A stretch of DNA of 63,421 nucleotides, counting the filler, from Stramenopiles sp. TOSAG23-6 (taxonomy: Eukaryota), in NCBI GenBank assembly GCA_900128565.1. It is 17 parts of 17 records of this genome, joined end to end, with 100 filler letters (N's around TTAATTAATTAA, not from the genome) between each part and the next. Parts side by side here need not be neighbours in the genome. Positions count along the whole stretch, not along the records: positions 3,758 to 7,409 come from LT637420.1; 16 more parts are not named here. One strand, written 5' to 3'. Below, piece after piece: positions 1 to 63,421 of this stretch (position 1 is the stretch's first letter; each line of letters starts with the position of its first letter). The notes beneath the pieces were generated by a model. The model was not told where the DNA came from and ran no database searches. It worked only from the letters and a program-made list of their open reading frames with translations. The translations under genes and the position numbers were made by a program.

Positions 1-404
1 CAAGTATGTAATCTACCGTTTGGAGCAAAGGTTGAAGTTTCGTGTATTGCTTCTGTCTAAGGTAATCAATAAATATATGCACTGAAATATATATCTGGGT
101 GCGTTTTTAGTACATATTTATAATAAATATGGAAACATAGAAACTCTCAATTTTGTTTGAAATTTTTTTATTTCACGAATTTGAAATTTTTCGGGATTTC
201 GATGCGATTTAGATTTCCGGATTCGTGGGCTGAACTATGAAGGAAAAAAAACACGTCATTTATTTATAAAAAAAAATTTTTTAAAACTCGCTCAAAAAAA
301 ACAACCACACACTCTGACCTCGTGGGTAAGAAGAAGAAGTTGTAGTATCGCAAATCCTTCATCCACTAGTTCGTGCATATTTCCCGAGGTAATACTCTAA
401 AGCC

Positions 405-1606
405 ATGAAATGTCCATCGCTTTATTCGCTTAAGCACAAACTTGTATATAAAACAAATCCTAGACAGATTGCTGTAGAGGATTGGAGACTAGGTGTGTTG
501 AGTATCCTAATTCAGGTGGCTGTCGTCATTCTTCTTCTCTTAAAGTTATGGGTAAATTTTGGTTATGCGAAGGTTACAATTCCTCGTTTTACTTGCAAGA
601 ATAATGTGCATATTTCAGAAGCTAAATTTTTGAATAGGGATCTCAAGGATTCTGAATTCTGTCTAAATGCATCAACACTAAGCGACACACTAAGCATACC
701 TCCAGCAGTTGCTTCGAAACAAGAACCAACAGAACCAACATCTCTTCAGCCTGCCCGCTTTCTTTCTTTAAGAGATCCGGCAAAGCAAAAGTACAAATGT
801 AAATTTTTGGATAATACATCACTTGTGTATCCAGTTGAAGATATGTTTTATTCGTTTATTGCTACTAGAATAACTGTAGAACGTTATGAAAAAAAACCAA
901 AAGGTGATGGAAGCGGAGGTGACAAATGGAAACAAACTAATTTGGATAATCCTGAAACATCACTTATTGCTGGTGTTCAATTTGCGACTTTGAGACTTAG
1001 CCACACTCTGATAGCTGCTCCAGACGATTTCTTTGGTTCTGGTCATTCTTATATTGAAACATTTAATAATGAAACTAAAGGTTATTTAGAAGCTTTTGGT
1101 AGTGACGCGATAGAAAAAAGCTTTATTCACCCATGTGACTTCTATAAAAGAAAGAGAGTAGAGTGTCCAGATTATTTCCGGGTAAAATAACTTACGATTG
1201 TTCTAAAGAAGATGGTGTGGGGCAATTTCCATGTAGTTGCACTTCAACTAAAGCCCCTAAGGATGATATTATTGCAATTGGTACACTTTTAGATATGGCT
1301 GGTATCAGTCTTAAAGATAAATCGAAGTCAGCTAGCGGGGAAATTAATTGGTATTCAGGTGTTACATTACTAGTAAAAGTTGAGTATAGCAATATGTACA
1401 GTGGTATAAACCTAGGTTTGAATGAATTACGTTACGTGATTTCAGTCGAGCATATCGATCATATGGAGTACAAAGTACGTCAACCTTATGACGAAACTTC
1501 TTCGACCAAAGTAATATATAATCGCCATGGACTTCGTTTGATTATTATGATTTCGGGTCGATATGGTTCTCCCCATTTTGATACTAATGAGTGGCTGGAG
1601 AAATAA
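405..1606 (+). CDS. P2X purinergic receptor-like protein, frameshifted near 1163-1190 and lacking TM2 (possible pseudogene or assembly indel)
   Basis: N-terminal YKT..IAVEDWRLGVLSILIQ plus TM1, and NRHGLRLIIMISGRYG, resemble P2X motifs; two overlapping ORFs in different frames. Confidence 0.7.
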
Positions 1607-2099
1607 TATGGAGTATCACCGAATCAGTAGAATAAGCGGTGAATATGAAGTAAGATTTAAAGTCTTGGGAATTTCTGGGGTACCAAAAGATGAATCTATT
1701 CGTGGATCTGTTGGTTCATATCTTGTAATGACGTGTAACTTCCAGAAATATAAAACACATAAACAATTTGATACATTAAATCTAAAATTCAAAGAGGATA
1801 ACGAATTTACTTTTAAAGTACAATCACCTGGTTTACCAGGAAATGATTTAAAATTGTTTGTATACCGTCGATCAAAAGTTTGTTCGAGTGATACATGTGT
1901 ATCATTCAAATCTTTGAATTTGCAAGAGGTTATCGATGTAGACGGAAAGCATTTGACTTGCGACGGAACTTTACATGATTTAATCATTGATCTGCGTAAT
2001 GAAGGTTTCAGTGCTCCGTCTAAACCGTGCCAAGTTACTGCAATAATTTCAATTTCGAACACTTTGTTAAAATCTAAAAAAAATATGGAAGAACCTTAA
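1563..2099 (+). CDS. C2-domain-like protein or segment overlapping the P2X 3' end
   Basis: VRFKVLGISGVP..SYLVM..QKYKT..NEFTFKV..LKLFVY pattern typical of C2 domains. Confidence 0.55.
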   Translation: MVLPILILMSGWRNNMEYHRISRISGEYEVRFKVLGISGVPKDESIRGSVGSYLVMTCNFQKYKTHKQFDTLNLKFKEDNEFTFKVQSPGLPGNDLKLFVYRRSKVCSSDTCVSFKSLNLQEVIDVDGKHLTCDGTLHDLIIDLRNEGFSAPSKPCQVTAIISISNTLLKSKKNMEEP

Positions 2100-2168
2100 A
2101 AAGTTTAATTTATAAAATGTGTTTTTGTTAACATTTCTTTGTTATATATAATACACGAAAAAATATAC

Positions 2169-3655
2169 TCATGTAGCATAATATTTTCTTTTTTCTCTCC
2201 ATGCCTTCTCACTTTCTTTCATCACGGACAAAATTTGTGTCACAGATCGACGCACCATTGTTAATTCTGGTGGGCGCCTCCAGTAAGAATAACATGCAAA
2301 ACTATTATTCAGTTTTAAGCGTGGCTGGTCCTTGATGACTTGAAGAGACATCTCCATCTTTGACCTTTTTAGCTTCCAGATTTCTCCACGACTCAAAAGT
2401 CTAATCAAGTCAATGCTCACACTATCTTCAGTGTCACCATCATCATATTGTACTGATACGACAGTTGTTGACCCGGATCCAGACAAAACCGATGTAATTA
2501 GACCTGGATGCCAAATAATTTGATTCTTATTTTTCTCGTCAGTTTCGCCAATCACCTCTATACGATCACCTTCATAGTATGAAACTACATTTCGAAAATC
2601 TTCCACATCTATAATTTTTGTCATGCTGATATCTTCATCAAATTTAGTATGCTCAAATTGTTGTGCATTCAATGAAACATGTAACAGTGCATTTCCATGT
2701 GTTGACATTGTTGGGCTTAATAAACTTAGCTCATTTTCACTTACATATGTTGCCCGAACTTGATGGCTCTCTCCAGAATCAAGCATTGTAAACGAAACTG
2801 AAATATTTTTTGTGTCTATAAATCCATTACCAAATACTTTCAGAGGTGACTTACCAACAACGCAGCCATGAGATGGCTTTACAAAGTCAATACTTGGAAG
2901 AGGGTAAATTTTAAATGTACTTCCAGCTCGTATAGTCGGGGCTTCTTTTATATTTTGATTTTTTGTTGTTTCAATTGGTGAAGTGGTTGCTTTATCACTG
3001 CAACGAGTACGCGGTTGAGTACCTGCCTTATTTTGTTTGTAAGAAAAAGCTTTTTCACTCACTGAAGATCGTAGTTGTAAATTGGATTTTCCATTGCTAC
3101 TAGATTTATCTTCAACTTCACTTTCTTTACTGTTAAGTATATCTTTTGAGTTTTGCTGGTTAACTTTAATTTGATTAATTCCAACCGACCAGTTTAATCC
3201 GTCGTCAAATGAAATCGAAACATCAAAACTCAGACACTGCTTTGAAACACAAATATACTTCAAATTACGAAAATCTGGCGTANNNNNNNNNNNNNNNNNN
3301 NNNNNNNNNNNNNNNNNNNNNNNNNNNNNNNNNNNNNNNNNNNNNNNNNNNNNNNNNNNNNNNNNAATGAATTTATAAAACCATCGTCTTCTATCCAAAT
3401 TTTGGTTGAACCACCTAACGGTCCACAGTTTGGGTGTATATTTTTGACCACAGTAAGACCAAATGACATAAGTCTTAATGGTGTTGGTAGGTGTAGCCAT
3501 TGTTCAACTTTATCCGCATTATCATCTGCGGAGTTACATTTCTTCATCAATACTGTGACGTCGATTTTATCTTCACCATATGGAAGACGCGGACAAGAGC
3601 ATCGGACATTTGTCCTGCCCAATTTCAAATCATCTCTACTAATGACAGCTGGCAC
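2169..3655 (-). CDS. IPT/TIG-repeat protein with Tudor-like domain (5' partial, spans an N gap)
   Basis: IHPNCGPLGGSTKIWI..GF and VKPSHGCVVGKSPLKVFGNGF (IPT); WHPGLIT..VQYDDGDTEDSV (Tudor-like). Confidence 0.6.
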
Positions 3656-3757
3656 AGNNNNNNNNNNNNNNNNNNNNNNNNNNNNNNNNNNNNNNNNNNN
3701 NTTAATTAATTAANNNNNNNNNNNNNNNNNNNNNNNNNNNNNNNNNNNNNNNNNNNN

Positions 3758-3809
3758 ACAAAATTTCGTACGAAAAAAAAATCGAATTTGAAAAAAAAAT
3801 AAAACATAC
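3758..3809 (-). other. Family intron, truncated by contig edge
   Basis: GAT|GTATGTTTTA..CAAATTCGA..CGTACGAAATTTTGT on the minus strand. Confidence 0.75.
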
Positions 3810-4539
3810 ATCGCTATCTTCTAAAAACAGTTTTAATTCACTGAGATCTATACCATCCCCATCAGTATCCATTTCTTCAAGTATTTTATACCCATTTCCA
3901 CCATCTTTTTCATATATTTTCATAGCAGTTTTTAATAACAGAATACTATGCATTTTGGAAAAATATTTCAAAAAAAAAATTAAATTTGTTAGGTACAACA
4001 TTTCGTACGAAAAAAAAATCGAATTTGAAAAAAAGCTCTCGAGCATCGAATTCATCTGCAGCTGTATCAGCAATAAGTTTTATTACTAGAATACCACCCG
4101 AAAGCATCATGCATAGGGCAACACGAAGGGTCTTTGGAGTCTCATCTTTCCAAAATTCCATCACCCAAATAAACTTGATAAATTTACCTATTAGAAACAA
4201 TACCCCAGCATAGAAACCAATATCCTTCCATGCTTTTTGTATGAACCAATGCCACATTGCTGCTTTACCTGGACGATGTACATGTTTTGACCATATTAAT
4301 AAATCATTCATTGTAAGAGCACTACCTTCTTCTCGTGGAATTTCATCGTATATTTGCTTTTGTAATGAACGTGAGATACTGACACCACTCTCCGACAATA
4401 ATTGTTCAATCATATTTAACGCCTCAGCTTCACTAATACCGCCCACTTTTCTTTTTAAATCAGTCAAAGCGGGATTTAATGTGTATTGTTTTGATATAGT
4501 GGCAATCGGTGCCACTTTTGCAGACTTAGTATCCGACAT
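3810..4539 (-). CDS. EF-hand-like membrane protein, partial (exons 4539-4045, 3947-3810)
   Basis: Two hydrophobic segments, then EMDTDGDGIDLSELKLFL; exons join in frame across intron 3948-4044. Confidence 0.45.
3948..4044 (-). other. Family intron, putative GC...AT (97 nt)
   Basis: Family core and AAAATGCAT end; GAT|GC donor gives in-frame EFD|SILL; donor is atypical. Confidence 0.5.
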
Positions 4540-4879
4540 GGCGTGAATCGACCCGTCAACGGGTAAATGTGAGTATATAATATTACGTATATTTAGTATC
4601 AAGAAACAGTCAGTTACACTTACTAAAGAATGCAAAGGAAAGTTCTTTGAACCAAAAACCCCCGAAAACAGATAAATTCCCAAATTACCGTAAAAAAACT
4701 CCACGACGACACGAAATCTCAGATTTAATTTTCAATTCAAATGACAAAAAAAAATTAAAAAAATTCATTCCATTTTGTATCATCGATAAATCAAATTGCG
4801 ATGCTTTTCCGACTAATTTACGTCTAATTTACCATAGAGATCATGCACAAATGATCCAACGAACAGAAAACTGAAGATT

Positions 4880-5913
4880 ATGGAGGATAACCAGATATCG
4901 CCAAATAAGCAGGACACTTCAATACATACTTTATATGAGGGGGTTTTACAAAAACTTGGTCAGCGTGGCAAAATGTGGATGAAACGTCAATTTGTGTTGT
5001 TAAGTGACGGTTCTTTTTTTTCTTGCAAAGTTGGCGTAAAACGCTACGATCCTTCAAATGGATCTTCACCAATTAAGTCATTCAATATTTTGAAATGTTT
5101 GATTAACAATAATTCGAATGAATTAAATCAAACGTCAAGCCGAATCGCCACTCGCATATATTCTATCACCATTGTGGCATCAGACGGACGTTGTCTAAAA
5201 CTTGGGTCTCTTGACCCAGCTGTTCTTGAAAAGTGGCTTGAAATATTGCATCTCACAAAGTTTCAGTTACAACAAAAAGAGAAACATAAAAAAATGGAAC
5301 GAATACTGAAGCTTCCAATTGGTCATACTGATGCTCAAGCTTTCCATGTACGTTTTATATAAATTTCTAATTTAATTTTTTTTTCATACGAAATTTCGTA
5401 CCTAACGATTTTTTTTTGTAAATGTTTTTTTTCACAATCCATAGCAAATCATCTGATAGAAAATCAGAGGGTATACATACAACGAACGAAATTTTTCTTT
5501 GGGACGAACAATGGCAAGCATCTCGTGGAACGTCTAGCACATATCCCATTTCAGCATATGATGGTGTACTTGGTTTAGATTCTTCGATTCCTAGTTCTAT
5601 AAGAACTCGCATTTCAAAGTTAAAATTAGAATTTGAAGTACAAAAAAGTTTCGATAAATTCGTATTTCGTGTAGTAGAAAATCTATTTTATAGACCAGGT
5701 AGCGTAAAAATAACACCAGCACCGGAATGGTTTTTGACACGAAATTCACCAATACCTCAGCAAGGTCGTATGTTCTGCGTTGCTGGGATTCCTCTTAATA
5801 TTGCAGTATGTAGTCGACATGCTAAGCAATGTACGTTTTAAAAATTGAATTTCAAATTTATATATTTTTTTCATACGAAATTTCGTACCTAACAATTTTT
5901 TTTTTTTTTTACC

Positions 5914-5944
<31 letters not shown>

Positions 5945-7325
5945 TTTCACGAAACATTAAAGTTAGAGACTCGTGGAATTCGACTTCTTCGCGAAAATTT
6001 ACCTGAAATAGTTCGAGTCCCACTAACGTCACTTGTAAGTTGCTGTGGTATGACTATACTTGCAATGGCACCATTACCGCTGGATAATAATCCTATGCTA
6101 CTTGTTGGTGCTGTTGTGAGCGCACCAACTCCAGATCGAGTATATTTTCATCATGAATTTTTTACCTAATTTTTGTTTCGTACGAAATGTTGTACCTAAC
6201 AAATTTAAGTTTTTTTTTGAATATTTTTCACAATACGAGTGACAATTGTAAAATCAAAATGTATGTTTTATTTTTTTTTTTAAACAAAAAAATCGAATTT
6301 TTTTTCGTACGAAATGTTGTACCTAACAAATTTTAGTTTTTTTTTGAAATATTTTTCCAAACTACATTTCCCTACACTGACTCTGATTTTAAAAAGCATC
6401 TACCGGACACTTTATCTCTTACTTGTAACCCTTATCCAAGGATTCTTGGTATGACGAAGGCCCAACAATTAAAACCAATAATGGGCTCTGATGTAGAATG
6501 GAAACTGGACATAACAGGTACTAATCCAGTTTATACAACAAAGACTGCGAAGTATGGTGATTTATTCATAGAATGGGGAGGCGTAGAAAATCCCTTTTGG
6601 ATTTTTCGATCAGGGGCAATGGTGTATATGTATAATGCGTCGAAGACAATTCAGGATATGATTCATTTTTCCCAAGAGCAAGAACCGACGATGCCAAGTG
6701 ATTGGCTTCCAATAAAGAATAAAATAACAATTTCTGGCGAACTTGGCAAATTAAGTCAATGGGAACCGGAAAAACAATTCAAGTGTTTCATTTTACAAGA
6801 AGAGCGACAAAATTTAACTTTAAAAAAATTTGATTTGGTTCGTTCGGGCTTACCTTTGGTCAATGGAACATATACGAGATATAGACCCGACGACGATGAT
6901 GATAAAGTTATATACGTTCAAGAAACACCTCATAATTTGTACAATATTTTTAAATATGAAGATGATGGAGATTTTAAGGAAGGCATGTGGATTCTTCGAC
7001 ACACTGCTGAGGAAACCGGAAAAGAATATTGGGTTTTTTTCGCTAAAGTAGGAGACAAAGCGGACTGGATAACATCTCAAACGAAATGGTATTCGTATTC
7101 AGATGCTCCATTTGATATACCATCTATGCGCATCGATGGAGTGAAGGTAGCAAAACCAAATTGTTTCATGAATAAAAGTTATTACATTGCACCGGAAATA
7201 CAAGCAAGTTCAGCAATAACAGATGCAACAGAAGGAGAAACTTCATCAGAAATTGTAGGATTTTCTGTCAATGGGCTCAATCATGAATTGAATGGTGAAT
7301 ATGAAAAATCCGCAGAGGAAGATAT
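4880..7325 (+). CDS. PH-domain plus Clu/TIF31-like domain protein, 3' partial (exons 4880-5347, 5443-5830, 5958-6139, 6239-6260, 6368-7325)
   Basis: YEGVLQKLG..WMKRQFVL..EKWLEIL (PH); spliced HAKQLKLETRG..VPLTSLV..ILAMAPLP resembles Clu; all five exons join in frame. Confidence 0.65.
5348..5442 (+). other. Family intron GT...AT (95 nt)
   Basis: TCCAT|GTACGT...CACAATCCAT|AGC; using the AG at 5443-5444 would frameshift into a stop. Confidence 0.85.
5831..5957 (+). other. Family intron GT...AT (127 nt)
   Basis: CAAT|GTACGT...GAAACAT|TA restores the Clu-like frame. Confidence 0.8.
6140..6238 (+). other. Family intron GT...GA (99 nt)
   Basis: TCGA|GTATAT...CACAATACGA|GTG; direct repeat CGAGT; the AG alternative gives an immediate TGA. 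Confidence 0.75.
6261..6367 (+). other. Family intron GT...AT (107 nt)
   Basis: AAAT|GTATGT...ACTACAT|TT joins in frame to ORF 6451. Confidence 0.8.
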
Positions 7326-7409
7326 GTATGTTTTATTTATTTTTTTTTTTTTTGTATGATTTTTTTTTCGTACGGAATTTTGTACCTAACAATTTTAGTT
7401 TTTTTTTTT
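7326..7409 (+). other. Family intron, truncated by contig edge
   Basis: TAT|GTATGTTTTA...CGTACGGAATTTTGTACCTAAC. Confidence 0.75.
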
Positions 7410-7510
7410 NNNNNNNNNNNNNNNNNNNNNNNNNNNNNNNNNNNNNNNNNNNNTTAATTAATTAANNNNNNNNNNNNNNNNNNNNNNNNNNNNNNNNNNN
7501 NNNNNNNNNT

Positions 7511-9653
7511 TGTGGTGGGATTGATATAGCAAATTGGGAAATAGATGATAAAAAAATTCGTAATGTTCGTGTATGTTTTATATGAATTTCTAATTGATTT
7601 TTTTGTTTTGGTTTTCATACGAAATTTCATACCTAACAAATTTAAGTTTTTTTTTTTGAAATATTTTTTCACAATTCGTGCTGGTGTTGAAAGTGCTTTA
7701 AGTTTTGCCAGTTCATATATTGGAATTGGAGGATTTCGTGATCGAAGAAATCATGGCCAATCTCAAGAATATATTCATAATGAAATTAAATATAGGATTT
7801 TAGTATTAAGACCATTTGTCATTATAAATATGAAACGTTTTGATGAAGATAATGATGAAAATGTTGAAAGACAAAAGAATTCTCTTGATACAAAATATCA
7901 AAAACATCAAAAACATCAAAAACATCAAAAACATCAAAAAACAAATGATAATAATTCTGTAAAAAGACAAAATACACCTATACAATATAAAAATCATAAA
8001 CATCAAAAACATCAAAAATTATCTGCAGTGATCACATCTGTACCAAATTTCTTACTTAATGCTTTAGTCGTTCAGTTACGTGATGGTGAAATTTCTTGTG
8101 AAGTTGAAAGTGAATCATTTATTATTGAACCATCTCGTAAAAGTTTTTTGTACTTACTTTTATTACCTAAAGAGAAAAATGAAAACAAAATGCCAATGTG
8201 GTTAAAAAATAATTTTTCTAGACAATTTCGTTGTGTCGAATTCGATTGGACAAATCAAAAAAACCCTAACTCTAAAACAGTAAACCCTAACCCTACAAAT
8301 TCTGAACACTCTACTGTTATTGCAACAGACAATATATCAATACAACAAACTGTACCTACATTGAATATCCATACATCTAACCCTAACCCTAATGATTCTA
8401 TACAGGATGATAAAAAACATAAAAATACTACAGAAAATGAATTTATCAATTTAAATTTTGATCAGTATAAATATATACTAGGTATTGGTGGTATTGGTGG
8501 AACCCTAGACACTCTAGAACAAAATGATACAAAAAATAGTACAAAAATTTCAAAAATGTCTAAAAATATTAAAAAAATGTGGCACAGTACAAGTTTCAAA
8601 GCATTAATAAGTCGACAACGAAGACGGAACCCTAACCCTAACAACTCTTCTTCTACTAAATATTCTACAAAAAATACAAATTTTGATGTGTCAAATGTTA
8701 ATCAATTTCAAAAAACACAAAATTCTCACAATCCTAAAAACCCTAAAAACCCTAAAAACCCTAAAAGAAAAACACAAATTGTATCGCGTTCAAATAGTTT
8801 GAGATTTCGTGATTTCCCAAGACAATTATCAAATACAAATTGTTTGAATTACAACCAAGCAGATAAAAAATCTGTTATTGAAATTTGGAAAATGAACAAT
8901 GTAATTAATGCAGATACATATTATTCATTATATGGATTAGATAATTCATGTTCTTGGGCTGCCGTTGCTCTTGTTCCAGTCATCTCAGAGTATACTATCG
9001 ACAACACGAATTCTAAAAAAAATAGCAACACGAATTCTAAAAAAGATGGACATTCATTTATTCATTTTCCTTATACTGAATGTTGTACTACAATGACAAA
9101 TGAAAAGAATCAAAGTTCTATAATCATTCAAAAAGATACATGTACGTTGATTTTAAAATGTATTTTTAAAATGTATTTTTAAAATGTATTTTTAAAATGT
9201 ATTTTTGTTTATTTTTGTGTCTAATTTGTATTTTTGAAATGCATTATTCAATAATTGTAGTATATATTCCATTTCATAAGTAAATTCTATACCTAACAAA
9301 ATATGTTTTTTTAAAATGACATATTTTTCCAAAATACATGTACACCTATCCATCGAAATTCAACAAAACTTCTAAAGAAAATATCTGCTGTCAAATCTAT
9401 TATGAAACTTTTGGATCATCACCAGAGAAAAAATAGTCACAAACCTGCTCGTGGAGAACAACGTGTGAAAAAAGTGATTTCTATACAGCGAATTAATACA
9501 AGAGACAGTTTTGTATCAACAAGTGAAAATGAATTAATTGAAGACACTAACCCTAACCCTATTGATTCAATTGGAAAATCAATAAATATAAACGACACTC
9601 CTACGTGGGCAAAAACGTTACGACATCGTTGGAACGAACCTGAAAACCTCTAA
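7511..9653 (+). CDS. Hypothetical low-complexity protein, 5' partial (exons 7511-7570, 7680-9141, 9340-9653)
   Basis: Exons join in frame; KHQ, NPK and NPNP repeats; no domain recognised. Confidence 0.55.
7571..7679 (+). other. Family intron GT...GT (109 nt)
   Basis: TTCGT|GTATGT...CACAATTCGT|GCT; direct repeat TTCGTG; in-frame RNVR|AGVE. Confidence 0.75.
9142..9339 (+). other. Family intron GT...AT (198 nt, with internal TTTTAAAATGTAT repeats)
   Basis: ATACAT|GTAC at both junctions; joins in frame to ORF 9402. Confidence 0.8.
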
Positions 9654-9825
9654 ACCTAAGGATATTTTAAATTTATTGATTTCATTGGACAATCAACTTC
9701 AAAAAAAACAAAAAAAAATATTAATTTCCTGCTCTTACAATCAACTTGGTATAATAATTAGTACAAATATAGTTAAAAAATGTCAATACCACGTCATTTA
9801 AATAAATGTAATATGTACTTTATAA

Positions 9826-10623
9826 CTATTGTAAAGTAAATGAGTTTTTGATTTCATCTAATTTTTGTTGTGCGATAAACTGAATGTAATTTCGTTCTGC
9901 TTGAATCCCAGCAATATCGGGTGTATTTAGGTACACTTTACCTTGTATTTGTCTTTTTGCTGAATGAGGTGATGCATAGGAATGAAATCCCAGTTTATTT
10001 CCAATCCATTTTGCTTTATTTTTTCTATATTTTTCATATTCGAGCTTTTTTCTATCCACAAAGGGAGCGGAAGAATTTAAGTAAATATTTCTTTGTAGAT
10101 AATCTCGAGCTCCTTTTTTACTCGCTGGAGTAAAAGCTGGCCTGTTTTTAAGTTTTTCTTTTATATCATTGACTTTCTTTCTAGAAAGTTTCTTCTTATT
10201 TATATTATGTAGTTTACAGCGAAGAGACGCTTGTCTTTTTATTATATCTTTTCTAACTGAACGCAATTGAACAAGATCATCAAAACTTGAACCTAGGAGT
10301 GATTCATCTCTGAAACTAGACGTACAACCAGTATCAGTATGAAAATAACTACGTACAGTATTTGGTGTTTTCAATGGGGTTAATGAGTGTTTTGAGACTT
10401 TATTTGTAGTATGAAGGTCAGCAGTCAGCTTTGTGTTTTTATTCATTGTAGCTGTTCTCATTTCGTCATTTGTTGAACTATCCAGTATATTTTTGAATCG
10501 TTTAGATTGAAAAACTTTTATTGTTTCATCACGGGATAAACGAACGATGGAAGGGTCTGTGAGAATATCTGGGAAATGCCGTGCATATCGAAAATCTAAA
10601 GCATCAAACTGGCGAGTACTCAT
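9826..10623 (-). CDS. Hypothetical basic protein
   Basis: Long intronless ORF starting MSTRQF; no motif recognised. Confidence 0.5.
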   Translation of the reverse strand: MSTRQFDALDFRYARHFPDILTDPSIVRLSRDETIKVFQSKRFKNILDSSTNDEMRTATMNKNTKLTADLHTTNKVSKHSLTPLKTPNTVRSYFHTDTGCTSSFRDESLLGSSFDDLVQLRSVRKDIIKRQASLRCKLHNINKKKLSRKKVNDIKEKLKNRPAFTPASKKGARDYLQRNIYLNSSAPFVDRKKLEYEKYRKNKAKWIGNKLGFHSYASPHSAKRQIQGKVYLNTPDIAGIQAERNYIQFIAQQKLDEIKNSFTLQ

Positions 10624-10990
10624 TTTAATTTTTTTTATTAACTTTTTTTCCTTTTTTTTTTTCTCTTTTTTTTGTCTCAATTGCAAATGTGTAACCGTCT
10701 AATAATATTCCGCCAATTTCTCAATTTAAAAAATTATTGTGTCAACATTCTGTCAACAATCGTCAACAATCTCTCTCTCGAGATGATCGATCACGAGCAA
10801 GAAGAAGATTAACACAGTGTCACAGTTTCTCTCTCTCTCTCTCTCTCTCTGAAGTCTTGGAAAAGTTCAGTTGCTTTTATTTATTGAAATCTTTTCAATT
10901 CCAGGAAAAGTATTTACAAAACTATCATTGTATCATTTCTTCTTAATCATCTCTTCGTGTAATTAGTATTTATTGTAGAAGTCTCACTCT

Positions 10991-11160
10991 ATGGGTCATG
11001 TATTCTCATATTTAAAAGGGAATCGCCCACCTTCAGATGTTTTTATCGACTTTGAAAATGCTAAAATTGATGAGCGATCATCAGATCTTGCCAAAGAAGT
11101 GAATGACTTAATGAAGCGAGGAAATAGTGTTTTAGAAGAAGTAAGAACGTATGGAAAAGG
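10991..11160 (+). CDS. CYRI/FAM49 family protein, N-terminal fragment
   Basis: MG start and VFIDFENA..L..Y.K match the FAM49 N-terminus. Confidence 0.75.
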
Positions 11161-11260
11161 NNNNNNNNNNNNNNNNNNNNNNNNNNNNNNNNNNNNNNNN
11201 NNNNTTAATTAATTAANNNNNNNNNNNNNNNNNNNNNNNNNNNNNNNNNNNNNNNNNNNN

Positions 11261-11350
11261 ATATTTCAAAAAAAAAAACTTAAATTTGTTAGGTACAAAA
11301 TTTCGTACGAAAAAATAAATAAATTCGAAATTAAAAAAAATAAAACATAC
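11261..11350 (-). other. Family intron, truncated by contig edge
   Basis: AAT|GTATGT...GTACCTAAC...GAAATAT. Confidence 0.75.
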
Positions 11351-13096
11351 ATTGAGGATTCATCCTCCTGTTGTGTAGAGACAGAAGAAGGAAGATTCAT
11401 CTCTGAATTGATCATACATTTCATACCAAATTGTGGTACTAATGATGAATTTATTTGTTTCATTTTTTCACACCAAAACGAATGAATTTTGGAAAAGTAT
11501 TTCAAAAAAAAATTTGTTAGGTAAAAAATTTCGTACGAAAAAAAATTGGAATTTGAAAAAAAATAAAACATACATACCATTCCATCGGAAGTAAATACCA
11601 TACTGTACCTACTTTCGTAAAGCTTGATTTATTCATTATACTTTGGATGGGTTTAAAATATTGTAAGCGACATATATTGTGAAAAAATATTTCAAAAATT
11701 TGATTTTTTTTGTTAGGTACGAAATTTCGTACAAAAAAATAAATAAATTTGAAATTCATGATGAAAACGTACATAACGACGACAGAAAACTACTAGACCA
11801 ATCATTCATAACTCTACGAATATCATTAATACCTGGCCACTGCTCTAGTGTCAATACTAAATGCATGATCCCTTGATTTACTACATCAGTTCCATGAATC
11901 ATATGCAATTTCTTGATTAATTTTTGATAATTATTTGTATTTTGATTTTCTTTATTATGTATTCCCTTCAAAACATTAGCAATAGGAATCATAAGTCGAC
12001 CTCTTTCCCTAGCTACAGTTGCACAGAATTTCCTTGCATTGTCTTTGCTATGCAAGAAATCAAAAATTATTACCTCAAAAAGATGTTCGAATATAGACCA
12101 ATATTCTTTGTTTGGATCTATTGTGACACATTTTCGAAGCATACTCGCAAACGTAAGAGCTCCTGAAGTTGCAGACGCTGATGCTGATCCAATTTGTTTT
12201 GGGTTAGGGTTTTGCTCTTTTTTAGAGACATTTTCATCTAACAATACAAAAGAATCCTCTGCTATCACTGGAGAGATCAAACGTCCAGCCCAACACCAAG
12301 CCCAGTCTATTGCAATATAAGAAAGTTGTACACTACACTCATAGTTCACTGTATCAGAGGGTTCTAGTTTTAGACAGAGAGGGAACTCTGAGGTTATTTT
12401 TGCAATTACTTCTTTTGATTTCCATTTATGGTAAGGAAATTTCGGAGATTTTCGACACAAAGAGAAACCTGTGGATATATCATCTATTAAACGATGTCGC
12501 ACAAATGACCAGAGTATGGGTGCAACAGAAAGACATTCCATGTTGAAATTATTAATAGTTGGTGCAGGCTTTGTGCCTATACCAATCTTCTCAGTTTGAT
12601 TCTCTGAGGTGTTTGATAGTTTATTCACTATCGAAGATTTTAGACGAAGGATTAGTAACAAGCATTCCAAACGAAGAGGAACATCCTCTTCTATTGTACG
12701 ACTACCCCGACATATGGATTTAGGCACCAGAGTACGCAACTGATCAGTTCCGAAATGTATGAAGAACTCAGTAGGGGAAATTGTTGCAGATTTCTGGAGC
12801 ACTCGCTTACCGAGCATATGTGCATATGGTCGAACACCCTGATTACCATCAGCATTACGAGTAGGTGATGGCCTTTTACCCGAGGTTACATTGCTGGTAT
12901 CACTATCATCAGCAGCGTCATCATATTCACAACTACTCTTACTTTCATTTTCAGTACACCAAGCAACTGCCGAACTAAGGAGCACCGGTTCAATTAGTTG
13001 TGACGACGTGCAACGACTCAGAAAAAGGTCAACAAGATGTTCTACAACATTCGGCTCATGCGAAGAGCGCAACAATCCTTCAAAAATTTTGTCCAT
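11351..13096 (-). CDS. Protein with DUSP-like motif, 3' partial (exons 13096-11773, 11671-11574, 11481-11351)
   Basis: Spliced GTVWYLLPMEWY|SFWCEK resembles DUSP (WYLV..W...W); exons in frame. Confidence 0.5.
11482..11573 (-). other. Family intron GT...AT (92 nt)
   Basis: GTAT|GTATGT...CCAAAATTCAT|TCG; in frame. Confidence 0.8.
11672..11772 (-). other. Family intron GT...AT (101 nt)
   Basis: TTAT|GTACGT...CACAATATAT|GT; direct repeat TATGT; in frame. Confidence 0.8.
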
Positions 13097-13426
13097 TATA
13101 AGAGCAATTCAATTGTTTTTTTTCTGTACTTTCCAAACCATTTTTTTTTCAAGACCGGACTAGTTAGTGTATATGTATGACACAAGTAACAACAAAGAAA
13201 CTTCCTCGGCGATAACTGACACAAAATAATGACATCCCAGAATCACAAGAACAAACACGAAATCTAAAAAACAAAATTGAAACAAAATTTTTGAGAAACG
13301 AATTTGCTCTCTTCCTCCTGTCTCTCGCTCTCTTTGTCCTCTCTTTGCCTTGCTCAAAAGAGCTCCTCTTTGAGAATAGAATAGCAAAAATAGGAGTGGC
13401 ACATTAGCTTTAGGTACTATACTACA

Positions 13427-13577
13427 GTATGTGGGCGATAAAGGTATTGAGCAATTTTTTGCATGTGCCACTTTTGAGCTTTCATTTCATTTGTCAGTGT
13501 TTTTGTAGTTTTATGTTCTTAATTTCGTTTTTTTGTAAGTTTTTAACAAACGCTAAAAAATTCTTGTTTTTCGGCAG
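13427..13577 (+). other. Candidate canonical GT-AG intron (probably 5' UTR)
   Basis: GTATGT donor, pyrimidine tract and CAG end; lacks the family core. Confidence 0.45.
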
Positions 13578-13614
13578 GGTTAAAAACCAGAGCCAAAAAC
13601 ATGAAGCCCAGAAA

Positions 13615-14698
13615 ATGAAAACACGTATAAATCAGTTGATCCTCGAAAATGAAGTGAAAAGTAAAAAGATTAAACAACTGTTAACCATTGAGTCCAGCTT
13701 CAAAACAGCAAAGGTGACGAATACCACCAAAATAGAAATACTTCGTGGAAAAATGCGAAGACTTCTTCGTGAACAAGAAGCAAAGAATTCTCTTCTAAAG
13801 GTATTAATCGCTCGATATGGAAAAAAACTAAAGCGATGTCGGACGTCACTGAAAAAAAAATCAGAAGGGAAAAAAAGGAAGTCTAGTTGCAAAAAAAACC
13901 CATCTAAAGATAAAAGTAAATGCAATATTGTCGTAGTCGGTGAAGTTGAAATAAATTTGCGCGATAAAATAAAAGAGCTTTTGAATGAGAAATCTAAAAG
14001 ACTCGAGCGTCTCAATGAGTTAGAGAAGAAATTACTCGTAGCAAAAAAAACTGACGCATCAACCATCTCTACGACTCACTCTCCACAGCGTGAAACAAAT
14101 TCAAAAAAAGAGCAATGGAAAAAATTACAAAAACATCCAATATTTGGTCGGTATTTTAGAATGCTTAAAATGGGAATTCCTTTGAATTCGGTAAAACAAA
14201 AAATGATTCTTGACGGATTGAATAAAGAAATGATTCCCATGTTGGATGATCCTGAGTCATGTACGTTTTATTTTTTTTTCAAATTCGAAGTTTTTTTTTC
14301 GTACGAAATTTTGTACCTAACGATTTTTTTAATTAAAAAAAAAAATATTTTTCCAAAATACATGGTTTGGGCCTTCTGGAACGATCTCACCTCTTCATTA
14401 TGATCCATATCATAATCTATTATGCCAAGTTGTTGGTTACAAATATATTCGTTTAATTGATAGTCGATACACACACAAATTATATAGAAGAGATCCCCCA
14501 CGGCATAATAATTCTAAAATTGATCTTGATAAATATGAAATTTCAAATTTTCCAGATTTTGAAAATACACCAATGACACATTGCCTTCTTGGACCTGGTG
14601 AAATGCTATATATACCACGTCACTGTTGGCATTATGTGAGATCTGTCACTGGTTCATTTAGTGTCAGTTATTGGTGGGGAGGAGAAAAGGATTTATAA
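13615..14698 (+). CDS. Coiled-coil plus CCDC53/formin-type motif joined to the C-terminal part of a JMJD5/KDM8-like JmjC domain (exons 13615-14260, 14364-14698; possibly chimeric)
   Basis: RYFRMLKMGIP..VKQKM..DGL motif; second exon WFGPSGTISPLHYDPYHNLLCQVVGYKYIRL..LGPGEMLYIP..WHYVRS. Confidence 0.6.
14261..14363 (+). other. Family intron GT...AT (103 nt)
   Basis: TCAT|GTACGT...AAAATACAT|GG; T+GG rebuilds the conserved Trp of WFGP. Confidence 0.8.
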
Positions 14699-15008
14699 AG
14701 AAAATAACATTGAGTATCTTAATTATTTTTTTTAATATTTTGGATAATTACTACGAAAATAATTATAATTTCTATAAAGAGTGTAATAAAATATAAATAT
14801 TTTATTTTTTGTAAGGTATTTTTTTATATTCAGAAATTAAAAATATGAGACAAATATTTCAATTTGTTGTCTTCTTCAAACACTCTTTTTTATGTGAACT
14901 CTTCCAATNNNNNNNNNNNNNNNNNNNNNNNNNNNNNNNNNNNNNNNNNNNNTTAATTAATTAANNNNNNNNNNNNNNNNNNNNNNNNNNNNNNNNNNNN
15001 NNNNNNNN

Positions 15009-15055
<47 letters not shown>

Positions 15056-15080
15056 ACTGGTTCGATCCCGGTTCGCGGCG
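15009..15080 (+). tRNA. tRNA-Phe(GAA), first base lost in the gap
   Basis: TAGCTCAGTTGGGAGAGC D arm, TCAGA-CTGAAGA-TCTGA anticodon arm, GGTTCGATCC T loop. Confidence 0.95.
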
Positions 15081-15485
15081 TTTCGACGAAATTTTTTTTT
15101 GAAAGTTTTTTTTGTTCATATATAATTAAGAGTTTTTGTGAAGAGTTTTTTTTTAAATGACTTTTTTTTTTAAATTAATTTTTAAAGATGCTCTAAAACT
15201 CAATTTGCGTTTGATAATAATAAAACAAGTTTGATAATAATAAAATAAGTTTGATAATTTGATAATAATGATAATAATGATAATAAGTTGGAAGAGTTTT
15301 CGTGACATTGTGTTTGTGTTAAATATATATTTTAAATATATATATATACAATAGCTAATGATAGTACAATGTTATATTTTATTCAAATCACACATTTGTG
15401 TTTCATTGCATTGTTTAACTTTAACTTAGAAAAAAAAAGTCATCAATTTCTATTTTGTTCTGCTTTAACCCAATTGTAAAAGTCA

Positions 15486-16199
15486 TCAATTTCTATTTTG
15501 TTCTGCTCTAACCCAATTGTAAAATTCTGGGTCTTCTTCATGACTAGTCTTTATATCTATCAAATTCTGAATATTGTCTTTACCATTTTGTTGTTGATTT
15601 GAATATTCATTTAACAGTTTGGAAAATTTATCTGATTTAATAACACACATTTTATCTGATTGGGGTTTTATACGGCCAAGGAAACATGTATTTTGGAAAA
15701 ATATTTGAAAAAAATCTTTAAGTACAAAATTTCGTACGAAAAAAAAATCGAATTTGAAAAAAAAATAAAACATACAGCATTTAGCAAAAGACGTTGCAAA
15801 AGTTTTTGACTCACGCAAAAATTCATGTTTCATGTAGAAATATTTCGAGCAATATGCTTTGATTGAAGTTTTAATTTCATATTCTTGTCCATATTTTAGT
15901 TCTCTGATATATCTACTTTGTATACTAGCTACTACAGCTGAACTAGGTCCAATAGATGTCGTGTCTCTTCGATTCTTTAGAATTAGTTCAAAGGCAGAGA
16001 TTTTTACAAGGTAGTCCCAACGTGCTTGTTCAGCTGCTTCTAAATATCGTGCATTATTCATGTGACCAAACATGTCTATATCAAAAAAACGCACTTTGAA
16101 TAAACGTGTAGTGCTCTCAAGTGGTGATATTTTTCGCTGCCAAAGGGCACGCAGTGTAGTCATAACAGTGCGACCATAATATGAGAAAATATATCCCAT
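15486..16199 (-). CDS. Hot-dog fold thioesterase, THEM6/4HBT-like (exons 16199-15776, 15685-15486)
   Basis: DIDMFGHMNNARYL motif; RYIRELKYGQ. Confidence 0.85.
   Translation of the reverse strand: MGYIFSYYGRTVMTTLRALWQRKISPLESTTRLFKVRFFDIDMFGHMNNARYLEAAEQARWDYLVKISAFELILKNRRDTTSIGPSSAVVASIQSRYIRELKYGQEYEIKTSIKAYCSKYFYMKHEFLRESKTFATSFAKCCMFYFFFKFDFFFVRNFVLKDFFQIFFQNTCFLGRIKPQSDKMCVIKSDKFSKLLNEYSNQQQNGKDNIQNLIDIKTSHEEDPEFYNWVRAEQNRN
15686..15775 (-). other. Family intron GT...AT (90 nt, in frame and stop-free)
   Basis: TGCT|GTATGT...AAAATACAT|GT; moving both boundaries 2 nt upstream creates TGA, so this copy fixes the register. Confidence 0.8.
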
Positions 16200-16575
16200 T
16201 TGAAACAAAAATACAATATATTTTACCAGCAAATTATGCAATTATCTCGTGTTGAAAGTCATGGATTGAAAAAGAAATGGTGATTCTATTCGAGGTGGCG
16301 TGGACAAGTGAGTAAAGCTACTACGGTACTCGTGACTAGTGAGTACCAGTATAGGACCTACTAGGTAGCAAAAGAATCGCAAAAATCACAAAAACCCTAA
16401 CCCTAATTAATTAGTAGAGATCGCGCATGCAATGACATTGTCAAGTCAAGTCAAGTGAAGTCAAGTCATCTGATCTGCATCGCATGACCCCGGCCACATT
16501 GTCCACTCCACACACCACGTTCTCTTCTCTTATCATTGCGTCTAGAACAATTTCAATTTCTGGTAGGTCTTTACA

Positions 16576-17223
16576 ATGTCAGAGTCTAAAACTGCATCCC
16601 CCATGGCAAAACTTTTGTTAATGAAGCAATTAAAAGAGTTGAGTTCAGATCCTCCTGAGGGTGTTGAAGTTTGGTTAGAGGATGATGCTGACTTGTTCAA
16701 GTGGAGTTGCAGGTATGTTACAATGTTTAAGTTCACCGTGTCTCCCGTTTTTTCGTCAACATATTTTTCATACTCTAAAACATTATATATATATATATAT
16801 TCTTACTTGTATACAATATTAACATGTATATTAAACACGTACAGTATTATTGGTCCACCTGGTACACCTTATGAGGGTGGAATATTTACTTGTTTGCTTG
16901 AATTCCCGCCAGATTTCCCAAATATGCCTCCAAAAATGATTTTTCAGACCAACATTTGGCACCCAAATATCTACAGTGACGGAAGAGTATGTATTAGCAT
17001 ATTACACCCACCAGGAACAGACTCGCATAATCCTGAGGAGCTTGCAGAAGAACGCTGGCGTCCAATTCTTGGTGTAGAAGCTATCCTAGTATCTGTAATA
17101 TCTATGCTTGCTGACCCAAATGATAATTCGCCAGCCAACATAGATGCAGCTGTTCAGTGGAGAAAGGATCGTGCTGGATATAATAAAGAAGTCAAAAAGT
17201 GCGTTGAAAAATCATTATGTTGA
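16576..17223 (+). CDS. Ubiquitin-conjugating enzyme E2, Ubc7/UBE2G/Cdc34-like (exons 16576-16712, 16845-17223)
   Basis: GPPGTPYEGG, HPNIYSDGRVCISILH, acidic loop insertion, SPANIDAA. Confidence 0.95.
   Translation: MSESKTASPMAKLLLMKQLKELSSDPPEGVEVWLEDDADLFKWSCRYVTMFKFTVSPVFSSTYFSYSKTLYIYIYSYLYTILTCILNTYSIIGPPGTPYEGGIFTCLLEFPPDFPNMPPKMIFQTNIWHPNIYSDGRVCISILHPPGTDSHNPEELAEERWRPILGVEAILVSVISMLADPNDNSPANIDAAVQWRKDRAGYNKEVKKCVEKSLC
16713..16844 (+). other. Canonical GT-AG intron (132 nt), not of the family
   Basis: AG|GTATGT...TACAG|T; removal gives WSCSIIGPP as expected for an E2. Confidence 0.9.
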
Positions 17224-17285
17224 ATATATTTGTTTAAAAAGATAAAATAATGATAATAATACTAATACTAATAATATTTGACAAA

Positions 17286-17510
17286 TAGCAAAAGACGTTG
17301 CAAGAGTTTTTGAATCACGCAAGAAATTAACAATATGCTTTAATTGAAGTTTTCATTTAGATTGAAGTTTTAATTTCATAGTCTTGTCTATACTTTAGTT
17401 CTCTGATATAATAATTATAAATAATATGTCTCACTCTCCGATAGAAAATCACTCAAAATCTATAGTAGTATTATGAGAAAATATATACAGTTTGATTATC
17501 AAAACAATAC
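17286..17510 (-). pseudogene. Degenerate duplicate of the thioesterase gene
   Basis: TAGCAAAAGACGTTGCAA, ATTGAAGTTTTAATTTCATA, TTAGTTCTCTGATAT and ATGAGAAAATATAT blocks are collinear with 15782-16195, with deletions. Confidence 0.7.
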
Positions 17511-17533
17511 AGTAATTTTATAGGTAAATATAA

Positions 17534-18652
17534 TCAGCGTTTAACAAGTCGACCATACTTTTCTTTCCCCTTTTTACCTCGGCGTTGTATTCTTACTTCA
17601 TCAGGTGCTACTTCTTCTTCTTCGCTATCAGAGTACTTCACAGCAATGTCTCCATCATCACAAATCTCAATAACAGTTGCACGTATTGTGAAAAAATATT
17701 TCAAAAAAAAATCGTTAGGTACGAAATTCCGTATGAAAAAATTAAGTTAGAAATTCATATAAAACATACATGCACGCATCTCTGCTTCTTGTCTTTTGTG
17801 ATGAGAGTTTCTCATATTTTTTAAACTAACTTTCATTAAAGTCTGGTGCACAGCAGTTCTATTTGCTTCATTTTCTCTCACATTTGCCAATTTTAATTCC
17901 ATATTTTTCTCCTCCAACTTAATCATATAGCATTCCCACTTATTCCACACACGCCATTTCTCTGTACGAATCCTTCTACTTACATAAAAAAACATAACCA
18001 AAAGAGCCCCTCGTAATTCTAATTGGGATAGTGTCAGACCCATAGCCTCTGCTAACTTTGTAGCTTTTTGTAGCTGTTGTTGGTGTTTCTCCTTCATTGT
18101 ACCCACTCTAAGTTGAAAAAGACTCTCTTGCTCTGCTAAAATTCGAGATGTGTTTTCCTTATATTTTTGTTCTTGGAATTCCAACTGTTTTAAATATTCT
18201 TTTTTATTGTTCATAAAACCACGTGCATTCTTCTCTTTTTGAAGCTGAAAACGTTCTTTCCATATTGCAGATTTCATTGTGTCATATTTACCGAGAATAT
18301 TTTCAGATTGAAAGTCACTAACGACACTATTATGAGGATTATGAGGTAACGCAGTAGGATTTTGTTGAGATGCAGTATGATTTTGTTGAGATGCAGTATG
18401 AATTTGATGAGATGCAGTGTGTTTTTGTTGAGATGCAGTGTGCTTTTGATAAGATGCAGTGTGCATTTGATGTAATTTCATGTGCCTTTTTTGATGAAAG
18501 GGAATGGGTTTGGGTTTTAATGACTTGCCTTCTCCTTCCGAATCTTTCTCTCTCCTCCAACCACGTGCACCATAATCTTTCCAATGCGACGTGTGTGAAG
18601 GTATAGGTTCCGGTGGAGGTGAAGGTATTGGCGATGTTGATGCTGGTGACAT
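17534..18652 (-). CDS. Coiled-coil hypothetical protein with 21-nt repeats (exons 18652-17774, 17680-17534)
   Basis: Long ORF with HTASQQK repeats; last exon ATVIEICDDGDIAVKYSD is Tudor-like. Confidence 0.5.
17681..17773 (-). other. Family intron GC...GT (93 nt)
   Basis: CGT|GCATGTATGT...CACAATACGT|GCA; 6-nt direct repeat CGTGCA; the GC donor, not the GT 4 nt downstream, keeps the frame. Confidence 0.6.
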
Positions 18653-18945
18653 CGGNNNNNNNNNNNNNNNNNNNNNNNNNNNNNNNNNNNNNNNNNNNNT
18701 TAATTAATTAANNNNNNNNNNNNNNNNNNNNNNNNNNNNNNNNNNNNNNNNNNNNAAAATTTCATTGAAAAAAAAAAAAAAAAAAATTCGAAAAAAAAAA
18801 AGTTCGAAAAAAAAATTAAAAAAAAAAATTAAAAAAAAAAAAAATGTTCGAAAAAAAACTCTTGGAAGAAATGCTCCGGGCGGGCTCGGAATGCTCGGGC
18901 TCGTGCTCGCGTTGATTACAAAATATTTTTGTCTCACTGAACACT

Positions 18946-19017
18946 TTCTTGTTAGTTTAATGGATAGAATTAGCGACTCCGGATCGCTGGATCCGGGTTC
19001 GACTCCCGGGCAGGACT
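18946..19017 (+). tRNA. tRNA-Arg(CCG)
   Basis: AGCGA-CTCCGGA-TCGCT anticodon arm; CCGGG-TTCGACT-CCCGG T arm; T:C mismatch at the first acceptor pair. Confidence 0.85.
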
Positions 19018-19436
19018 TTTTCTATTTTTTTGGAATTTTGGTACGAGATTTCGTAGTTAATTTTTTTTCATTATAAGAAAAGTGCTCCTTCCTCAGAAAA
19101 TGACAATGTGTAATTAAACAATGTTAGGCGTCGTTAGGCGTGGACTTGCTTTGTAAAACATTGTAAATGACCTAGGGTTAGCTATTGTAGTTCACCATTT
19201 CAATCTGTACAAAAAAATCTACTTTGGAAATTAGAGGAAAATTAGAGCATTTTTACGATTTTTCACTTTTGGCATAAAAAACACCACGAAATCTGGGCTC
19301 GAAGAGAGCGCAGAATAATAGTAATATATCAGTAGTGACTGACTATGTATACTCTACTACACTACCGTTCAAGTTCAACTTCAACAACAGTTGTTTCTCT
19401 CAAAGCACGACTGGTCATTTTCTTGTTTTTGATTGT

Positions 19437-19838
19437 ATGCAGGTATTATCATTAGTATCATCAAGAATGCGGTCTTCATTTTCTACAAATGCTAGTATAG
19501 TTTCAGGTCCCATTGAGCGTCTCATAGTTTCAAAATTGAGTGCTGCCTTATCTCCAAAACATTTGTCAGTCATAAATGAAAGTCACATGCACAACGTACC
19601 AAAAGACTCAGAGACACACTTTAAAGTTATCGTAGCATCAACTGAATTTGAGAGGAAAGGTTTACTTGCCCGTCATAGAATTGTGAATAACTTATTATCA
19701 GAGGAATTGAAAACAAATGTTCACGCTTTATCCATTGTAGCAAAAACACCAAAAGAATGGGACAAGAAAAAACAATCTCATGACCCATCTCCGAATTGCC
19801 TTGGAGGATCAAAACATGGTTATGGATTTGAATCGTGA
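19437..19838 (+). CDS. BolA-like protein (BOLA1 type, probable mitochondrial presequence)
   Basis: INESHMH..SETHFKV..S..F..RHRIVN..L..E..VHALSI.AKTP..PNCLGG. Confidence 0.95.
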   Translation: MQVLSLVSSRMRSSFSTNASIVSGPIERLIVSKLSAALSPKHLSVINESHMHNVPKDSETHFKVIVASTEFERKGLLARHRIVNNLLSEELKTNVHALSIVAKTPKEWDKKKQSHDPSPNCLGGSKHGYGFES

Positions 19839-20035
19839 TTCTTTGTTACATATTCTATACAAATATATAGATAAATACATGTGTGTAATTTACAAAAAAT
19901 ATTAAAAATTGAAATTTAATTTAAATAAGTTTACAACTAGGCTTTTTTTTCAATTTCGAATTTATTTTCGTACGGAATTTTGTACCTAACAAATTTAAGT
20001 TTTTTTTTTTTTTAGGACTCTGAGATTTGTAAAAG

Positions 20036-20890
20036 TTACACGGCTAACCCTAATGAATGAAGCCTTGCCTGTTGTGCCTGTCCCATAACCATTAAACTAT
20101 GCATAAACTCTTCATCACTTTGACGGTTTTTCATAAATTGGTGTAAAACTCTTTCATCGGTTATCCCAAACTCCTCATGAATTTTTTTTCTGATCTTGCT
20201 CCCTTCATTTTGAAATTTCTGAAATTTTTGAGCCACGAGAGGGTTAGTTTGAATAGCAACACCGATATCAGAATCTTTTTCAATACCACATTCACTTTTA
20301 ATTTCTGATACAATTGTCTCGAGTAATGCAGTCGTTTCAGATGATATTTTTTCCATCATTTCAGTTACTTTTTGTGCAGTGACATGAGAGGGAACTTCAA
20401 CAGGTTCGTCGTCCTCTCCAGTCAAAACTTTCCCAATATTTCGAATTTTATCTAAGTGTTGTTGTACAGCTGGATCTGACGAATATTTAGCTGTTATTTT
20501 CTTAACTGTTGCTTCGGTTGTGTTGTGTTTTTTGTATATTTCTGCTTCTGCTTGCTGAAGCATTTGACAAAATTGTTGTAAAAGCGCCTGTCGAACCTCC
20601 ATTTCGTTTAGTGCTTGACCAGCTTGTTGACTTTGCATGCGGACTCTCTGTTCGAGTTGAACAAGCTTCGCCATAATACTGTTTACAGCAGCACTTATAT
20701 CTGATAGAACAAGTAATACATTATCTTTTTCGAAGCTTCCATCTTTGCGAGAGCGACGTCGTTTCAACCTCCGTTCTCTTGTTACTTCTGGATCTTCCGC
20801 AAAACTTTCATACAATATAATACAGGCTCCCACAGTAGCAGCACCTACTGCTACATAAGAAGCAATTTTTTTCAATGACGTATATGACAT
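20036..20890 (-). CDS. Hypothetical protein with N-terminal membrane anchor
   Basis: Intronless ORF; YVAVGAATVGACIILY followed by a helical region. Confidence 0.6.
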   Translation of the reverse strand: MSYTSLKKIASYVAVGAATVGACIILYESFAEDPEVTRERRLKRRRSRKDGSFEKDNVLLVLSDISAAVNSIMAKLVQLEQRVRMQSQQAGQALNEMEVRQALLQQFCQMLQQAEAEIYKKHNTTEATVKKITAKYSSDPAVQQHLDKIRNIGKVLTGEDDEPVEVPSHVTAQKVTEMMEKISSETTALLETIVSEIKSECGIEKDSDIGVAIQTNPLVAQKFQKFQNEGSKIRKKIHEEFGITDERVLHQFMKNRQSDEEFMHSLMVMGQAQQARLHSLGLAV

Positions 20891-21387
20891 AACGGTGAAA
20901 ATATATGTAAATATGCGTAACAAACAGTATGTAACACAAAAATCTATTCTACAAACAACGCCGCGAGGTAAAGTATAGGACTAGGGGCTACTAGTAGTAC
21001 TATCGCGAGTGTGTGTCTGTGTCACTGAATCGAAAATAAAACCCTAACCCTAGACGTACTAGATTCACCACAAAAAATTTTGAAGCATAGTAAACGGCCA
21101 AGCATATAATATTGTAAAAAAAAATATCGTAGATGAAACATATGTCAATTTTTTTTTTTTTTTGTTTTTCAAAACGGTTGATGAATTTTTTTTTTTTACA
21201 ATATTCTAGGATATAGAAGAGTGATGTATTCATACATATACATAATACAGTATTTATTGTACAATGTAATTTGAAGGTAAAAAAATAAATTATACTGATG
21301 AATCAATCAGAGGTATTTATGTGCAAAAAAATAAATATATAAAGGAATATTTTCAAAAAATTCATTTATTATTTAAAAAAACAATAT

Positions 21388-21936
21388 TTATGAATTCTTT
21401 CGACTCAGTAAGACACAGGCACACACACTCGCAAATAAAATTCCCACCAACAAAAATGCAAAATAATACCAGGAACTTGTATATGTTGCAATATTGCATG
21501 TTGAAGTGCAAGCTACATCATCTGCATTTGTATAATCTGCAATTTGGGTTTTGATGCACGACTTTGTGAGAGCATCGCACTGTTCACGAAAGCAAGCTGC
21601 AAAGTTGTCTGGGTAAGTACACGAGTTCTTGTTAATCTTTTCAGAAAAATTTAATTCAGAGACACAGTTTGTAGTTTTTTCCTCAAGGACTACGTCAACA
21701 CAGATAGGAGTTGATTTGTTATTAGTACTCCAATTATTCACAGAAGTCCCAGACTGTTTTTGTGCTGTTTGTGTTGGTTGTGTTGGTTGTGCTGATGGTG
21801 TTGGAGATGCGGTTGTTGGAGCTGGTGTTGGCGATGCAGTTGTTGGTGATGCAGTTGGTGATGCAGTTGGTGCTGCAGTTGGTGCTGCTGTTGGTGCTGC
21901 TGTTGGTGCTGCTGTTGGTGCTGGTGTTGTTGGACA
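21388..21936 (-). CDS. Pro/Thr-rich (APTA repeats), Cys-rich, single-TM surface protein fragment lacking a start
   Basis: The frame of ORF 21388-21741 extends upstream as CPTTPAPTAAPT..., with a TGA immediately before it. Confidence 0.5.
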   Translation of the reverse strand, partial: CPTTPAPTAAPTAAPTAAPTAAPTASPTASPTTASPTPAPTTASPTPSAQPTQPTQTAQKQSGTSVNNWSTNNKSTPICVDVVLEEKTTNCVSELNFSEKINKNSCTYPDNFAACFREQCDALTKSCIKTQIADYTNADDVACTSTCNIATYTSSWYYFAFLLVGILFASVCACVLLSRKNS

Positions 21937-44901: not shown

Positions 44902-46794
44902 ACATGGGGTTTTTGAAGATGAGTCATGGTCATATGACCCAGGAGGACATACTTGCAGTACGTCATATCCTTCATCTATTTTGGAATATTGTACACCAAT
45001 CATACTTTGGGGGCTTTTCCAGAAACATACTTTACGTCCCGCCAAACTATCAGAATCTGAAAAACCAATACAACTATTATGAGTTGTTTTAGAACTACAT
45101 GCATTGTCAAACATCGATGTGCATGCTCCTGATTCTGTGTCATACAAACATCGCGGAACTGAATTAATATTAGAATTGCAAACATTGCTTCCTTGTTTTG
45201 ATAATTTACTGCAGCTGTCTTTATCTAGCGATGAACACTGGCCGTTCACATTGGAGCAAAGCAAATGAACTTGCACGTGAATCAATCTCAAACATGTAGC
45301 ATATACTTTGGTCACATTCATTGCCTCTTTACATGATTCACACATGGCTGTATTTGCAATAGAAGGAGTATCTGGACAGGAAAGCACAATTGCATCGCTA
45401 CACGTTTTAGACAATGTTCCGCCATTAGGCACCACTTCTCCATCACAAGAACACAACAAAAACACAGTTGATGGTTTCCCACAAAGCGCTATAGCTCGAA
45501 GTCTACGAGCTGATGGAAGTGTTCCAGCGTCAGAAGATAGAGGTGCTCTATAAAGAAGATCACCATGGATAAAAGAACCCTCTTTTTCCGACATTTTAAT
45601 TTTACATGATTTGTGACCAACACAACTTGCCGCAATTGACATGGGAATCCAGAGACGCGAGGTCCCTCCCTTGTCAAATATACAACTGTCTTTACTACCA
45701 TACACCATATTAGAACATGTACCTCCTTCTTGAATTACATCTCCTCGACCGTCTTCATAACTAGCCAATAGCATACACTGTATCGTCTCCCCATCTTTAC
45801 AAGCGAGAGAACTTTCTATAATATCAGTAGGCATTGCTACGGGATTCATATCATTAGCTGGCTCAATCATTTTCTTTGGAGATACATCGACGCATGTCAT
45901 TTTTGATGCACGCACCCAATAACCAGTACTGATACCCATTGAAGAGCATGTATAAGGTCGAGTATTATGTGGACAATTATCGACAGTTTCCTCGACAAAT
46001 CCAACAATATTTGAGACATTAGTATCACATTTACCATCACCACATACTGGTTCAGCCCCACCCCCTCCTGGGCCAGGCGAAGGAGGTGTTACGACACCCC
46101 ATGAAAGATGTAATAAACTGCTATAATCCCATTTGGATTGATCTTTGTCGGGAATACAAGAGGTATAAGGAGATTTCGCTAATTCTGGATTGATTTGATC
46201 TACACTACCATTTATACAACCTTTAAAGCAATCAATTGTATACGGATACGTGTCTTGTAGGTGATAATGATAGAACGGATGTTCTTCATCTATATGACCA
46301 CCACATTCATCCAATTGATATTTCCCTGTCCTAGTACGTGCTAAAACACCTGCCACATCACGCCGACCATACAAGGGAATACCATCAAGCATAAATCCCA
46401 CAATGGGTGAATGTTTTGTACTCCCATCTCTATCGGAATAAACACAACTTAAAGACTTTGAGTAAAAATAATTTCCAAAGGCATCAGTCATTCCACCACA
46501 ACTATTCATATACCCTGCAGACGCTAAAATAGAATCAGTACCATCACGAGTAAAACCTGGTCCATATATTCTCACACCATTTATGGCTACACCAATCATC
46601 CCTCCTATACCTGCTTTTCCTCCTGTTATACCTATTATCGATTCATTACCTGGTTGTCGAATGATTGGATTGCGAGGTAGAAAATTTAGAGTAAACCCTC
46701 CAGCCATGGGATTATAGGGAGAACTCTGATCTTTCCAATTGTACCCTGGACACCCATTTGCTGTAATAATTCTCTTTGTCTTAGAGACGACCAT
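44902..46794 (-). CDS. YHYH-domain, Cys-rich extracellular protein, 3' partial
   Basis: IGVAINGV, HSPIVGFMLDGIPLYG, LDECGGH..YHYH..YPYTIDCF.G. Confidence 0.85.
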
Positions 46795-47313
46795 TGTGAC
46801 GTCAGATGAGGCAGTACTAGTACCACAAGGACATATTGGTGAAGAACCATCAGAACAAAGAGTCTCAGATTCAATTCCATTTACCCCACAAAGAGGCTTC
46901 AGTCCATCATAACAGACTGTAAGTGCACCATCTTATGAAGGTTGTCCTTTATTTTATAACAAGAAATTAGATTATATTGGATGGTTCCAGTTTTTTACAC
47001 CATATGCTACATCAACTAAAATAGGTCTGGAGAAATGAAATTGAGCAATCAAACACCTCATTTATATGTTTGCTTATAGTTTCAACAAATACTAACATTA
47101 GGACAGCTTATTTCAGAGTAAATCAAAGTAGTCTCTTACAATCATTTTCCCTATGTTTCAATTTTTTACTCATGCAGTTGATCCAACAAAAAATCAAAAT
47201 CTCAACAGAACAACCAAATATATTAGGAGACATGTTGATAGAGATTTCTTTGCCAAAAACACAATGTTTTTAAGAAGACACTGACTTCAGGTAACCTAAG
47301 ACAATCAAGCATT

Positions 47314-48178
47314 ATGATTCGCTTTCGATCATTTCAAGATATGTATGTTGAGGTCATTTCATACCTAACCAGACATAATCTTTCAAACCACCCTTTGTGG
47401 AGAAATGCATTTTTTATGGCATGCATTGTACACAACAGAAGAGCTTGTGGATTTTCCAAATCTCCAATTATAGTAAATTTTCCACGCAGTGAAGGTGGTG
47501 AAGGTGGTGAAGGTGATGGTGGACATTTGGGGGAGCCTAAAGATGTAACTATGGCAAGTTTTGAGCAGTACTGGGCATTACCACAAAATGTGCATTTGGT
47601 TGATACCCGAATTTTTACAAAGGTTTTGGGCTCTCTGCATGGATATAGATGACAATAAAGCCTGTACTCAAACACTAAATGAAATCAAGGATTTGTATGA
47701 TAATTGGCATGATGATATGATTGCTTCTACGGAGGAACCCTATTGCAAAATTTTATTCGGCCTGGTAATGGGTCATCCTTTTGGTGATCATTTACATACT
47801 GAATCAGTTGCTCAGTCGATGCAAGATAAAACTAAACGAAAAAAAATATATGTCCCGCATCCTGGTTTTGAAGTCGTTCGAGAACATGTTCAAGAACACG
47901 TTCAAGAACACATTCAAGAACGCGTTCAAGAAGGAGAAGTCATTCAAGAAGTAGAAGCAGAAGTAGACGTCGTAGTCGTCGTAGTCGTTGCCGGTGAATA
48001 TGTCAACGCTGAACAATTGCAATATCTACGCCGCATATGTAATGACAACAAAATGCCAGATGTAGGTGAACATGTATATGTCTACTGGCCTCAACATGTA
48101 GCAAAACATGTTAACAATGGTATCGACATCTCGTTTCCAGAGGGGTTTTACCAAGCAACTGTTGAATTCCATGCATAA
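47314..48178 (+). CDS. Hypothetical protein in two overlapping ORFs (possible pseudogene)
   Basis: ORFs 47314-47652 and 47561-48178 in different frames; C-terminal VGEHVYVYWP..FYQATV is Tudor-like. Confidence 0.35.
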
Positions 48179-48629
48179 CTGTAATTGTTAAATACAAACA
48201 ACTGTACAAGAATTGGCGCCATGAAATAATCAACAAGATGGATTTGTAGTAAGTAAATTAGACAAAAGTTTTAAAAATGTTGTACAAAAAGCAAACAAAT
48301 TAGGCAAGGATAATAAAAATTGGGAATATATTCAACTGACGAAAATTTGATAAACTGCAACAAATTAGATACAAATAAAACAACACTGTTGAGAAAAGAA
48401 TTTTCGGAGAATCTTTTAACTGAAAAAGTTGCAAATAAAAAAATTCTACTAAAATAAAAGGAAAAAAAATATGCAAAAAAAATCATGACAGATTAAAACT
48501 CTTGTCACACTTGCAACTGCAGCAAAAAGNNNNNNNNNNNNNNNNNNNNNNNNNNNNNNNNNNNNNNNNNNNNTTAATTAATTAANNNNNNNNNNNNNNN
48601 NNNNNNNNNNNNNNNNNNNNNNNNNNNNN

Positions 48630-50810
48630 AATGTCGGTGATAATGGACGGGAAAGTAATTCTTCTCTGAACTTTAACTCTAAATTATGAGAACTTTCAAT
48701 AGTTCTGTTTGTATTTTTTATAAACTCTTCCTGTAATTTTAGAAATACATCATCCTCATTTTTATTTGAATCGTCGACGCTTTCAATTGGTAACAACGGT
48801 AAACTTTTTCGAGCAGATTTCCAAGAGTTAATGATATCATTGTATATATCATCCAAATTCATTTTTTCAAGAACTGTCTTGCGGGTAATTTTTGATGTTA
48901 ATCCTAACGACACCTCTTCAAACTTTTCGAATAGTTTTACATCAGGTTTTGTTAGTTTTCCTGCGATATGAAGTTCAGGGAAATTATTCATATTAAGTTC
49001 TACAAATTGGGATATTGTGAATGGTGGAATAAATTTTTTATCATATCCTTTATCCCATTCGTAATCTTTACCGCTAATTAAATGAGACCCAGGAAATTGA
49101 ACATGAGGGTAGTGTTGAATTTCATTATACCACCATGAGTATGTCATCATCGGCTGATGTAGGATTGTCAAGTCTGTTCTAAATCCTTCACAAAGTGTCA
49201 AGTAGCGGAGAACTGTCCATTGTAAGTCGTAAGTAGTTATTAGAAGGGAACCCTGAGGAATATGCGAAACAAGAGCTTTTCCATATTCTTCAATATAATG
49301 AGCATTGCTCATATCTTGCTCTGGGTACCAGTAGTCTGTTTGGTATTTAATCATGTATGCACCGACTCCAGCAATGATGAAGAGATAGAAGTACCAAATT
49401 TTGATTTTCAAAGATTCCTTCGATATCCATGAAGATAAGCTAAATTTGCACAGAATATATTCAATTCTACAAACGTCAAAAAGTACATGAAGCCAAGCTG
49501 AAGCTCCGACCCCAAATGTAATGAAGATAATAACATTTGGTTGCATCCAAAATCTCATATGAACGCCAAACAACAACCCTTGGGACAGTGGGATATTAGA
49601 TAATGTATGGAAAATTATCAAGTAAAATGCCCAGGTGAATAATAGAATTTGTCCAATGGAATTTTGTGCTTTTGATAATTGTTTTTTTTGGGTGCTTTTA
49701 GATTCCCCTTTACGACCCCTGTCACGTAGTAATGTTTTTATTGAAGTGATTCTTTTTGAAACTACTTTTTTCCTATTAATATATGGACTATGAGGGATTT
49801 CTCCCATACCAAACTGCCACATAACCTTGAAACCTACAAAGATAAAAGGAATACACAATGGTGAAGGCAACTCTCGTGTAAATAGATCAGAGAAATAATT
49901 AAATAACCTCTCCATTAAACCTGCGACCTTTTCATTTGCACGATTTCCAGAATATAACTGAAGCGTTCCATAATCAGCACGGCGGAAATGATGGAAAAAA
50001 CCACACGTATTGAGAAAAAATATTTTTTTTGTAAAATTTGTTAGGTACGAAATTTCGTAGGAAAAAAAATAAATTCGAAATTCATAATGAAAACGTACTT
50101 ATTGTTCCCGTATTTCCCCAACTAGATGGATTAGGAAAATATTTTTCAGCGACTATTAGATATAAGTATGGAGTTAAACCAAGAAGATAGTAACCAGCTA
50201 GTCGCCAAAACAAAGCTTTAGTAAGTACCCGTTGATGAAACAAAATCCAAAGAAACCAGGAAATTAAAGGTATCTGAAACAGTACTGTTGTATGTTGGTT
50301 ACACATTGCCAAACCACAACAAAATGAACCAAAAATAGCAACATTCGGATCATTTTTCTTTGAAAATAAACATGTAAGATAGACAATCAAGGCTGCAAAA
50401 AAATTATTCATTGCAAACACTTCACTTGATATTGCGTACAACCAGACAAGTGGGGATATTGAATAGAGAATACCAGCCAGGGCGGCGACGACAATATTAC
50501 CTCGTCTTGTATCACGGGTTAATAAATCAACACTTAGGAATACAAAAACACCAGCTAATGAGGCAAAACAACATGACATCATATTTGATCGCCACGCTGG
50601 AGTACCACCTAACCATTCCATTCGCTTTGTAGCTATGTTGGATAACAATATAAATAGTGGATATCCTGGAGGATGAGCAACACCAAGGCTACATGACTCT
50701 GCAACTAATTCACCACTATCACCTCCAGCAACAGTCGGATACACTGTCTGTATGTATATTGACATTGGTATTGCAAACACAAGTGCAGAAACTGTTAGTA
50801 AAAGCATCAT
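48630..50810 (-). CDS. TMEM260: TMEM260/DUF2723 protein O-mannosyltransferase-like, 3' partial (exons 50810-50099, 50004-48630)
   Basis: GGDSGEL..GVAHPPGYPLF, EVFAMNN, CNQHT, spliced WGNTGTI|SGFFHHFRRADYGTLQL, RFWMQ. Confidence 0.92.
50005..50098 (-). other. Family intron GT...GT (94 nt)
   Basis: ATAA|GTACGT...CTCAATACGT|GT; restores the WG(x6)GF spacing of TMEM260. Confidence 0.85.
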
Positions 50811-51047
50811 AGATGCTTTTCCCGGTTTCGCTTGATCTTTCCTTTTTGAAAAGCTAAAGAGAGAGAGAAGAAGTCGCTGCTGTTGCTTGTTCCTAAAGAT
50901 TTTTTGAACGATTTTGAATTTTGAGATTTATTTCGTGTTTTTTGAAGTTTGAAACTCGAACTGAACTCGCTCCTTCAGCTCTTATTTTATTTTTAAAACT
51001 TTTTTTATCTCCTCGATCTTTCGCTTTCGAGTGAGTGAGTGTGACTA

Positions 51048-52256
51048 TGATATCTTTTTCTATTCTCCTCGGTATAGTTGCAATCGCTACCGTGTGCATT
51101 ATTTACGATCAATCTGAAAAAAATCAACATCGTCGTTTGGATATATCGTTAAATTCGGAATTGCGTCACCGACGTCTAGTTTCTTCAGTAGATGGTGACG
51201 CGTATGTATCTATGGATAGTGTTGGCTCTTGGGGAGGAAAGTGTACTTGCCCTAGTGGAGAAGTATTTGCAGTAGGAGATTTGAAACAATCGTGCAAAAA
51301 TCTTGCATGCTTTGGCGGAACAACAACAACTCCAAAGTGTGACCCGGATAAGAAAACATCAGGAAATTGGAGTAAAAAGAGTGTTCACTGTGGTGGATCT
51401 CTTCACCTACAATATCTTCAGGATTCAGCTTTAACTATGAAAGATGCAGCGAGTGCAAGCTCTAGTAGCATCGACGTGATATATGATAATATGGAAGGCG
51501 CGGGAGGATATGGTGGAACTTGTCTTTGCCCTTCAGGAAAAGCTTACTTCGCTGGTGATGCAAATGGCAGCTCTTGCAAAGACATAATGTGCTTTGGTGG
51601 TGTTATGACAAGCTGTCAAAAATTTGAAAATACCTTATGGAAGAATAAAGGTGTTGCATGTAGCGCAATGATCAGTGGTACCGTGGGTGAAGCTGTAAAG
51701 AAACACGAATCTGCAAAAAAAATACTTAAAGCAGCACAAGTTGAATTTACAGAGGCAAGTGGAGGAACTACACAATGTGCTCAAGAAATCAGGGGCTATG
51801 ACGATTGTATCTGTAAAGGTGGACAAATTAGGATGGGATATTCACATCGTTGGACTCACTGGATAAGAAGCGATCGAATGACATGCAACTTTGAAAATTG
51901 GCGAAAAGATCCTTATCAAGGTAAAGCAAAAATCTGTCAATGTAAAATAGAACCAAAAGATGAAAAAACTATAGAAAACGCGAAGGATGCTTTAGTTACA
52001 GCAACGACAAATGAAAATGACACGAAAATTGTAAGAGAAAAAATGGTAAAAGATGATAAAGAGAAAAAGTCGCTGTTTAAGATAGCACTGGAAACTTCAC
52101 CTAATAATTATAAAGAAGCTTACAATGATTTGTTGGCAGCTAAAGCAATAGCTGATGCAAAAGCTGAAGCAGATGCAAAAGCAAAAGCTGAAGCAGATGC
52201 TAAAGCAAAAGCTGAAGCAGATGCTAAAGCAAAAGCTGAAGCAGATGCTAAAGCAA
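51048..52256 (+). CDS. Membrane-anchored or secreted Cys-rich protein with AKAEADAK repeats, 3' partial
   Basis: N-terminal hydrophobic segment, two GG.C.CPSG..F..GD..SCK...CFGG repeats, 24-nt tandem repeat at the end. Confidence 0.65.
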
Positions 52257-52356
52257 NNNNNNNNNNNNNNNNNNNNNNNNNNNNNNNNNNNNNNNNNNNN
52301 TTAATTAATTAANNNNNNNNNNNNNNNNNNNNNNNNNNNNNNNNNNNNNNNNNNNN

Positions 52357-52514
52357 ACACCAACCATCCAAGGTCGGTGCTCATCATTTGATACAGCTCT
52401 CCCTGAGAGTCTATCTCGGAGACATAGATAGCTTGTAATCACAATAGCAGGACCTAACCCGCTAAGCACTTTTTGCATGACCTCTTCTTCATATTTTGTT
52501 TGTTTTGTGGCCAT
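52357..52514 (-). CDS. 5' fragment of a second copy of the CPW-ankyrin gene
   Basis: EEEVMQKVLSGLGPAIVITSYLCL..PWMVG is nearly identical to the start of 54452-55303. Confidence 0.75.
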
Positions 52515-53136
52515 TTTGTGTTTGTAATCAAGCAATTGAGCAATTGAGACAGTACTCTTTGTCGTGGTGTCTTTCCTTTTCTTACTAGAAAAATAAATTT
52601 ATTCAACAAGCAATTAAAAGTAAATCCGCGCGAGGACTAACCTGGTATCATTTACCGAGTTGTTCCTCGGACGAGTTGTTTGACATCATCGGCCATCACG
52701 AAGTTGGCCACCCTTCTCGTGACGTCATCTCGATGATTTGGATAAAACATTTTTTTTTGTTTCGGTCCTTAACTACAGAATTTGATACAAAAAAAAACTA
52801 ACACCAAAACTAACTTTCACTCTGGAGGTGCATCATAATGATCAAAAACATATTTTGCGTATATATACATGCTCATTGATATCTTTATTCAAGTGTATCA
52901 AGTCCATGATGAAAATAAAAAAGTCATTCGAAGTTTGTTTGAGGCACTCTTTTTCTCTTGCAGATTGAAGAAAAATTCACTTAGGTACGGAATTTGGTAC
53001 AAAAAAAAATCGAATTTTTCGGCCATGAAGAATAAAAAAAAACGACAAGAAAAAAATAAATTGTCTATTGAGAATAACATTTAACAATGTATGAATTTAT
53101 AAAAAAATAGTATGTATGAGTTTATAAAAAACATAT

Positions 53137-54003
53137 TCATGAATTTTTGTAAAAATAACGTCCAAACCTCCTCCTTCTTTTTGAACTTCCATATGTACTT
53201 GTTCTTGAAATATCATGTTTTTTTGTACTCTTACTAACAAAACGACCTTTACTGTCATGAAGAAGATTTGGTCTAACTTTACAGTCAGTAACATTGAGGT
53301 TTTCATCAGCAGATTCTCCCATAGTATTATAATTAGTTGAGTATGACATTAAAATGGGTGTTCCATCTTTAATGTTACAATTTGCTTTGCAACAAACATA
53401 CCAATGAGTATCTGTAATTCTTAAAAATCGTAAACCTAGGCCTTTTGATAAAGACGCGTTATTCTTGTTTGAAATATTTTTCGCACAATTCATCAAATAA
53501 CCGCTAGACCTTTTTGGGCAGTATACAAATGCATACCTAGTATCTCCTGCAGGCTGTAAGACACATGCATTTTTACAGCTCATGTAGCCATGAACTTTTG
53601 ACCAATTTCTTGCAAAATCTTTAACATTCTTTGGTTGGCCTTTTTTAAGAAAAAAAATAGCAACCACAAACATCCACCCAACACTGTCACCCTTTTTAAT
53701 GTCACCATATGCCTCTAGTCCTCTATTTAAATCAATACCATTCAAGGTTTGAGCGACTAGGCGTGTCGTAGGGTTTCTGCTATAGTCAACAGAATTATTT
53801 TCCAGTGTGGCCCCAATTAACCCAAAACTTTTGAATTGAAAGCTTTCTCGTTCCCTTCTTGTTACAGGGTCCAAAGTAGCACAATAAAATACATCACCAT
53901 TTTCCATTGTTTGCTCTGCCACTGTGCATTTATGGTTTTTTTTAACTTTTTCTTGAAACCATTGGAATGTTCTCATACTAGAGTAGCAAGACAAGAAGCA
54001 CAA
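53137..54003 (-). CDS. Divergent SET-domain-like protein
   Basis: RGLEAYGDIKKGD, GYLMNC..NNA and A..NIKDGTPILMSY..NY correspond to SET motifs. Confidence 0.6.
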   Translation of the reverse strand: MCFLSCYSSMRTFQWFQEKVKKNHKCTVAEQTMENGDVFYCATLDPVTRRERESFQFKSFGLIGATLENNSVDYSRNPTTRLVAQTLNGIDLNRGLEAYGDIKKGDSVGWMFVVAIFFLKKGQPKNVKDFARNWSKVHGYMSCKNACVLQPAGDTRYAFVYCPKRSSGYLMNCAKNISNKNNASLSKGLGLRFLRITDTHWYVCCKANCNIKDGTPILMSYSTNYNTMGESADENLNVTDCKVRPNLLHDSKGRFVSKSTKKHDISRTSTYGSSKRRRRFGRYFYKNS

Positions 54004-54227
54004 TACTATAGGCTACAGTACATAACACCAACAACTTTTGTTTGTTTCGAGAGACAACGTTCATTGATGACACGTGGATGTCGATGTCAACATGGTACCC
54101 GGTACTAAAAATTAATCTTTATTGCGCGTGATATTGATTTTTTTTTGTCTTTTGTAATATTGTATTGCTGAATATATGAAAATTAATGTCTATATATACC
54201 TTACATTTTGATCCAGAATCAGCGCCG

Positions 54228-54311
54228 GCAGTTGTACCAAAGCCTGGTTAATGGGTCAGACTTGAAATCTGATGGGCTATGCCCTCGCAGGTTCGAATCC
54301 TGTCAACTGCG
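54228..54311 (+). tRNA. tRNA-Ser(TGA)
   Basis: GCAGTTG/CAACTGC acceptor, TCAGA-CTTGAAA-TCTGA anticodon arm, long variable arm, GGTTCGAATCC. Confidence 0.95.
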
Positions 54312-54451
54312 AAATTTTTTTTTTGAATGAATTTTGTATAAAAAAAAAATTCTAAGAAAACAGTGATATTTGTATATAAATTTTGTACTTCAACCCCGAA
54401 AAAAATCATTTCTTAAATATCCATTTTTATTAGCAAATTAAATTAAACTTT

Positions 54452-55303
54452 CTACAAATGTACCTTCATCCATTTAATCACTTCTATGTGGCCCCCTTCA
54501 ACTGTCATTTTATATATATATTTTTTCCATGGACAAGGTGGATTTTGACTTCTTACCCATTTCAATACCTCTAGATGACCATTTTTTGCTGCCCAACCAC
54601 ACGTGTATTCATTCCATGGACAAGGTGGATTTTGACTTCTTAACCATTTCAATACTTCCAACTGACCATTTCCAGCTGCCNCTTCACATGTATTTTCATT
54701 CCATCGGCATGGAAGATTTTGACTTCTTATCCATTTCAATACCTCTAGATGACCATTTTCAGCTGCTCTATTACACATGAAACGATCCAATGGACACGGT
54801 GGATTTTGACTTCTTAACCACTTTAATACTTTTAATTGACCATATTTAGCTGCCTGTGAACACGTATCTTCATCCCACGGACAAGGTGGATTTTGATTTC
54901 TTACCCATTTCAATATTTCCAAGTGACCATACGCAGCCGAAATTGAACTCGTGTGTACATCCCATGGGCAAGGTGGATTTTGATTTCTCATCCATTGTAA
55001 CACTTCCAATTTACCATGAGCGGCAACTACCTCACACGTTTCTTCATCCCAAGGACAAGGTGGCTTTTGGCTTCTTAGCCATTTAAAAAATTGCACGTCA
55101 GCGTGCTTCACTGTTGCAGTACACGTCACACCACCCCAATCAACACCAACCATCCAAGGTCGTTGCTCATCATTTGATACAGCTCTCCCTGAGAGTCTAT
55201 CTTTCAAGCAAAGATAGCTGGTGATTACAATAGCAGGACCTAACCCGCTAAGCACTTTTTGCATGACCTCTTCTTCATGTTTCGTGCGTTTGCGTGCATT
55301 CAT
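54452..55303 (-). CDS. Ankyrin-like repeat protein (27-aa AA..GHLEVLKW.RSQNPPCPW repeats)
   Basis: About seven to eight tandem 81-bp repeats. Confidence 0.9.
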   Translation of the reverse strand: MNARKRTKHEEEVMQKVLSGLGPAIVITSYLCLKDRLSGRAVSNDEQRPWMVGVDWGGVTCTATVKHADVQFFKWLRSQKPPCPWDEETCEVVAAHGKLEVLQWMRNQNPPCPWDVHTSSISAAYGHLEILKWVRNQNPPCPWDEDTCSQAAKYGQLKVLKWLRSQNPPCPLDRFMCNRAAENGHLEVLKWIRSQNLPCRWNENTCEXAAGNGQLEVLKWLRSQNPPCPWNEYTCGWAAKNGHLEVLKWVRSQNPPCPWKKYIYKMTVEGGHIEVIKWMKVHL

Positions 55304-55561
55304 TTTAATTCAAGAATACCAAGTGGTACAACCCCGCAAGCAAGAATCGGGCTAGACGTATTGCACGTGTTTCATGTTTCATTTTTCAAGACGTTTTTTT
55401 TCGTTAAATTTTTTTTGATTTTTTTTTGATTGATTTTTTTTGACCGATGAGATTTGATTTGAATGGTCAAAAAACTCAAAAATTTTTGCCATCTTGAACG
55501 TACCAGCTGGTATATTTGAAACAAATACTAAATCTAGTCTTGCTTTGCTTGCTTCCTAAGA

Positions 55562-55979
55562 ATGAAAACTAACCAAAATGCTACGTGTAAAGACAACAAC
55601 CTGCTTACAAAGGCAGCGAGTGTCGTTTCGAATTCACAATCGAATGATTGTACTCATGAAACAAAGCCAAACGGTCTGAACGAGTCAAATGTTTCTAACT
55701 CTATATCTACGAAATCTACCGAAGTGTTTTCTCCAAACCAAAACGTGAATGACTCAATGACAACTATTGTTTCAACAGATAAACCAAGACGTACTTGTAA
55801 CCAAACATCTAATCCAACATTGGCCAAAGATTGGTCCGAAGTTGCGAAAGATTGGTGCGAAGTTGCGAAACAACCTAAACGAATGACCCCCAAAAAGTCG
55901 AAAGAGAGCAAATCTCGATCTACCAACACTAGTGCGAAAAACAAGGTAAAGAAATCTCCAGCCAATGGGAGACCTTTGG
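55562..55979 (+). CDS. Hypothetical S/T/N-rich protein, 3' partial
   Basis: ATG-initiated ORF open to the contig end. Confidence 0.4.
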
Positions 55980-56079
55980 NNNNNNNNNNNNNNNNNNNNN
56001 NNNNNNNNNNNNNNNNNNNNNNNTTAATTAATTAANNNNNNNNNNNNNNNNNNNNNNNNNNNNNNNNNNNNNNNNNNNN

Positions 56080-56925
56080 GATTTTGTTTTGTTGATTTTG
56101 TTGTCTCATTTGATTTTTATTTTGTTGATTTTGTTGATTTAGTTTATTTTGGTTCTGTTGTCTCATTTGATCAATTTTTTCCATCTTTGTTTTAATCACT
56201 TGTTTTGTCGATGCCAAATCAAATTGAATAGAGTCATATTTTTGTTTTTCATTAGCATACTCAGTTTGTATTGTTCGTGCAGCATTTATTTCAAATTCAA
56301 TTTGTTTTTTTAATGTTTTATTAATCTGTATTTTTCTACAATTCAGTTCTGATATAGCTTCAGATTGTTTAAATCGTCTAAAAATCGTTTCTGGTAAAGT
56401 TGTCAGTGATATATCTGGCACGTTGAAATGACTAGAAGTAGGGTTAGGGTCAATGAAATTATCTTTTTGTTTTTGTTTTGATAAACGTTGTTCCGTTTCA
56501 GCTAATTGAATTGAAAGTGTTTGGATAACATTTTTTTTATCTTCTATTATATTCTTTGCTGCTACCAATTCTTTATTTAAAAGATACATTGATATTGCTT
56601 GCTCTTTGTTGGATACTGGAGTACTACAACGACTTTCATTCGTTTTTGAGCTTTTTTCACTCGTTTTTGAGTTTTTTTCATTCGTTTTTGAGCTTCTTGG
56701 TGGAGGCGACATGAAGGACGTGGAGGTGATATTATTTAATTGACGTAAACGAGACGCTACATGTAACCCAGGAGTATCCATTGTTTTGCAATTTTGTGTA
56801 TAGGCGCGAGAAGCAACGTGTAATCGTGGAGTTTTCATAATACTGTCCCTAGCGACTGCTGATCGAAGGCGAGCATCTCTTCTTTGCTTTGTACGTTCTA
56901 AAGGTGACTGTCTGAAACAAGACAT
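56080..56925 (-). CDS. Coiled-coil hypothetical protein, 3' partial
   Basis: ORF open to the contig end; heptad-like and Q/N-rich repeats. Confidence 0.5.
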
Positions 56926-57254
56926 TANTAAAAATATCTATTCAAAAGTGATCAAACATACACACTATTGATTCTATAGTAGACACTTGATAGTATATAG
57001 GATCAATTGTAGTCCTAACAATCTAAATCTACGCAAAAGATTATCCTTGAATCTACGTTTATTTATTTTATATTATTACTTTTTCGAGGAGGAGCGCCAA
57101 ATTTAATTGCGAATGATCGATGTCAAATTAAGTTTTAAAAATTCCGTACCAAATTTCGTACCTAACGAATTTGTGATGGAATTTCTATCAGCAAAAAGTT
57201 CCAAATTTCCTAACCCTAGAACGAACGCGAATTCTAATATATAACTTATCAAAT

Positions 57255-57746
57255 CTATTTGTTGTGTCTTGGTAATAGAACATTTTTGGTTAAAATTTTA
57301 TCATACGCCACAAGTAAGAAAGCACCAAGTGGGATTCGAAGTCCGACTGTTAATGCTAAATTTCTTAGACTACCTCCAGCGACCATATTTCTCTTTGCTT
57401 CATCAAAAGGAGCCTCCACCGCAGAAGCAATGAATGTACTCGCACAAGCCCAAATACATTGTGACTTAAAATTCTTATAATCACGATAACTAAAGTAAAT
57501 TCCTAAATAAAACGCAGAAAATGGTATAGATGAAAGAGCAAAATGTGTAGATCCTGGACGTACTGTAGCCATTCTAACAAAGTCAAAAGGGTACAATGCC
57601 AATGCAGAAATGGCACCTGAAAATGCGCCTGTGGCGAAGCCTTGTACGGGCTGAATGCGACACTGAGACGCTTTCTTTGAATCATAGAGATAATACGTTG
57701 TACATCCATGTACAACAAATGATAAAAGATAATCCAAACAAAACAT
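57255..57746 (-). CDS. Short mitochondrial carrier-like protein (start uncertain)
   Basis: GAFSGA..YPFDFVRM and EAPFDEAKR match the Px[DE]xx[KR] signature. Confidence 0.65.
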   Translation of the reverse strand: MFCLDYLLSFVVHGCTTYYLYDSKKASQCRIQPVQGFATGAFSGAISALALYPFDFVRMATVRPGSTHFALSSIPFSAFYLGIYFSYRDYKNFKSQCIWACASTFIASAVEAPFDEAKRNMVAGGSLRNLALTVGLRIPLGAFLLVAYDKILTKNVLLPRHNK

Positions 57747-58291
57747 TGTCCCTTTATTTAATCCCTTTATTTAATCATGTGGAAACCGGCAAATATAGGG
57801 AAATCATTTTTTCAATCGTGAAATTGTAATTTTGAATAATTAAAATGATGTCAACAGCTGTCAAAAAAAATGCGCGCGACATGACACATCAAAAAAAAAA
57901 TCATTCGTTATTATATTTGCGGTACCGCTTTGCAATACAGTATATTTGAATACGGTATTATTATTATTATACCCTTTTCTTTTTGAATACTGGTGTACAG
58001 TCATCACAACATATTGTGTGTGTTTTTCATTCAAATCTTAATAAAAAGTATGTTCAATATATCTTGTCAGTCATAAGTTATATAAAAATACTATAGGTAG
58101 TACTATTTTTATTATACTGTCATAGTCATTGTAAATAAAGATTTATATGTGTATACTAAAAAGTATCAAATAGTATACACAAAGCTATACATTGCATCAA
58201 AGATAAATGATTTCTTTGAAACATATACACAAATATTGTATTTGAAACATACACTCACATGTGAATTATCAACTTTTTATTACAATACTAC

Positions 58292-59248
58292 ATGATAGGA
58301 AATATGGTGAATGTTCAACGCACGATGAAAATTTCTCTCTTCATTGTAACAGTGTTAAATAATACTTTTGATGTAGTTGCATATGATGGAAAATATAAGA
58401 ATAATTCTAACAAGGCTTGTTCAGCATGGGAATATAAAAAAAAGCTCCTGACGAAATGGAATGAAGAACAATTGGACTGGAAAATAAGGACGTCAGTGGA
58501 AAATCATCAAAACGAACTCAAAGCTATAATTTTGAAAGAGGCTAAGGAATCGGAAGGGATTGTGCTTAGCAATGTTGTGGGTAAGCACTATTTGGATATC
58601 AATATGTCTAAAGGCTCTTCTGCTAACATTCCATTGACCACCGGAAAAAAACTAGCTCCTCTACTAAACGATTCGGGAAAGAGGACATTAGACTTGAGTA
58701 ATTGTTGTCTTGCCCTTCACAAGTTTTGTAATTCACTGAACCAGTTTAATTGTGTCATTGATCTAAGGTATAAGGGCAACTATACTGCTGAAGCTACAGG
58801 ATTCTCTCTTGTTGCTGACCCCCAGAAGACAAAAACAATGGAAAATATTGAAAAAAGAAAAAATGCTTGTCGTGCGGTGGTGACAGCAAAAGTGCTTGCG
58901 ACCTATACAGATAAACCATTAAGCTGTTGCGAAACCTACAATGATTGGACAACAACAAAAGCACAAAATGGGGCTGAAACGATGGCCACGCTCGCACAGG
59001 ATGCTACTTTACTTGCGAAAAAACTTGATGCTCTGTATGGCAAGCTAACAATACCAAAAGGTGGAGAAACGTTAAAGTTTATGTTCGGCAACAAAGATGC
59101 TTACACCGGTGATGGTACAACAATAATAAATAAACTTAATCCGGCTCTAGAAGTACTAGCAAAAACAAACAGACAAAAATATAACGAAAACAAAACGTTT
59201 TTCACTGGTACAAGTTCTGGGGAACCTTTTGAAAATTGGTCATCATAA
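58292..59248 (+). CDS. Hypothetical protein, possibly secreted
   Basis: 318-aa intronless ORF. Confidence 0.5.
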   Translation: MIGNMVNVQRTMKISLFIVTVLNNTFDVVAYDGKYKNNSNKACSAWEYKKKLLTKWNEEQLDWKIRTSVENHQNELKAIILKEAKESEGIVLSNVVGKHYLDINMSKGSSANIPLTTGKKLAPLLNDSGKRTLDLSNCCLALHKFCNSLNQFNCVIDLRYKGNYTAEATGFSLVADPQKTKTMENIEKRKNACRAVVTAKVLATYTDKPLSCCETYNDWTTTKAQNGAETMATLAQDATLLAKKLDALYGKLTIPKGGETLKFMFGNKDAYTGDGTTIINKLNPALEVLAKTNRQKYNENKTFFTGTSSGEPFENWSS

Positions 59249-59601
59249 TTTTTAAAATAATTATCGGACTACATTTCGTATCTATTAATTTTTTAATGGT
59301 TAATTTTGGAATACATGTAAAAGACAAATTTGTATTACTTTAACAAATATTCTTTATTATGATTATAAAAAATTATAAGATTATGTTTAAAAATTCATAT
59401 TATTATTTATTATAAAAAGTATATGAGTGATGATTCGATTGACGACAAAGAAGTTTGTTTCATCTGAAATTCTATCAACATTCTGAATCGAAACGGATTT
59501 TTTTTTTTTCAATTTTGAATTTATTTCTTCAATTTTGAATTATTTTTTCAATTTTCAATTTATTTCTTCAATTTTGTATTTTTTTTTCAATTTTAAATTT
59601 A

Positions 59602-59700
59602 TTATTTTGTATATAATTTCAAAGTATTTGCAAGACGTGACAAAGCAATATCAATATCATCTTCACTAGCTGTTGAATATGATGCTCTTATATACGGTGA
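59602..59700 (-). CDS. C-terminus of a class I aminotransferase (AADAT-like)
   Basis: SPYIRASYSTASEDDIDIALSRLANTLK then stop. Confidence 0.65.
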   Translation of the reverse strand, partial: SPYIRASYSTASEDDIDIALSRLANTLKLYTK

Positions 59701-59921
59701 NNNNNNNNNNNNNNNNNNNNNNNNNNNNNNNNNNNNNNNNNNNNTTAATTAATTAANNNNNNNNNNNNNNNNNNNNNNNNNNNNNNNNNNNNNNNNNNNN
59801 ATAAACAATACAATCCTGTGTAAATAATGACCGTAAAAATACGATGCTCAAGAAGAAATGAAAAAAATGATCTCATCTGAGGAGCGATATATAGGGTACC
59901 GGGTATCGGATTTTAAAAAAT

Positions 59922-61208
59922 TTATTTTTTTTTATTTTCAGTTTTCTTCATTTTTAGAACCCGCATACTTTTCTTGATACATTTTTTCCTCCACTTTGAA
60001 TAAGTCAGTGGCTTACCATCAATATTGCGCGTTCTAGCTTTTCCATCTAATCCAACGAAGAAAGCAAGACTGTGCCGAGGTTTTACTACGTCAATTTCGG
60101 CCAAAGAGGTGGAACTTGGCAAATTCGAAATTGAATCTGTACTGAAGTTCATACCTAACGAATGTCCATTTTTCAGAGAGTTACTCGCCCCAATATTTGC
60201 CACAACCCGATGTAATGTCGACTGTAATCTTCCCAGTGTAAAGTCGGATAAGCAGTCACCAACATTGATAATAAATTTCGCTTCTCCAGCTGTCGCTATA
60301 GAGTTAGGGTTAGGGTTAAGTTTCTCGAAAACTTCACCAGGACAACAAGCATCCACCCAAGTGTTATTTGAAGTGTCCTTAATTTGAAGCTTCCCCGTAT
60401 TACCATCATCGTAACATAAAATAGTAATGACTCCTACATCAGTATGTGCAGCTATTAGAGTATTGCTTTCTGGATTTTTTGAACATTTTAGATATCCGTT
60501 CATTGTTAAAATTGATGTACCTTCCGATTGTTCAAAAAAGTCAACACCTTTTGGTTGTTCCGTTTCAGTATCAATACATGGGAACATATCGAAATCTCTA
60601 GAGATCAACTCCCATGAATCATTAGAAGCATTAGTACAGTTTTTCAAATTATCCTTTGACGATAATGCATCTTTATATCCTATTGCAATGGCACATAACA
60701 ACTTAGAACTAAGTGACGTCATCGCCTTATAATAACTATCGACACTAGTTTTGAAGTCCTTGGATTGTCTTTCGGTAAATCCAGATACACCTGGGCATGT
60801 TGTTGGTGGCCACATATTGGCTTGCAAAAGCTCACTTTTTGTATTTTTTGTATTTTTTGTATTCTCCTTTGAAGCAGAGCTTGAAGGACCAAAACGGTAC
60901 TTTTCAACAACATCATTTTCTGCAATATTACCTACTAAAGAAGCAAAGTTTTCAGTTTTAGAAGGACAGTATCCACGACGAGCACGGTCCCTAGCAACAC
61001 ACCGAGATTTATATTCTTCAGGAAGAGCAAAAAAACTGGAAGCGGCCTGAAGCGTGTTTTTCACTGTTGGTGTAGGTACACCGGTACCACTTACTATAAC
61101 AAAGCCATCCTCTGATAAAGCTAACCACAGATTCCGTGCACAACTATTGCGGTCGTCTTCGCTGTAATCTCCTGGAAAAGCAAACGCACGAATGTTCACC
61201 AAACGCAT
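59922..61208 (-). CDS. 2OG-Fe(II) oxygenase, IPNS/DIOX-like
   Basis: GF..VSGTGV..FFALPEEYK..RGY, HTD.G.ITIL, INVGD..STLHRV, RHSLAFF. Confidence 0.92.
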   Translation of the reverse strand: MRLVNIRAFAFPGDYSEDDRNSCARNLWLALSEDGFVIVSGTGVPTPTVKNTLQAASSFFALPEEYKSRCVARDRARRGYCPSKTENFASLVGNIAENDVVEKYRFGPSSSASKENTKNTKNTKSELLQANMWPPTTCPGVSGFTERQSKDFKTSVDSYYKAMTSLSSKLLCAIAIGYKDALSSKDNLKNCTNASNDSWELISRDFDMFPCIDTETEQPKGVDFFEQSEGTSILTMNGYLKCSKNPESNTLIAAHTDVGVITILCYDDGNTGKLQIKDTSNNTWVDACCPGEVFEKLNPNPNSIATAGEAKFIINVGDCLSDFTLGRLQSTLHRVVANIGASNSLKNGHSLGMNFSTDSISNLPSSTSLAEIDVVKPRHSLAFFVGLDGKARTRNIDGKPLTYSKWRKKCIKKSMRVLKMKKTENKKK

Positions 61209-61531
61209 AGATAATATATATGACCTAACTGATTAAAGGTATTTTCAGGGTACTATCTGCTGGTATCGGTTGTGTTAAGATGAGGTTAATGTTATTGCTT
61301 TGAATCTTCTGGAACCAAGTTGATTAACTACGGGTAGGTAGTGCTGAGAGGCTCAGTGAGAGCTGAGCTTTTTGACACTGACTTGTTGCCACGTGGCACA
61401 CGCAAAAAAAACGGACGAAATCAAAACCAACCCAACGACGTATCCAAAATCTAAGAACGGTTGTGTGAACCGTATCCAAAAATTCTACCCAAAGAGGAAT
61501 TCTTAAATCTTAAAGAGCAATCATTACAACC

Positions 61532-62179
61532 ATGGAGCAGCATGAGCCACTTCTTAAAACAAATAATAAAAAAAGTATTAACATGAGACGTAAGTATACT
61601 TTGTTGACATCGTTTGCCTTTGTAGGTGTTGCACTGGTTCTTCAAGTTGTTGGCAACAGCGTAGATTCTTATTCCGTCGTATCTGTAATACGAAGAGACG
61701 TTCAGAAGGCTGAAATCATCATAAGTTTTGATAGACTCAGTATTGATGCAAATAATTCGAAAACGTCGAAAACATATACTTCAATCGAAAAGCAGTACAA
61801 GGATGCAGAAAGAGGGGCAAAAAAACTGAAAACCGCAGGTCAACTTCTTGTGACGTTTTCTACAATTTCCAGTTTTTTTCTTGCAATGACTGCACTATAC
61901 GAAGTCCTAAAATTTTTGGAATTTCAATATCACTTGAAAACAAGATATCAACATACAATTCTTTTTCTCTATGGATCAGTAATAATGACATCAGTTGGTC
62001 TTCTCTGTTGGATTATTCTTGAACACACTGGGACTCAACAGTTAATTCACGGACTAAATAATACAGGACAATTGTTCCCAGGTGGAGATACAAAGAAGAA
62101 ATACGGAGCATCTGTGTATCTGCTTATCTCTACATCTATCGCTCAACTTTTTGCAGCGATTGCACTTAAGCATCTATAA
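61532..62179 (+). CDS. Four-TM claudin-like membrane protein
   Basis: Four hydrophobic segments; YGASVYL before the last. Confidence 0.5.
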   Translation: MEQHEPLLKTNNKKSINMRRKYTLLTSFAFVGVALVLQVVGNSVDSYSVVSVIRRDVQKAEIIISFDRLSIDANNSKTSKTYTSIEKQYKDAERGAKKLKTAGQLLVTFSTISSFFLAMTALYEVLKFLEFQYHLKTRYQHTILFLYGSVIMTSVGLLCWIILEHTGTQQLIHGLNNTGQLFPGGDTKKKYGASVYLLISTSIAQLFAAIALKHL

Positions 62180-62290
62180 TTTAATAAATTGATTTGTTTT
62201 TTATAAGTTTGTTTAATTTTCAATGATCAAAAATAATTACACAAAAATACGTAACGATATTGATATCCCGATATACTCTTCTCAATATAT

Positions 62291-63337
62291 TTACGCCGAA
62301 GTATCGAGGACTGTTTTTTCGTCCACGACTTCTTCGATAATTTCCGTAGTAATTTCATACAAAGAGTCATCGCGATCATCCCAGCCCAACAATTCAACAT
62401 ATTGTTCTCGTTTTGTCTCATTTTCATCACGGCGTTTCTTGAGAAGTTTGCGGAATTCGTCTCGAAGTTTAATAGCATTTCGTGCATCTTCCGCTTGCCT
62501 AGAATTAGTAAGAAATTTGTCTTGATCTTTAAATCTACGAACATGTAAATGAAGATTTTTCAACACTTCTTTCCGTTCTTTTTCCGTGAGAATAGACTGA
62601 GGACGAGGTCTCCACTCAAATTGATAGAAATTTTGTTTTTGCATCCTGTACAATGGTTGTCCTTGGAAGCTCCAGAGTGCATATCCATTTTCAAGTTGGT
62701 GTCTCATAGATGCAGCACCAAACATAGGCTGTGATACAACAGAAGCCACAAAGCGGCCAGATGGATCCCAACAAATATCTGTACACATAAAATGCTCTAC
62801 TGATGACGATAACTGTTCATTTGCTTCCAAATCAAAAAATTCAAGAATTCCATTATGAGGAGATGCTTGACCTGCAAGCACACAATGACGACCTTGAGGA
62901 GACCAATACAACTTATTACATGGACGATTTTCTAACGTAAAAAGTTTCTCAAATTTGCATTTGGATACATCGGTTGTAGCTCCCATCGAATACACGCTTA
63001 CATTTGATGAAGTAGCCGAAAGAGAATGAACAACACCACATTTTACACCCTGTGGCTCCCAGGCGAAATGAGCAACATTTTCTCTAGTTTCAAAATGCTC
63101 AATGGGGATGTCTTTCATGTTCATACGGAATAATTCAAAATTAGTAAATTGTGTTTTTTTTGTCTTACTGTGCCTAGTGACTTGAACACACATAAAATGC
63201 CCTTGAGGGTGCCATATAGTCTTCACATCAGTTACTTGGTACAAATTTTTCTTTCGAATAATTTTACGACTTGGAATTTCGATTAATGTCACGCAGGCTG
63301 GTAAATTTTGAGCCTCAGGAGACCAAGTACACAAAAT
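62291..63337 (-). CDS. EIF3B: Translation initiation factor eIF3b, last exon; preceded by a family intron (63338-63421)
   Basis: FAWEP.G, WSPQGR, EHFMCTDI.WDPSGRFV, ENGY.LWSFQG, QFEWRPRP; intron ends AAAATACAT|ATT. Confidence 0.95.
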   Translation of the reverse strand: MLCTWSPEAQNLPACVTLIEIPSRKIIRKKNLYQVTDVKTIWHPQGHFMCVQVTRHSKTKKTQFTNFELFRMNMKDIPIEHFETRENVAHFAWEPQGVKCGVVHSLSATSSNVSVYSMGATTDVSKCKFEKLFTLENRPCNKLYWSPQGRHCVLAGQASPHNGILEFFDLEANEQLSSSVEHFMCTDICWDPSGRFVASVVSQPMFGAASMRHQLENGYALWSFQGQPLYRMQKQNFYQFEWRPRPQSILTEKERKEVLKNLHLHVRRFKDQDKFLTNSRQAEDARNAIKLRDEFRKLLKKRRDENETKREQYVELLGWDDRDDSLYEITTEIIEEVVDEKTVLDTSA

Positions 63338-63421
63338 ATGTATTTTGGAAAAATATTTCAAAAAAACGTTAGGTACAAAATTTCGTACTAAAAATAAATT
63401 CGAAATTGAAAAAAAATAAAA

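Follow-up and report, generated by a model that had tools for sequence, protein, structure and literature searches.

A probable MITE-like introner family with GT...AT ends and no terminal AG in the genes of a MAST-3 stramenopile

Introner elements, i.e. spliceosomal introns derived from transposons, are known from Micromonas, Aureococcus, dinoflagellates and many other lineages (PMC9860276, PMC12130899). In the excerpts of these two surveys, they appear as many near-identical short copies lying as introns in unrelated genes, with a target-site duplication, short inverted ends and their own 5' splice site, and their removal gives back the pre-insertion coding sequence; their ends are GY...AG, the AG being supplied by the element or by the duplication. 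Both surveys, according to the same excerpts, begin with annotated introns, and one of the two drops families with unfamiliar splice sites and no RNA support; a family such as the one described here would therefore be missed.

Repeated introns without GT-AG ends make up the introner elements of Amoebophrya, a parasitic dinoflagellate and thus an alveolate. In the extracts of the corresponding report (PMC7789003), the two ends of the intron are paired through inverted repeats in a layout resembling MITEs, direct repeats of 3-5 nt span the borders between exon and intron, which can slide for that reason, and the introns are described as lacking both a prevailing pair of terminal dinucleotides and conserved signals at the 5' end or the branch site, U1 snRNA not having been found. 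In Fritillaria and other tunicates, a large share of the introns breaks the GT/AG rule but is still handled by the major spliceosome, and an origin from transposons has been proposed (extracts of PMC13326754). Both ends of these tunicate introns vary widely, and the departure from the rule is linked to modification of U2AF and of snRNAs. Non-canonical introns of Fritillaria were reportedly treated by Henriet in 2019. The nonconventional introns of euglenids have no AG, their paired ends bring the exons together, and a MITE origin has been proposed for them. Finally, U2-type introns, including those with AT-AC ends, follow a first/last-nucleotide rule under which an initial A works with a final C.

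The window, i.e. the whole stretch of DNA analysed (63,421 nt, filler included), is composed of 17 contigs of approx. 3.65 kb each from the assembly of a MAST-3 stramenopile, a marine protist. These separate contigs are joined by N44-TTAATTAATTAA-N44 linkers, a point absent from an earlier note made on this sequence, and the copies found in them consequently sample 16 unlinked loci. That note had claimed approximately 40 related insertions, always in sense orientation. Indeed, an nhmmer profile based on 13 copies produced 53 hits, which collapse into 49 loci over the 61,903 bases that are not N and belong to one element family with copies of 90-150 nt, and the 22-nt core had 34 matches at three mismatches or fewer, versus none in each of 100 dinucleotide-preserving shuffles. 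The parts said to be common to the copies (GTAYGTTTT, a core ending in CCTAAC, and GAAATATTTTT-CACAAT/CCAAAAT-NNNN) were all found, and 22 complete single copies could be defined, versus the 27 complete copies claimed; fractions of 22 below refer to these. Family matches often break at contig ends (7 of the 34 ends are nhmmer hit edges, and three more were seen by eye). All 22 copies are in sense orientation relative to the flanking long ORFs (chance 2e-7), antisense matches in the window being core fragments of 30-45 nt only, which points to removal from RNA rather than from DNA.

We regard this family as a MITE-like introner, a 90-150 nt non-autonomous relic of a DNA transposon in a MAST-3 stramenopile. 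The element begins with GTAYGTTTT, contains a 16-nt palindrome (GTACGAAATTTYGTAC) immediately followed by CCTAAC, and ends, after a T-rich tract, with (CACA/CCAAA)ATAC, most copies of the element itself thus finishing in AC. CCTAA(C), one of its best-kept parts, is found 33-66 nt upstream of the 3' end. Around the element is a target-site duplication of 2-3 nt, mostly (C)AT: the last 2 nt equal the 2 nt before the donor in 14/22 copies (permutation mean 9.8, p = 0.006), the last 3 nt equal the 3 nt before it in 9/22 (permutation mean 5.2, p = 0.006), and the rare ends CGA, CGT and TAT have the same letters in the flank. The AT with which the removed piece usually ends is accordingly a product of the insertion site, its last 2-3 bases being the duplication. 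Short inverted repeats able to pair form the two ends of the element; the minimum-energy fold joins G+1 to C-3 in 9/22 copies, and a mean of 5.6 out of eight positions is paired in this register, the terminal helix being short and whole-element folding energies being mostly no better than those of shuffles. The duplications and short terminal inverted repeats back the burst of introner insertion proposed previously.

Removal was tested from GTAYGT to a fixed point after ...AATAC-NN (table 1). The removed pieces start with GT (20) or AT (2) and, at this fixed offset from the conserved 3' motif, end in AT (16), GT (3), TT (2) or GA (1), never in AG, as had been claimed. The GTAYGT hexamer is counted in 20/22 copies, individual copies being listed with GTTTGT (22840..22938 and 36228..36337) or GTAGGT (42391..42540). 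Of 21 independent tests, 19 restored the reading frame, versus one third expected by chance (P = 8e-8): 18 copies pass singly, two neighbours separated by a 22-nt mini-exon (6239-6260) pass jointly, and two fail; the pass at 42391..42540 depends on a tie between upstream frames. The observation of a repeat family in genes that starts with GT and does not end in AG is confirmed. In 14/22 copies, both flanking dinucleotides are identical, so that the borders slide by 2 nt with no change in product and GT...AT is indistinguishable from AT...AC.

Table 1. Family copies and one conventional intron in the window (a slash within a sequence marks a junction).
Position	Strand	Feature	Evidence
3758..3809	-	copy cut by contig end	nhmmer profile positions 1-52
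5348..5442	+	complete copy, GT..AT, PH-domain gene	frame restored, 170 / 132 codons; AG 2 nt downstream out of frame
5831..5957	+	complete copy, GT..AT	frame restored, 136 / 69 codons
6140..6238	+	complete copy, GT..GA, flank CGA = own last 3 nt	frame only jointly with 6261..6367
6261..6367	+	complete copy, GT..AT	joint frame test with 6140..6238
7326..7409	+	copy cut by contig end	GTATGTTTT... and core, up to contig end
7571..7679	+	complete copy, GT..GT	frame restored into 500-codon ORF; TTCGT at both borders (5-nt direct repeat)
11261..11350	-	copy cut by contig end	nhmmer positions 1-84
11482..11573	-	complete copy, GT..AT	frame restored, 72 / 71 codons
11672..11772	-	complete copy, GT..AT, TAT repeated	frame restored, 445 / 50 codons
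14261..14363	+	complete copy, GT..AT, JmjC (JMJD5-like) gene	junction aligned to solved JMJD5 chains; junction codon T/GG = W of WFGPxGTISPLH
15686..15775	-	complete copy, GT..AT, thioesterase (4HBT_2) gene	frame restored, 155 / 65 codons; flank CT, not AT; Pfam and PDB matches end at junction
16713..16844	+	control: conventional GTATGT...TACAG intron outside the family, E2 ubiquitin-conjugating gene	Pfam coordinates
17681..17769	-	complete copy	fixed-offset frame fails; in frame if ended 2 nt before it (..AC) or 1 nt beyond it
22840..22938	-	complete copy, GTTTGT..AT	frame restored, 213 / 111 codons
23516..23606	-	complete copy, GT..AT	frame restored, 670 / 204 codons; no in-frame AG found within 90 nt
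25434..25536	-	complete copy, ATACGT start, ..AT (AT..AC if shifted 2)	frame restored, 171 / 627 codons; ACAT at both borders
26036..26134	-	complete copy, ..AT, 5 nt from contig end	nhmmer positions 1-85; outside frame test
26240..26292	-	copy cut by contig end	nhmmer positions 1-54
27820..27938	+	complete copy, ATATGT start	fixed offset fails; frame needs end 27936 (..AC)
29812..29877	+	copy cut by contig end, ProRS gene	donor after ...AQKGD
33375..33497	-	complete copy, GT..AT	frame restored, 31 / 160 codons
33560..33613	-	3' part of copy cut by contig end	nhmmer positions 49-99
35977..36088	+	complete copy, GT..TT, N-terminal part of SNF2 gene	frame restored, 247 / 70 codons
36228..36337	+	complete copy, GTTTGT..AT	frame restored, 60 / 66 codons
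36515..36802	+	compound copy, 288 nt, three sub-elements, GT..AT	nhmmer hits 36553-36621, 36625-36705, 36744-36774; AG at 36794 gives TAA junction codon
37089..37337	+	compound copy, SNF2 domain, ends 6 nt before contig end	nhmmer hits 37123-37225, 37264-37309
40790..40904	+	complete copy, GT..AT, BRO1-domain gene	product ...AAAH/YWQSKVEA..., gapless versus 5 homologues
41020..41072	+	copy cut by contig end, second BRO1 intron	GTATGTTTT...CGTACGAAATTTT at contig end
41496..41628	-	complete copy, GT..AT	frame restored, 92 / 43 codons; downstream exon = weak Mg_trans_NIPA match
41753..41874	-	complete copy, GT..TT	frame restored, 182 / 103 codons
42391..42540	-	complete copy, GTAGGT..AT	frame-consistent; upstream frames tied, 20 codons each
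50005..50098	-	complete copy, GT..GT, TMEM260-like gene	product SSWGNTGTI-S-GFFHHF, gapless versus 7 homologues; borders admit no leftward shift
63338..63411	-	3' part of copy, upstream of eIF2A-domain exon	nhmmer positions 17-99; Pfam eIF2A

The genes hit are conserved and, insertions aside, intact, and several of the junctions proposed in the earlier note could be compared with homologues. Those of BRO1 (AAAH/YWQ) and TMEM260 (GTI/S/GFF) held in the gapless alignments listed in table 1, which fix the junction exactly in both genes, and that of JmjC (W...FGP) is confirmed by the solved JMJD5 chains. At SNF2, where the exon downstream of the 288-nt copy begins at SNF2-rel_dom profile position 4-5, the junction is consistent with the Pfam coordinates and nothing beyond that, and the NIPA assignment is weakly supported, one exon matching at E = 0.005, under the family cut-off. 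The ProRS donor position is aligned to AQTGD of P0002. Reading frames and homology show that the piece to be removed comprises the element and the downstream copy of the duplication, from /GTAYGT to ...ATAC-AT/. The element was overlooked by the published gene models of this genome: the public models P0271 (TMEM260-like) and P0001 (ProRS) read it as protein.

The element was found on RNA contigs from four seawater libraries, three of which contain 798-896 contigs with it; exon/GTACGTTTT borders are visible in some. Such element-bearing RNA contigs could represent pre-mRNA or DNA carry-over. A polyA-RNA contig has a match to the window that ends at 6366, at the end of the copy 6261..6367. No junction-spanning RNA contig was found in four seawater metatranscriptome runs, in which exon contigs are short, with a depth of 2-5; thus, we infer rather than observe spliceosomal, AG-independent removal. 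In an independent metagenome contig, the sole copy found also restores the frame.

The reading we favour, with a probability of roughly 0.6, is that of a MITE-like introner removed by the major spliceosome with a 3' site set by the element terminus and not by AG. Only sense insertions are kept in genes, where protein production needs the exact removal of the element plus the downstream duplication copy. The major spliceosome would take the element out of the pre-mRNA, using the element's own 5' splice site, which a conventional intron of this genome shares, and probably the element's CTAAC as branch site. Exons would then be ligated two nucleotides beyond ...ATAC, beside a short helix that the inverted ends can form with the 5' splice site region; with the ligation position set in this way by the terminus, the last dinucleotide would be whatever the duplication gives (AT, GT, TT or GA). 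We know of no case in which the major spliceosome ligates efficiently at AU.

Part of this pattern could arise if the true borders were 2 nt upstream on both sides (/AT-GTAYGT...ATAC/), the element then being a U2-type AT-AC intron of the major spliceosome that relies on A-first/C-last compatibility. AT directly precedes GT in 13/22 copies versus 10% in the background, most elements end in AC, both readings give an identical mRNA in the 14 copies mentioned above, 25434..25536 permits AT...AC too, and 27820..27938, which starts with A, keeps the frame only if it ends in AC (ATATGT...ATAC/ATGGAG, by frame only and with no homologue). However, the border dinucleotides differ in 8/22 copies, the upstream one being CT, AA, AG, TT or AC in six of the eight; at 15686..15775 the shift puts a TGA in the thioesterase domain and leaves the downstream 65-codon ORF unused, and TMEM260 would become GTM-C-GFF, whereas the two closest homologues have the S of the unshifted GTI-S-GFF. 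The conserved hexamer, moreover, begins at GT and is that of the conventional intron's 5' splice site, and we consider the shifted borders quite unlikely. Removal might also be non-spliceosomal and guided by the paired inverted ends, a mechanism that has been proposed for the nonconventional introns of euglenids and discussed for the Amoebophrya elements, GTAYGT and CTAAC being mere transposon sequence. Indeed, the borders lie within the short palindromic helix of inverted ends and duplication, there is no AG, the cuts keep a fixed distance from the element ends rather than from the branch-like motif, and the layout is shared with the Amoebophrya elements (extracts of PMC7789003). A pure structure-guided cut would nevertheless need neither the 5' hexamer, which is the host's conventional 5' splice site, nor CCTAA(C), both being conserved as described above, and the helix core is only 4-8 pairs long and appears in the minimum-energy fold of 9/22 copies; this route is an unlikely one. 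The minor spliceosome tolerates GT-AT and AT-AC ends, and CCTAAC is similar to the U12 branch consensus (TCCTTAAC); yet the 5' end is GTAYGTTTT and not RTATCCTT, and the branch adenosine of U12-type introns lies roughly 10-26 nt from the 3' end, whereas the branch-like adenosine here is 33-66 nt away. U12-type introns, with U11, U12 and U6atac diverged to match, are hence highly improbable.

A canonical AG could be used either inside the element, its tail being translated, or downstream, part of the ORF being skipped. YAG lies 9-13 nt past CTAAC in 8/22 copies, and in-frame AGs occur at +9 (BRO1), +12 and +15 in three copies. In 14/22 copies, however, the stretch from the branch-like motif (CCTAA) to the 3' end contains no AG, and the first AG after this motif is in frame in approx. 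7-8 of 22, i.e. at chance level, on which grounds the use of nearby AGs was rejected. The AG at +9 in BRO1 would remove the conserved Y/F-W-Q/R/K of the five homologues and that at +66 in JmjC the conserved WFGP...H.D block, and both were rejected as well; the TMEM260-like gene has no AG within 47 nt of its exact junction. Contradicted at these three conserved junctions, an AG site is barely credible. Finally, the elements might never be removed, being artefacts of assembly or amplification or lying in pseudogenes, or might be removed from DNA instead of RNA. The assembly is fragmented, with contigs often breaking inside an element, and the RNA libraries hold unspliced copies, but the same element is found restoring the frame in the independent metagenome contig and in hundreds of RNA-library contigs, and neither artefacts nor DNA-level excision would be expected to yield the sense orientation and frame results in conserved, otherwise intact genes; we judge this very improbable.

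As a putative spliceosomal introner, the family shares with described introner elements (excerpts of PMC9860276 and PMC12130899) the numerous near-identical short copies in unrelated genes, the duplication and inverted ends, its own 5' splice site and the recovery of the coding sequence, but its duplication provides AT, GT, TT or GA and no AG. As in Amoebophrya (extracts of PMC7789003), repeated introns without GT-AG have pairing ends in a MITE-like layout and direct repeats at their borders. Unlike those of Amoebophrya, they form, in a stramenopile, one dominant family with uniform GT...AT ends, a yeast-like GTAYGT and CTAAC, alongside a conventional GT-AG intron. In contrast to tunicates, the 3' end alone breaks the rule, and in one element family. 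Euglenid nonconventional introns likewise have no AG and ends that can pair, but they are without a conserved GT 5' site or branch motif, both of which are kept here. Accordingly, we place the family among non-canonical introners, with GT...AT ends in place of the near-universal GT...AG as the positions at which gene messages must be cut. No published description of a GT...AT introner family was found, nor any snRNA in the window.

The conventional intron of the E2 gene separates exons corresponding to UQ_con profile positions 2-32 and 34-139, with junction codon AG/T, and possesses the GTAYGT hexamer of the family together with a TTAAC branch-like motif. As its contig also bears two family copies, AG-dependent splicing has not been lost and coexists with the family. 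The earlier interpretation is partly supported: it stands for the introner burst, the absence of terminal AG and the rejection of nearby AGs, the modified spliceosome that it suggests is hypothetical, and its proposal that most introns are AG-independent applies to the window only. The E2 intron shows that this genome keeps AG recognition intact, a point against the AG-independent reading favoured above.

A 22-nt core of the repeated element is matched 34 times in the window at three mismatches or fewer, as against no match in 100 shuffles, which confirms that the insertions described in the earlier note as sharing GTAYGTTTT and a core are indeed related. The window is no single locus: the 17 contigs searched (about 3.65 kb each, 28–38% G+C) are separated by N44-TTAATTAATTAA-N44 linkers and bring 61,903 non-N bases to the 63,421 bases of the window. 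A profile built from 13 clean copies produced 53 hits, merged into 49 loci (approx. 0.8 per kb) spread over about 16 unlinked contigs, with no family hits from this profile search on contigs 1–3657 and 44902–48529. We defined 22 complete single copies, one compound copy of 288 nt, one more compound copy and about 10 copies truncated by contig ends. The hit edge coincides with the contig end at 7 of 34 ends, and visual inspection places three more ends (7409, 37343 and 41072) within or next to a copy; because contig ends coincide with copies in this way, the assembly tends to break within the family repeat.

The genes interrupted by the complete copies (n = 22) include those for BRO1, TMEM260, JmjC, SNF2, ProRS and a thioesterase, and all 22 copies lie in sense relative to the flanking long ORFs, as had been claimed for the insertions in general. 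A full copy opens with GTAYGTTTT, a T-rich stretch and the palindrome GTACGAAATTTYGTAC, directly followed by CTAAC, and continues with a T run, GAAATATTTTT, CACAAT or CCAAAAT, AC and two final bases. Two subfamilies are visible (CATACG...CACAAT versus CGTACG...CCAAAAT). Covariation in the internal palindrome was dropped as a candidate signal, as the variants read from the alignment are mismatches without compensatory changes.

To delimit the piece that must be removed, the 5′ cut was set immediately upstream of GTAYGT and the 3′ cut at a constant profile column, two bases beyond ...ATAC. At this fixed offset, 18 copies singly join the upstream and downstream long ORFs in one frame, copies 6140 and 6261 (named, like the others, by the window coordinate at one border) do so only jointly, via a 22-nt mini-exon, and copies 17769 and 27820 fail. 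The frame is restored in 19 of 21 independent tests versus one-third expected by chance (P = 8e-8), the pass at 42540 being a weak one in which two upstream frames tie. A single 224-nt AT..AC removal at 6142–6365 is also frame-compatible, but both elements in that interval have a direct repeat of their own, and this option was therefore set aside. GT opens the removed piece in 20 complete copies and AT in two; it ends in AT (16 copies), GT (three), TT (two) or GA (one), and never in AG. The count of 27 complete copies, 20 of them ending in AT, proposed previously is thus reduced to the 22 that could be defined, while the predominance of AT and the complete lack of AG hold.

As the frame test fixes the cut position modulo 3 only, conserved junctions were checked against homologues. 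The first BRO1 exon aligns with solved HD-PTP Bro1 domains up to its final residue, and the joined product ...SFLAAAH|YWQSKVEASAAKQNGSGYG... is gapless against five homologues (FWQ, YWR, FWK, YWQ and YWQ at this place); the sole nearby in-frame AG (+9) would remove the three conserved residues. The joined TMEM260 product, SSWGNTGTI-S-GFFHHFRRADYGT, is gapless against seven homologues, and this copy ends in GT, with borders that cannot slide leftward. At the JmjC junction, the split codon T|GG encodes the W in WFGPSGTISPLHYDP, a stretch that corresponds to INAWFGPQGTISPLHQDP in solved JMJD5 chains, and the closest in-frame AG lies 66 nt downstream. Finally, the ProRS donor follows AQKGD, which aligns with AQTGD of an intronless relative (64% identical). 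The motifs that the earlier note had reported as rebuilt in BRO1 (AAAH|YWQS), TMEM260 (WGNTGTI|SGF) and JmjC (WFGP) are therefore recovered; its SNF2 junction is consistent with Pfam coordinates only, and support for its NIPA junctions is weak. Neither the second BRO1 exon (56 aa) nor the second thioesterase exon (65 aa) returned anything usable from PDB searches. By homology, the element is absent from the mature coding sequence at three to four junctions, and removal at these borders is well supported and, in our view, highly probable.

Precise removal of these elements leaves no room for an AG. No AG occurs between CCTAA and the 3′ cut in 14 of the 22 copies, and an internal YAG after CTAAC was rejected as the true acceptor, since among the remaining eight copies the internal AG is in frame in just two. 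Beyond the cut, the first downstream AG is in frame in 5 of the 14 copies devoid of an internal one. The first AG after the branch motif would be usable in approximately 7–8 of 22 copies, which is the chance level. A ruler counting from the branch site was also rejected, as the distance from this motif to the 3′ end varies between 33 and 66 nt. A conventional intron nevertheless coexists with the family: the ubiquitin-conjugating (E2) gene on contig 15009–18655, which also carries copies 15775 and 17769, contains a non-family intron of 132 nt (GTATGT...ATTAAC...TACAG, 16713–16844, plus strand) between exons covering UQ_con profile positions 2–32 and 34–139, with AG|T as the junction codon. This intron has the 5′ hexamer of the family; AG-ending introns of that 5′ type therefore exist in the genome. 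Accordingly, the previous statement that most introns are AG-independent applies to this window and is not established genome-wide. A non-specific scan for additional GT-AG introns of the conventional type gave too much noise to be of use.

The borders of the copies carry the marks of a transposon. In 14 of 22 copies, the dinucleotide immediately upstream of the donor is identical to the one that closes the removed piece (permutation mean 9.8, p = 0.006), and three nucleotides agree at both borders in 9 of 22 (permutation mean 5.2, p = 0.006). The 3′ ends other than CAT are often mirrored in the flank (CGA/CGA at 6140, CGT/CGT at 7571, TAT/TAT at 11772), and 13 of 22 copies have AT directly before the donor, versus a 10% background. 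We read these repeats as a 2–3 bp target-site duplication preferring (C)AT(G), so that the removed piece would consist of the element plus the downstream duplicate and its removal would exactly restore the pre-insertion gene. The ends GTAY... and ...RTAC are complementary, i.e. inverted repeats, and together with the near-palindromic CAT|G are predicted to be able to pair into a short helix that spans the two cut sites. In this terminal register, a mean of 5.6 of 8 positions pair, and G+1:C-3 is paired in 9 of the 22 minimum-energy folds; as read from the sequence, a T/A run can lengthen the helix beyond a bulged G. With many copies in unrelated genes, a target-site duplication and inverted ends, the elements are MITE-like introners, in line with the introner burst suggested earlier, and the observed pattern is real and clearly exceeds chance.

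Owing to the duplication, removal of GT...AT and removal of AT...AC, with both borders moved two bases leftward, would yield one and the same mRNA in 14 of 22 copies, and the choice of register falls to the eight copies with unequal border dinucleotides (15775, 17769, 27820, 33497, 35977, 41628, 42540 and 50098). True borders two bases leftward, of AT-AC type, appear improbable: the shifted removal creates a TGA within the thioesterase domain at 15775, gives M-C in TMEM260 where homologues show a hydrophobic residue and then S, and disregards a conserved hexamer that begins at GT, like that of the conventional intron. On these three grounds we prefer the GT..AT register. The shifted borders do find some favour in the copies that start with A, as copy 27820 (ATATGT) keeps the frame only if its end is moved two bases upstream (...AC) and copy 25536 (ATACGT) allows an AT..AC reading. 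The A-first copies, two in number, are suggestive of a coupling between first and last nucleotides, which would be a spliceosomal trait; a protein search with the HMG-box exon adjoining copy 27820 gave no homologue that could confirm it.

Concerning the machinery, the best reading, to which we give a probability of roughly 60%, is that the major spliceosome removes the copies at a non-AG site defined by structure or position. Indeed, a GTAYGT-like start characteristic of U2-type introns is found in 20 of 22 copies, with a hexamer identical to that of the E2 intron, and a putative branch motif of yTnAy type, CCTAA(C), is present in all 22; the U2-type YAG is lacking at every 3′ end. A divergent minor (U12-type) spliceosome, a class that tolerates non-AG ends such as GT-AT and AT-AC, is very improbable: the U12-type 5′ end RTATCCTT is absent, the family starting with GTAYGTTTT, and the U12 branch motif TCCTTAAC near the 3′ end is not matched by CCTAAC at its distance of 33–66 nt, U12-type introns placing this motif approximately 10–26 nt from the 3′ end. 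Excision guided by structure without any spliceosome is somewhat less far-fetched, and still unlikely; it would draw on the terminal helix, and the folding energies of whole elements are mostly no better than those of shuffles. An Rfam search of the window retrieved three tRNAs only and no snRNA. Within the preferred reading, that of the major spliceosome, a tentative mechanism, which we hold to be possible rather than probable, is that an ordinary MAST-3 major spliceosome performs its second step at non-AG sites set by the geometry of the helix between inverted ends and duplication. Under this tentative mechanism, a DNA transposon would become a precisely removable intron once landed in sense, whatever dinucleotide the duplication gives; extrapolating from the density in the window, thousands of genes would rely on it, and truncation or corruption would be widespread in the gene catalogues published for MAST-3.

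Other forms of the element and further features are listed in the table. A core-pattern scan detected a single locus in metagenome contigs, and none in prokaryote genome contigs or in viral contigs. The metagenomic copy lies on a contig from an independent marine metagenome (L001), where the frame is restored at the same fixed offset as in the window. Of the two copies truncated at their 5′ end, the minus-strand one closes a 261-codon ORF in frame, and the plus-strand one lies between a BolA gene and its neighbour and terminates in ...TTTTAG. Removal of the 288-nt compound copy may take a single step, or may proceed through re-splicing at a 5′ site that has been regenerated. Antisense fragments within ORFs may be exonised remnants or excision footprints; two of them, in tandem, encode a repeated SLGTE(F/C)STK segment that lies upstream of a WW domain.

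Variant copies of the element and other features, with positions along the window unless stated
Feature	Position	Strand	Remark
Full copy in L001	2474–2578 (L001)	−	ACAT|GTATGT...CACAATACAT|GG; interrupts an unrelated lysine-rich ORF
5′-truncated copy	3948–4032	−	Without the first ~11 nt incl. GTAYGT; shared start point TTTTTTTCAAATTCG
5′-truncated copy	19946–20006	+	Without the first ~11 nt incl. GTAYGT; shared start point TTTTTTTCAAATTCG
Compound copy	36515–36802		190-nt part ending ...ACGT abuts part starting GTATTT
Compound copy	37089–37337		
Antisense core fragments in ORF	42215–42300	+	Hits within minus-strand ORF 41855–42421
Antisense core fragment in ORF	39065–39096		
Telomere-type run (CCCTAA/TTAGGG)	16385–16402		Inside contig
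Telomere-type run (CCCTAA/TTAGGG)	22590–22620		Inside contig
Telomere-type run (CCCTAA/TTAGGG)	32860–32875		Inside contig
Telomere-type run (CCCTAA/TTAGGG)	41355–41372		Inside contig
Telomere-type run (CCCTAA/TTAGGG)	42030–42070		Inside contig
tRNA gene (Rfam)	15008–15080		Begins at extreme contig edge
tRNA gene (Rfam)	18946–19017		
tRNA gene (Rfam)	54228–54311		

In seawater RNA, five runs each contain 5–15% of sampled words from a 10-kb stretch. When four runs were compared on contig 3758–7409, no exon–exon junction contig was found there, the exon contigs being 150–210 nt long at a depth of 2–5. All listed joints among RNA-library contigs connect different element copies. A 237-nt polyA-RNA contig matches 6366–6475 and then diverges at most 2 nt from the predicted 3′ site; it was not called a spliced form, its 30 visible upstream letters being too diverged from the upstream exon of the window. 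In each of three runs, 798–896 contigs match parts of the element, and their summed depths reach the thousands; among them are contigs that show exon|GTACGTTTT borders of other loci and one polyA-library contig of 537 nt with an internal element copy. The family is thus abundant and represented in the RNA libraries, whether as pre-mRNA or as DNA carry-over, a pattern compatible with splicing and with its absence alike. At 7194, one RNA-library contig has a 9-nt insertion (three codons) inside a 340-codon exon, which is probably strain variation.

An AG at the 3′ end is among the most constant rules in nuclear splicing, and in the few lineages known to depart from it (euglenids, Amoebophrya, fritillarid tunicates) the introns are messy and heterogeneous. 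The present family would be a clean exception, with a 5′ splice site and a branch motif of textbook form and only the AG missing, beside a normal GT-AG intron; the choice of the 3′ site can therefore be tested in isolation. Moreover, a transposon target-site duplication could define a splice site, which bears on the origin of intron bursts. Like known introners, the family has many similar copies as introns in unrelated genes, a target-site duplication and inverted ends; unlike introners with canonical GY...AG borders, none of its 22 complete copies ends in AG. The two large introner surveys (PMC9860276, PMC12130899) take annotated introns as their starting point, and one of them drops families whose splice sites are unfamiliar when RNA alignments do not back them. 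The closest described case is Amoebophrya, in which more than 60% of introns are non-canonical, a subset being introner elements with 8–20 nt inverted repeats between the ends and 3–5 nt direct repeats over the borders, no dinucleotide pair is dominant and U1 snRNA was not found (PMC7789003). Amoebophrya has neither dominant terminal dinucleotides nor a conserved 5′ or branch signal, whereas GT...AT predominates here and GTAYGT and CCTAAC are conserved; the direct repeats measure 2–5 nt, and the inverted part, with 4–8 of 8 positions pairing, is shorter than the 8–20 nt of Amoebophrya. Literature searches revealed no account of unusual MAST-3 introns and, as the earlier note had supposed, no described family with this consensus; term look-ups in the main texts of PMC5778133, PMC12614181, PMC8163842 and bioRxiv 10.64898/2026.04.17.719054 returned no mention of unusual introns.

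Consequences for public gene models are already visible. The 472-codon ProRS ORF matches eukprot:GSMAST32.ASY1.ANO1.1775.1 with 441 of 441 residues identical, the sole difference being a 24-residue gap in the model; given this identity, the database protein is a gene model built on this very sequence, and the organism is a marine stramenopile of the MAST-3 group. This model (P0001, 28462–29877) omits 24 conserved residues and then runs into the element, and a second one from the same assembly, the TMEM260-like P0271 (48632–50927), omits GLTPYLYLIVAEKYFPNPSSWGNTGTI and translates the element in its place. As both models translate introner sequence and omit conserved residues, the published proteome is corrupted at both loci. 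MAST-3 single-cell assemblies are credited, in PMC5778133, with 2,694–3,289 genes in 19–21 Mb, low counts to which mis-modelled elements may contribute. Functional inferences from such gene sets, and pipelines limited to GT-AG introns, would need revisiting. Elsewhere in the window, one contig contains about 25 isolated N bases within 2.2 kb (42604–44793), which break ORFs there and suggest a low-quality or polymorphic consensus. The telomere-type runs sit in an intron (41375–41211), in intergenic DNA and, at 42030–42070, in a coding ORF.

Follow-up and report, generated by a model that had tools for sequence, protein, structure and literature searches.

Putative introners with non-AG 3' ends in the marine protist Stramenopiles sp. 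TOSAG23-6

The focal gene and its intron family

The window, by which we mean the whole stretch of 63,421 nucleotides analysed here, strings together ∼3.7 kb contigs of an AT-rich marine eukaryote and carries ∼40 copies of one short intron family. Four of these interrupt the focal gene (4877..7325, with all its features on the + strand). A putative exon 1, taken from the first ATG of the ORF (4877..5347), is followed by copy 1 (5348..5442), which runs from GTACGT through TACCTAAC to CACAAT and a final CCAT, the upstream exon likewise ending in CCAT. Exon 2 (5443..5830) precedes copy 2 (5831..5957; GTACGT to CACGAA plus ACAT), in which a long T-run/A-run hairpin lies between CTAAC and the 3' motif, and exon 3 (5958..6139) precedes copy 3 (6140..6238; GTATAT to CACAAT plus ACGA), which shows the direct repeat CGAGT at both boundaries. 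Copy 3 and copy 4 (6261..6367; GTATGT to CCAAACT plus ACAT, placed by its stop-free reading) flank a 22-nt micro-exon (6239..6260) that is stop-free with both cuts 4 nt past the 3' box (box+4), other paired offsets being likewise possible. Exon 5 (6368..7325) follows, and 3' of it lies a further copy truncated by the contig end (7326..7409, +). The four larger exons are each drawn from a stop-free reading of the ORF, and with all four copies removed the gene stays open for 673 codons. A homologue search with exon 5 returned nothing of near length, and a search for the focal gene among 1.84 billion representatives gave only two marginal matches, so the focal junctions are placed by reading frames alone.

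The copies share one anatomy: GTAYGTTTT at the 5' end, a hairpin formed by the palindromic GTACGAAATTTYGTAC directly before the CTAAC of TACCTAAC, a T-rich run, and the 3' motif GAAATATTTTT(C/T)CA(A/C)AAT, in which the CA(A/C)AAT box is followed by 4 nt. With at most one mismatch, the core GTACCTAAC occurs 53 times against 6.3 expected, the largest count in 100 shuffles being 13. The 21 complete copies that were aligned have a mean column identity of 51%, length-variable runs included. Seventeen of them begin with GTAYGT and the others with GTATAT, GTTTGT (twice), ATATGT or ATACGT. TACCTAA is present in 21/21 curated copies, but it is itself the motif used to find them; one copy among those found through the 3' motif has TACTTAA instead. 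In long copies the extra stretch that separates CTAAC from the 3' motif consists of T-run/A-run hairpins, as would suit a limit on the effective distance from branch point to intron end. The box is no better conserved in the alignment than the rest of the repeat or the terminal ...CAT, and since a young repeat is conserved throughout, box conservation is uninformative on function.

Host genes of the copies include those for BRO1, SNF2, TMEM260-like and HMG-box proteins, together with unnamed genes. At least eight contig ends fall within copies, as expected of a high-copy repeat. A metagenome scan with the core motif gave five loci, of which one (L005) was a true copy and the sole copy seen outside the window. 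No account of the family emerged from literature searches on its motifs or on introners combined with non-AG or AT-AC ends, although supplementary tables of introner surveys may list it.

Placement of the junctions

The junctions were inferred from reading frames, supplemented by one homologue and one motif. Frame can be tested singly in 18 of the 21 curated copies: copies 6192 and 6319 (focal copies 3 and 4) flank the micro-exon and can be tested only jointly, and the upstream exon of copy 26078 (26023..26134, − strand) is cut by a contig end. Cutting immediately before the 5' GT and at box+4 keeps both flanking frames open in 16 of the 18, and by hand calculation the chance of at least 16 in frame, at one third each, is ∼2e-6. 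Frame placed copies at 7571..7679, 35977..36088 and 36228..36337 on the + strand, the last (GTTTGT to ACAT) lying, like its neighbour, in the SNF2 gene. On the − strand it placed copies at 11482..11573, 11672..11772, 22840..22938, 23516..23606, 25434..25536 (5' ATACGT), 33375..33497 (upstream exon ending in CAG), 41496..41628 (with an A-run/T-run insertion), 41753..41874 and 50005..50098 (TMEM260-like gene). Copy 9289, a long copy (198 nt; 9142..9339, +) that contains a 13-nt tandem repeat, and L005 also fit box+4. The two exceptions, copy 27887 (27820..27938, +; ATATGT for GTATGT) and copy 17722 (17681..17769, −; GTATGT to CACAAT plus ACGT), lose the frame at box+4 and keep it only at box+2 or box+5. 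The sequence-only reading, which had the junction always 4 nt past the box, thus holds for all singly testable copies except these two. Its estimate of roughly 35–50 nt from CTAAC to the junction, for the copies it measured, was too narrow: from the branch A to the last intron base we find 34–65 nt (median 43, 22 copies), a spread that led us to reject a ruler working from the branch point alone. In the composite intron of the SNF2 gene (36515..36802, +), which consists of three tandem or nested copies and ends in ...TATAGAAAAT, the box carries many substitutions, but the distance from GAAATAT to the cut is unchanged.

The best-validated junction is that of the BRO1-domain gene (copy 40790..40904, +). 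Its relative P0001 (59% identity) aligns without a gap over 40789/40905, with ..AAAH/YWQ.. against ..AAAHFWQ.., and the alignment score falls from 925 at offset 0 to 914 at −3 and to 911 at +3. P0002 likewise scores 511 at offset 0 against 500 (−3) and 496 (+3), whereas P0003 (32% identity) is a counter-example with its best score at +9 (318 vs 314). The short downstream exon alone matched PDB and Pfam weakly; five extra residues at the junction, implied by a Pfam local match (E 0.15), are contradicted by the P0001 alignment. At the junction of the composite SNF2 intron the protein reads ..DYQ/CS-GVNW, the G falling at position 5 of Pfam SNF2-rel_dom. An ordinary intron within the same window serves as a control: in the gene for a ubiquitin-conjugating enzyme, a GTATGT...ACAG intron (16713..16844, +) is exactly colinear with Pfam UQ_con, exon 1 ending at position 32, the split codon being 33 and exon 2 starting from 34. 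Elsewhere homology says less. The exon upstream of the junction in the JmjC gene is not JmjC at all, and the 90-nt intron of the thioesterase gene (15686-15775) is open, hence frame-neutral, with a downstream exon that has no Pfam match.

Contigs from four seawater metatranscriptome runs were aligned to the window. They cover the exons thinly, as short contigs, and the element copies massively; no exon-exon junction was present among the joints listed from the four runs, which connect repeat copies. One contig of 237 nt (X4) matches from 6366 on with 5 differences in 110 and carries unrelated, GC-richer sequence before that point, which was not found in the window; we take this as no more than a hint of a junction at 6365-6367, belonging to a paralogue or a relative.

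Could the copies not be spliced at all, and instead reflect DNA elimination in an expressed nucleus, dead genes or contigs mis-joined at repeats? Contigs do frequently break at copies, and copy 14313 (14261..14363, +) is in frame but joins unrelated protein parts, so that it may be an assembly chimera and contig joins across copies may not all be safe. For the ORF upstream of copy 17722 the homologue search returned only the unspliced read-through form, the Logan-derived protein P0007. However, random joins or dead genes could not restore the frame in 16 of 18 copies, P0001 is colinear across the BRO1 junction, and DNA elimination would leave conserved splice signals pointless. The abundance of element sequence in contigs of the RNA libraries points the same way, though DNA carry-over is possible. 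We give this explanation almost no credence.

Intron ends and boundary repeats

None of the 21 curated copies ends in AG at its frame-preserving cut. Twenty copies have T as the final intron base, 15 have A at −2 and 18 have C at −3, and ACAT is both the consensus and the commonest ending. The variation described in the sequence-only reading was borne out: CCAT (copy 5398, focal copy 1), TCAT (11524), ATAT (11720 and 26078), ACGA (6192), TCGT (7629), ACGT (50048 and 17722), ACTT (36033) and ATTT (41804), to which GCAT (copy 3996) is added here. The AGs beside the junctions, which that reading took to be ignored, are indeed skipped as judged by frames in the focal and SNF2 genes. Using the AG at 5443-5444 (offset +2) would bring 42 downstream stops, that at 6238-6239 (offset +1) an immediate TGA and 23 stops, and that at 36796-36797, 5 nt upstream of the SNF2 junction, a TAA. 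The BRO1 intron also skips an AG 9 nt past CTAAC, and 6 of 22 copies carry such an AG; use of an AG 9–11 nt past CTAAC with ∼33 nt retained was considered and rejected, because it conflicts with P0001 colinearity and keeps the frame in just one of the six. Nor does the choice of register supply an AG: at the BRO1 junction CAT is repeated at both boundaries, so that GT..AT, TG..CA, AT..AC and CA..TA are equivalent and none is GT..AG, and non-AG ends are found in every register across the family. The observation that the junction keeps its place behind the box and passes over neighbouring AGs is partly confirmed.

The strong end consensus (T at −1, C at −3, A at −2) raises the question of whether the acceptor is read by sequence, the second step of splicing taking Y-A-U (C-A-U) besides Y-A-G, for example because the U2AF small subunit is altered or a G(+1)-U(−1) pair forms between the intron termini. 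On that view, the constancy of the distance to the box would be a by-product of the element's uniform sequence, and poor splicing or decay would be expected of copies ending in CGT, CGA or TTT. A precedent exists in Fritillaria, where diverged U2AF paralogues are documented as reading non-AG ends (PMC13326754). However, the TAT of GAAATAT, ∼14 nt upstream, goes unused in nearly every copy despite the ATAT ends of copies 11720 and 26078, ends as unlike as CGA, CTT and TTT leave long frames open, and ordinary introns in the window use AG. We consider a sequence-read acceptor unlikely.

The four terminal bases are not free to vary at random. What is new here is that these supposedly variable bases have a consensus and track the end of the upstream exon. 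Comparing the last four exon bases with the last four intron bases, 56 of 84 positions match against 47.8 in re-pairings, a value reached by 36 of 20000. At position −2 the two ends agree in 17 of 21 copies against 12.6 (66/20000); the signal is strong at −2 and −1 only, −3 and −4 not rising above re-pairing. Intron ends depart from ACAT at 13 positions, and at 7 of these the upstream exon shares the departing base. The repeats extend over 2–10 nt and the long ones are diverse: CGTGCA flanks copy 17722, TTCGTG copy 7629, CGAGT copy 6192 and the 10-nt ATACATGTAC both boundaries of copy 9289, with TCCAT, TATGT (copy 11720) and ACATA (copy 25482) among the others. The target is also biased, with 15 of 21 upstream exons ending in AT (background 10%) and 11 of 21 downstream exons beginning with G (background 16%). 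How far a copy has diverged shows no correlation with the identity of its repeat (rho −0.22, p 0.34, n=21). Most simply, the boundary repeat would be a target-site duplication or the shared core of a mobile element, although it could be a shared recombination core rather than the product of a staggered cut. Reverse splicing was rejected as its source, as it is unable to make the intron end copy the exon end. That the last 4 nt are a direct repeat of the exon end would explain both their variation and the need for excision past them.

A repeated AT also permits the boundaries to be moved two bases to the left, so that the duplicated AT becomes the 5' terminus and the element's own ...AC the 3' terminus, with A(+1)-C(−1) pairing. 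In this −2 register 9 of 21 copies read exactly AT..AC, among them the two that lack G at +1 (27887 and 25482); copy 27887 keeps its frame solely in the AT...AC reading, with the cut at box+2, and copy 17722 is in frame when cut after ...AC. Spliced-read aligners would label such junctions AT-AC, and a mirusvirus family with WCTAAC branch sites, reportedly enriched in AT-AC introns, offers a lead only (PMC12768974). However, the other 12 copies fit no AT..AC register, copy 5398 reading AT..CC, copy 7629 GT..TC and copy 6192 GA..AC, and copies 33430, 41567 and 50048 cannot be shifted. Moreover, in the GT register CAT followed by GTAYGTTTT agrees with a U1/U6-type site and not with the U12-type 5' consensus, and CTAAC lies farther from the 3' end than in U12-type introns. 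True AT...AC termini are, on balance, improbable.

Direct repeats and non-canonical ends would also be compatible with removal through pairing of the intron ends outside the spliceosome, as proposed for euglenids and Amoebophrya. CAUGUAU can pair with AUACAUG, several single-copy folds join both ends, and Amoebophrya elements have 3–5 nt direct repeats together with inverted repeats (PMC7789003). In the present family, however, the RNAalifold consensus has 0 pairs, single folds have a mean z of −1.1 with the ends paired in only some copies, and pairing fails with GA or other non-self-complementary repeats (6192, 5398), and both the 5' splice site and the branch site of the element are of textbook form. 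End-pairing removal is, on these grounds, highly improbable.

We lean towards the reading that the copies are introners, young high-copy mobile elements that are excised as spliceosomal introns at a non-AG end set by position. Such elements, ∼90–130 nt long, would have originated by transposition and would behave as spliceosomal introns wherever they are inserted in genes. Each starts directly with a strong U2-type 5' splice site (GTAYGT) and also carries a branch site behind a small hairpin, a T-rich tract and the 3' motif ...CA(A/C)AAT-AC. A point against this reading is that copies show no inverted terminal repeat beyond ∼6–9 imperfect bases, the sole terminal complementarity seen by eye in the alignment being GTAT(G)TTT against AAA(A)TAC. 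Insertion would create a short direct repeat, the bases 3' of the element copying the end of the upstream exon (mostly ..(C)AT), and the excised segment would comprise the element plus one copy of the repeat, which would restore the original frame. As the repeat would be target-derived and usually ...CAT, the intron would end in AT (or GT, GA, TT) rather than AG, and with a non-AG repeat at its end, ligation of the exons would have to use a site that is not recognised as AG. The 3' site may be set by position just behind the 3' terminal motif, within a permitted effective branch distance, with an added preference for Y-A-T. The earlier interpretation is partly supported: a hypothetical box-binding ruler, a factor or RNA measuring 4 nt, would fit the data, but the box stands out from the rest of the repeat in no way by conservation, two copies need box+2, and the composite SNF2 intron keeps its cut despite a much altered box. 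It is possible, though less likely than not, that a major-type spliceosome ligates at a site fixed by the element's 3' motif or by exon-end identity with no AG involved.

Comparison with known systems

Few signals in eukaryotic gene expression are as constant as the 3' AG and, to our knowledge, known introners must find or bring one. If the proposed mechanism is true, the choice of 3' site can pass to position or to a non-AG consensus within an otherwise normal-looking intron, and a transposon can be spliced scarlessly wherever it is inserted, spreading through coding sequence at almost no cost, which would give a simple reason for the mass invasion of genes by such elements. In practical terms, gene prediction limited to GT-AG introns will break up most of this organism's genes, and aligners will label part of the copies AT-AC, which could mislead inference of a minor spliceosome in marine protists and viruses.

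U12-type introns tolerate non-AG ends, their 3' site depending largely on how far it lies from an upstream element, and among U12-type/AT-AC introns GT-AT and AT-AC termini occur. The present family shares such non-AG 3' ends. However, U12-type introns have an RTATCCTT-type 5' site and a branch site ∼10–20 nt from the 3' end, whereas the 5' site here is GTAYGTTTT and CTAAC lies 34–65 nt away. Of the genomes reported so far, that of Fritillaria is said to hold the smallest share of canonical introns. In the lowest-share genome most non-canonical introns are reported to be AG-A(N) (PMC7789003), unlike the GT at the 5' end here. Introns without a 3' AG are nonetheless common to Fritillaria borealis and the present family; in the former, a U2-type spliceosome handles them genome-wide via diverged U2AF paralogues (PMC13326754).

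Variable non-canonical borders also recall the nonconventional and intermediate introns of euglenids, the latter combining canonical with non-canonical features (PMC4770533), although in those introns a stable structure joins the ends and none is conserved here. The elements of Amoebophrya (Syndiniales) offer a likeness in a marine protist, with repeated introns, non-GT-AG ends and direct repeats of 3–5 nt over the exon/intron boundaries that blur the exact borders; that study further describes inverted repeats of 8–20 nt, a terminal hairpin and no consistent terminal dinucleotides (PMC7789003). By contrast, the present family has canonical 5' splice and branch sites and no conserved terminal helix.

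The introners of dinoflagellates (Symbiodinium, Polarella), Aureococcus and Micromonas are high-copy, intron-creating mobile elements in which one splice site lies in the element and the other boundary comes from a target-site duplication (10.1101/2020.10.14.339549; PMC12130899). In the present family too the intron would be the element plus one duplication. In those introners a 3' site recruited from the duplication contains AG (e.g. NAGGH) and the 5' sites are GT, GC or GA. By contrast, the family described here shows no clear terminal inverted repeats and brings both its 5' and its branch site, while the end that appears to derive from the duplication is AT, GT, GA or TT.

Gene content and intron anatomy

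The window of 63,421 bases comprises ~17 contigs, each of ~3.7 kb, arranged from longest to shortest and joined by N44-TTAATTAATTAA-N44 linkers (3658-3757, 7410-7509, 11161-11260 and onward), and is not a single locus. Its GC content is ~0.21-0.38; the standard code leaves long ORFs open, and their products are ordinary eukaryotic proteins. Encoded are a ubiquitin-conjugating enzyme, BRO1, SNF2, a CaMK-like kinase, eIF2A, a WH1/PBD protein, a TMEM260-like protein and a bacterial-type prolyl-tRNA synthetase, along with three tRNA genes identified by Rfam on the + strand (15008-15080, 18946-19017 and 54228-54311, the first starting exactly at a contig start). Seawater metatranscriptome runs contain parts of the focal contig. 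Introner copies are cut off by at least eight contig ends, which is what a high-copy repeat that breaks an assembly would produce, and the assembly did break at this one. Around GGACCTAACCCGCTAAGC, two contigs are also almost identical over ~130 nt or more (52357-52500 and 55130-55300, +), either because a gene segment was duplicated or because two alleles were assembled separately.

With at most one mismatch, GTACCTAAC occurs 53 times in the window against 6.3 expected, and the surroundings of these matches form one family. Copies were initially found through the branch-site motif, and are labelled here by a position inside each; one further copy, with TACTTAA, came from searching with the 3' motif. 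The element begins with GTAYGTTTT and an A/T-rich stretch, often containing AAATTCGAATTT, followed by (C)GTACGAAATTTYGTAC immediately before CTAAC, which as RNA forms an 8-bp hairpin if G-U pairs are counted. Next, a T-run that varies in length leads to GAAATATTTTT(C/T)CA(A/C)AAT, the box, and four final bases, with two subfamilies distinguished by endings in ...CCAAAAT or ...TTCACAAT. Complete copies measure 89-200 nt (median 108), and the extra length of long ones consists of opposed T-runs and A-runs folding into long hairpins (z down to -5.5), as at 5893-5950, 41510-41560 (-) and 26040-26110 (-). From the branch A to the intron end is 34-65 nt, wider than the roughly 35-50 nt from CTAAC given by the sequence-only reading, and this variation rules out a ruler based on the branch point alone. 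The long hairpins possibly keep the effective distance short.

Some copies are more complex. The long intron 9142-9339 contains four tandem 13-nt units (TAAAATGTATTTT; 9150-9215, +), and an SNF2 intron of 288 nt (36515-36802, +) is a composite of three nested or tandem copies with three TACCTAAC sites, in which an additional 5'-splice-site-like GTATTTC directly follows ...CCAAAATACGT at 36706 (+). GTATGTTTTA is missing from two 5'-truncated copies (3946-4079, -; 19920-20010, +), which both start GC|TTTTTTTCAA(A)TTTCG. The first (3996) is flanked by two ORF segments but has no GT available upstream, so that its gene is either broken or uses another 5' cut. Close to some copies or within them, and also between genes, there are another repeat, GTACCAAATTYCGTACCTAA(N)GAATTT, and short telomere-like runs (2-3 units of TTAGGG/CCCTAA) (22640-22760; 41290-41380, -; 57140-57220; 16385-16410; and the 3' part of L005, a metagenome locus with an introner copy).

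Position of the 3' junctions

Before the frames were inspected, each intron was taken to begin with the G of GTAYGT and to finish where the alignment to the 22-nt 3' consensus stops, four bases after the box. Cut at exactly these points, 16 of 21 curated complete copies leave the long ORFs on either side in a common frame, which is lost when the cut shifts by ±1 or ±2. Eighteen copies are singly testable, since 6192 and 6319, on either side of a 22-nt micro-exon, were judged jointly and 26078 has no upstream exon; the probability of at least 16 of 18 falling in frame, at a chance of 1/3 each, is ~2e-6 (calculated by hand). Copy 9289 and that of L005, on an unrelated metagenome contig, are likewise in frame. 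The claim that the junction is fixed four bases after the box holds for these copies, but not for 27887 (ATATGT replacing GTATGT) and 17722 (ending ACGT), whose frames stay open only when the cut is moved back by two bases (after ...AAUAC) or forward by one. With all four introns removed (5348-5442, 5831-5957, 6140-6238 and 6261-6367, +), the focal gene is stop-free over 673 codons and its 3' cuts tolerate only multiple-of-three shifts. These four junctions rest on frames, since a representative-protein search gave no detectable homologue (two marginal matches only); no exon-exon RNA junction was present among the joints listed from contigs of the seawater metatranscriptome runs.

Homology places two further junctions. 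In the BRO1 gene, alignment of the upstream exon to solved BRO1 domains reaches its last residue, the exon also matches Pfam positions 1-256, and the relatives P0001 (EukProt, 59% identical) and P0002 (39% identical) align gap-free across 40789|40905 (..AAAH|YWQ.. versus ..AAAHFWQ...), so that the removed segment is 115 nt. Scores for P0001/P0002 are 925/511 at the proposed cut, 914/500 one codon earlier and 911/496 one codon later; the distant P0003 (32% identity) does not discriminate, scoring slightly higher at +9. As CAT stands at both boundaries, this intron can be read as GT..AT, TG..CA, AT..AC or CA..TA, never as GT..AG, and an AG 9 nt after CTAAC is passed over. The composite SNF2 intron divides ..LKDYQ from CS-GVNW..., in which the G is position 5 of SNF2-rel_dom (Pfam). 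Two residues usually separate the conserved Q and G, and the junction fits this spacing when the intron ends in ...TATAGAAAAT.

The sequence-only reading that AGs next to the junction are ignored was borne out: use of 5443-5444 is out of frame with 42 stops downstream, 6238-6239 gives TGA at once, and 36796-36797, five bases upstream of the SNF2 cut, yields TAA. An AG 9-11 nt after CTAAC is skipped in 6/22 copies, only one of which would be in frame there. AG does serve in the organism's ordinary introns, as seen from a control in the ubiquitin-conjugating enzyme gene (16713-16844, GTATGT...ACAG) with exact profile colinearity (position 32, split codon 33, then 34). The non-AG 3' boundary is a real observation, beyond chance. 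Single junctions should not be over-trusted, since that of copy 14313 (14261-14363, +; gene region 13414-14695) joins in frame a WASH-complex CCDC53-like C-terminus to just the C-terminal half (PDB chain residues 139-246) of a JMJD5/KDM8-like JmjC domain, the contig lacking the first half. The simplest explanation is an assembly chimera, mis-joined through the repeat, with an odd fusion as the alternative.

Boundary repeats and choice of the 3' end

The final four bases vary, as had been claimed, but with a consensus, ACAT (T at -1 in 20/21 copies, A at -2 in 15 and C at -3 in 18). Upstream exons end in AT in 15/21 and CAT in 9/21 copies, compared with 10% and 2% in the window, and the first downstream base is G in 11/21 (16% background). 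The last four intron bases match those of their own exon at 56/84 positions versus 47.8 when re-paired, a value reached by 36 of 20000 re-pairings; the excess is mainly at -2 (17/21 versus 12.6), and where intron ends depart from ACAT the exon has the same base at 7/13 positions. Longer repeats of mutually unrelated sequence are CCAT/TCCAT (5398), TTCGTG (7629), CGAGT (6192), TATGT (11720), ACATA (25482), CGTGCA (17722) and the 10-nt ATACATGTAC (9289). Divergence from the consensus did not predict repeat identity among the 21 curated copies.

Judged by their sequence, these repeats are a signature of insertion, arising either as a target-site duplication, with 2 bp, 4 bp or a variable number as candidate lengths, or from a short core that the two ends of the element, once joined (…ACAT|GTAY…), have in common with a similar target. 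An insertion-derived repeat would account both for the variation of the four bases and for excision having to end after them, as the gene is restored only by removing the element with one copy of the repeat. The explanation we favour is a mobile intron bounded at its 3' end by duplicated target bases.

A ruler is a fair but unproven description of how the 3' end is chosen. An acceptor defined by sequence only, Y-A-U, would suit the consensus, but two observations contradict it: the TAT within GAAATAT goes unused, and CGA|, CTT| and TTT| are among the ends that work. AT...AC termini fit 9/21 copies, together with both copies lacking G, but cannot be general. Pairing of both intron ends, as a guide for excision, is feasible for CAUGUAU/AUACAUG but is lost in copies with other repeats, and consensus structure prediction gives none. 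In our favoured reading we infer that the spliceosome would remove the element through its own 5' site and branch site, and that the exons would be ligated at a non-AG position just behind the 3' terminal motif, with ..CAU preferred.

Relation to known introners

Introner-like elements of Symbiodinium, Polarella, Aureococcus and Micromonas are reported to have an AG within their duplication-derived 3' sites (10.1101/2020.10.14.339549; PMC12130899), whereas the putatively duplication-derived 3' end of the present family has none. The repeated introns of Amoebophrya share boundary direct repeats and non-canonical ends but differ in forming terminal hairpins and in lacking a canonical 5' site (PMC7789003). 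In Fritillaria, U2-type machinery is reported to be re-tuned to non-AG ends via U2AF paralogues (PMC13326754). A proposed role of spliceosome-generated intron circles in promoting the transposition of introns (PMC10996645) is of interest because the preferred target resembles the element's end-to-end junction; however, the copied exon bases argue for DNA-level duplication.

Literature searches by motifs, or by introner with non-AG/AT-AC terms, found no description of this family, supplementary tables lying outside their scope. In an introner survey, families of mainly unfamiliar splice sites are stated to have been inspected, and dropped unless transcript-supported (PMC12130899), so that a family like this one could have been filtered out. 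A mobile intron with a duplicated-target 3' boundary is worth following up with cDNA. WCTAAC branch sites are also reported for a mirusvirus order in which one family is enriched in AT-AC introns (PMC12768974); since part of the present family would be called AT-AC by aligners, the mirusvirus introns might be of this kind and, if so, might point to the host lineage.

Follow-up and report, generated by a model that had tools for sequence, protein, structure and literature searches.

How an intron may be bounded at a 3' end that lacks AG is the question raised by an intron at 7571..7679 (+ strand) of Stramenopiles sp. TOSAG23-6, which ends by repeating the last bases of its upstream exon. The window in the current analysis is the whole stretch of 63,421 nucleotides, filler included, and consists of 17 short contigs from a marine eukaryote with AT-rich DNA, one intron family occurring throughout. 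The host is probably a MAST-3-type stramenopile; its closest named protein carries a EukProt label beginning GSMAST32, on which account a diplonemid origin was discarded. The intron of 109 nt keeps the reading frame and is comprised of the donor GTATGT (7571-7576), a branch-like motif TACCTAACA (7630-7638), a T-run (7647-7657), a 3' module GAAATATTTTTTCACAAT (7658-7675) and the last bases TCGT (7676-7679). The exon before it (frame ...KKIRNVR|, the stroke marking the junction) ends in TTCGT (7566..7570, + strand), identical to the intron end at 7675-7679, and a G follows both. A first-pass annotation had regarded such repeats as target-site duplications, with the element bringing its own donor and branch point and the duplicated bases serving as the 3' end.

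The elements of this family are about 100 bases in size and are present as introns in many genes. They share the order GTAYGTTTT, a palindrome TTTCGTACGAAA, the motif TACCTAAC, a T-run, GAAATATTTTT joined to CCAAAAT or CACAAT, and then 4 nt. Within 62 kb there are 24 complete copies, all in sense orientation relative to the flanking ORFs, and more than 10 partial ones. Two subfamilies are distinguished among the complete copies, 14 being of CACAAT type, to which the intron at 7571 belongs, and 10 of CCAAAAT type. A nhmmer search with a 13-copy seed gave 100 matches at E<=10, of which 16 extend from model position 1-5 through at least 105 of the 108-position model, and the core motif occurs 49 times vs 14.6 expected. 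Pairwise identity among copies averages 74%, with nearest neighbours at 71-93%. The donor is highly conserved (G1 22/24, T2 24/24, G5 23/24, T6 24/24) and the motif TACCTAAC lies 32-64 nt, median 42, from the 3' end. As is characteristic of introners, the similar introns occupy unrelated positions in genes that are themselves unrelated, among them those for SNF2, BRO1, ProRS, TMEM260-like, thioesterase, HMG-box and PH proteins. These observations support an intron family that is repeated, sense-oriented and equipped with a GTAYGT donor and a branch-like TACCTAAC of its own, the last two as the first-pass annotation had claimed for the element. The same GTAYGT donor is used by an ordinary GT-AG intron of this genome, CAG|GTATGT...TACAG|T, in a gene for a ubiquitin-conjugating enzyme (E2; 16715..16845, + strand).

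On the plus strand, a CACAAT-type copy with the repeat TCCAT (5348..5442) and a CACGAA variant with an AT repeat (5831..5957) are followed by a copy ending in ACGA with the repeat CGA|GT (6140..6238), a 22-nt micro-exon (6239-6260) and a CCAAAC variant (6261..6367). The last two copies are jointly in frame via the micro-exon; a single large intron at 6140-6367 was rejected, being out of frame by the exon phases. A long copy (9142..9339) bears a tandem repeat of 13 nt close to its 5' end and has the 10-nt junction repeat ATACAT|GTAC, and a CCAAAAT-type copy (14261..14363) has CAT|G. The intron copy at 27820..27938 starts with A rather than G; its frame needs 117 nt removed, not 119, and it may be written as ATATGT...ATAC with an ACAT repeat. 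The copy at 35977..36088 ends in ACTT after an exon ending in GAT, and another candidate repeat, GTGAT|G, is located 9 nt downstream, likewise in frame. A copy with a GTTTGT donor and a CAT repeat is found at 36228..36337. A composite intron of 288 nt with three branch motifs and the repeat AAT|GT (36515..36802) connects ...LKDYQ with (C)SGVNW... of an SNF2 ATPase and ends in GAAAAT|GT, 5 nt beyond an unused AG. Its 3' end was set by homology, exon 2 starting one residue before G135 of ISW1, a junction that agrees with the YQxxGVNW spacing. The copy at 40790..40904 lies within a BRO1 domain gene, exon 1 of which corresponds to profile positions 1-256 and exon 2 to 259-287, the latter weakly (E 0.15).

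On the minus strand, a copy in the TMEM260-like gene (50005..50098) has an intron end GT against an exon end AA and shares GT|GT alone, and a copy with a divergent donor GTAGGT has the repeat T|GT and is in frame by hand reading (42391..42540). The copy at 41753..41874 ends in ATTT after an exon ending in CTT and has a TT repeat; that at 41496..41628 has a CT vs AT mismatch; a composite copy with a CCCTAA run (41209..41375) has an uninformative downstream frame. The copy at 33375..33497 follows a CAG| exon end and shares only the downstream GTA, while that at 26023..26134 is 5 nt from a contig end. A copy with A at intron position 1 (25434..25536) has the repeat ACAT|A, of which this first base is also a part. 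A CCAAAAT-type copy with a terminal inverted repeat (23516..23606) and a copy with the repeat ACAT|G (22840..22938) are followed by the copy at 17681..17769, which is in frame only with 93 nt removed, via the repeat CGTGCA, and is flanked by GTGCAT on the left and GTGCAA on the right around GTAT...ATAC. The remaining complete copies are in a thioesterase gene with a CT vs AT mismatch (15686..15775), at 11672..11772 (ending in ATAT, repeat TAT|GT) and at 11482..11573 (ending in TCAT). A 5'-truncated copy at 3949..4030 (- strand) lacks GTATGTTTTA. The 5' part of a copy follows the ProRS ORF and is ended by the contig end (29812..29877, + strand), and further copies at contig ends lie at 3758-3809, 7326-7409, 11262-11350, 22502-22548, 26240-26292, 33561-33613, 33718-33769, 37264-37343 and 63339-63421.

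The last dinucleotide of the 24 complete copies is AT in 18, GT in three, TT in two, GA in one and AG in none, and 22 of the 24 begin with GT, a combination outside the GY-AG pattern. In 18/24 copies the tail from the branch motif to the 3' end holds no AG, and the first AG past that motif gives an open, in-frame junction in just 6/23; AG acceptors as a general rule were rejected on these two counts. With the introns removed at the family-aligned ends, 17 of 22 rows (one of them uninformative) stay in frame, where one in three is expected by chance. Two copies are out of frame at these ends; on reading, those at 35977, 50098 and 42540 prove to be in frame, and those at 17769 and 27820 keep the frame solely in the register given by their own repeats. 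Since the frame is conserved there, these data support a predicted 3' boundary at a fixed offset of the element, whether the last two bases are AT, GT, GA or TT. The earlier proposal that no AG is needed at the intron end is in agreement with these counts. The removal of the copies, and the exact register of their junctions, are predictions from the genomic DNA.

For the comparison of intron ends with exon ends, the junctions were fixed by the family alignment (G1 of GTAYGT; 4 nt after CA[AC]AAT), independently of any repeat. The counts exclude +36515 (composite, with a homology-set 3' end), -42540 (divergent 5' end), -3995 (5'-truncated), -32950 (for which the 3' end was not located), L001 (from another source) and every copy interrupted by a contig end. 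The nine repeats of the first-pass annotation (at 7571, 5348, 6140, 11772, 17769-73, 22938, 36515, 41874 and 9142) and its five mismatches (15775, 41628, 33497, 50098 and 35977) were all found to be correct, and most upstream exons end in AT as it had stated (16/24 complete copies and 7/7 copies with the 5' part alone). The suffix identity of intron ends with their own exon ends sums to 57, vs 41.5 +/- 3.7 for shuffled pairs, a value reached by 28 of 200,000 shuffles; with the prefix identity of intron start and next exon added, the sum is 79 vs 61.8 +/- 4.2 (26 of 200,000). Identity of at least 2 nt is found in 17/24 copies, vs 12.25 +/- 1.24 shuffled (130 of 100,000), and of at least 4 nt in 5/24; in 7/24 it is below 2 nt, and the last two bases are unlike the exon end in 7/24. 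Repeat lengths range from 0 to 10 nt, most being 2-3 nt.

This excess over shuffled pairs, which the target-duplication proposal called for, is present in the CACAAT subfamily (31 vs 18.35 +/- 3.0; 48 of 100,000 shuffles), mainly in the last two bases, and is absent from the CCAAAAT subfamily (26 vs 25.9), which is uninformative on duplication because its 3' end is always ACAT. By position, -2 alone stands out (10/14 vs 6.4; 329 of 20,000). The rare last dinucleotides equal their own exon end in three of six cases, GA (6140), GT (7571) and TT (41874), which fits last bases derived from the target; against this, non-consensus 3' bases match the own exon at only 7/15 positions, as counted from the junction table. 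The match specific to the locus amounts to about 2 nt and is confined to the CACAAT subfamily, with outliers of 6 and 10 nt. Duplicated target bases would accordingly serve as the intron 3' end for about 2 nt in one subfamily, whereas most of the end is carried by the element. In the CCAAAAT subfamily the AT...AT could equally be a duplication, a part of a 9-nt inverted repeat or a preference of splice signals. The restored site reads c13 A19 T20 | g13 of 24, vs 16% background C and G, and the junction register is ambiguous, because the direct repeat allows the introns to be written as AT...AC in 17/24 copies.

The 9-nt terminal inverted repeat, ATGTATGTT/AAAATACAT, 89% complementary with the flanking AT included, belongs to the copy at 23516..23606, one of three CCAAAAT copies tested; none was found in the three CACAAT copies tested. 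In the family consensus the inverted repeat is 4 nt, the GTAT/ATAC pair being present in 81% of cells with no covariation between the two, and RNAalifold on 20 copies gives 0 consensus pairs and 0 kcal/mol.

We favour, with a probability of roughly 0.55, the reading as an introner that brings both donor and branch site, is cut at its 3' end at a constant distance and makes a brief duplication of its target. The mobile element, short and non-autonomous, would have spread as an intron through many genes, each copy supplying the standard GTAYGT donor, the branch-like TACCTAAC, the long T-run and the conserved 3' module. Exons would be joined 4 nt after CA[AC]AAT, which is 2 nt past the ATAC that mirrors the 5' GTAT, with AG unused. 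The last two bases, sometimes more, would be the target duplicate, in most cases the AT of a palindromic site cAT|g, so that excising GT...AT would remove the element together with one duplicate and thereby restore the original message. Spliceosomal removal, transposition at the DNA level with a 2-nt duplication and seamlessness would each belong to such a course of events. Evidence to the contrary comes from the copies whose last two bases differ from the exon end, the lack of a locus-specific excess in the CCAAAAT subfamily, the short inverted repeats, the negative search of the window for a transposase domain, and the 6-nt repeat needed at 17769 and the 10 nt at 9142, unlike the fixed-length duplication of one transposase; at a mean copy identity of 74%, decay could blur the original duplication. 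Only tentatively may it be suggested that the second step of the major spliceosome takes place at this element-fixed site, 2 nt past ATAC, with any last two bases. If so, 3' splice-site choice would be AG-independent at very many sites alongside ordinary GT-AG introns, and a transposon with a 2-nt duplication could give rise to a seamless intron with no AG having to arise first.

It is possible, though doubtful, that no target was duplicated, the element running from GT to ...ACAT and being inserted, or selectively retained, after exon ends suited to splicing, with longer matches due to chance, later mutation or boundary shifts. Such a course would agree with the ACAT that ends 13/24 copies whatever the exon (exons themselves end in ACAT in 4/24), with the zero excess of the CCAAAAT subfamily and with position -2 being the only one to exceed the shuffles individually. 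The ordinary E2 intron has a CAG|...CAG| identity by consensus alone and, according to the introner survey, matches across all introns cannot tell duplication from site preference (PMC9860276). Such an absence of duplication does not account well for the suffix identity of the CACAAT subfamily, so seldom reached on shuffling, for the three rare end dinucleotides identical to their own exon ends, or for the copies at 17769 and 27820, in frame solely in the register set by their repeats. A spread through RNA or DNA repair instead of a transposase, for example by reverse splicing or by capture of intron copies or circles at staggered breaks through microhomology, is unlikely. It would yield direct repeats of variable length, as are found here; most of these can be found within the joined ends ...ATACAT|GTAYG (e.g. 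9142), 5'-truncated copies occur (-3995) and complete copies are sense-only. Two-unit telomere-type inserts, a known mark of break repair, are frequent (20 vs 0.08 expected), and new introns of Daphnia are reportedly flanked by short repeats. In the repeats TTCGT and CGA, however, non-consensus bases stand on both sides, so that target bases must have been copied into the end of the intron, a step foreign to reverse splicing, and antisense core fragments within ORFs at four places favour DNA-level insertion in either orientation.

Removal by a machinery other than the major spliceosome, either a minor (U12-like) spliceosome or a pathway of end pairing as in euglenids, is quite improbable. We take TACCTAAC to resemble the U12 branch consensus, and the U12-like spliceosome tolerates non-AG ends. 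U12-type introns have the 5' site RTATCCTT and a branch site 10-26 nt from the 3' end, whereas the copies begin with GTAYGT, not RTATCC (+5 G in 23/24, +6 T in 24/24), have the branch motif 32-64 nt from the end and share their donor with the ordinary E2 intron. Non-AG ends with border repeats are described for introns of euglenids, hemistasiid diplonemids and Amoebophrya (PMC12621601, PMC6221363, PMC7789003). The stable pairing of intron ends that is typical of euglenids is at variance with the RNAalifold result, and the Euglena signature N3CDG...CH'GN5-6|R (PMC12501133) is not matched, positions +4 to +6 being YGT and the 3' end CA[AC]AATACAT. That the copies are not precisely removed, and merely reflect damaged genes or an artefact of a fragmentary single-cell assembly, is hardly credible. 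The assembly is indeed fragmentary, with some bases ambiguous, the aligned ends put two copies out of frame and no spliced RNA contig crosses a copy among the matches listed. Nevertheless the frame is kept in 17 of 22 rows where one in three is expected, the element and its loci recur in independent seawater DNA contigs, the element is also present in one metagenome contig of another collection (L001), and the copies lie in conserved genes (SNF2, BRO1, ProRS, TMEM260-like).

The preferred introner with a short target duplication was compared with known systems. In some introners one splice site belongs to the element and the second is supplied by the duplicated target (Gozashti et al. 2022, PMC9860276). 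Those of Chrysochromulina type, like the family here, are short and non-autonomous, occur in sense in many genes, carry their own donor and have 3'-boundary bases that repeat the exon end, so that excision with one duplicate would restore the message; they differ in their AG ends, in duplications of 3-9 bp against a locus-specific signal of about 2 nt here, and in taking the 3' site from the duplication, while most of the 3' end here is carried by the element (PMC9860276). The introner elements of Amoebophrya, also a marine protist, are likewise repeated introns with non-canonical borders and boundary direct repeats; their inverted repeats of 8-20 nt form hairpins and their direct repeats are 3-5 nt, whereas the present family has inverted repeats of 4-9 nt, direct repeats of mostly 2-3 nt and no consensus fold by RNAalifold. 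Both borders are highly variable in Amoebophrya and U1 was not detected, in contrast to the canonical donor here (PMC7789003). In Fritillaria borealis a U2-type spliceosome with a divergent U2AF routinely handles non-AG 3' ends, a likeness to the present case, but both intron ends are non-canonical in 95% of introns, unlike the canonical 5' end and the coexisting ordinary GT-AG introns here (PMC13326754). Introns of euglenids and of hemistasiid and eupelagonemid diplonemids similarly escape the GT-AG rule, have border repeats and are suspected to be of MITE origin; they differ in having no U1-type donor, in CAG/CTG-type end pairing and in possible excision as circles (PMC12501133, PMC12621601, PMC6221363). 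The family in this window, with GTAYGT and a branch motif, does not conform to their signature. Many of the non-canonical introns of Fritillaria are said in earlier work to have arisen from MITEs. MITEs of Tc1/mariner type have a 2-bp TA target duplication; they resemble the present family in a palindromic target and, as proposed here, a 2-nt duplication beside short inverted ends, and differ in their TA target and usually far longer inverted repeats. The bases here are AT within cATg, AT being found at 16/24 exon ends and 18/24 intron ends.

In a search of a seawater DNA run with a 3.65-kb stretch, 5,921 contigs were aligned, 1,999 of them fitting two places. Among the matches listed for 3758-7409 in four DNA and RNA runs, no RNA contig spans a copy, which gives no verdict on splicing; joints of 3798-3812 to 3947-3985 were set aside, as they connect element ends of other loci. 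An X11 RNA contig matches from 6366 on and is preceded by 127 unlike letters absent from the window, a weak hint only. Parts of the element have very high read depth in the DNA runs and in the RNA runs, a depth that measures neither copy number nor expression. The core pattern was found at one metagenome locus (L001) of the public collections and at 0 and 0 loci of the viral and prokaryote-genome collections. No transposase, integrase or reverse-transcriptase domain was detected in the 43 ORFs of the window, and Rfam gave three tRNAs and no snRNA. The HMG-box exon has no match in the protein collection at E<=1e-20, the upstream SNF2 exon has merely irrelevant weak matches among solved structures and the second thioesterase exon alone does not match 4HBT_2. 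Literature searches found no paper naming both 'introner' and 'MAST' and no published description of this family, though supplements of introner surveys might list relatives; a single-cell stramenopile paper mentions introns twice only, in its methods (PMC5778133).

The families that introner surveys have covered to date came via annotated GY-AG introns, and introners are the best current explanation of bursts of intron gain. A homogeneous family in which a textbook donor and branch site are combined with an AT end would be a natural experiment on 3' splice-site choice, and would show that the AG requirement need not restrict which transposons turn into introns. Gene models of this uncultured lineage miss such introns, and the assembly is interrupted by the repeats too, contigs ending inside a copy in at least 10 cases; protein catalogues and abundance estimates from such genomes are affected as a result. 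The protein search with ProRS retrieved the read-through model only, and the public ProRS CDS continues into the intron as far as the contig end.

A family of putative introns of about 90–130 nt, repeated on both strands of the window, has been identified in the current analysis. The unit comprises, from its 5' end, GTATGTTTTAT or GTACGTTTTCAT, an AT-rich filler, a palindrome (TTTCGTACGAAA), TTTTG-TACCTAAC, a T-run, GAAATATTTTT and then either CCAAAAT or CACAAT, and at the 3' end four further bases, mostly ACAT. For the sequence TACCTAACA (at most one mismatch) there are 49 occurrences, 14.6 being expected, and an nhmmer profile made from 13 copies gives 100 matches at E<=10, 16 of which are essentially full-length. 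The curated set has 24 complete copies, all flanked by ORFs of the same strand. A copy of identical layout (L001) is present in a metagenome contig of a separate collection. One seawater DNA run searched with one 3.65-kb piece placed 5,921 contigs, 1,999 of them fitting two sites within the piece, which shows that many distinct family copies exist, the figure not being a copy number. The family repeat fragments the assembly: of the 34 contig ends, 10 or more are located within copies. An ordinary intron (CAG/GTATGT...TACAG/T) is found in the E2 gene of the same genome. Four 13-nt tandem units (TTTTAAAATGTAT) occur at 9150-9205 within the 5' part of the long copy 9142 (copies are named by their intron start).

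The ends of the copies have been set by the family alignment only, at G1 and at the fourth base past the CA[AC]AAT anchor. When the longest upstream and downstream ORFs are joined after removal of the segment, 17 of 22 rows are in frame, chance expectation being 1 in 3 and one in-frame row, 26134, being uninformative. Copies 6140 and 6261 are each out of frame alone and together in frame via a 22-nt exon (6239-6260, VTIVKSK plus 1 nt) between the two family introns, which the frame requires. On reading of the sequence copies 35977, 50098 and 42540 are in frame; the frame at copy 41375 is uninformative. The frame requires removal of 2 nt fewer than the aligned ends for copy 27820 and 4 nt more for copy 17769, and these registers match the copies' own junction repeats, ACAT and CGTGCA respectively.

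The last dinucleotide of the 24 copies is AT in 18, GT in 3, TT in 2, GA in 1 and AG in none, and five more copies represented by their 3' parts only are all AT-ended. AG is absent between the branch motif and the 3' end in 18/24 copies; the first AG past the motif is in frame and open in 6/23, about chance level. The distance from the branch-motif A to the 3' end ranges over 32-64 nt (median 42), which argues that the cut follows the 3' module and not the branch distance.

One junction is fixed by homology. The composite intron 36515-36802 of the SNF2 gene (288 nt) ends in GAAAAT/GT, 5 nt past an AG. Exon 1 ends in ...DYQ, exon 2 starts one residue ahead of the G aligned with G135 of yeast ISW1, and the joined product reads YQ-CS-GVNW, which is the spacing of SNF2 ATPases. 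If this motif spacing is kept, the AG 5 nt before 36802 would be unused. This intron is made up of three family units in tandem, unit 2 ending in ACGT at 36703 and unit 3 starting with GTATTTC at 36704, which suggests insertion of one copy precisely at another's boundary. In the BRO1 gene the profile match spans positions 1-256 in exon 1 and resumes at 259-287 in exon 2 (E 0.15 for exon 2 alone). The whole case comprises the 24 copies, one frame test and this one homology-fixed junction.

The first-pass annotation had observed that the intron end mirrors the upstream exon end, and its nine matching and five mismatching junctions are all correct on re-inspection of the sequence. With family-aligned ends, exon ends and intron ends share a summed identity of 57, shuffled pairs giving 41.5 ± 3.7 (28 of 200,000 shuffles), and of 79 against 61.8 ± 4.2 when the downstream side is included (26 of 200,000). 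Identity of at least 2, 3 and 4 nt is seen in 17, 10 and 5 of the 24 own pairs, the shuffled means being 12.25, 6.2 and 2.4. The entire signal comes from the CACAAT subfamily (n=14; 31 vs 18.35 ± 3.0, 48 of 100,000 shuffles), in which only position -2 individually exceeds the shuffles (10/14 vs 6.4), positions -1 and -4 tending in the same direction. The CCAAAAT subfamily (n=10) ends in ACAT in 9/10 and has no excess (26 vs 25.9). Rare intron ends equal their own exon end at 6140 (GA), 7571 (GT) and 41874 (TT) and differ from it at 35977 (TT), 50098 (GT) and 17769 (GT, aligned register); 7/15 non-consensus 3' bases equal their own exon. ACAT forms the last four bases of 13/24 introns and of only 4/24 exon ends, and the 3' end therefore belongs mostly to the element. 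The restored site (n=24) reads c(13) A(19) T(20) / g(13), the background of C and G being 16%. This corresponds to CATG, a palindrome with AT at its centre. Two copies have A at position 1: the repeat of 25536 (ACAT/A) includes that A, and for 27820 the frame demands ATATGT...ATAC or an equivalent register. Both fit the logic of a junction repeat.

The simplest account of the sequence is that of an introner with its own donor, an element-fixed cut and a short target duplication. The element would supply donor, branch site and pyrimidine tract, its 3' module would fix the cut, and removal from GT to AT would delete the element with one copy of a flanking duplicate that is mostly AT. The same removal logic is known for introners whose splice site is co-opted from the duplication (PMC9860276), from which the present family differs in having no AG. 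The earlier reading of a target-site duplication thus appears right in kind, with a duplication shorter than its examples suggest. For half the family this duplication is indistinguishable from a site preference, or from an inverted repeat containing the AT. The four terminal bases, GTAT/ATAC, can pair in 81% of cells and show no covariation, and one CCAAAAT copy has a terminal inverted repeat of 9 nt (89%, flanking AT included), none being found in the three CACAAT copies tested. A less probable alternative to the introner with target duplication is spread by break repair or through RNA, in favour of which are the varying repeat lengths (0 to 10 nt), one 5'-truncated copy and the frequent two-unit telomere-type inserts. 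Such runs (CCCTAACCCTAA, at most one mismatch) number 20 against 0.08 expected (8264-8641, 12198, 22575-22751, 23956, 36963, 42027, 44456, 56438, 60304 and others), mostly within ORFs whose sense strand carries CCCTAA, translated as NPNP(N). They look like in-frame micro-insertions and are possibly scars of break repair.

Removal of the minor-spliceosome or euglenid type does not suit the family, whose branch distance, folding and 5' end depart from the defining features of these pathways (for the euglenid signature, PMC12501133). No consensus base pairs are predicted by RNAalifold for 20 copies. Amoebophrya (PMC7789003), euglenids and diplonemids (PMC12621601, PMC6221363) and Fritillaria (PMC13326754) already have known intron families that lack AG ends and are flanked by repeats, and the present family is therefore not a new kind. 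It differs from these in combining a donor and branch site of canonical type with a uniform AT (non-AG) end, coexisting GT-AG introns and a stramenopile host. No published description of it was found in the literature searched, where no paper mentions both 'introner' and 'MAST'.

Public gene models miss family introns, as exemplified by the public CDS of the ProRS gene (P0001, window 28462-29925), which continues into the intron to the contig end and wrongly excises 24 genuinely coding residues (VEAHKLQMPLLLSSELWKKTGRWE) as an intron. In the database the ProRS ORF is matched best by a CDS labelled EukProt GSMAST32.ASY1.ANO1.1775.1 (94% identity, full coverage). At its end this CDS runs into the intron at 29812 and terminates at the contig end, and it is therefore a model of the same or a near-identical assembly. 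On this label we infer the host to be a MAST-3-type marine stramenopile. The sequencing runs in which the stretch is present comprise seawater metagenomes as well as small DNA libraries from one coded organism. Among the matches listed no RNA contig crosses a family copy; one starts to match at 6366, 2 bases ahead of the predicted end of intron 6261-6367, and is preceded by 127 unlike letters that are absent from the window.

Antisense core fragments of the family are seen at 42216-42296, 60131-60173, 22658-22698 and 57142-57175 (all +), covering model positions ~40-82 without either element end and opposite to the local gene. At 3/4 sites they lie within open ORFs (translations SLGTEFST, HSLGMNFST and IRYKIWYK-like), and the one in a 2OG-Fe(II) oxygenase ORF lies directly past the matched domain portion.

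The window of 63,421 bases comprises 17 contigs of ~3.65 kb each, longest first, joined by N44-TTAATTAATTAA-N44 spacers (3658-3757, 7410-7509, ... 59701-59800), with a GC content of 21-38% and eukaryotic ORFs for a kinase, SNF2 ATPase, BRO1, ProRS, E2, BolA, HMG-box and ankyrin repeats. The contig 42604-44793 has 30 isolated N bases and is of lower quality than the remaining contigs. Rfam families in the window are confined to three tRNA genes (Phe-GAA 15007-15081, Arg-CCG 18946-19017, Ser-TGA 54228-54311), with no snRNA among them. One gene at 393-2099, which ends in a C2 domain, comprises three overlapping ORFs; its frame changes at 1148-1190 and 1551-1606, where no family copy lies, reflect either assembly indel errors or very short introns (~26 nt, GTAAAA...TAAAG).
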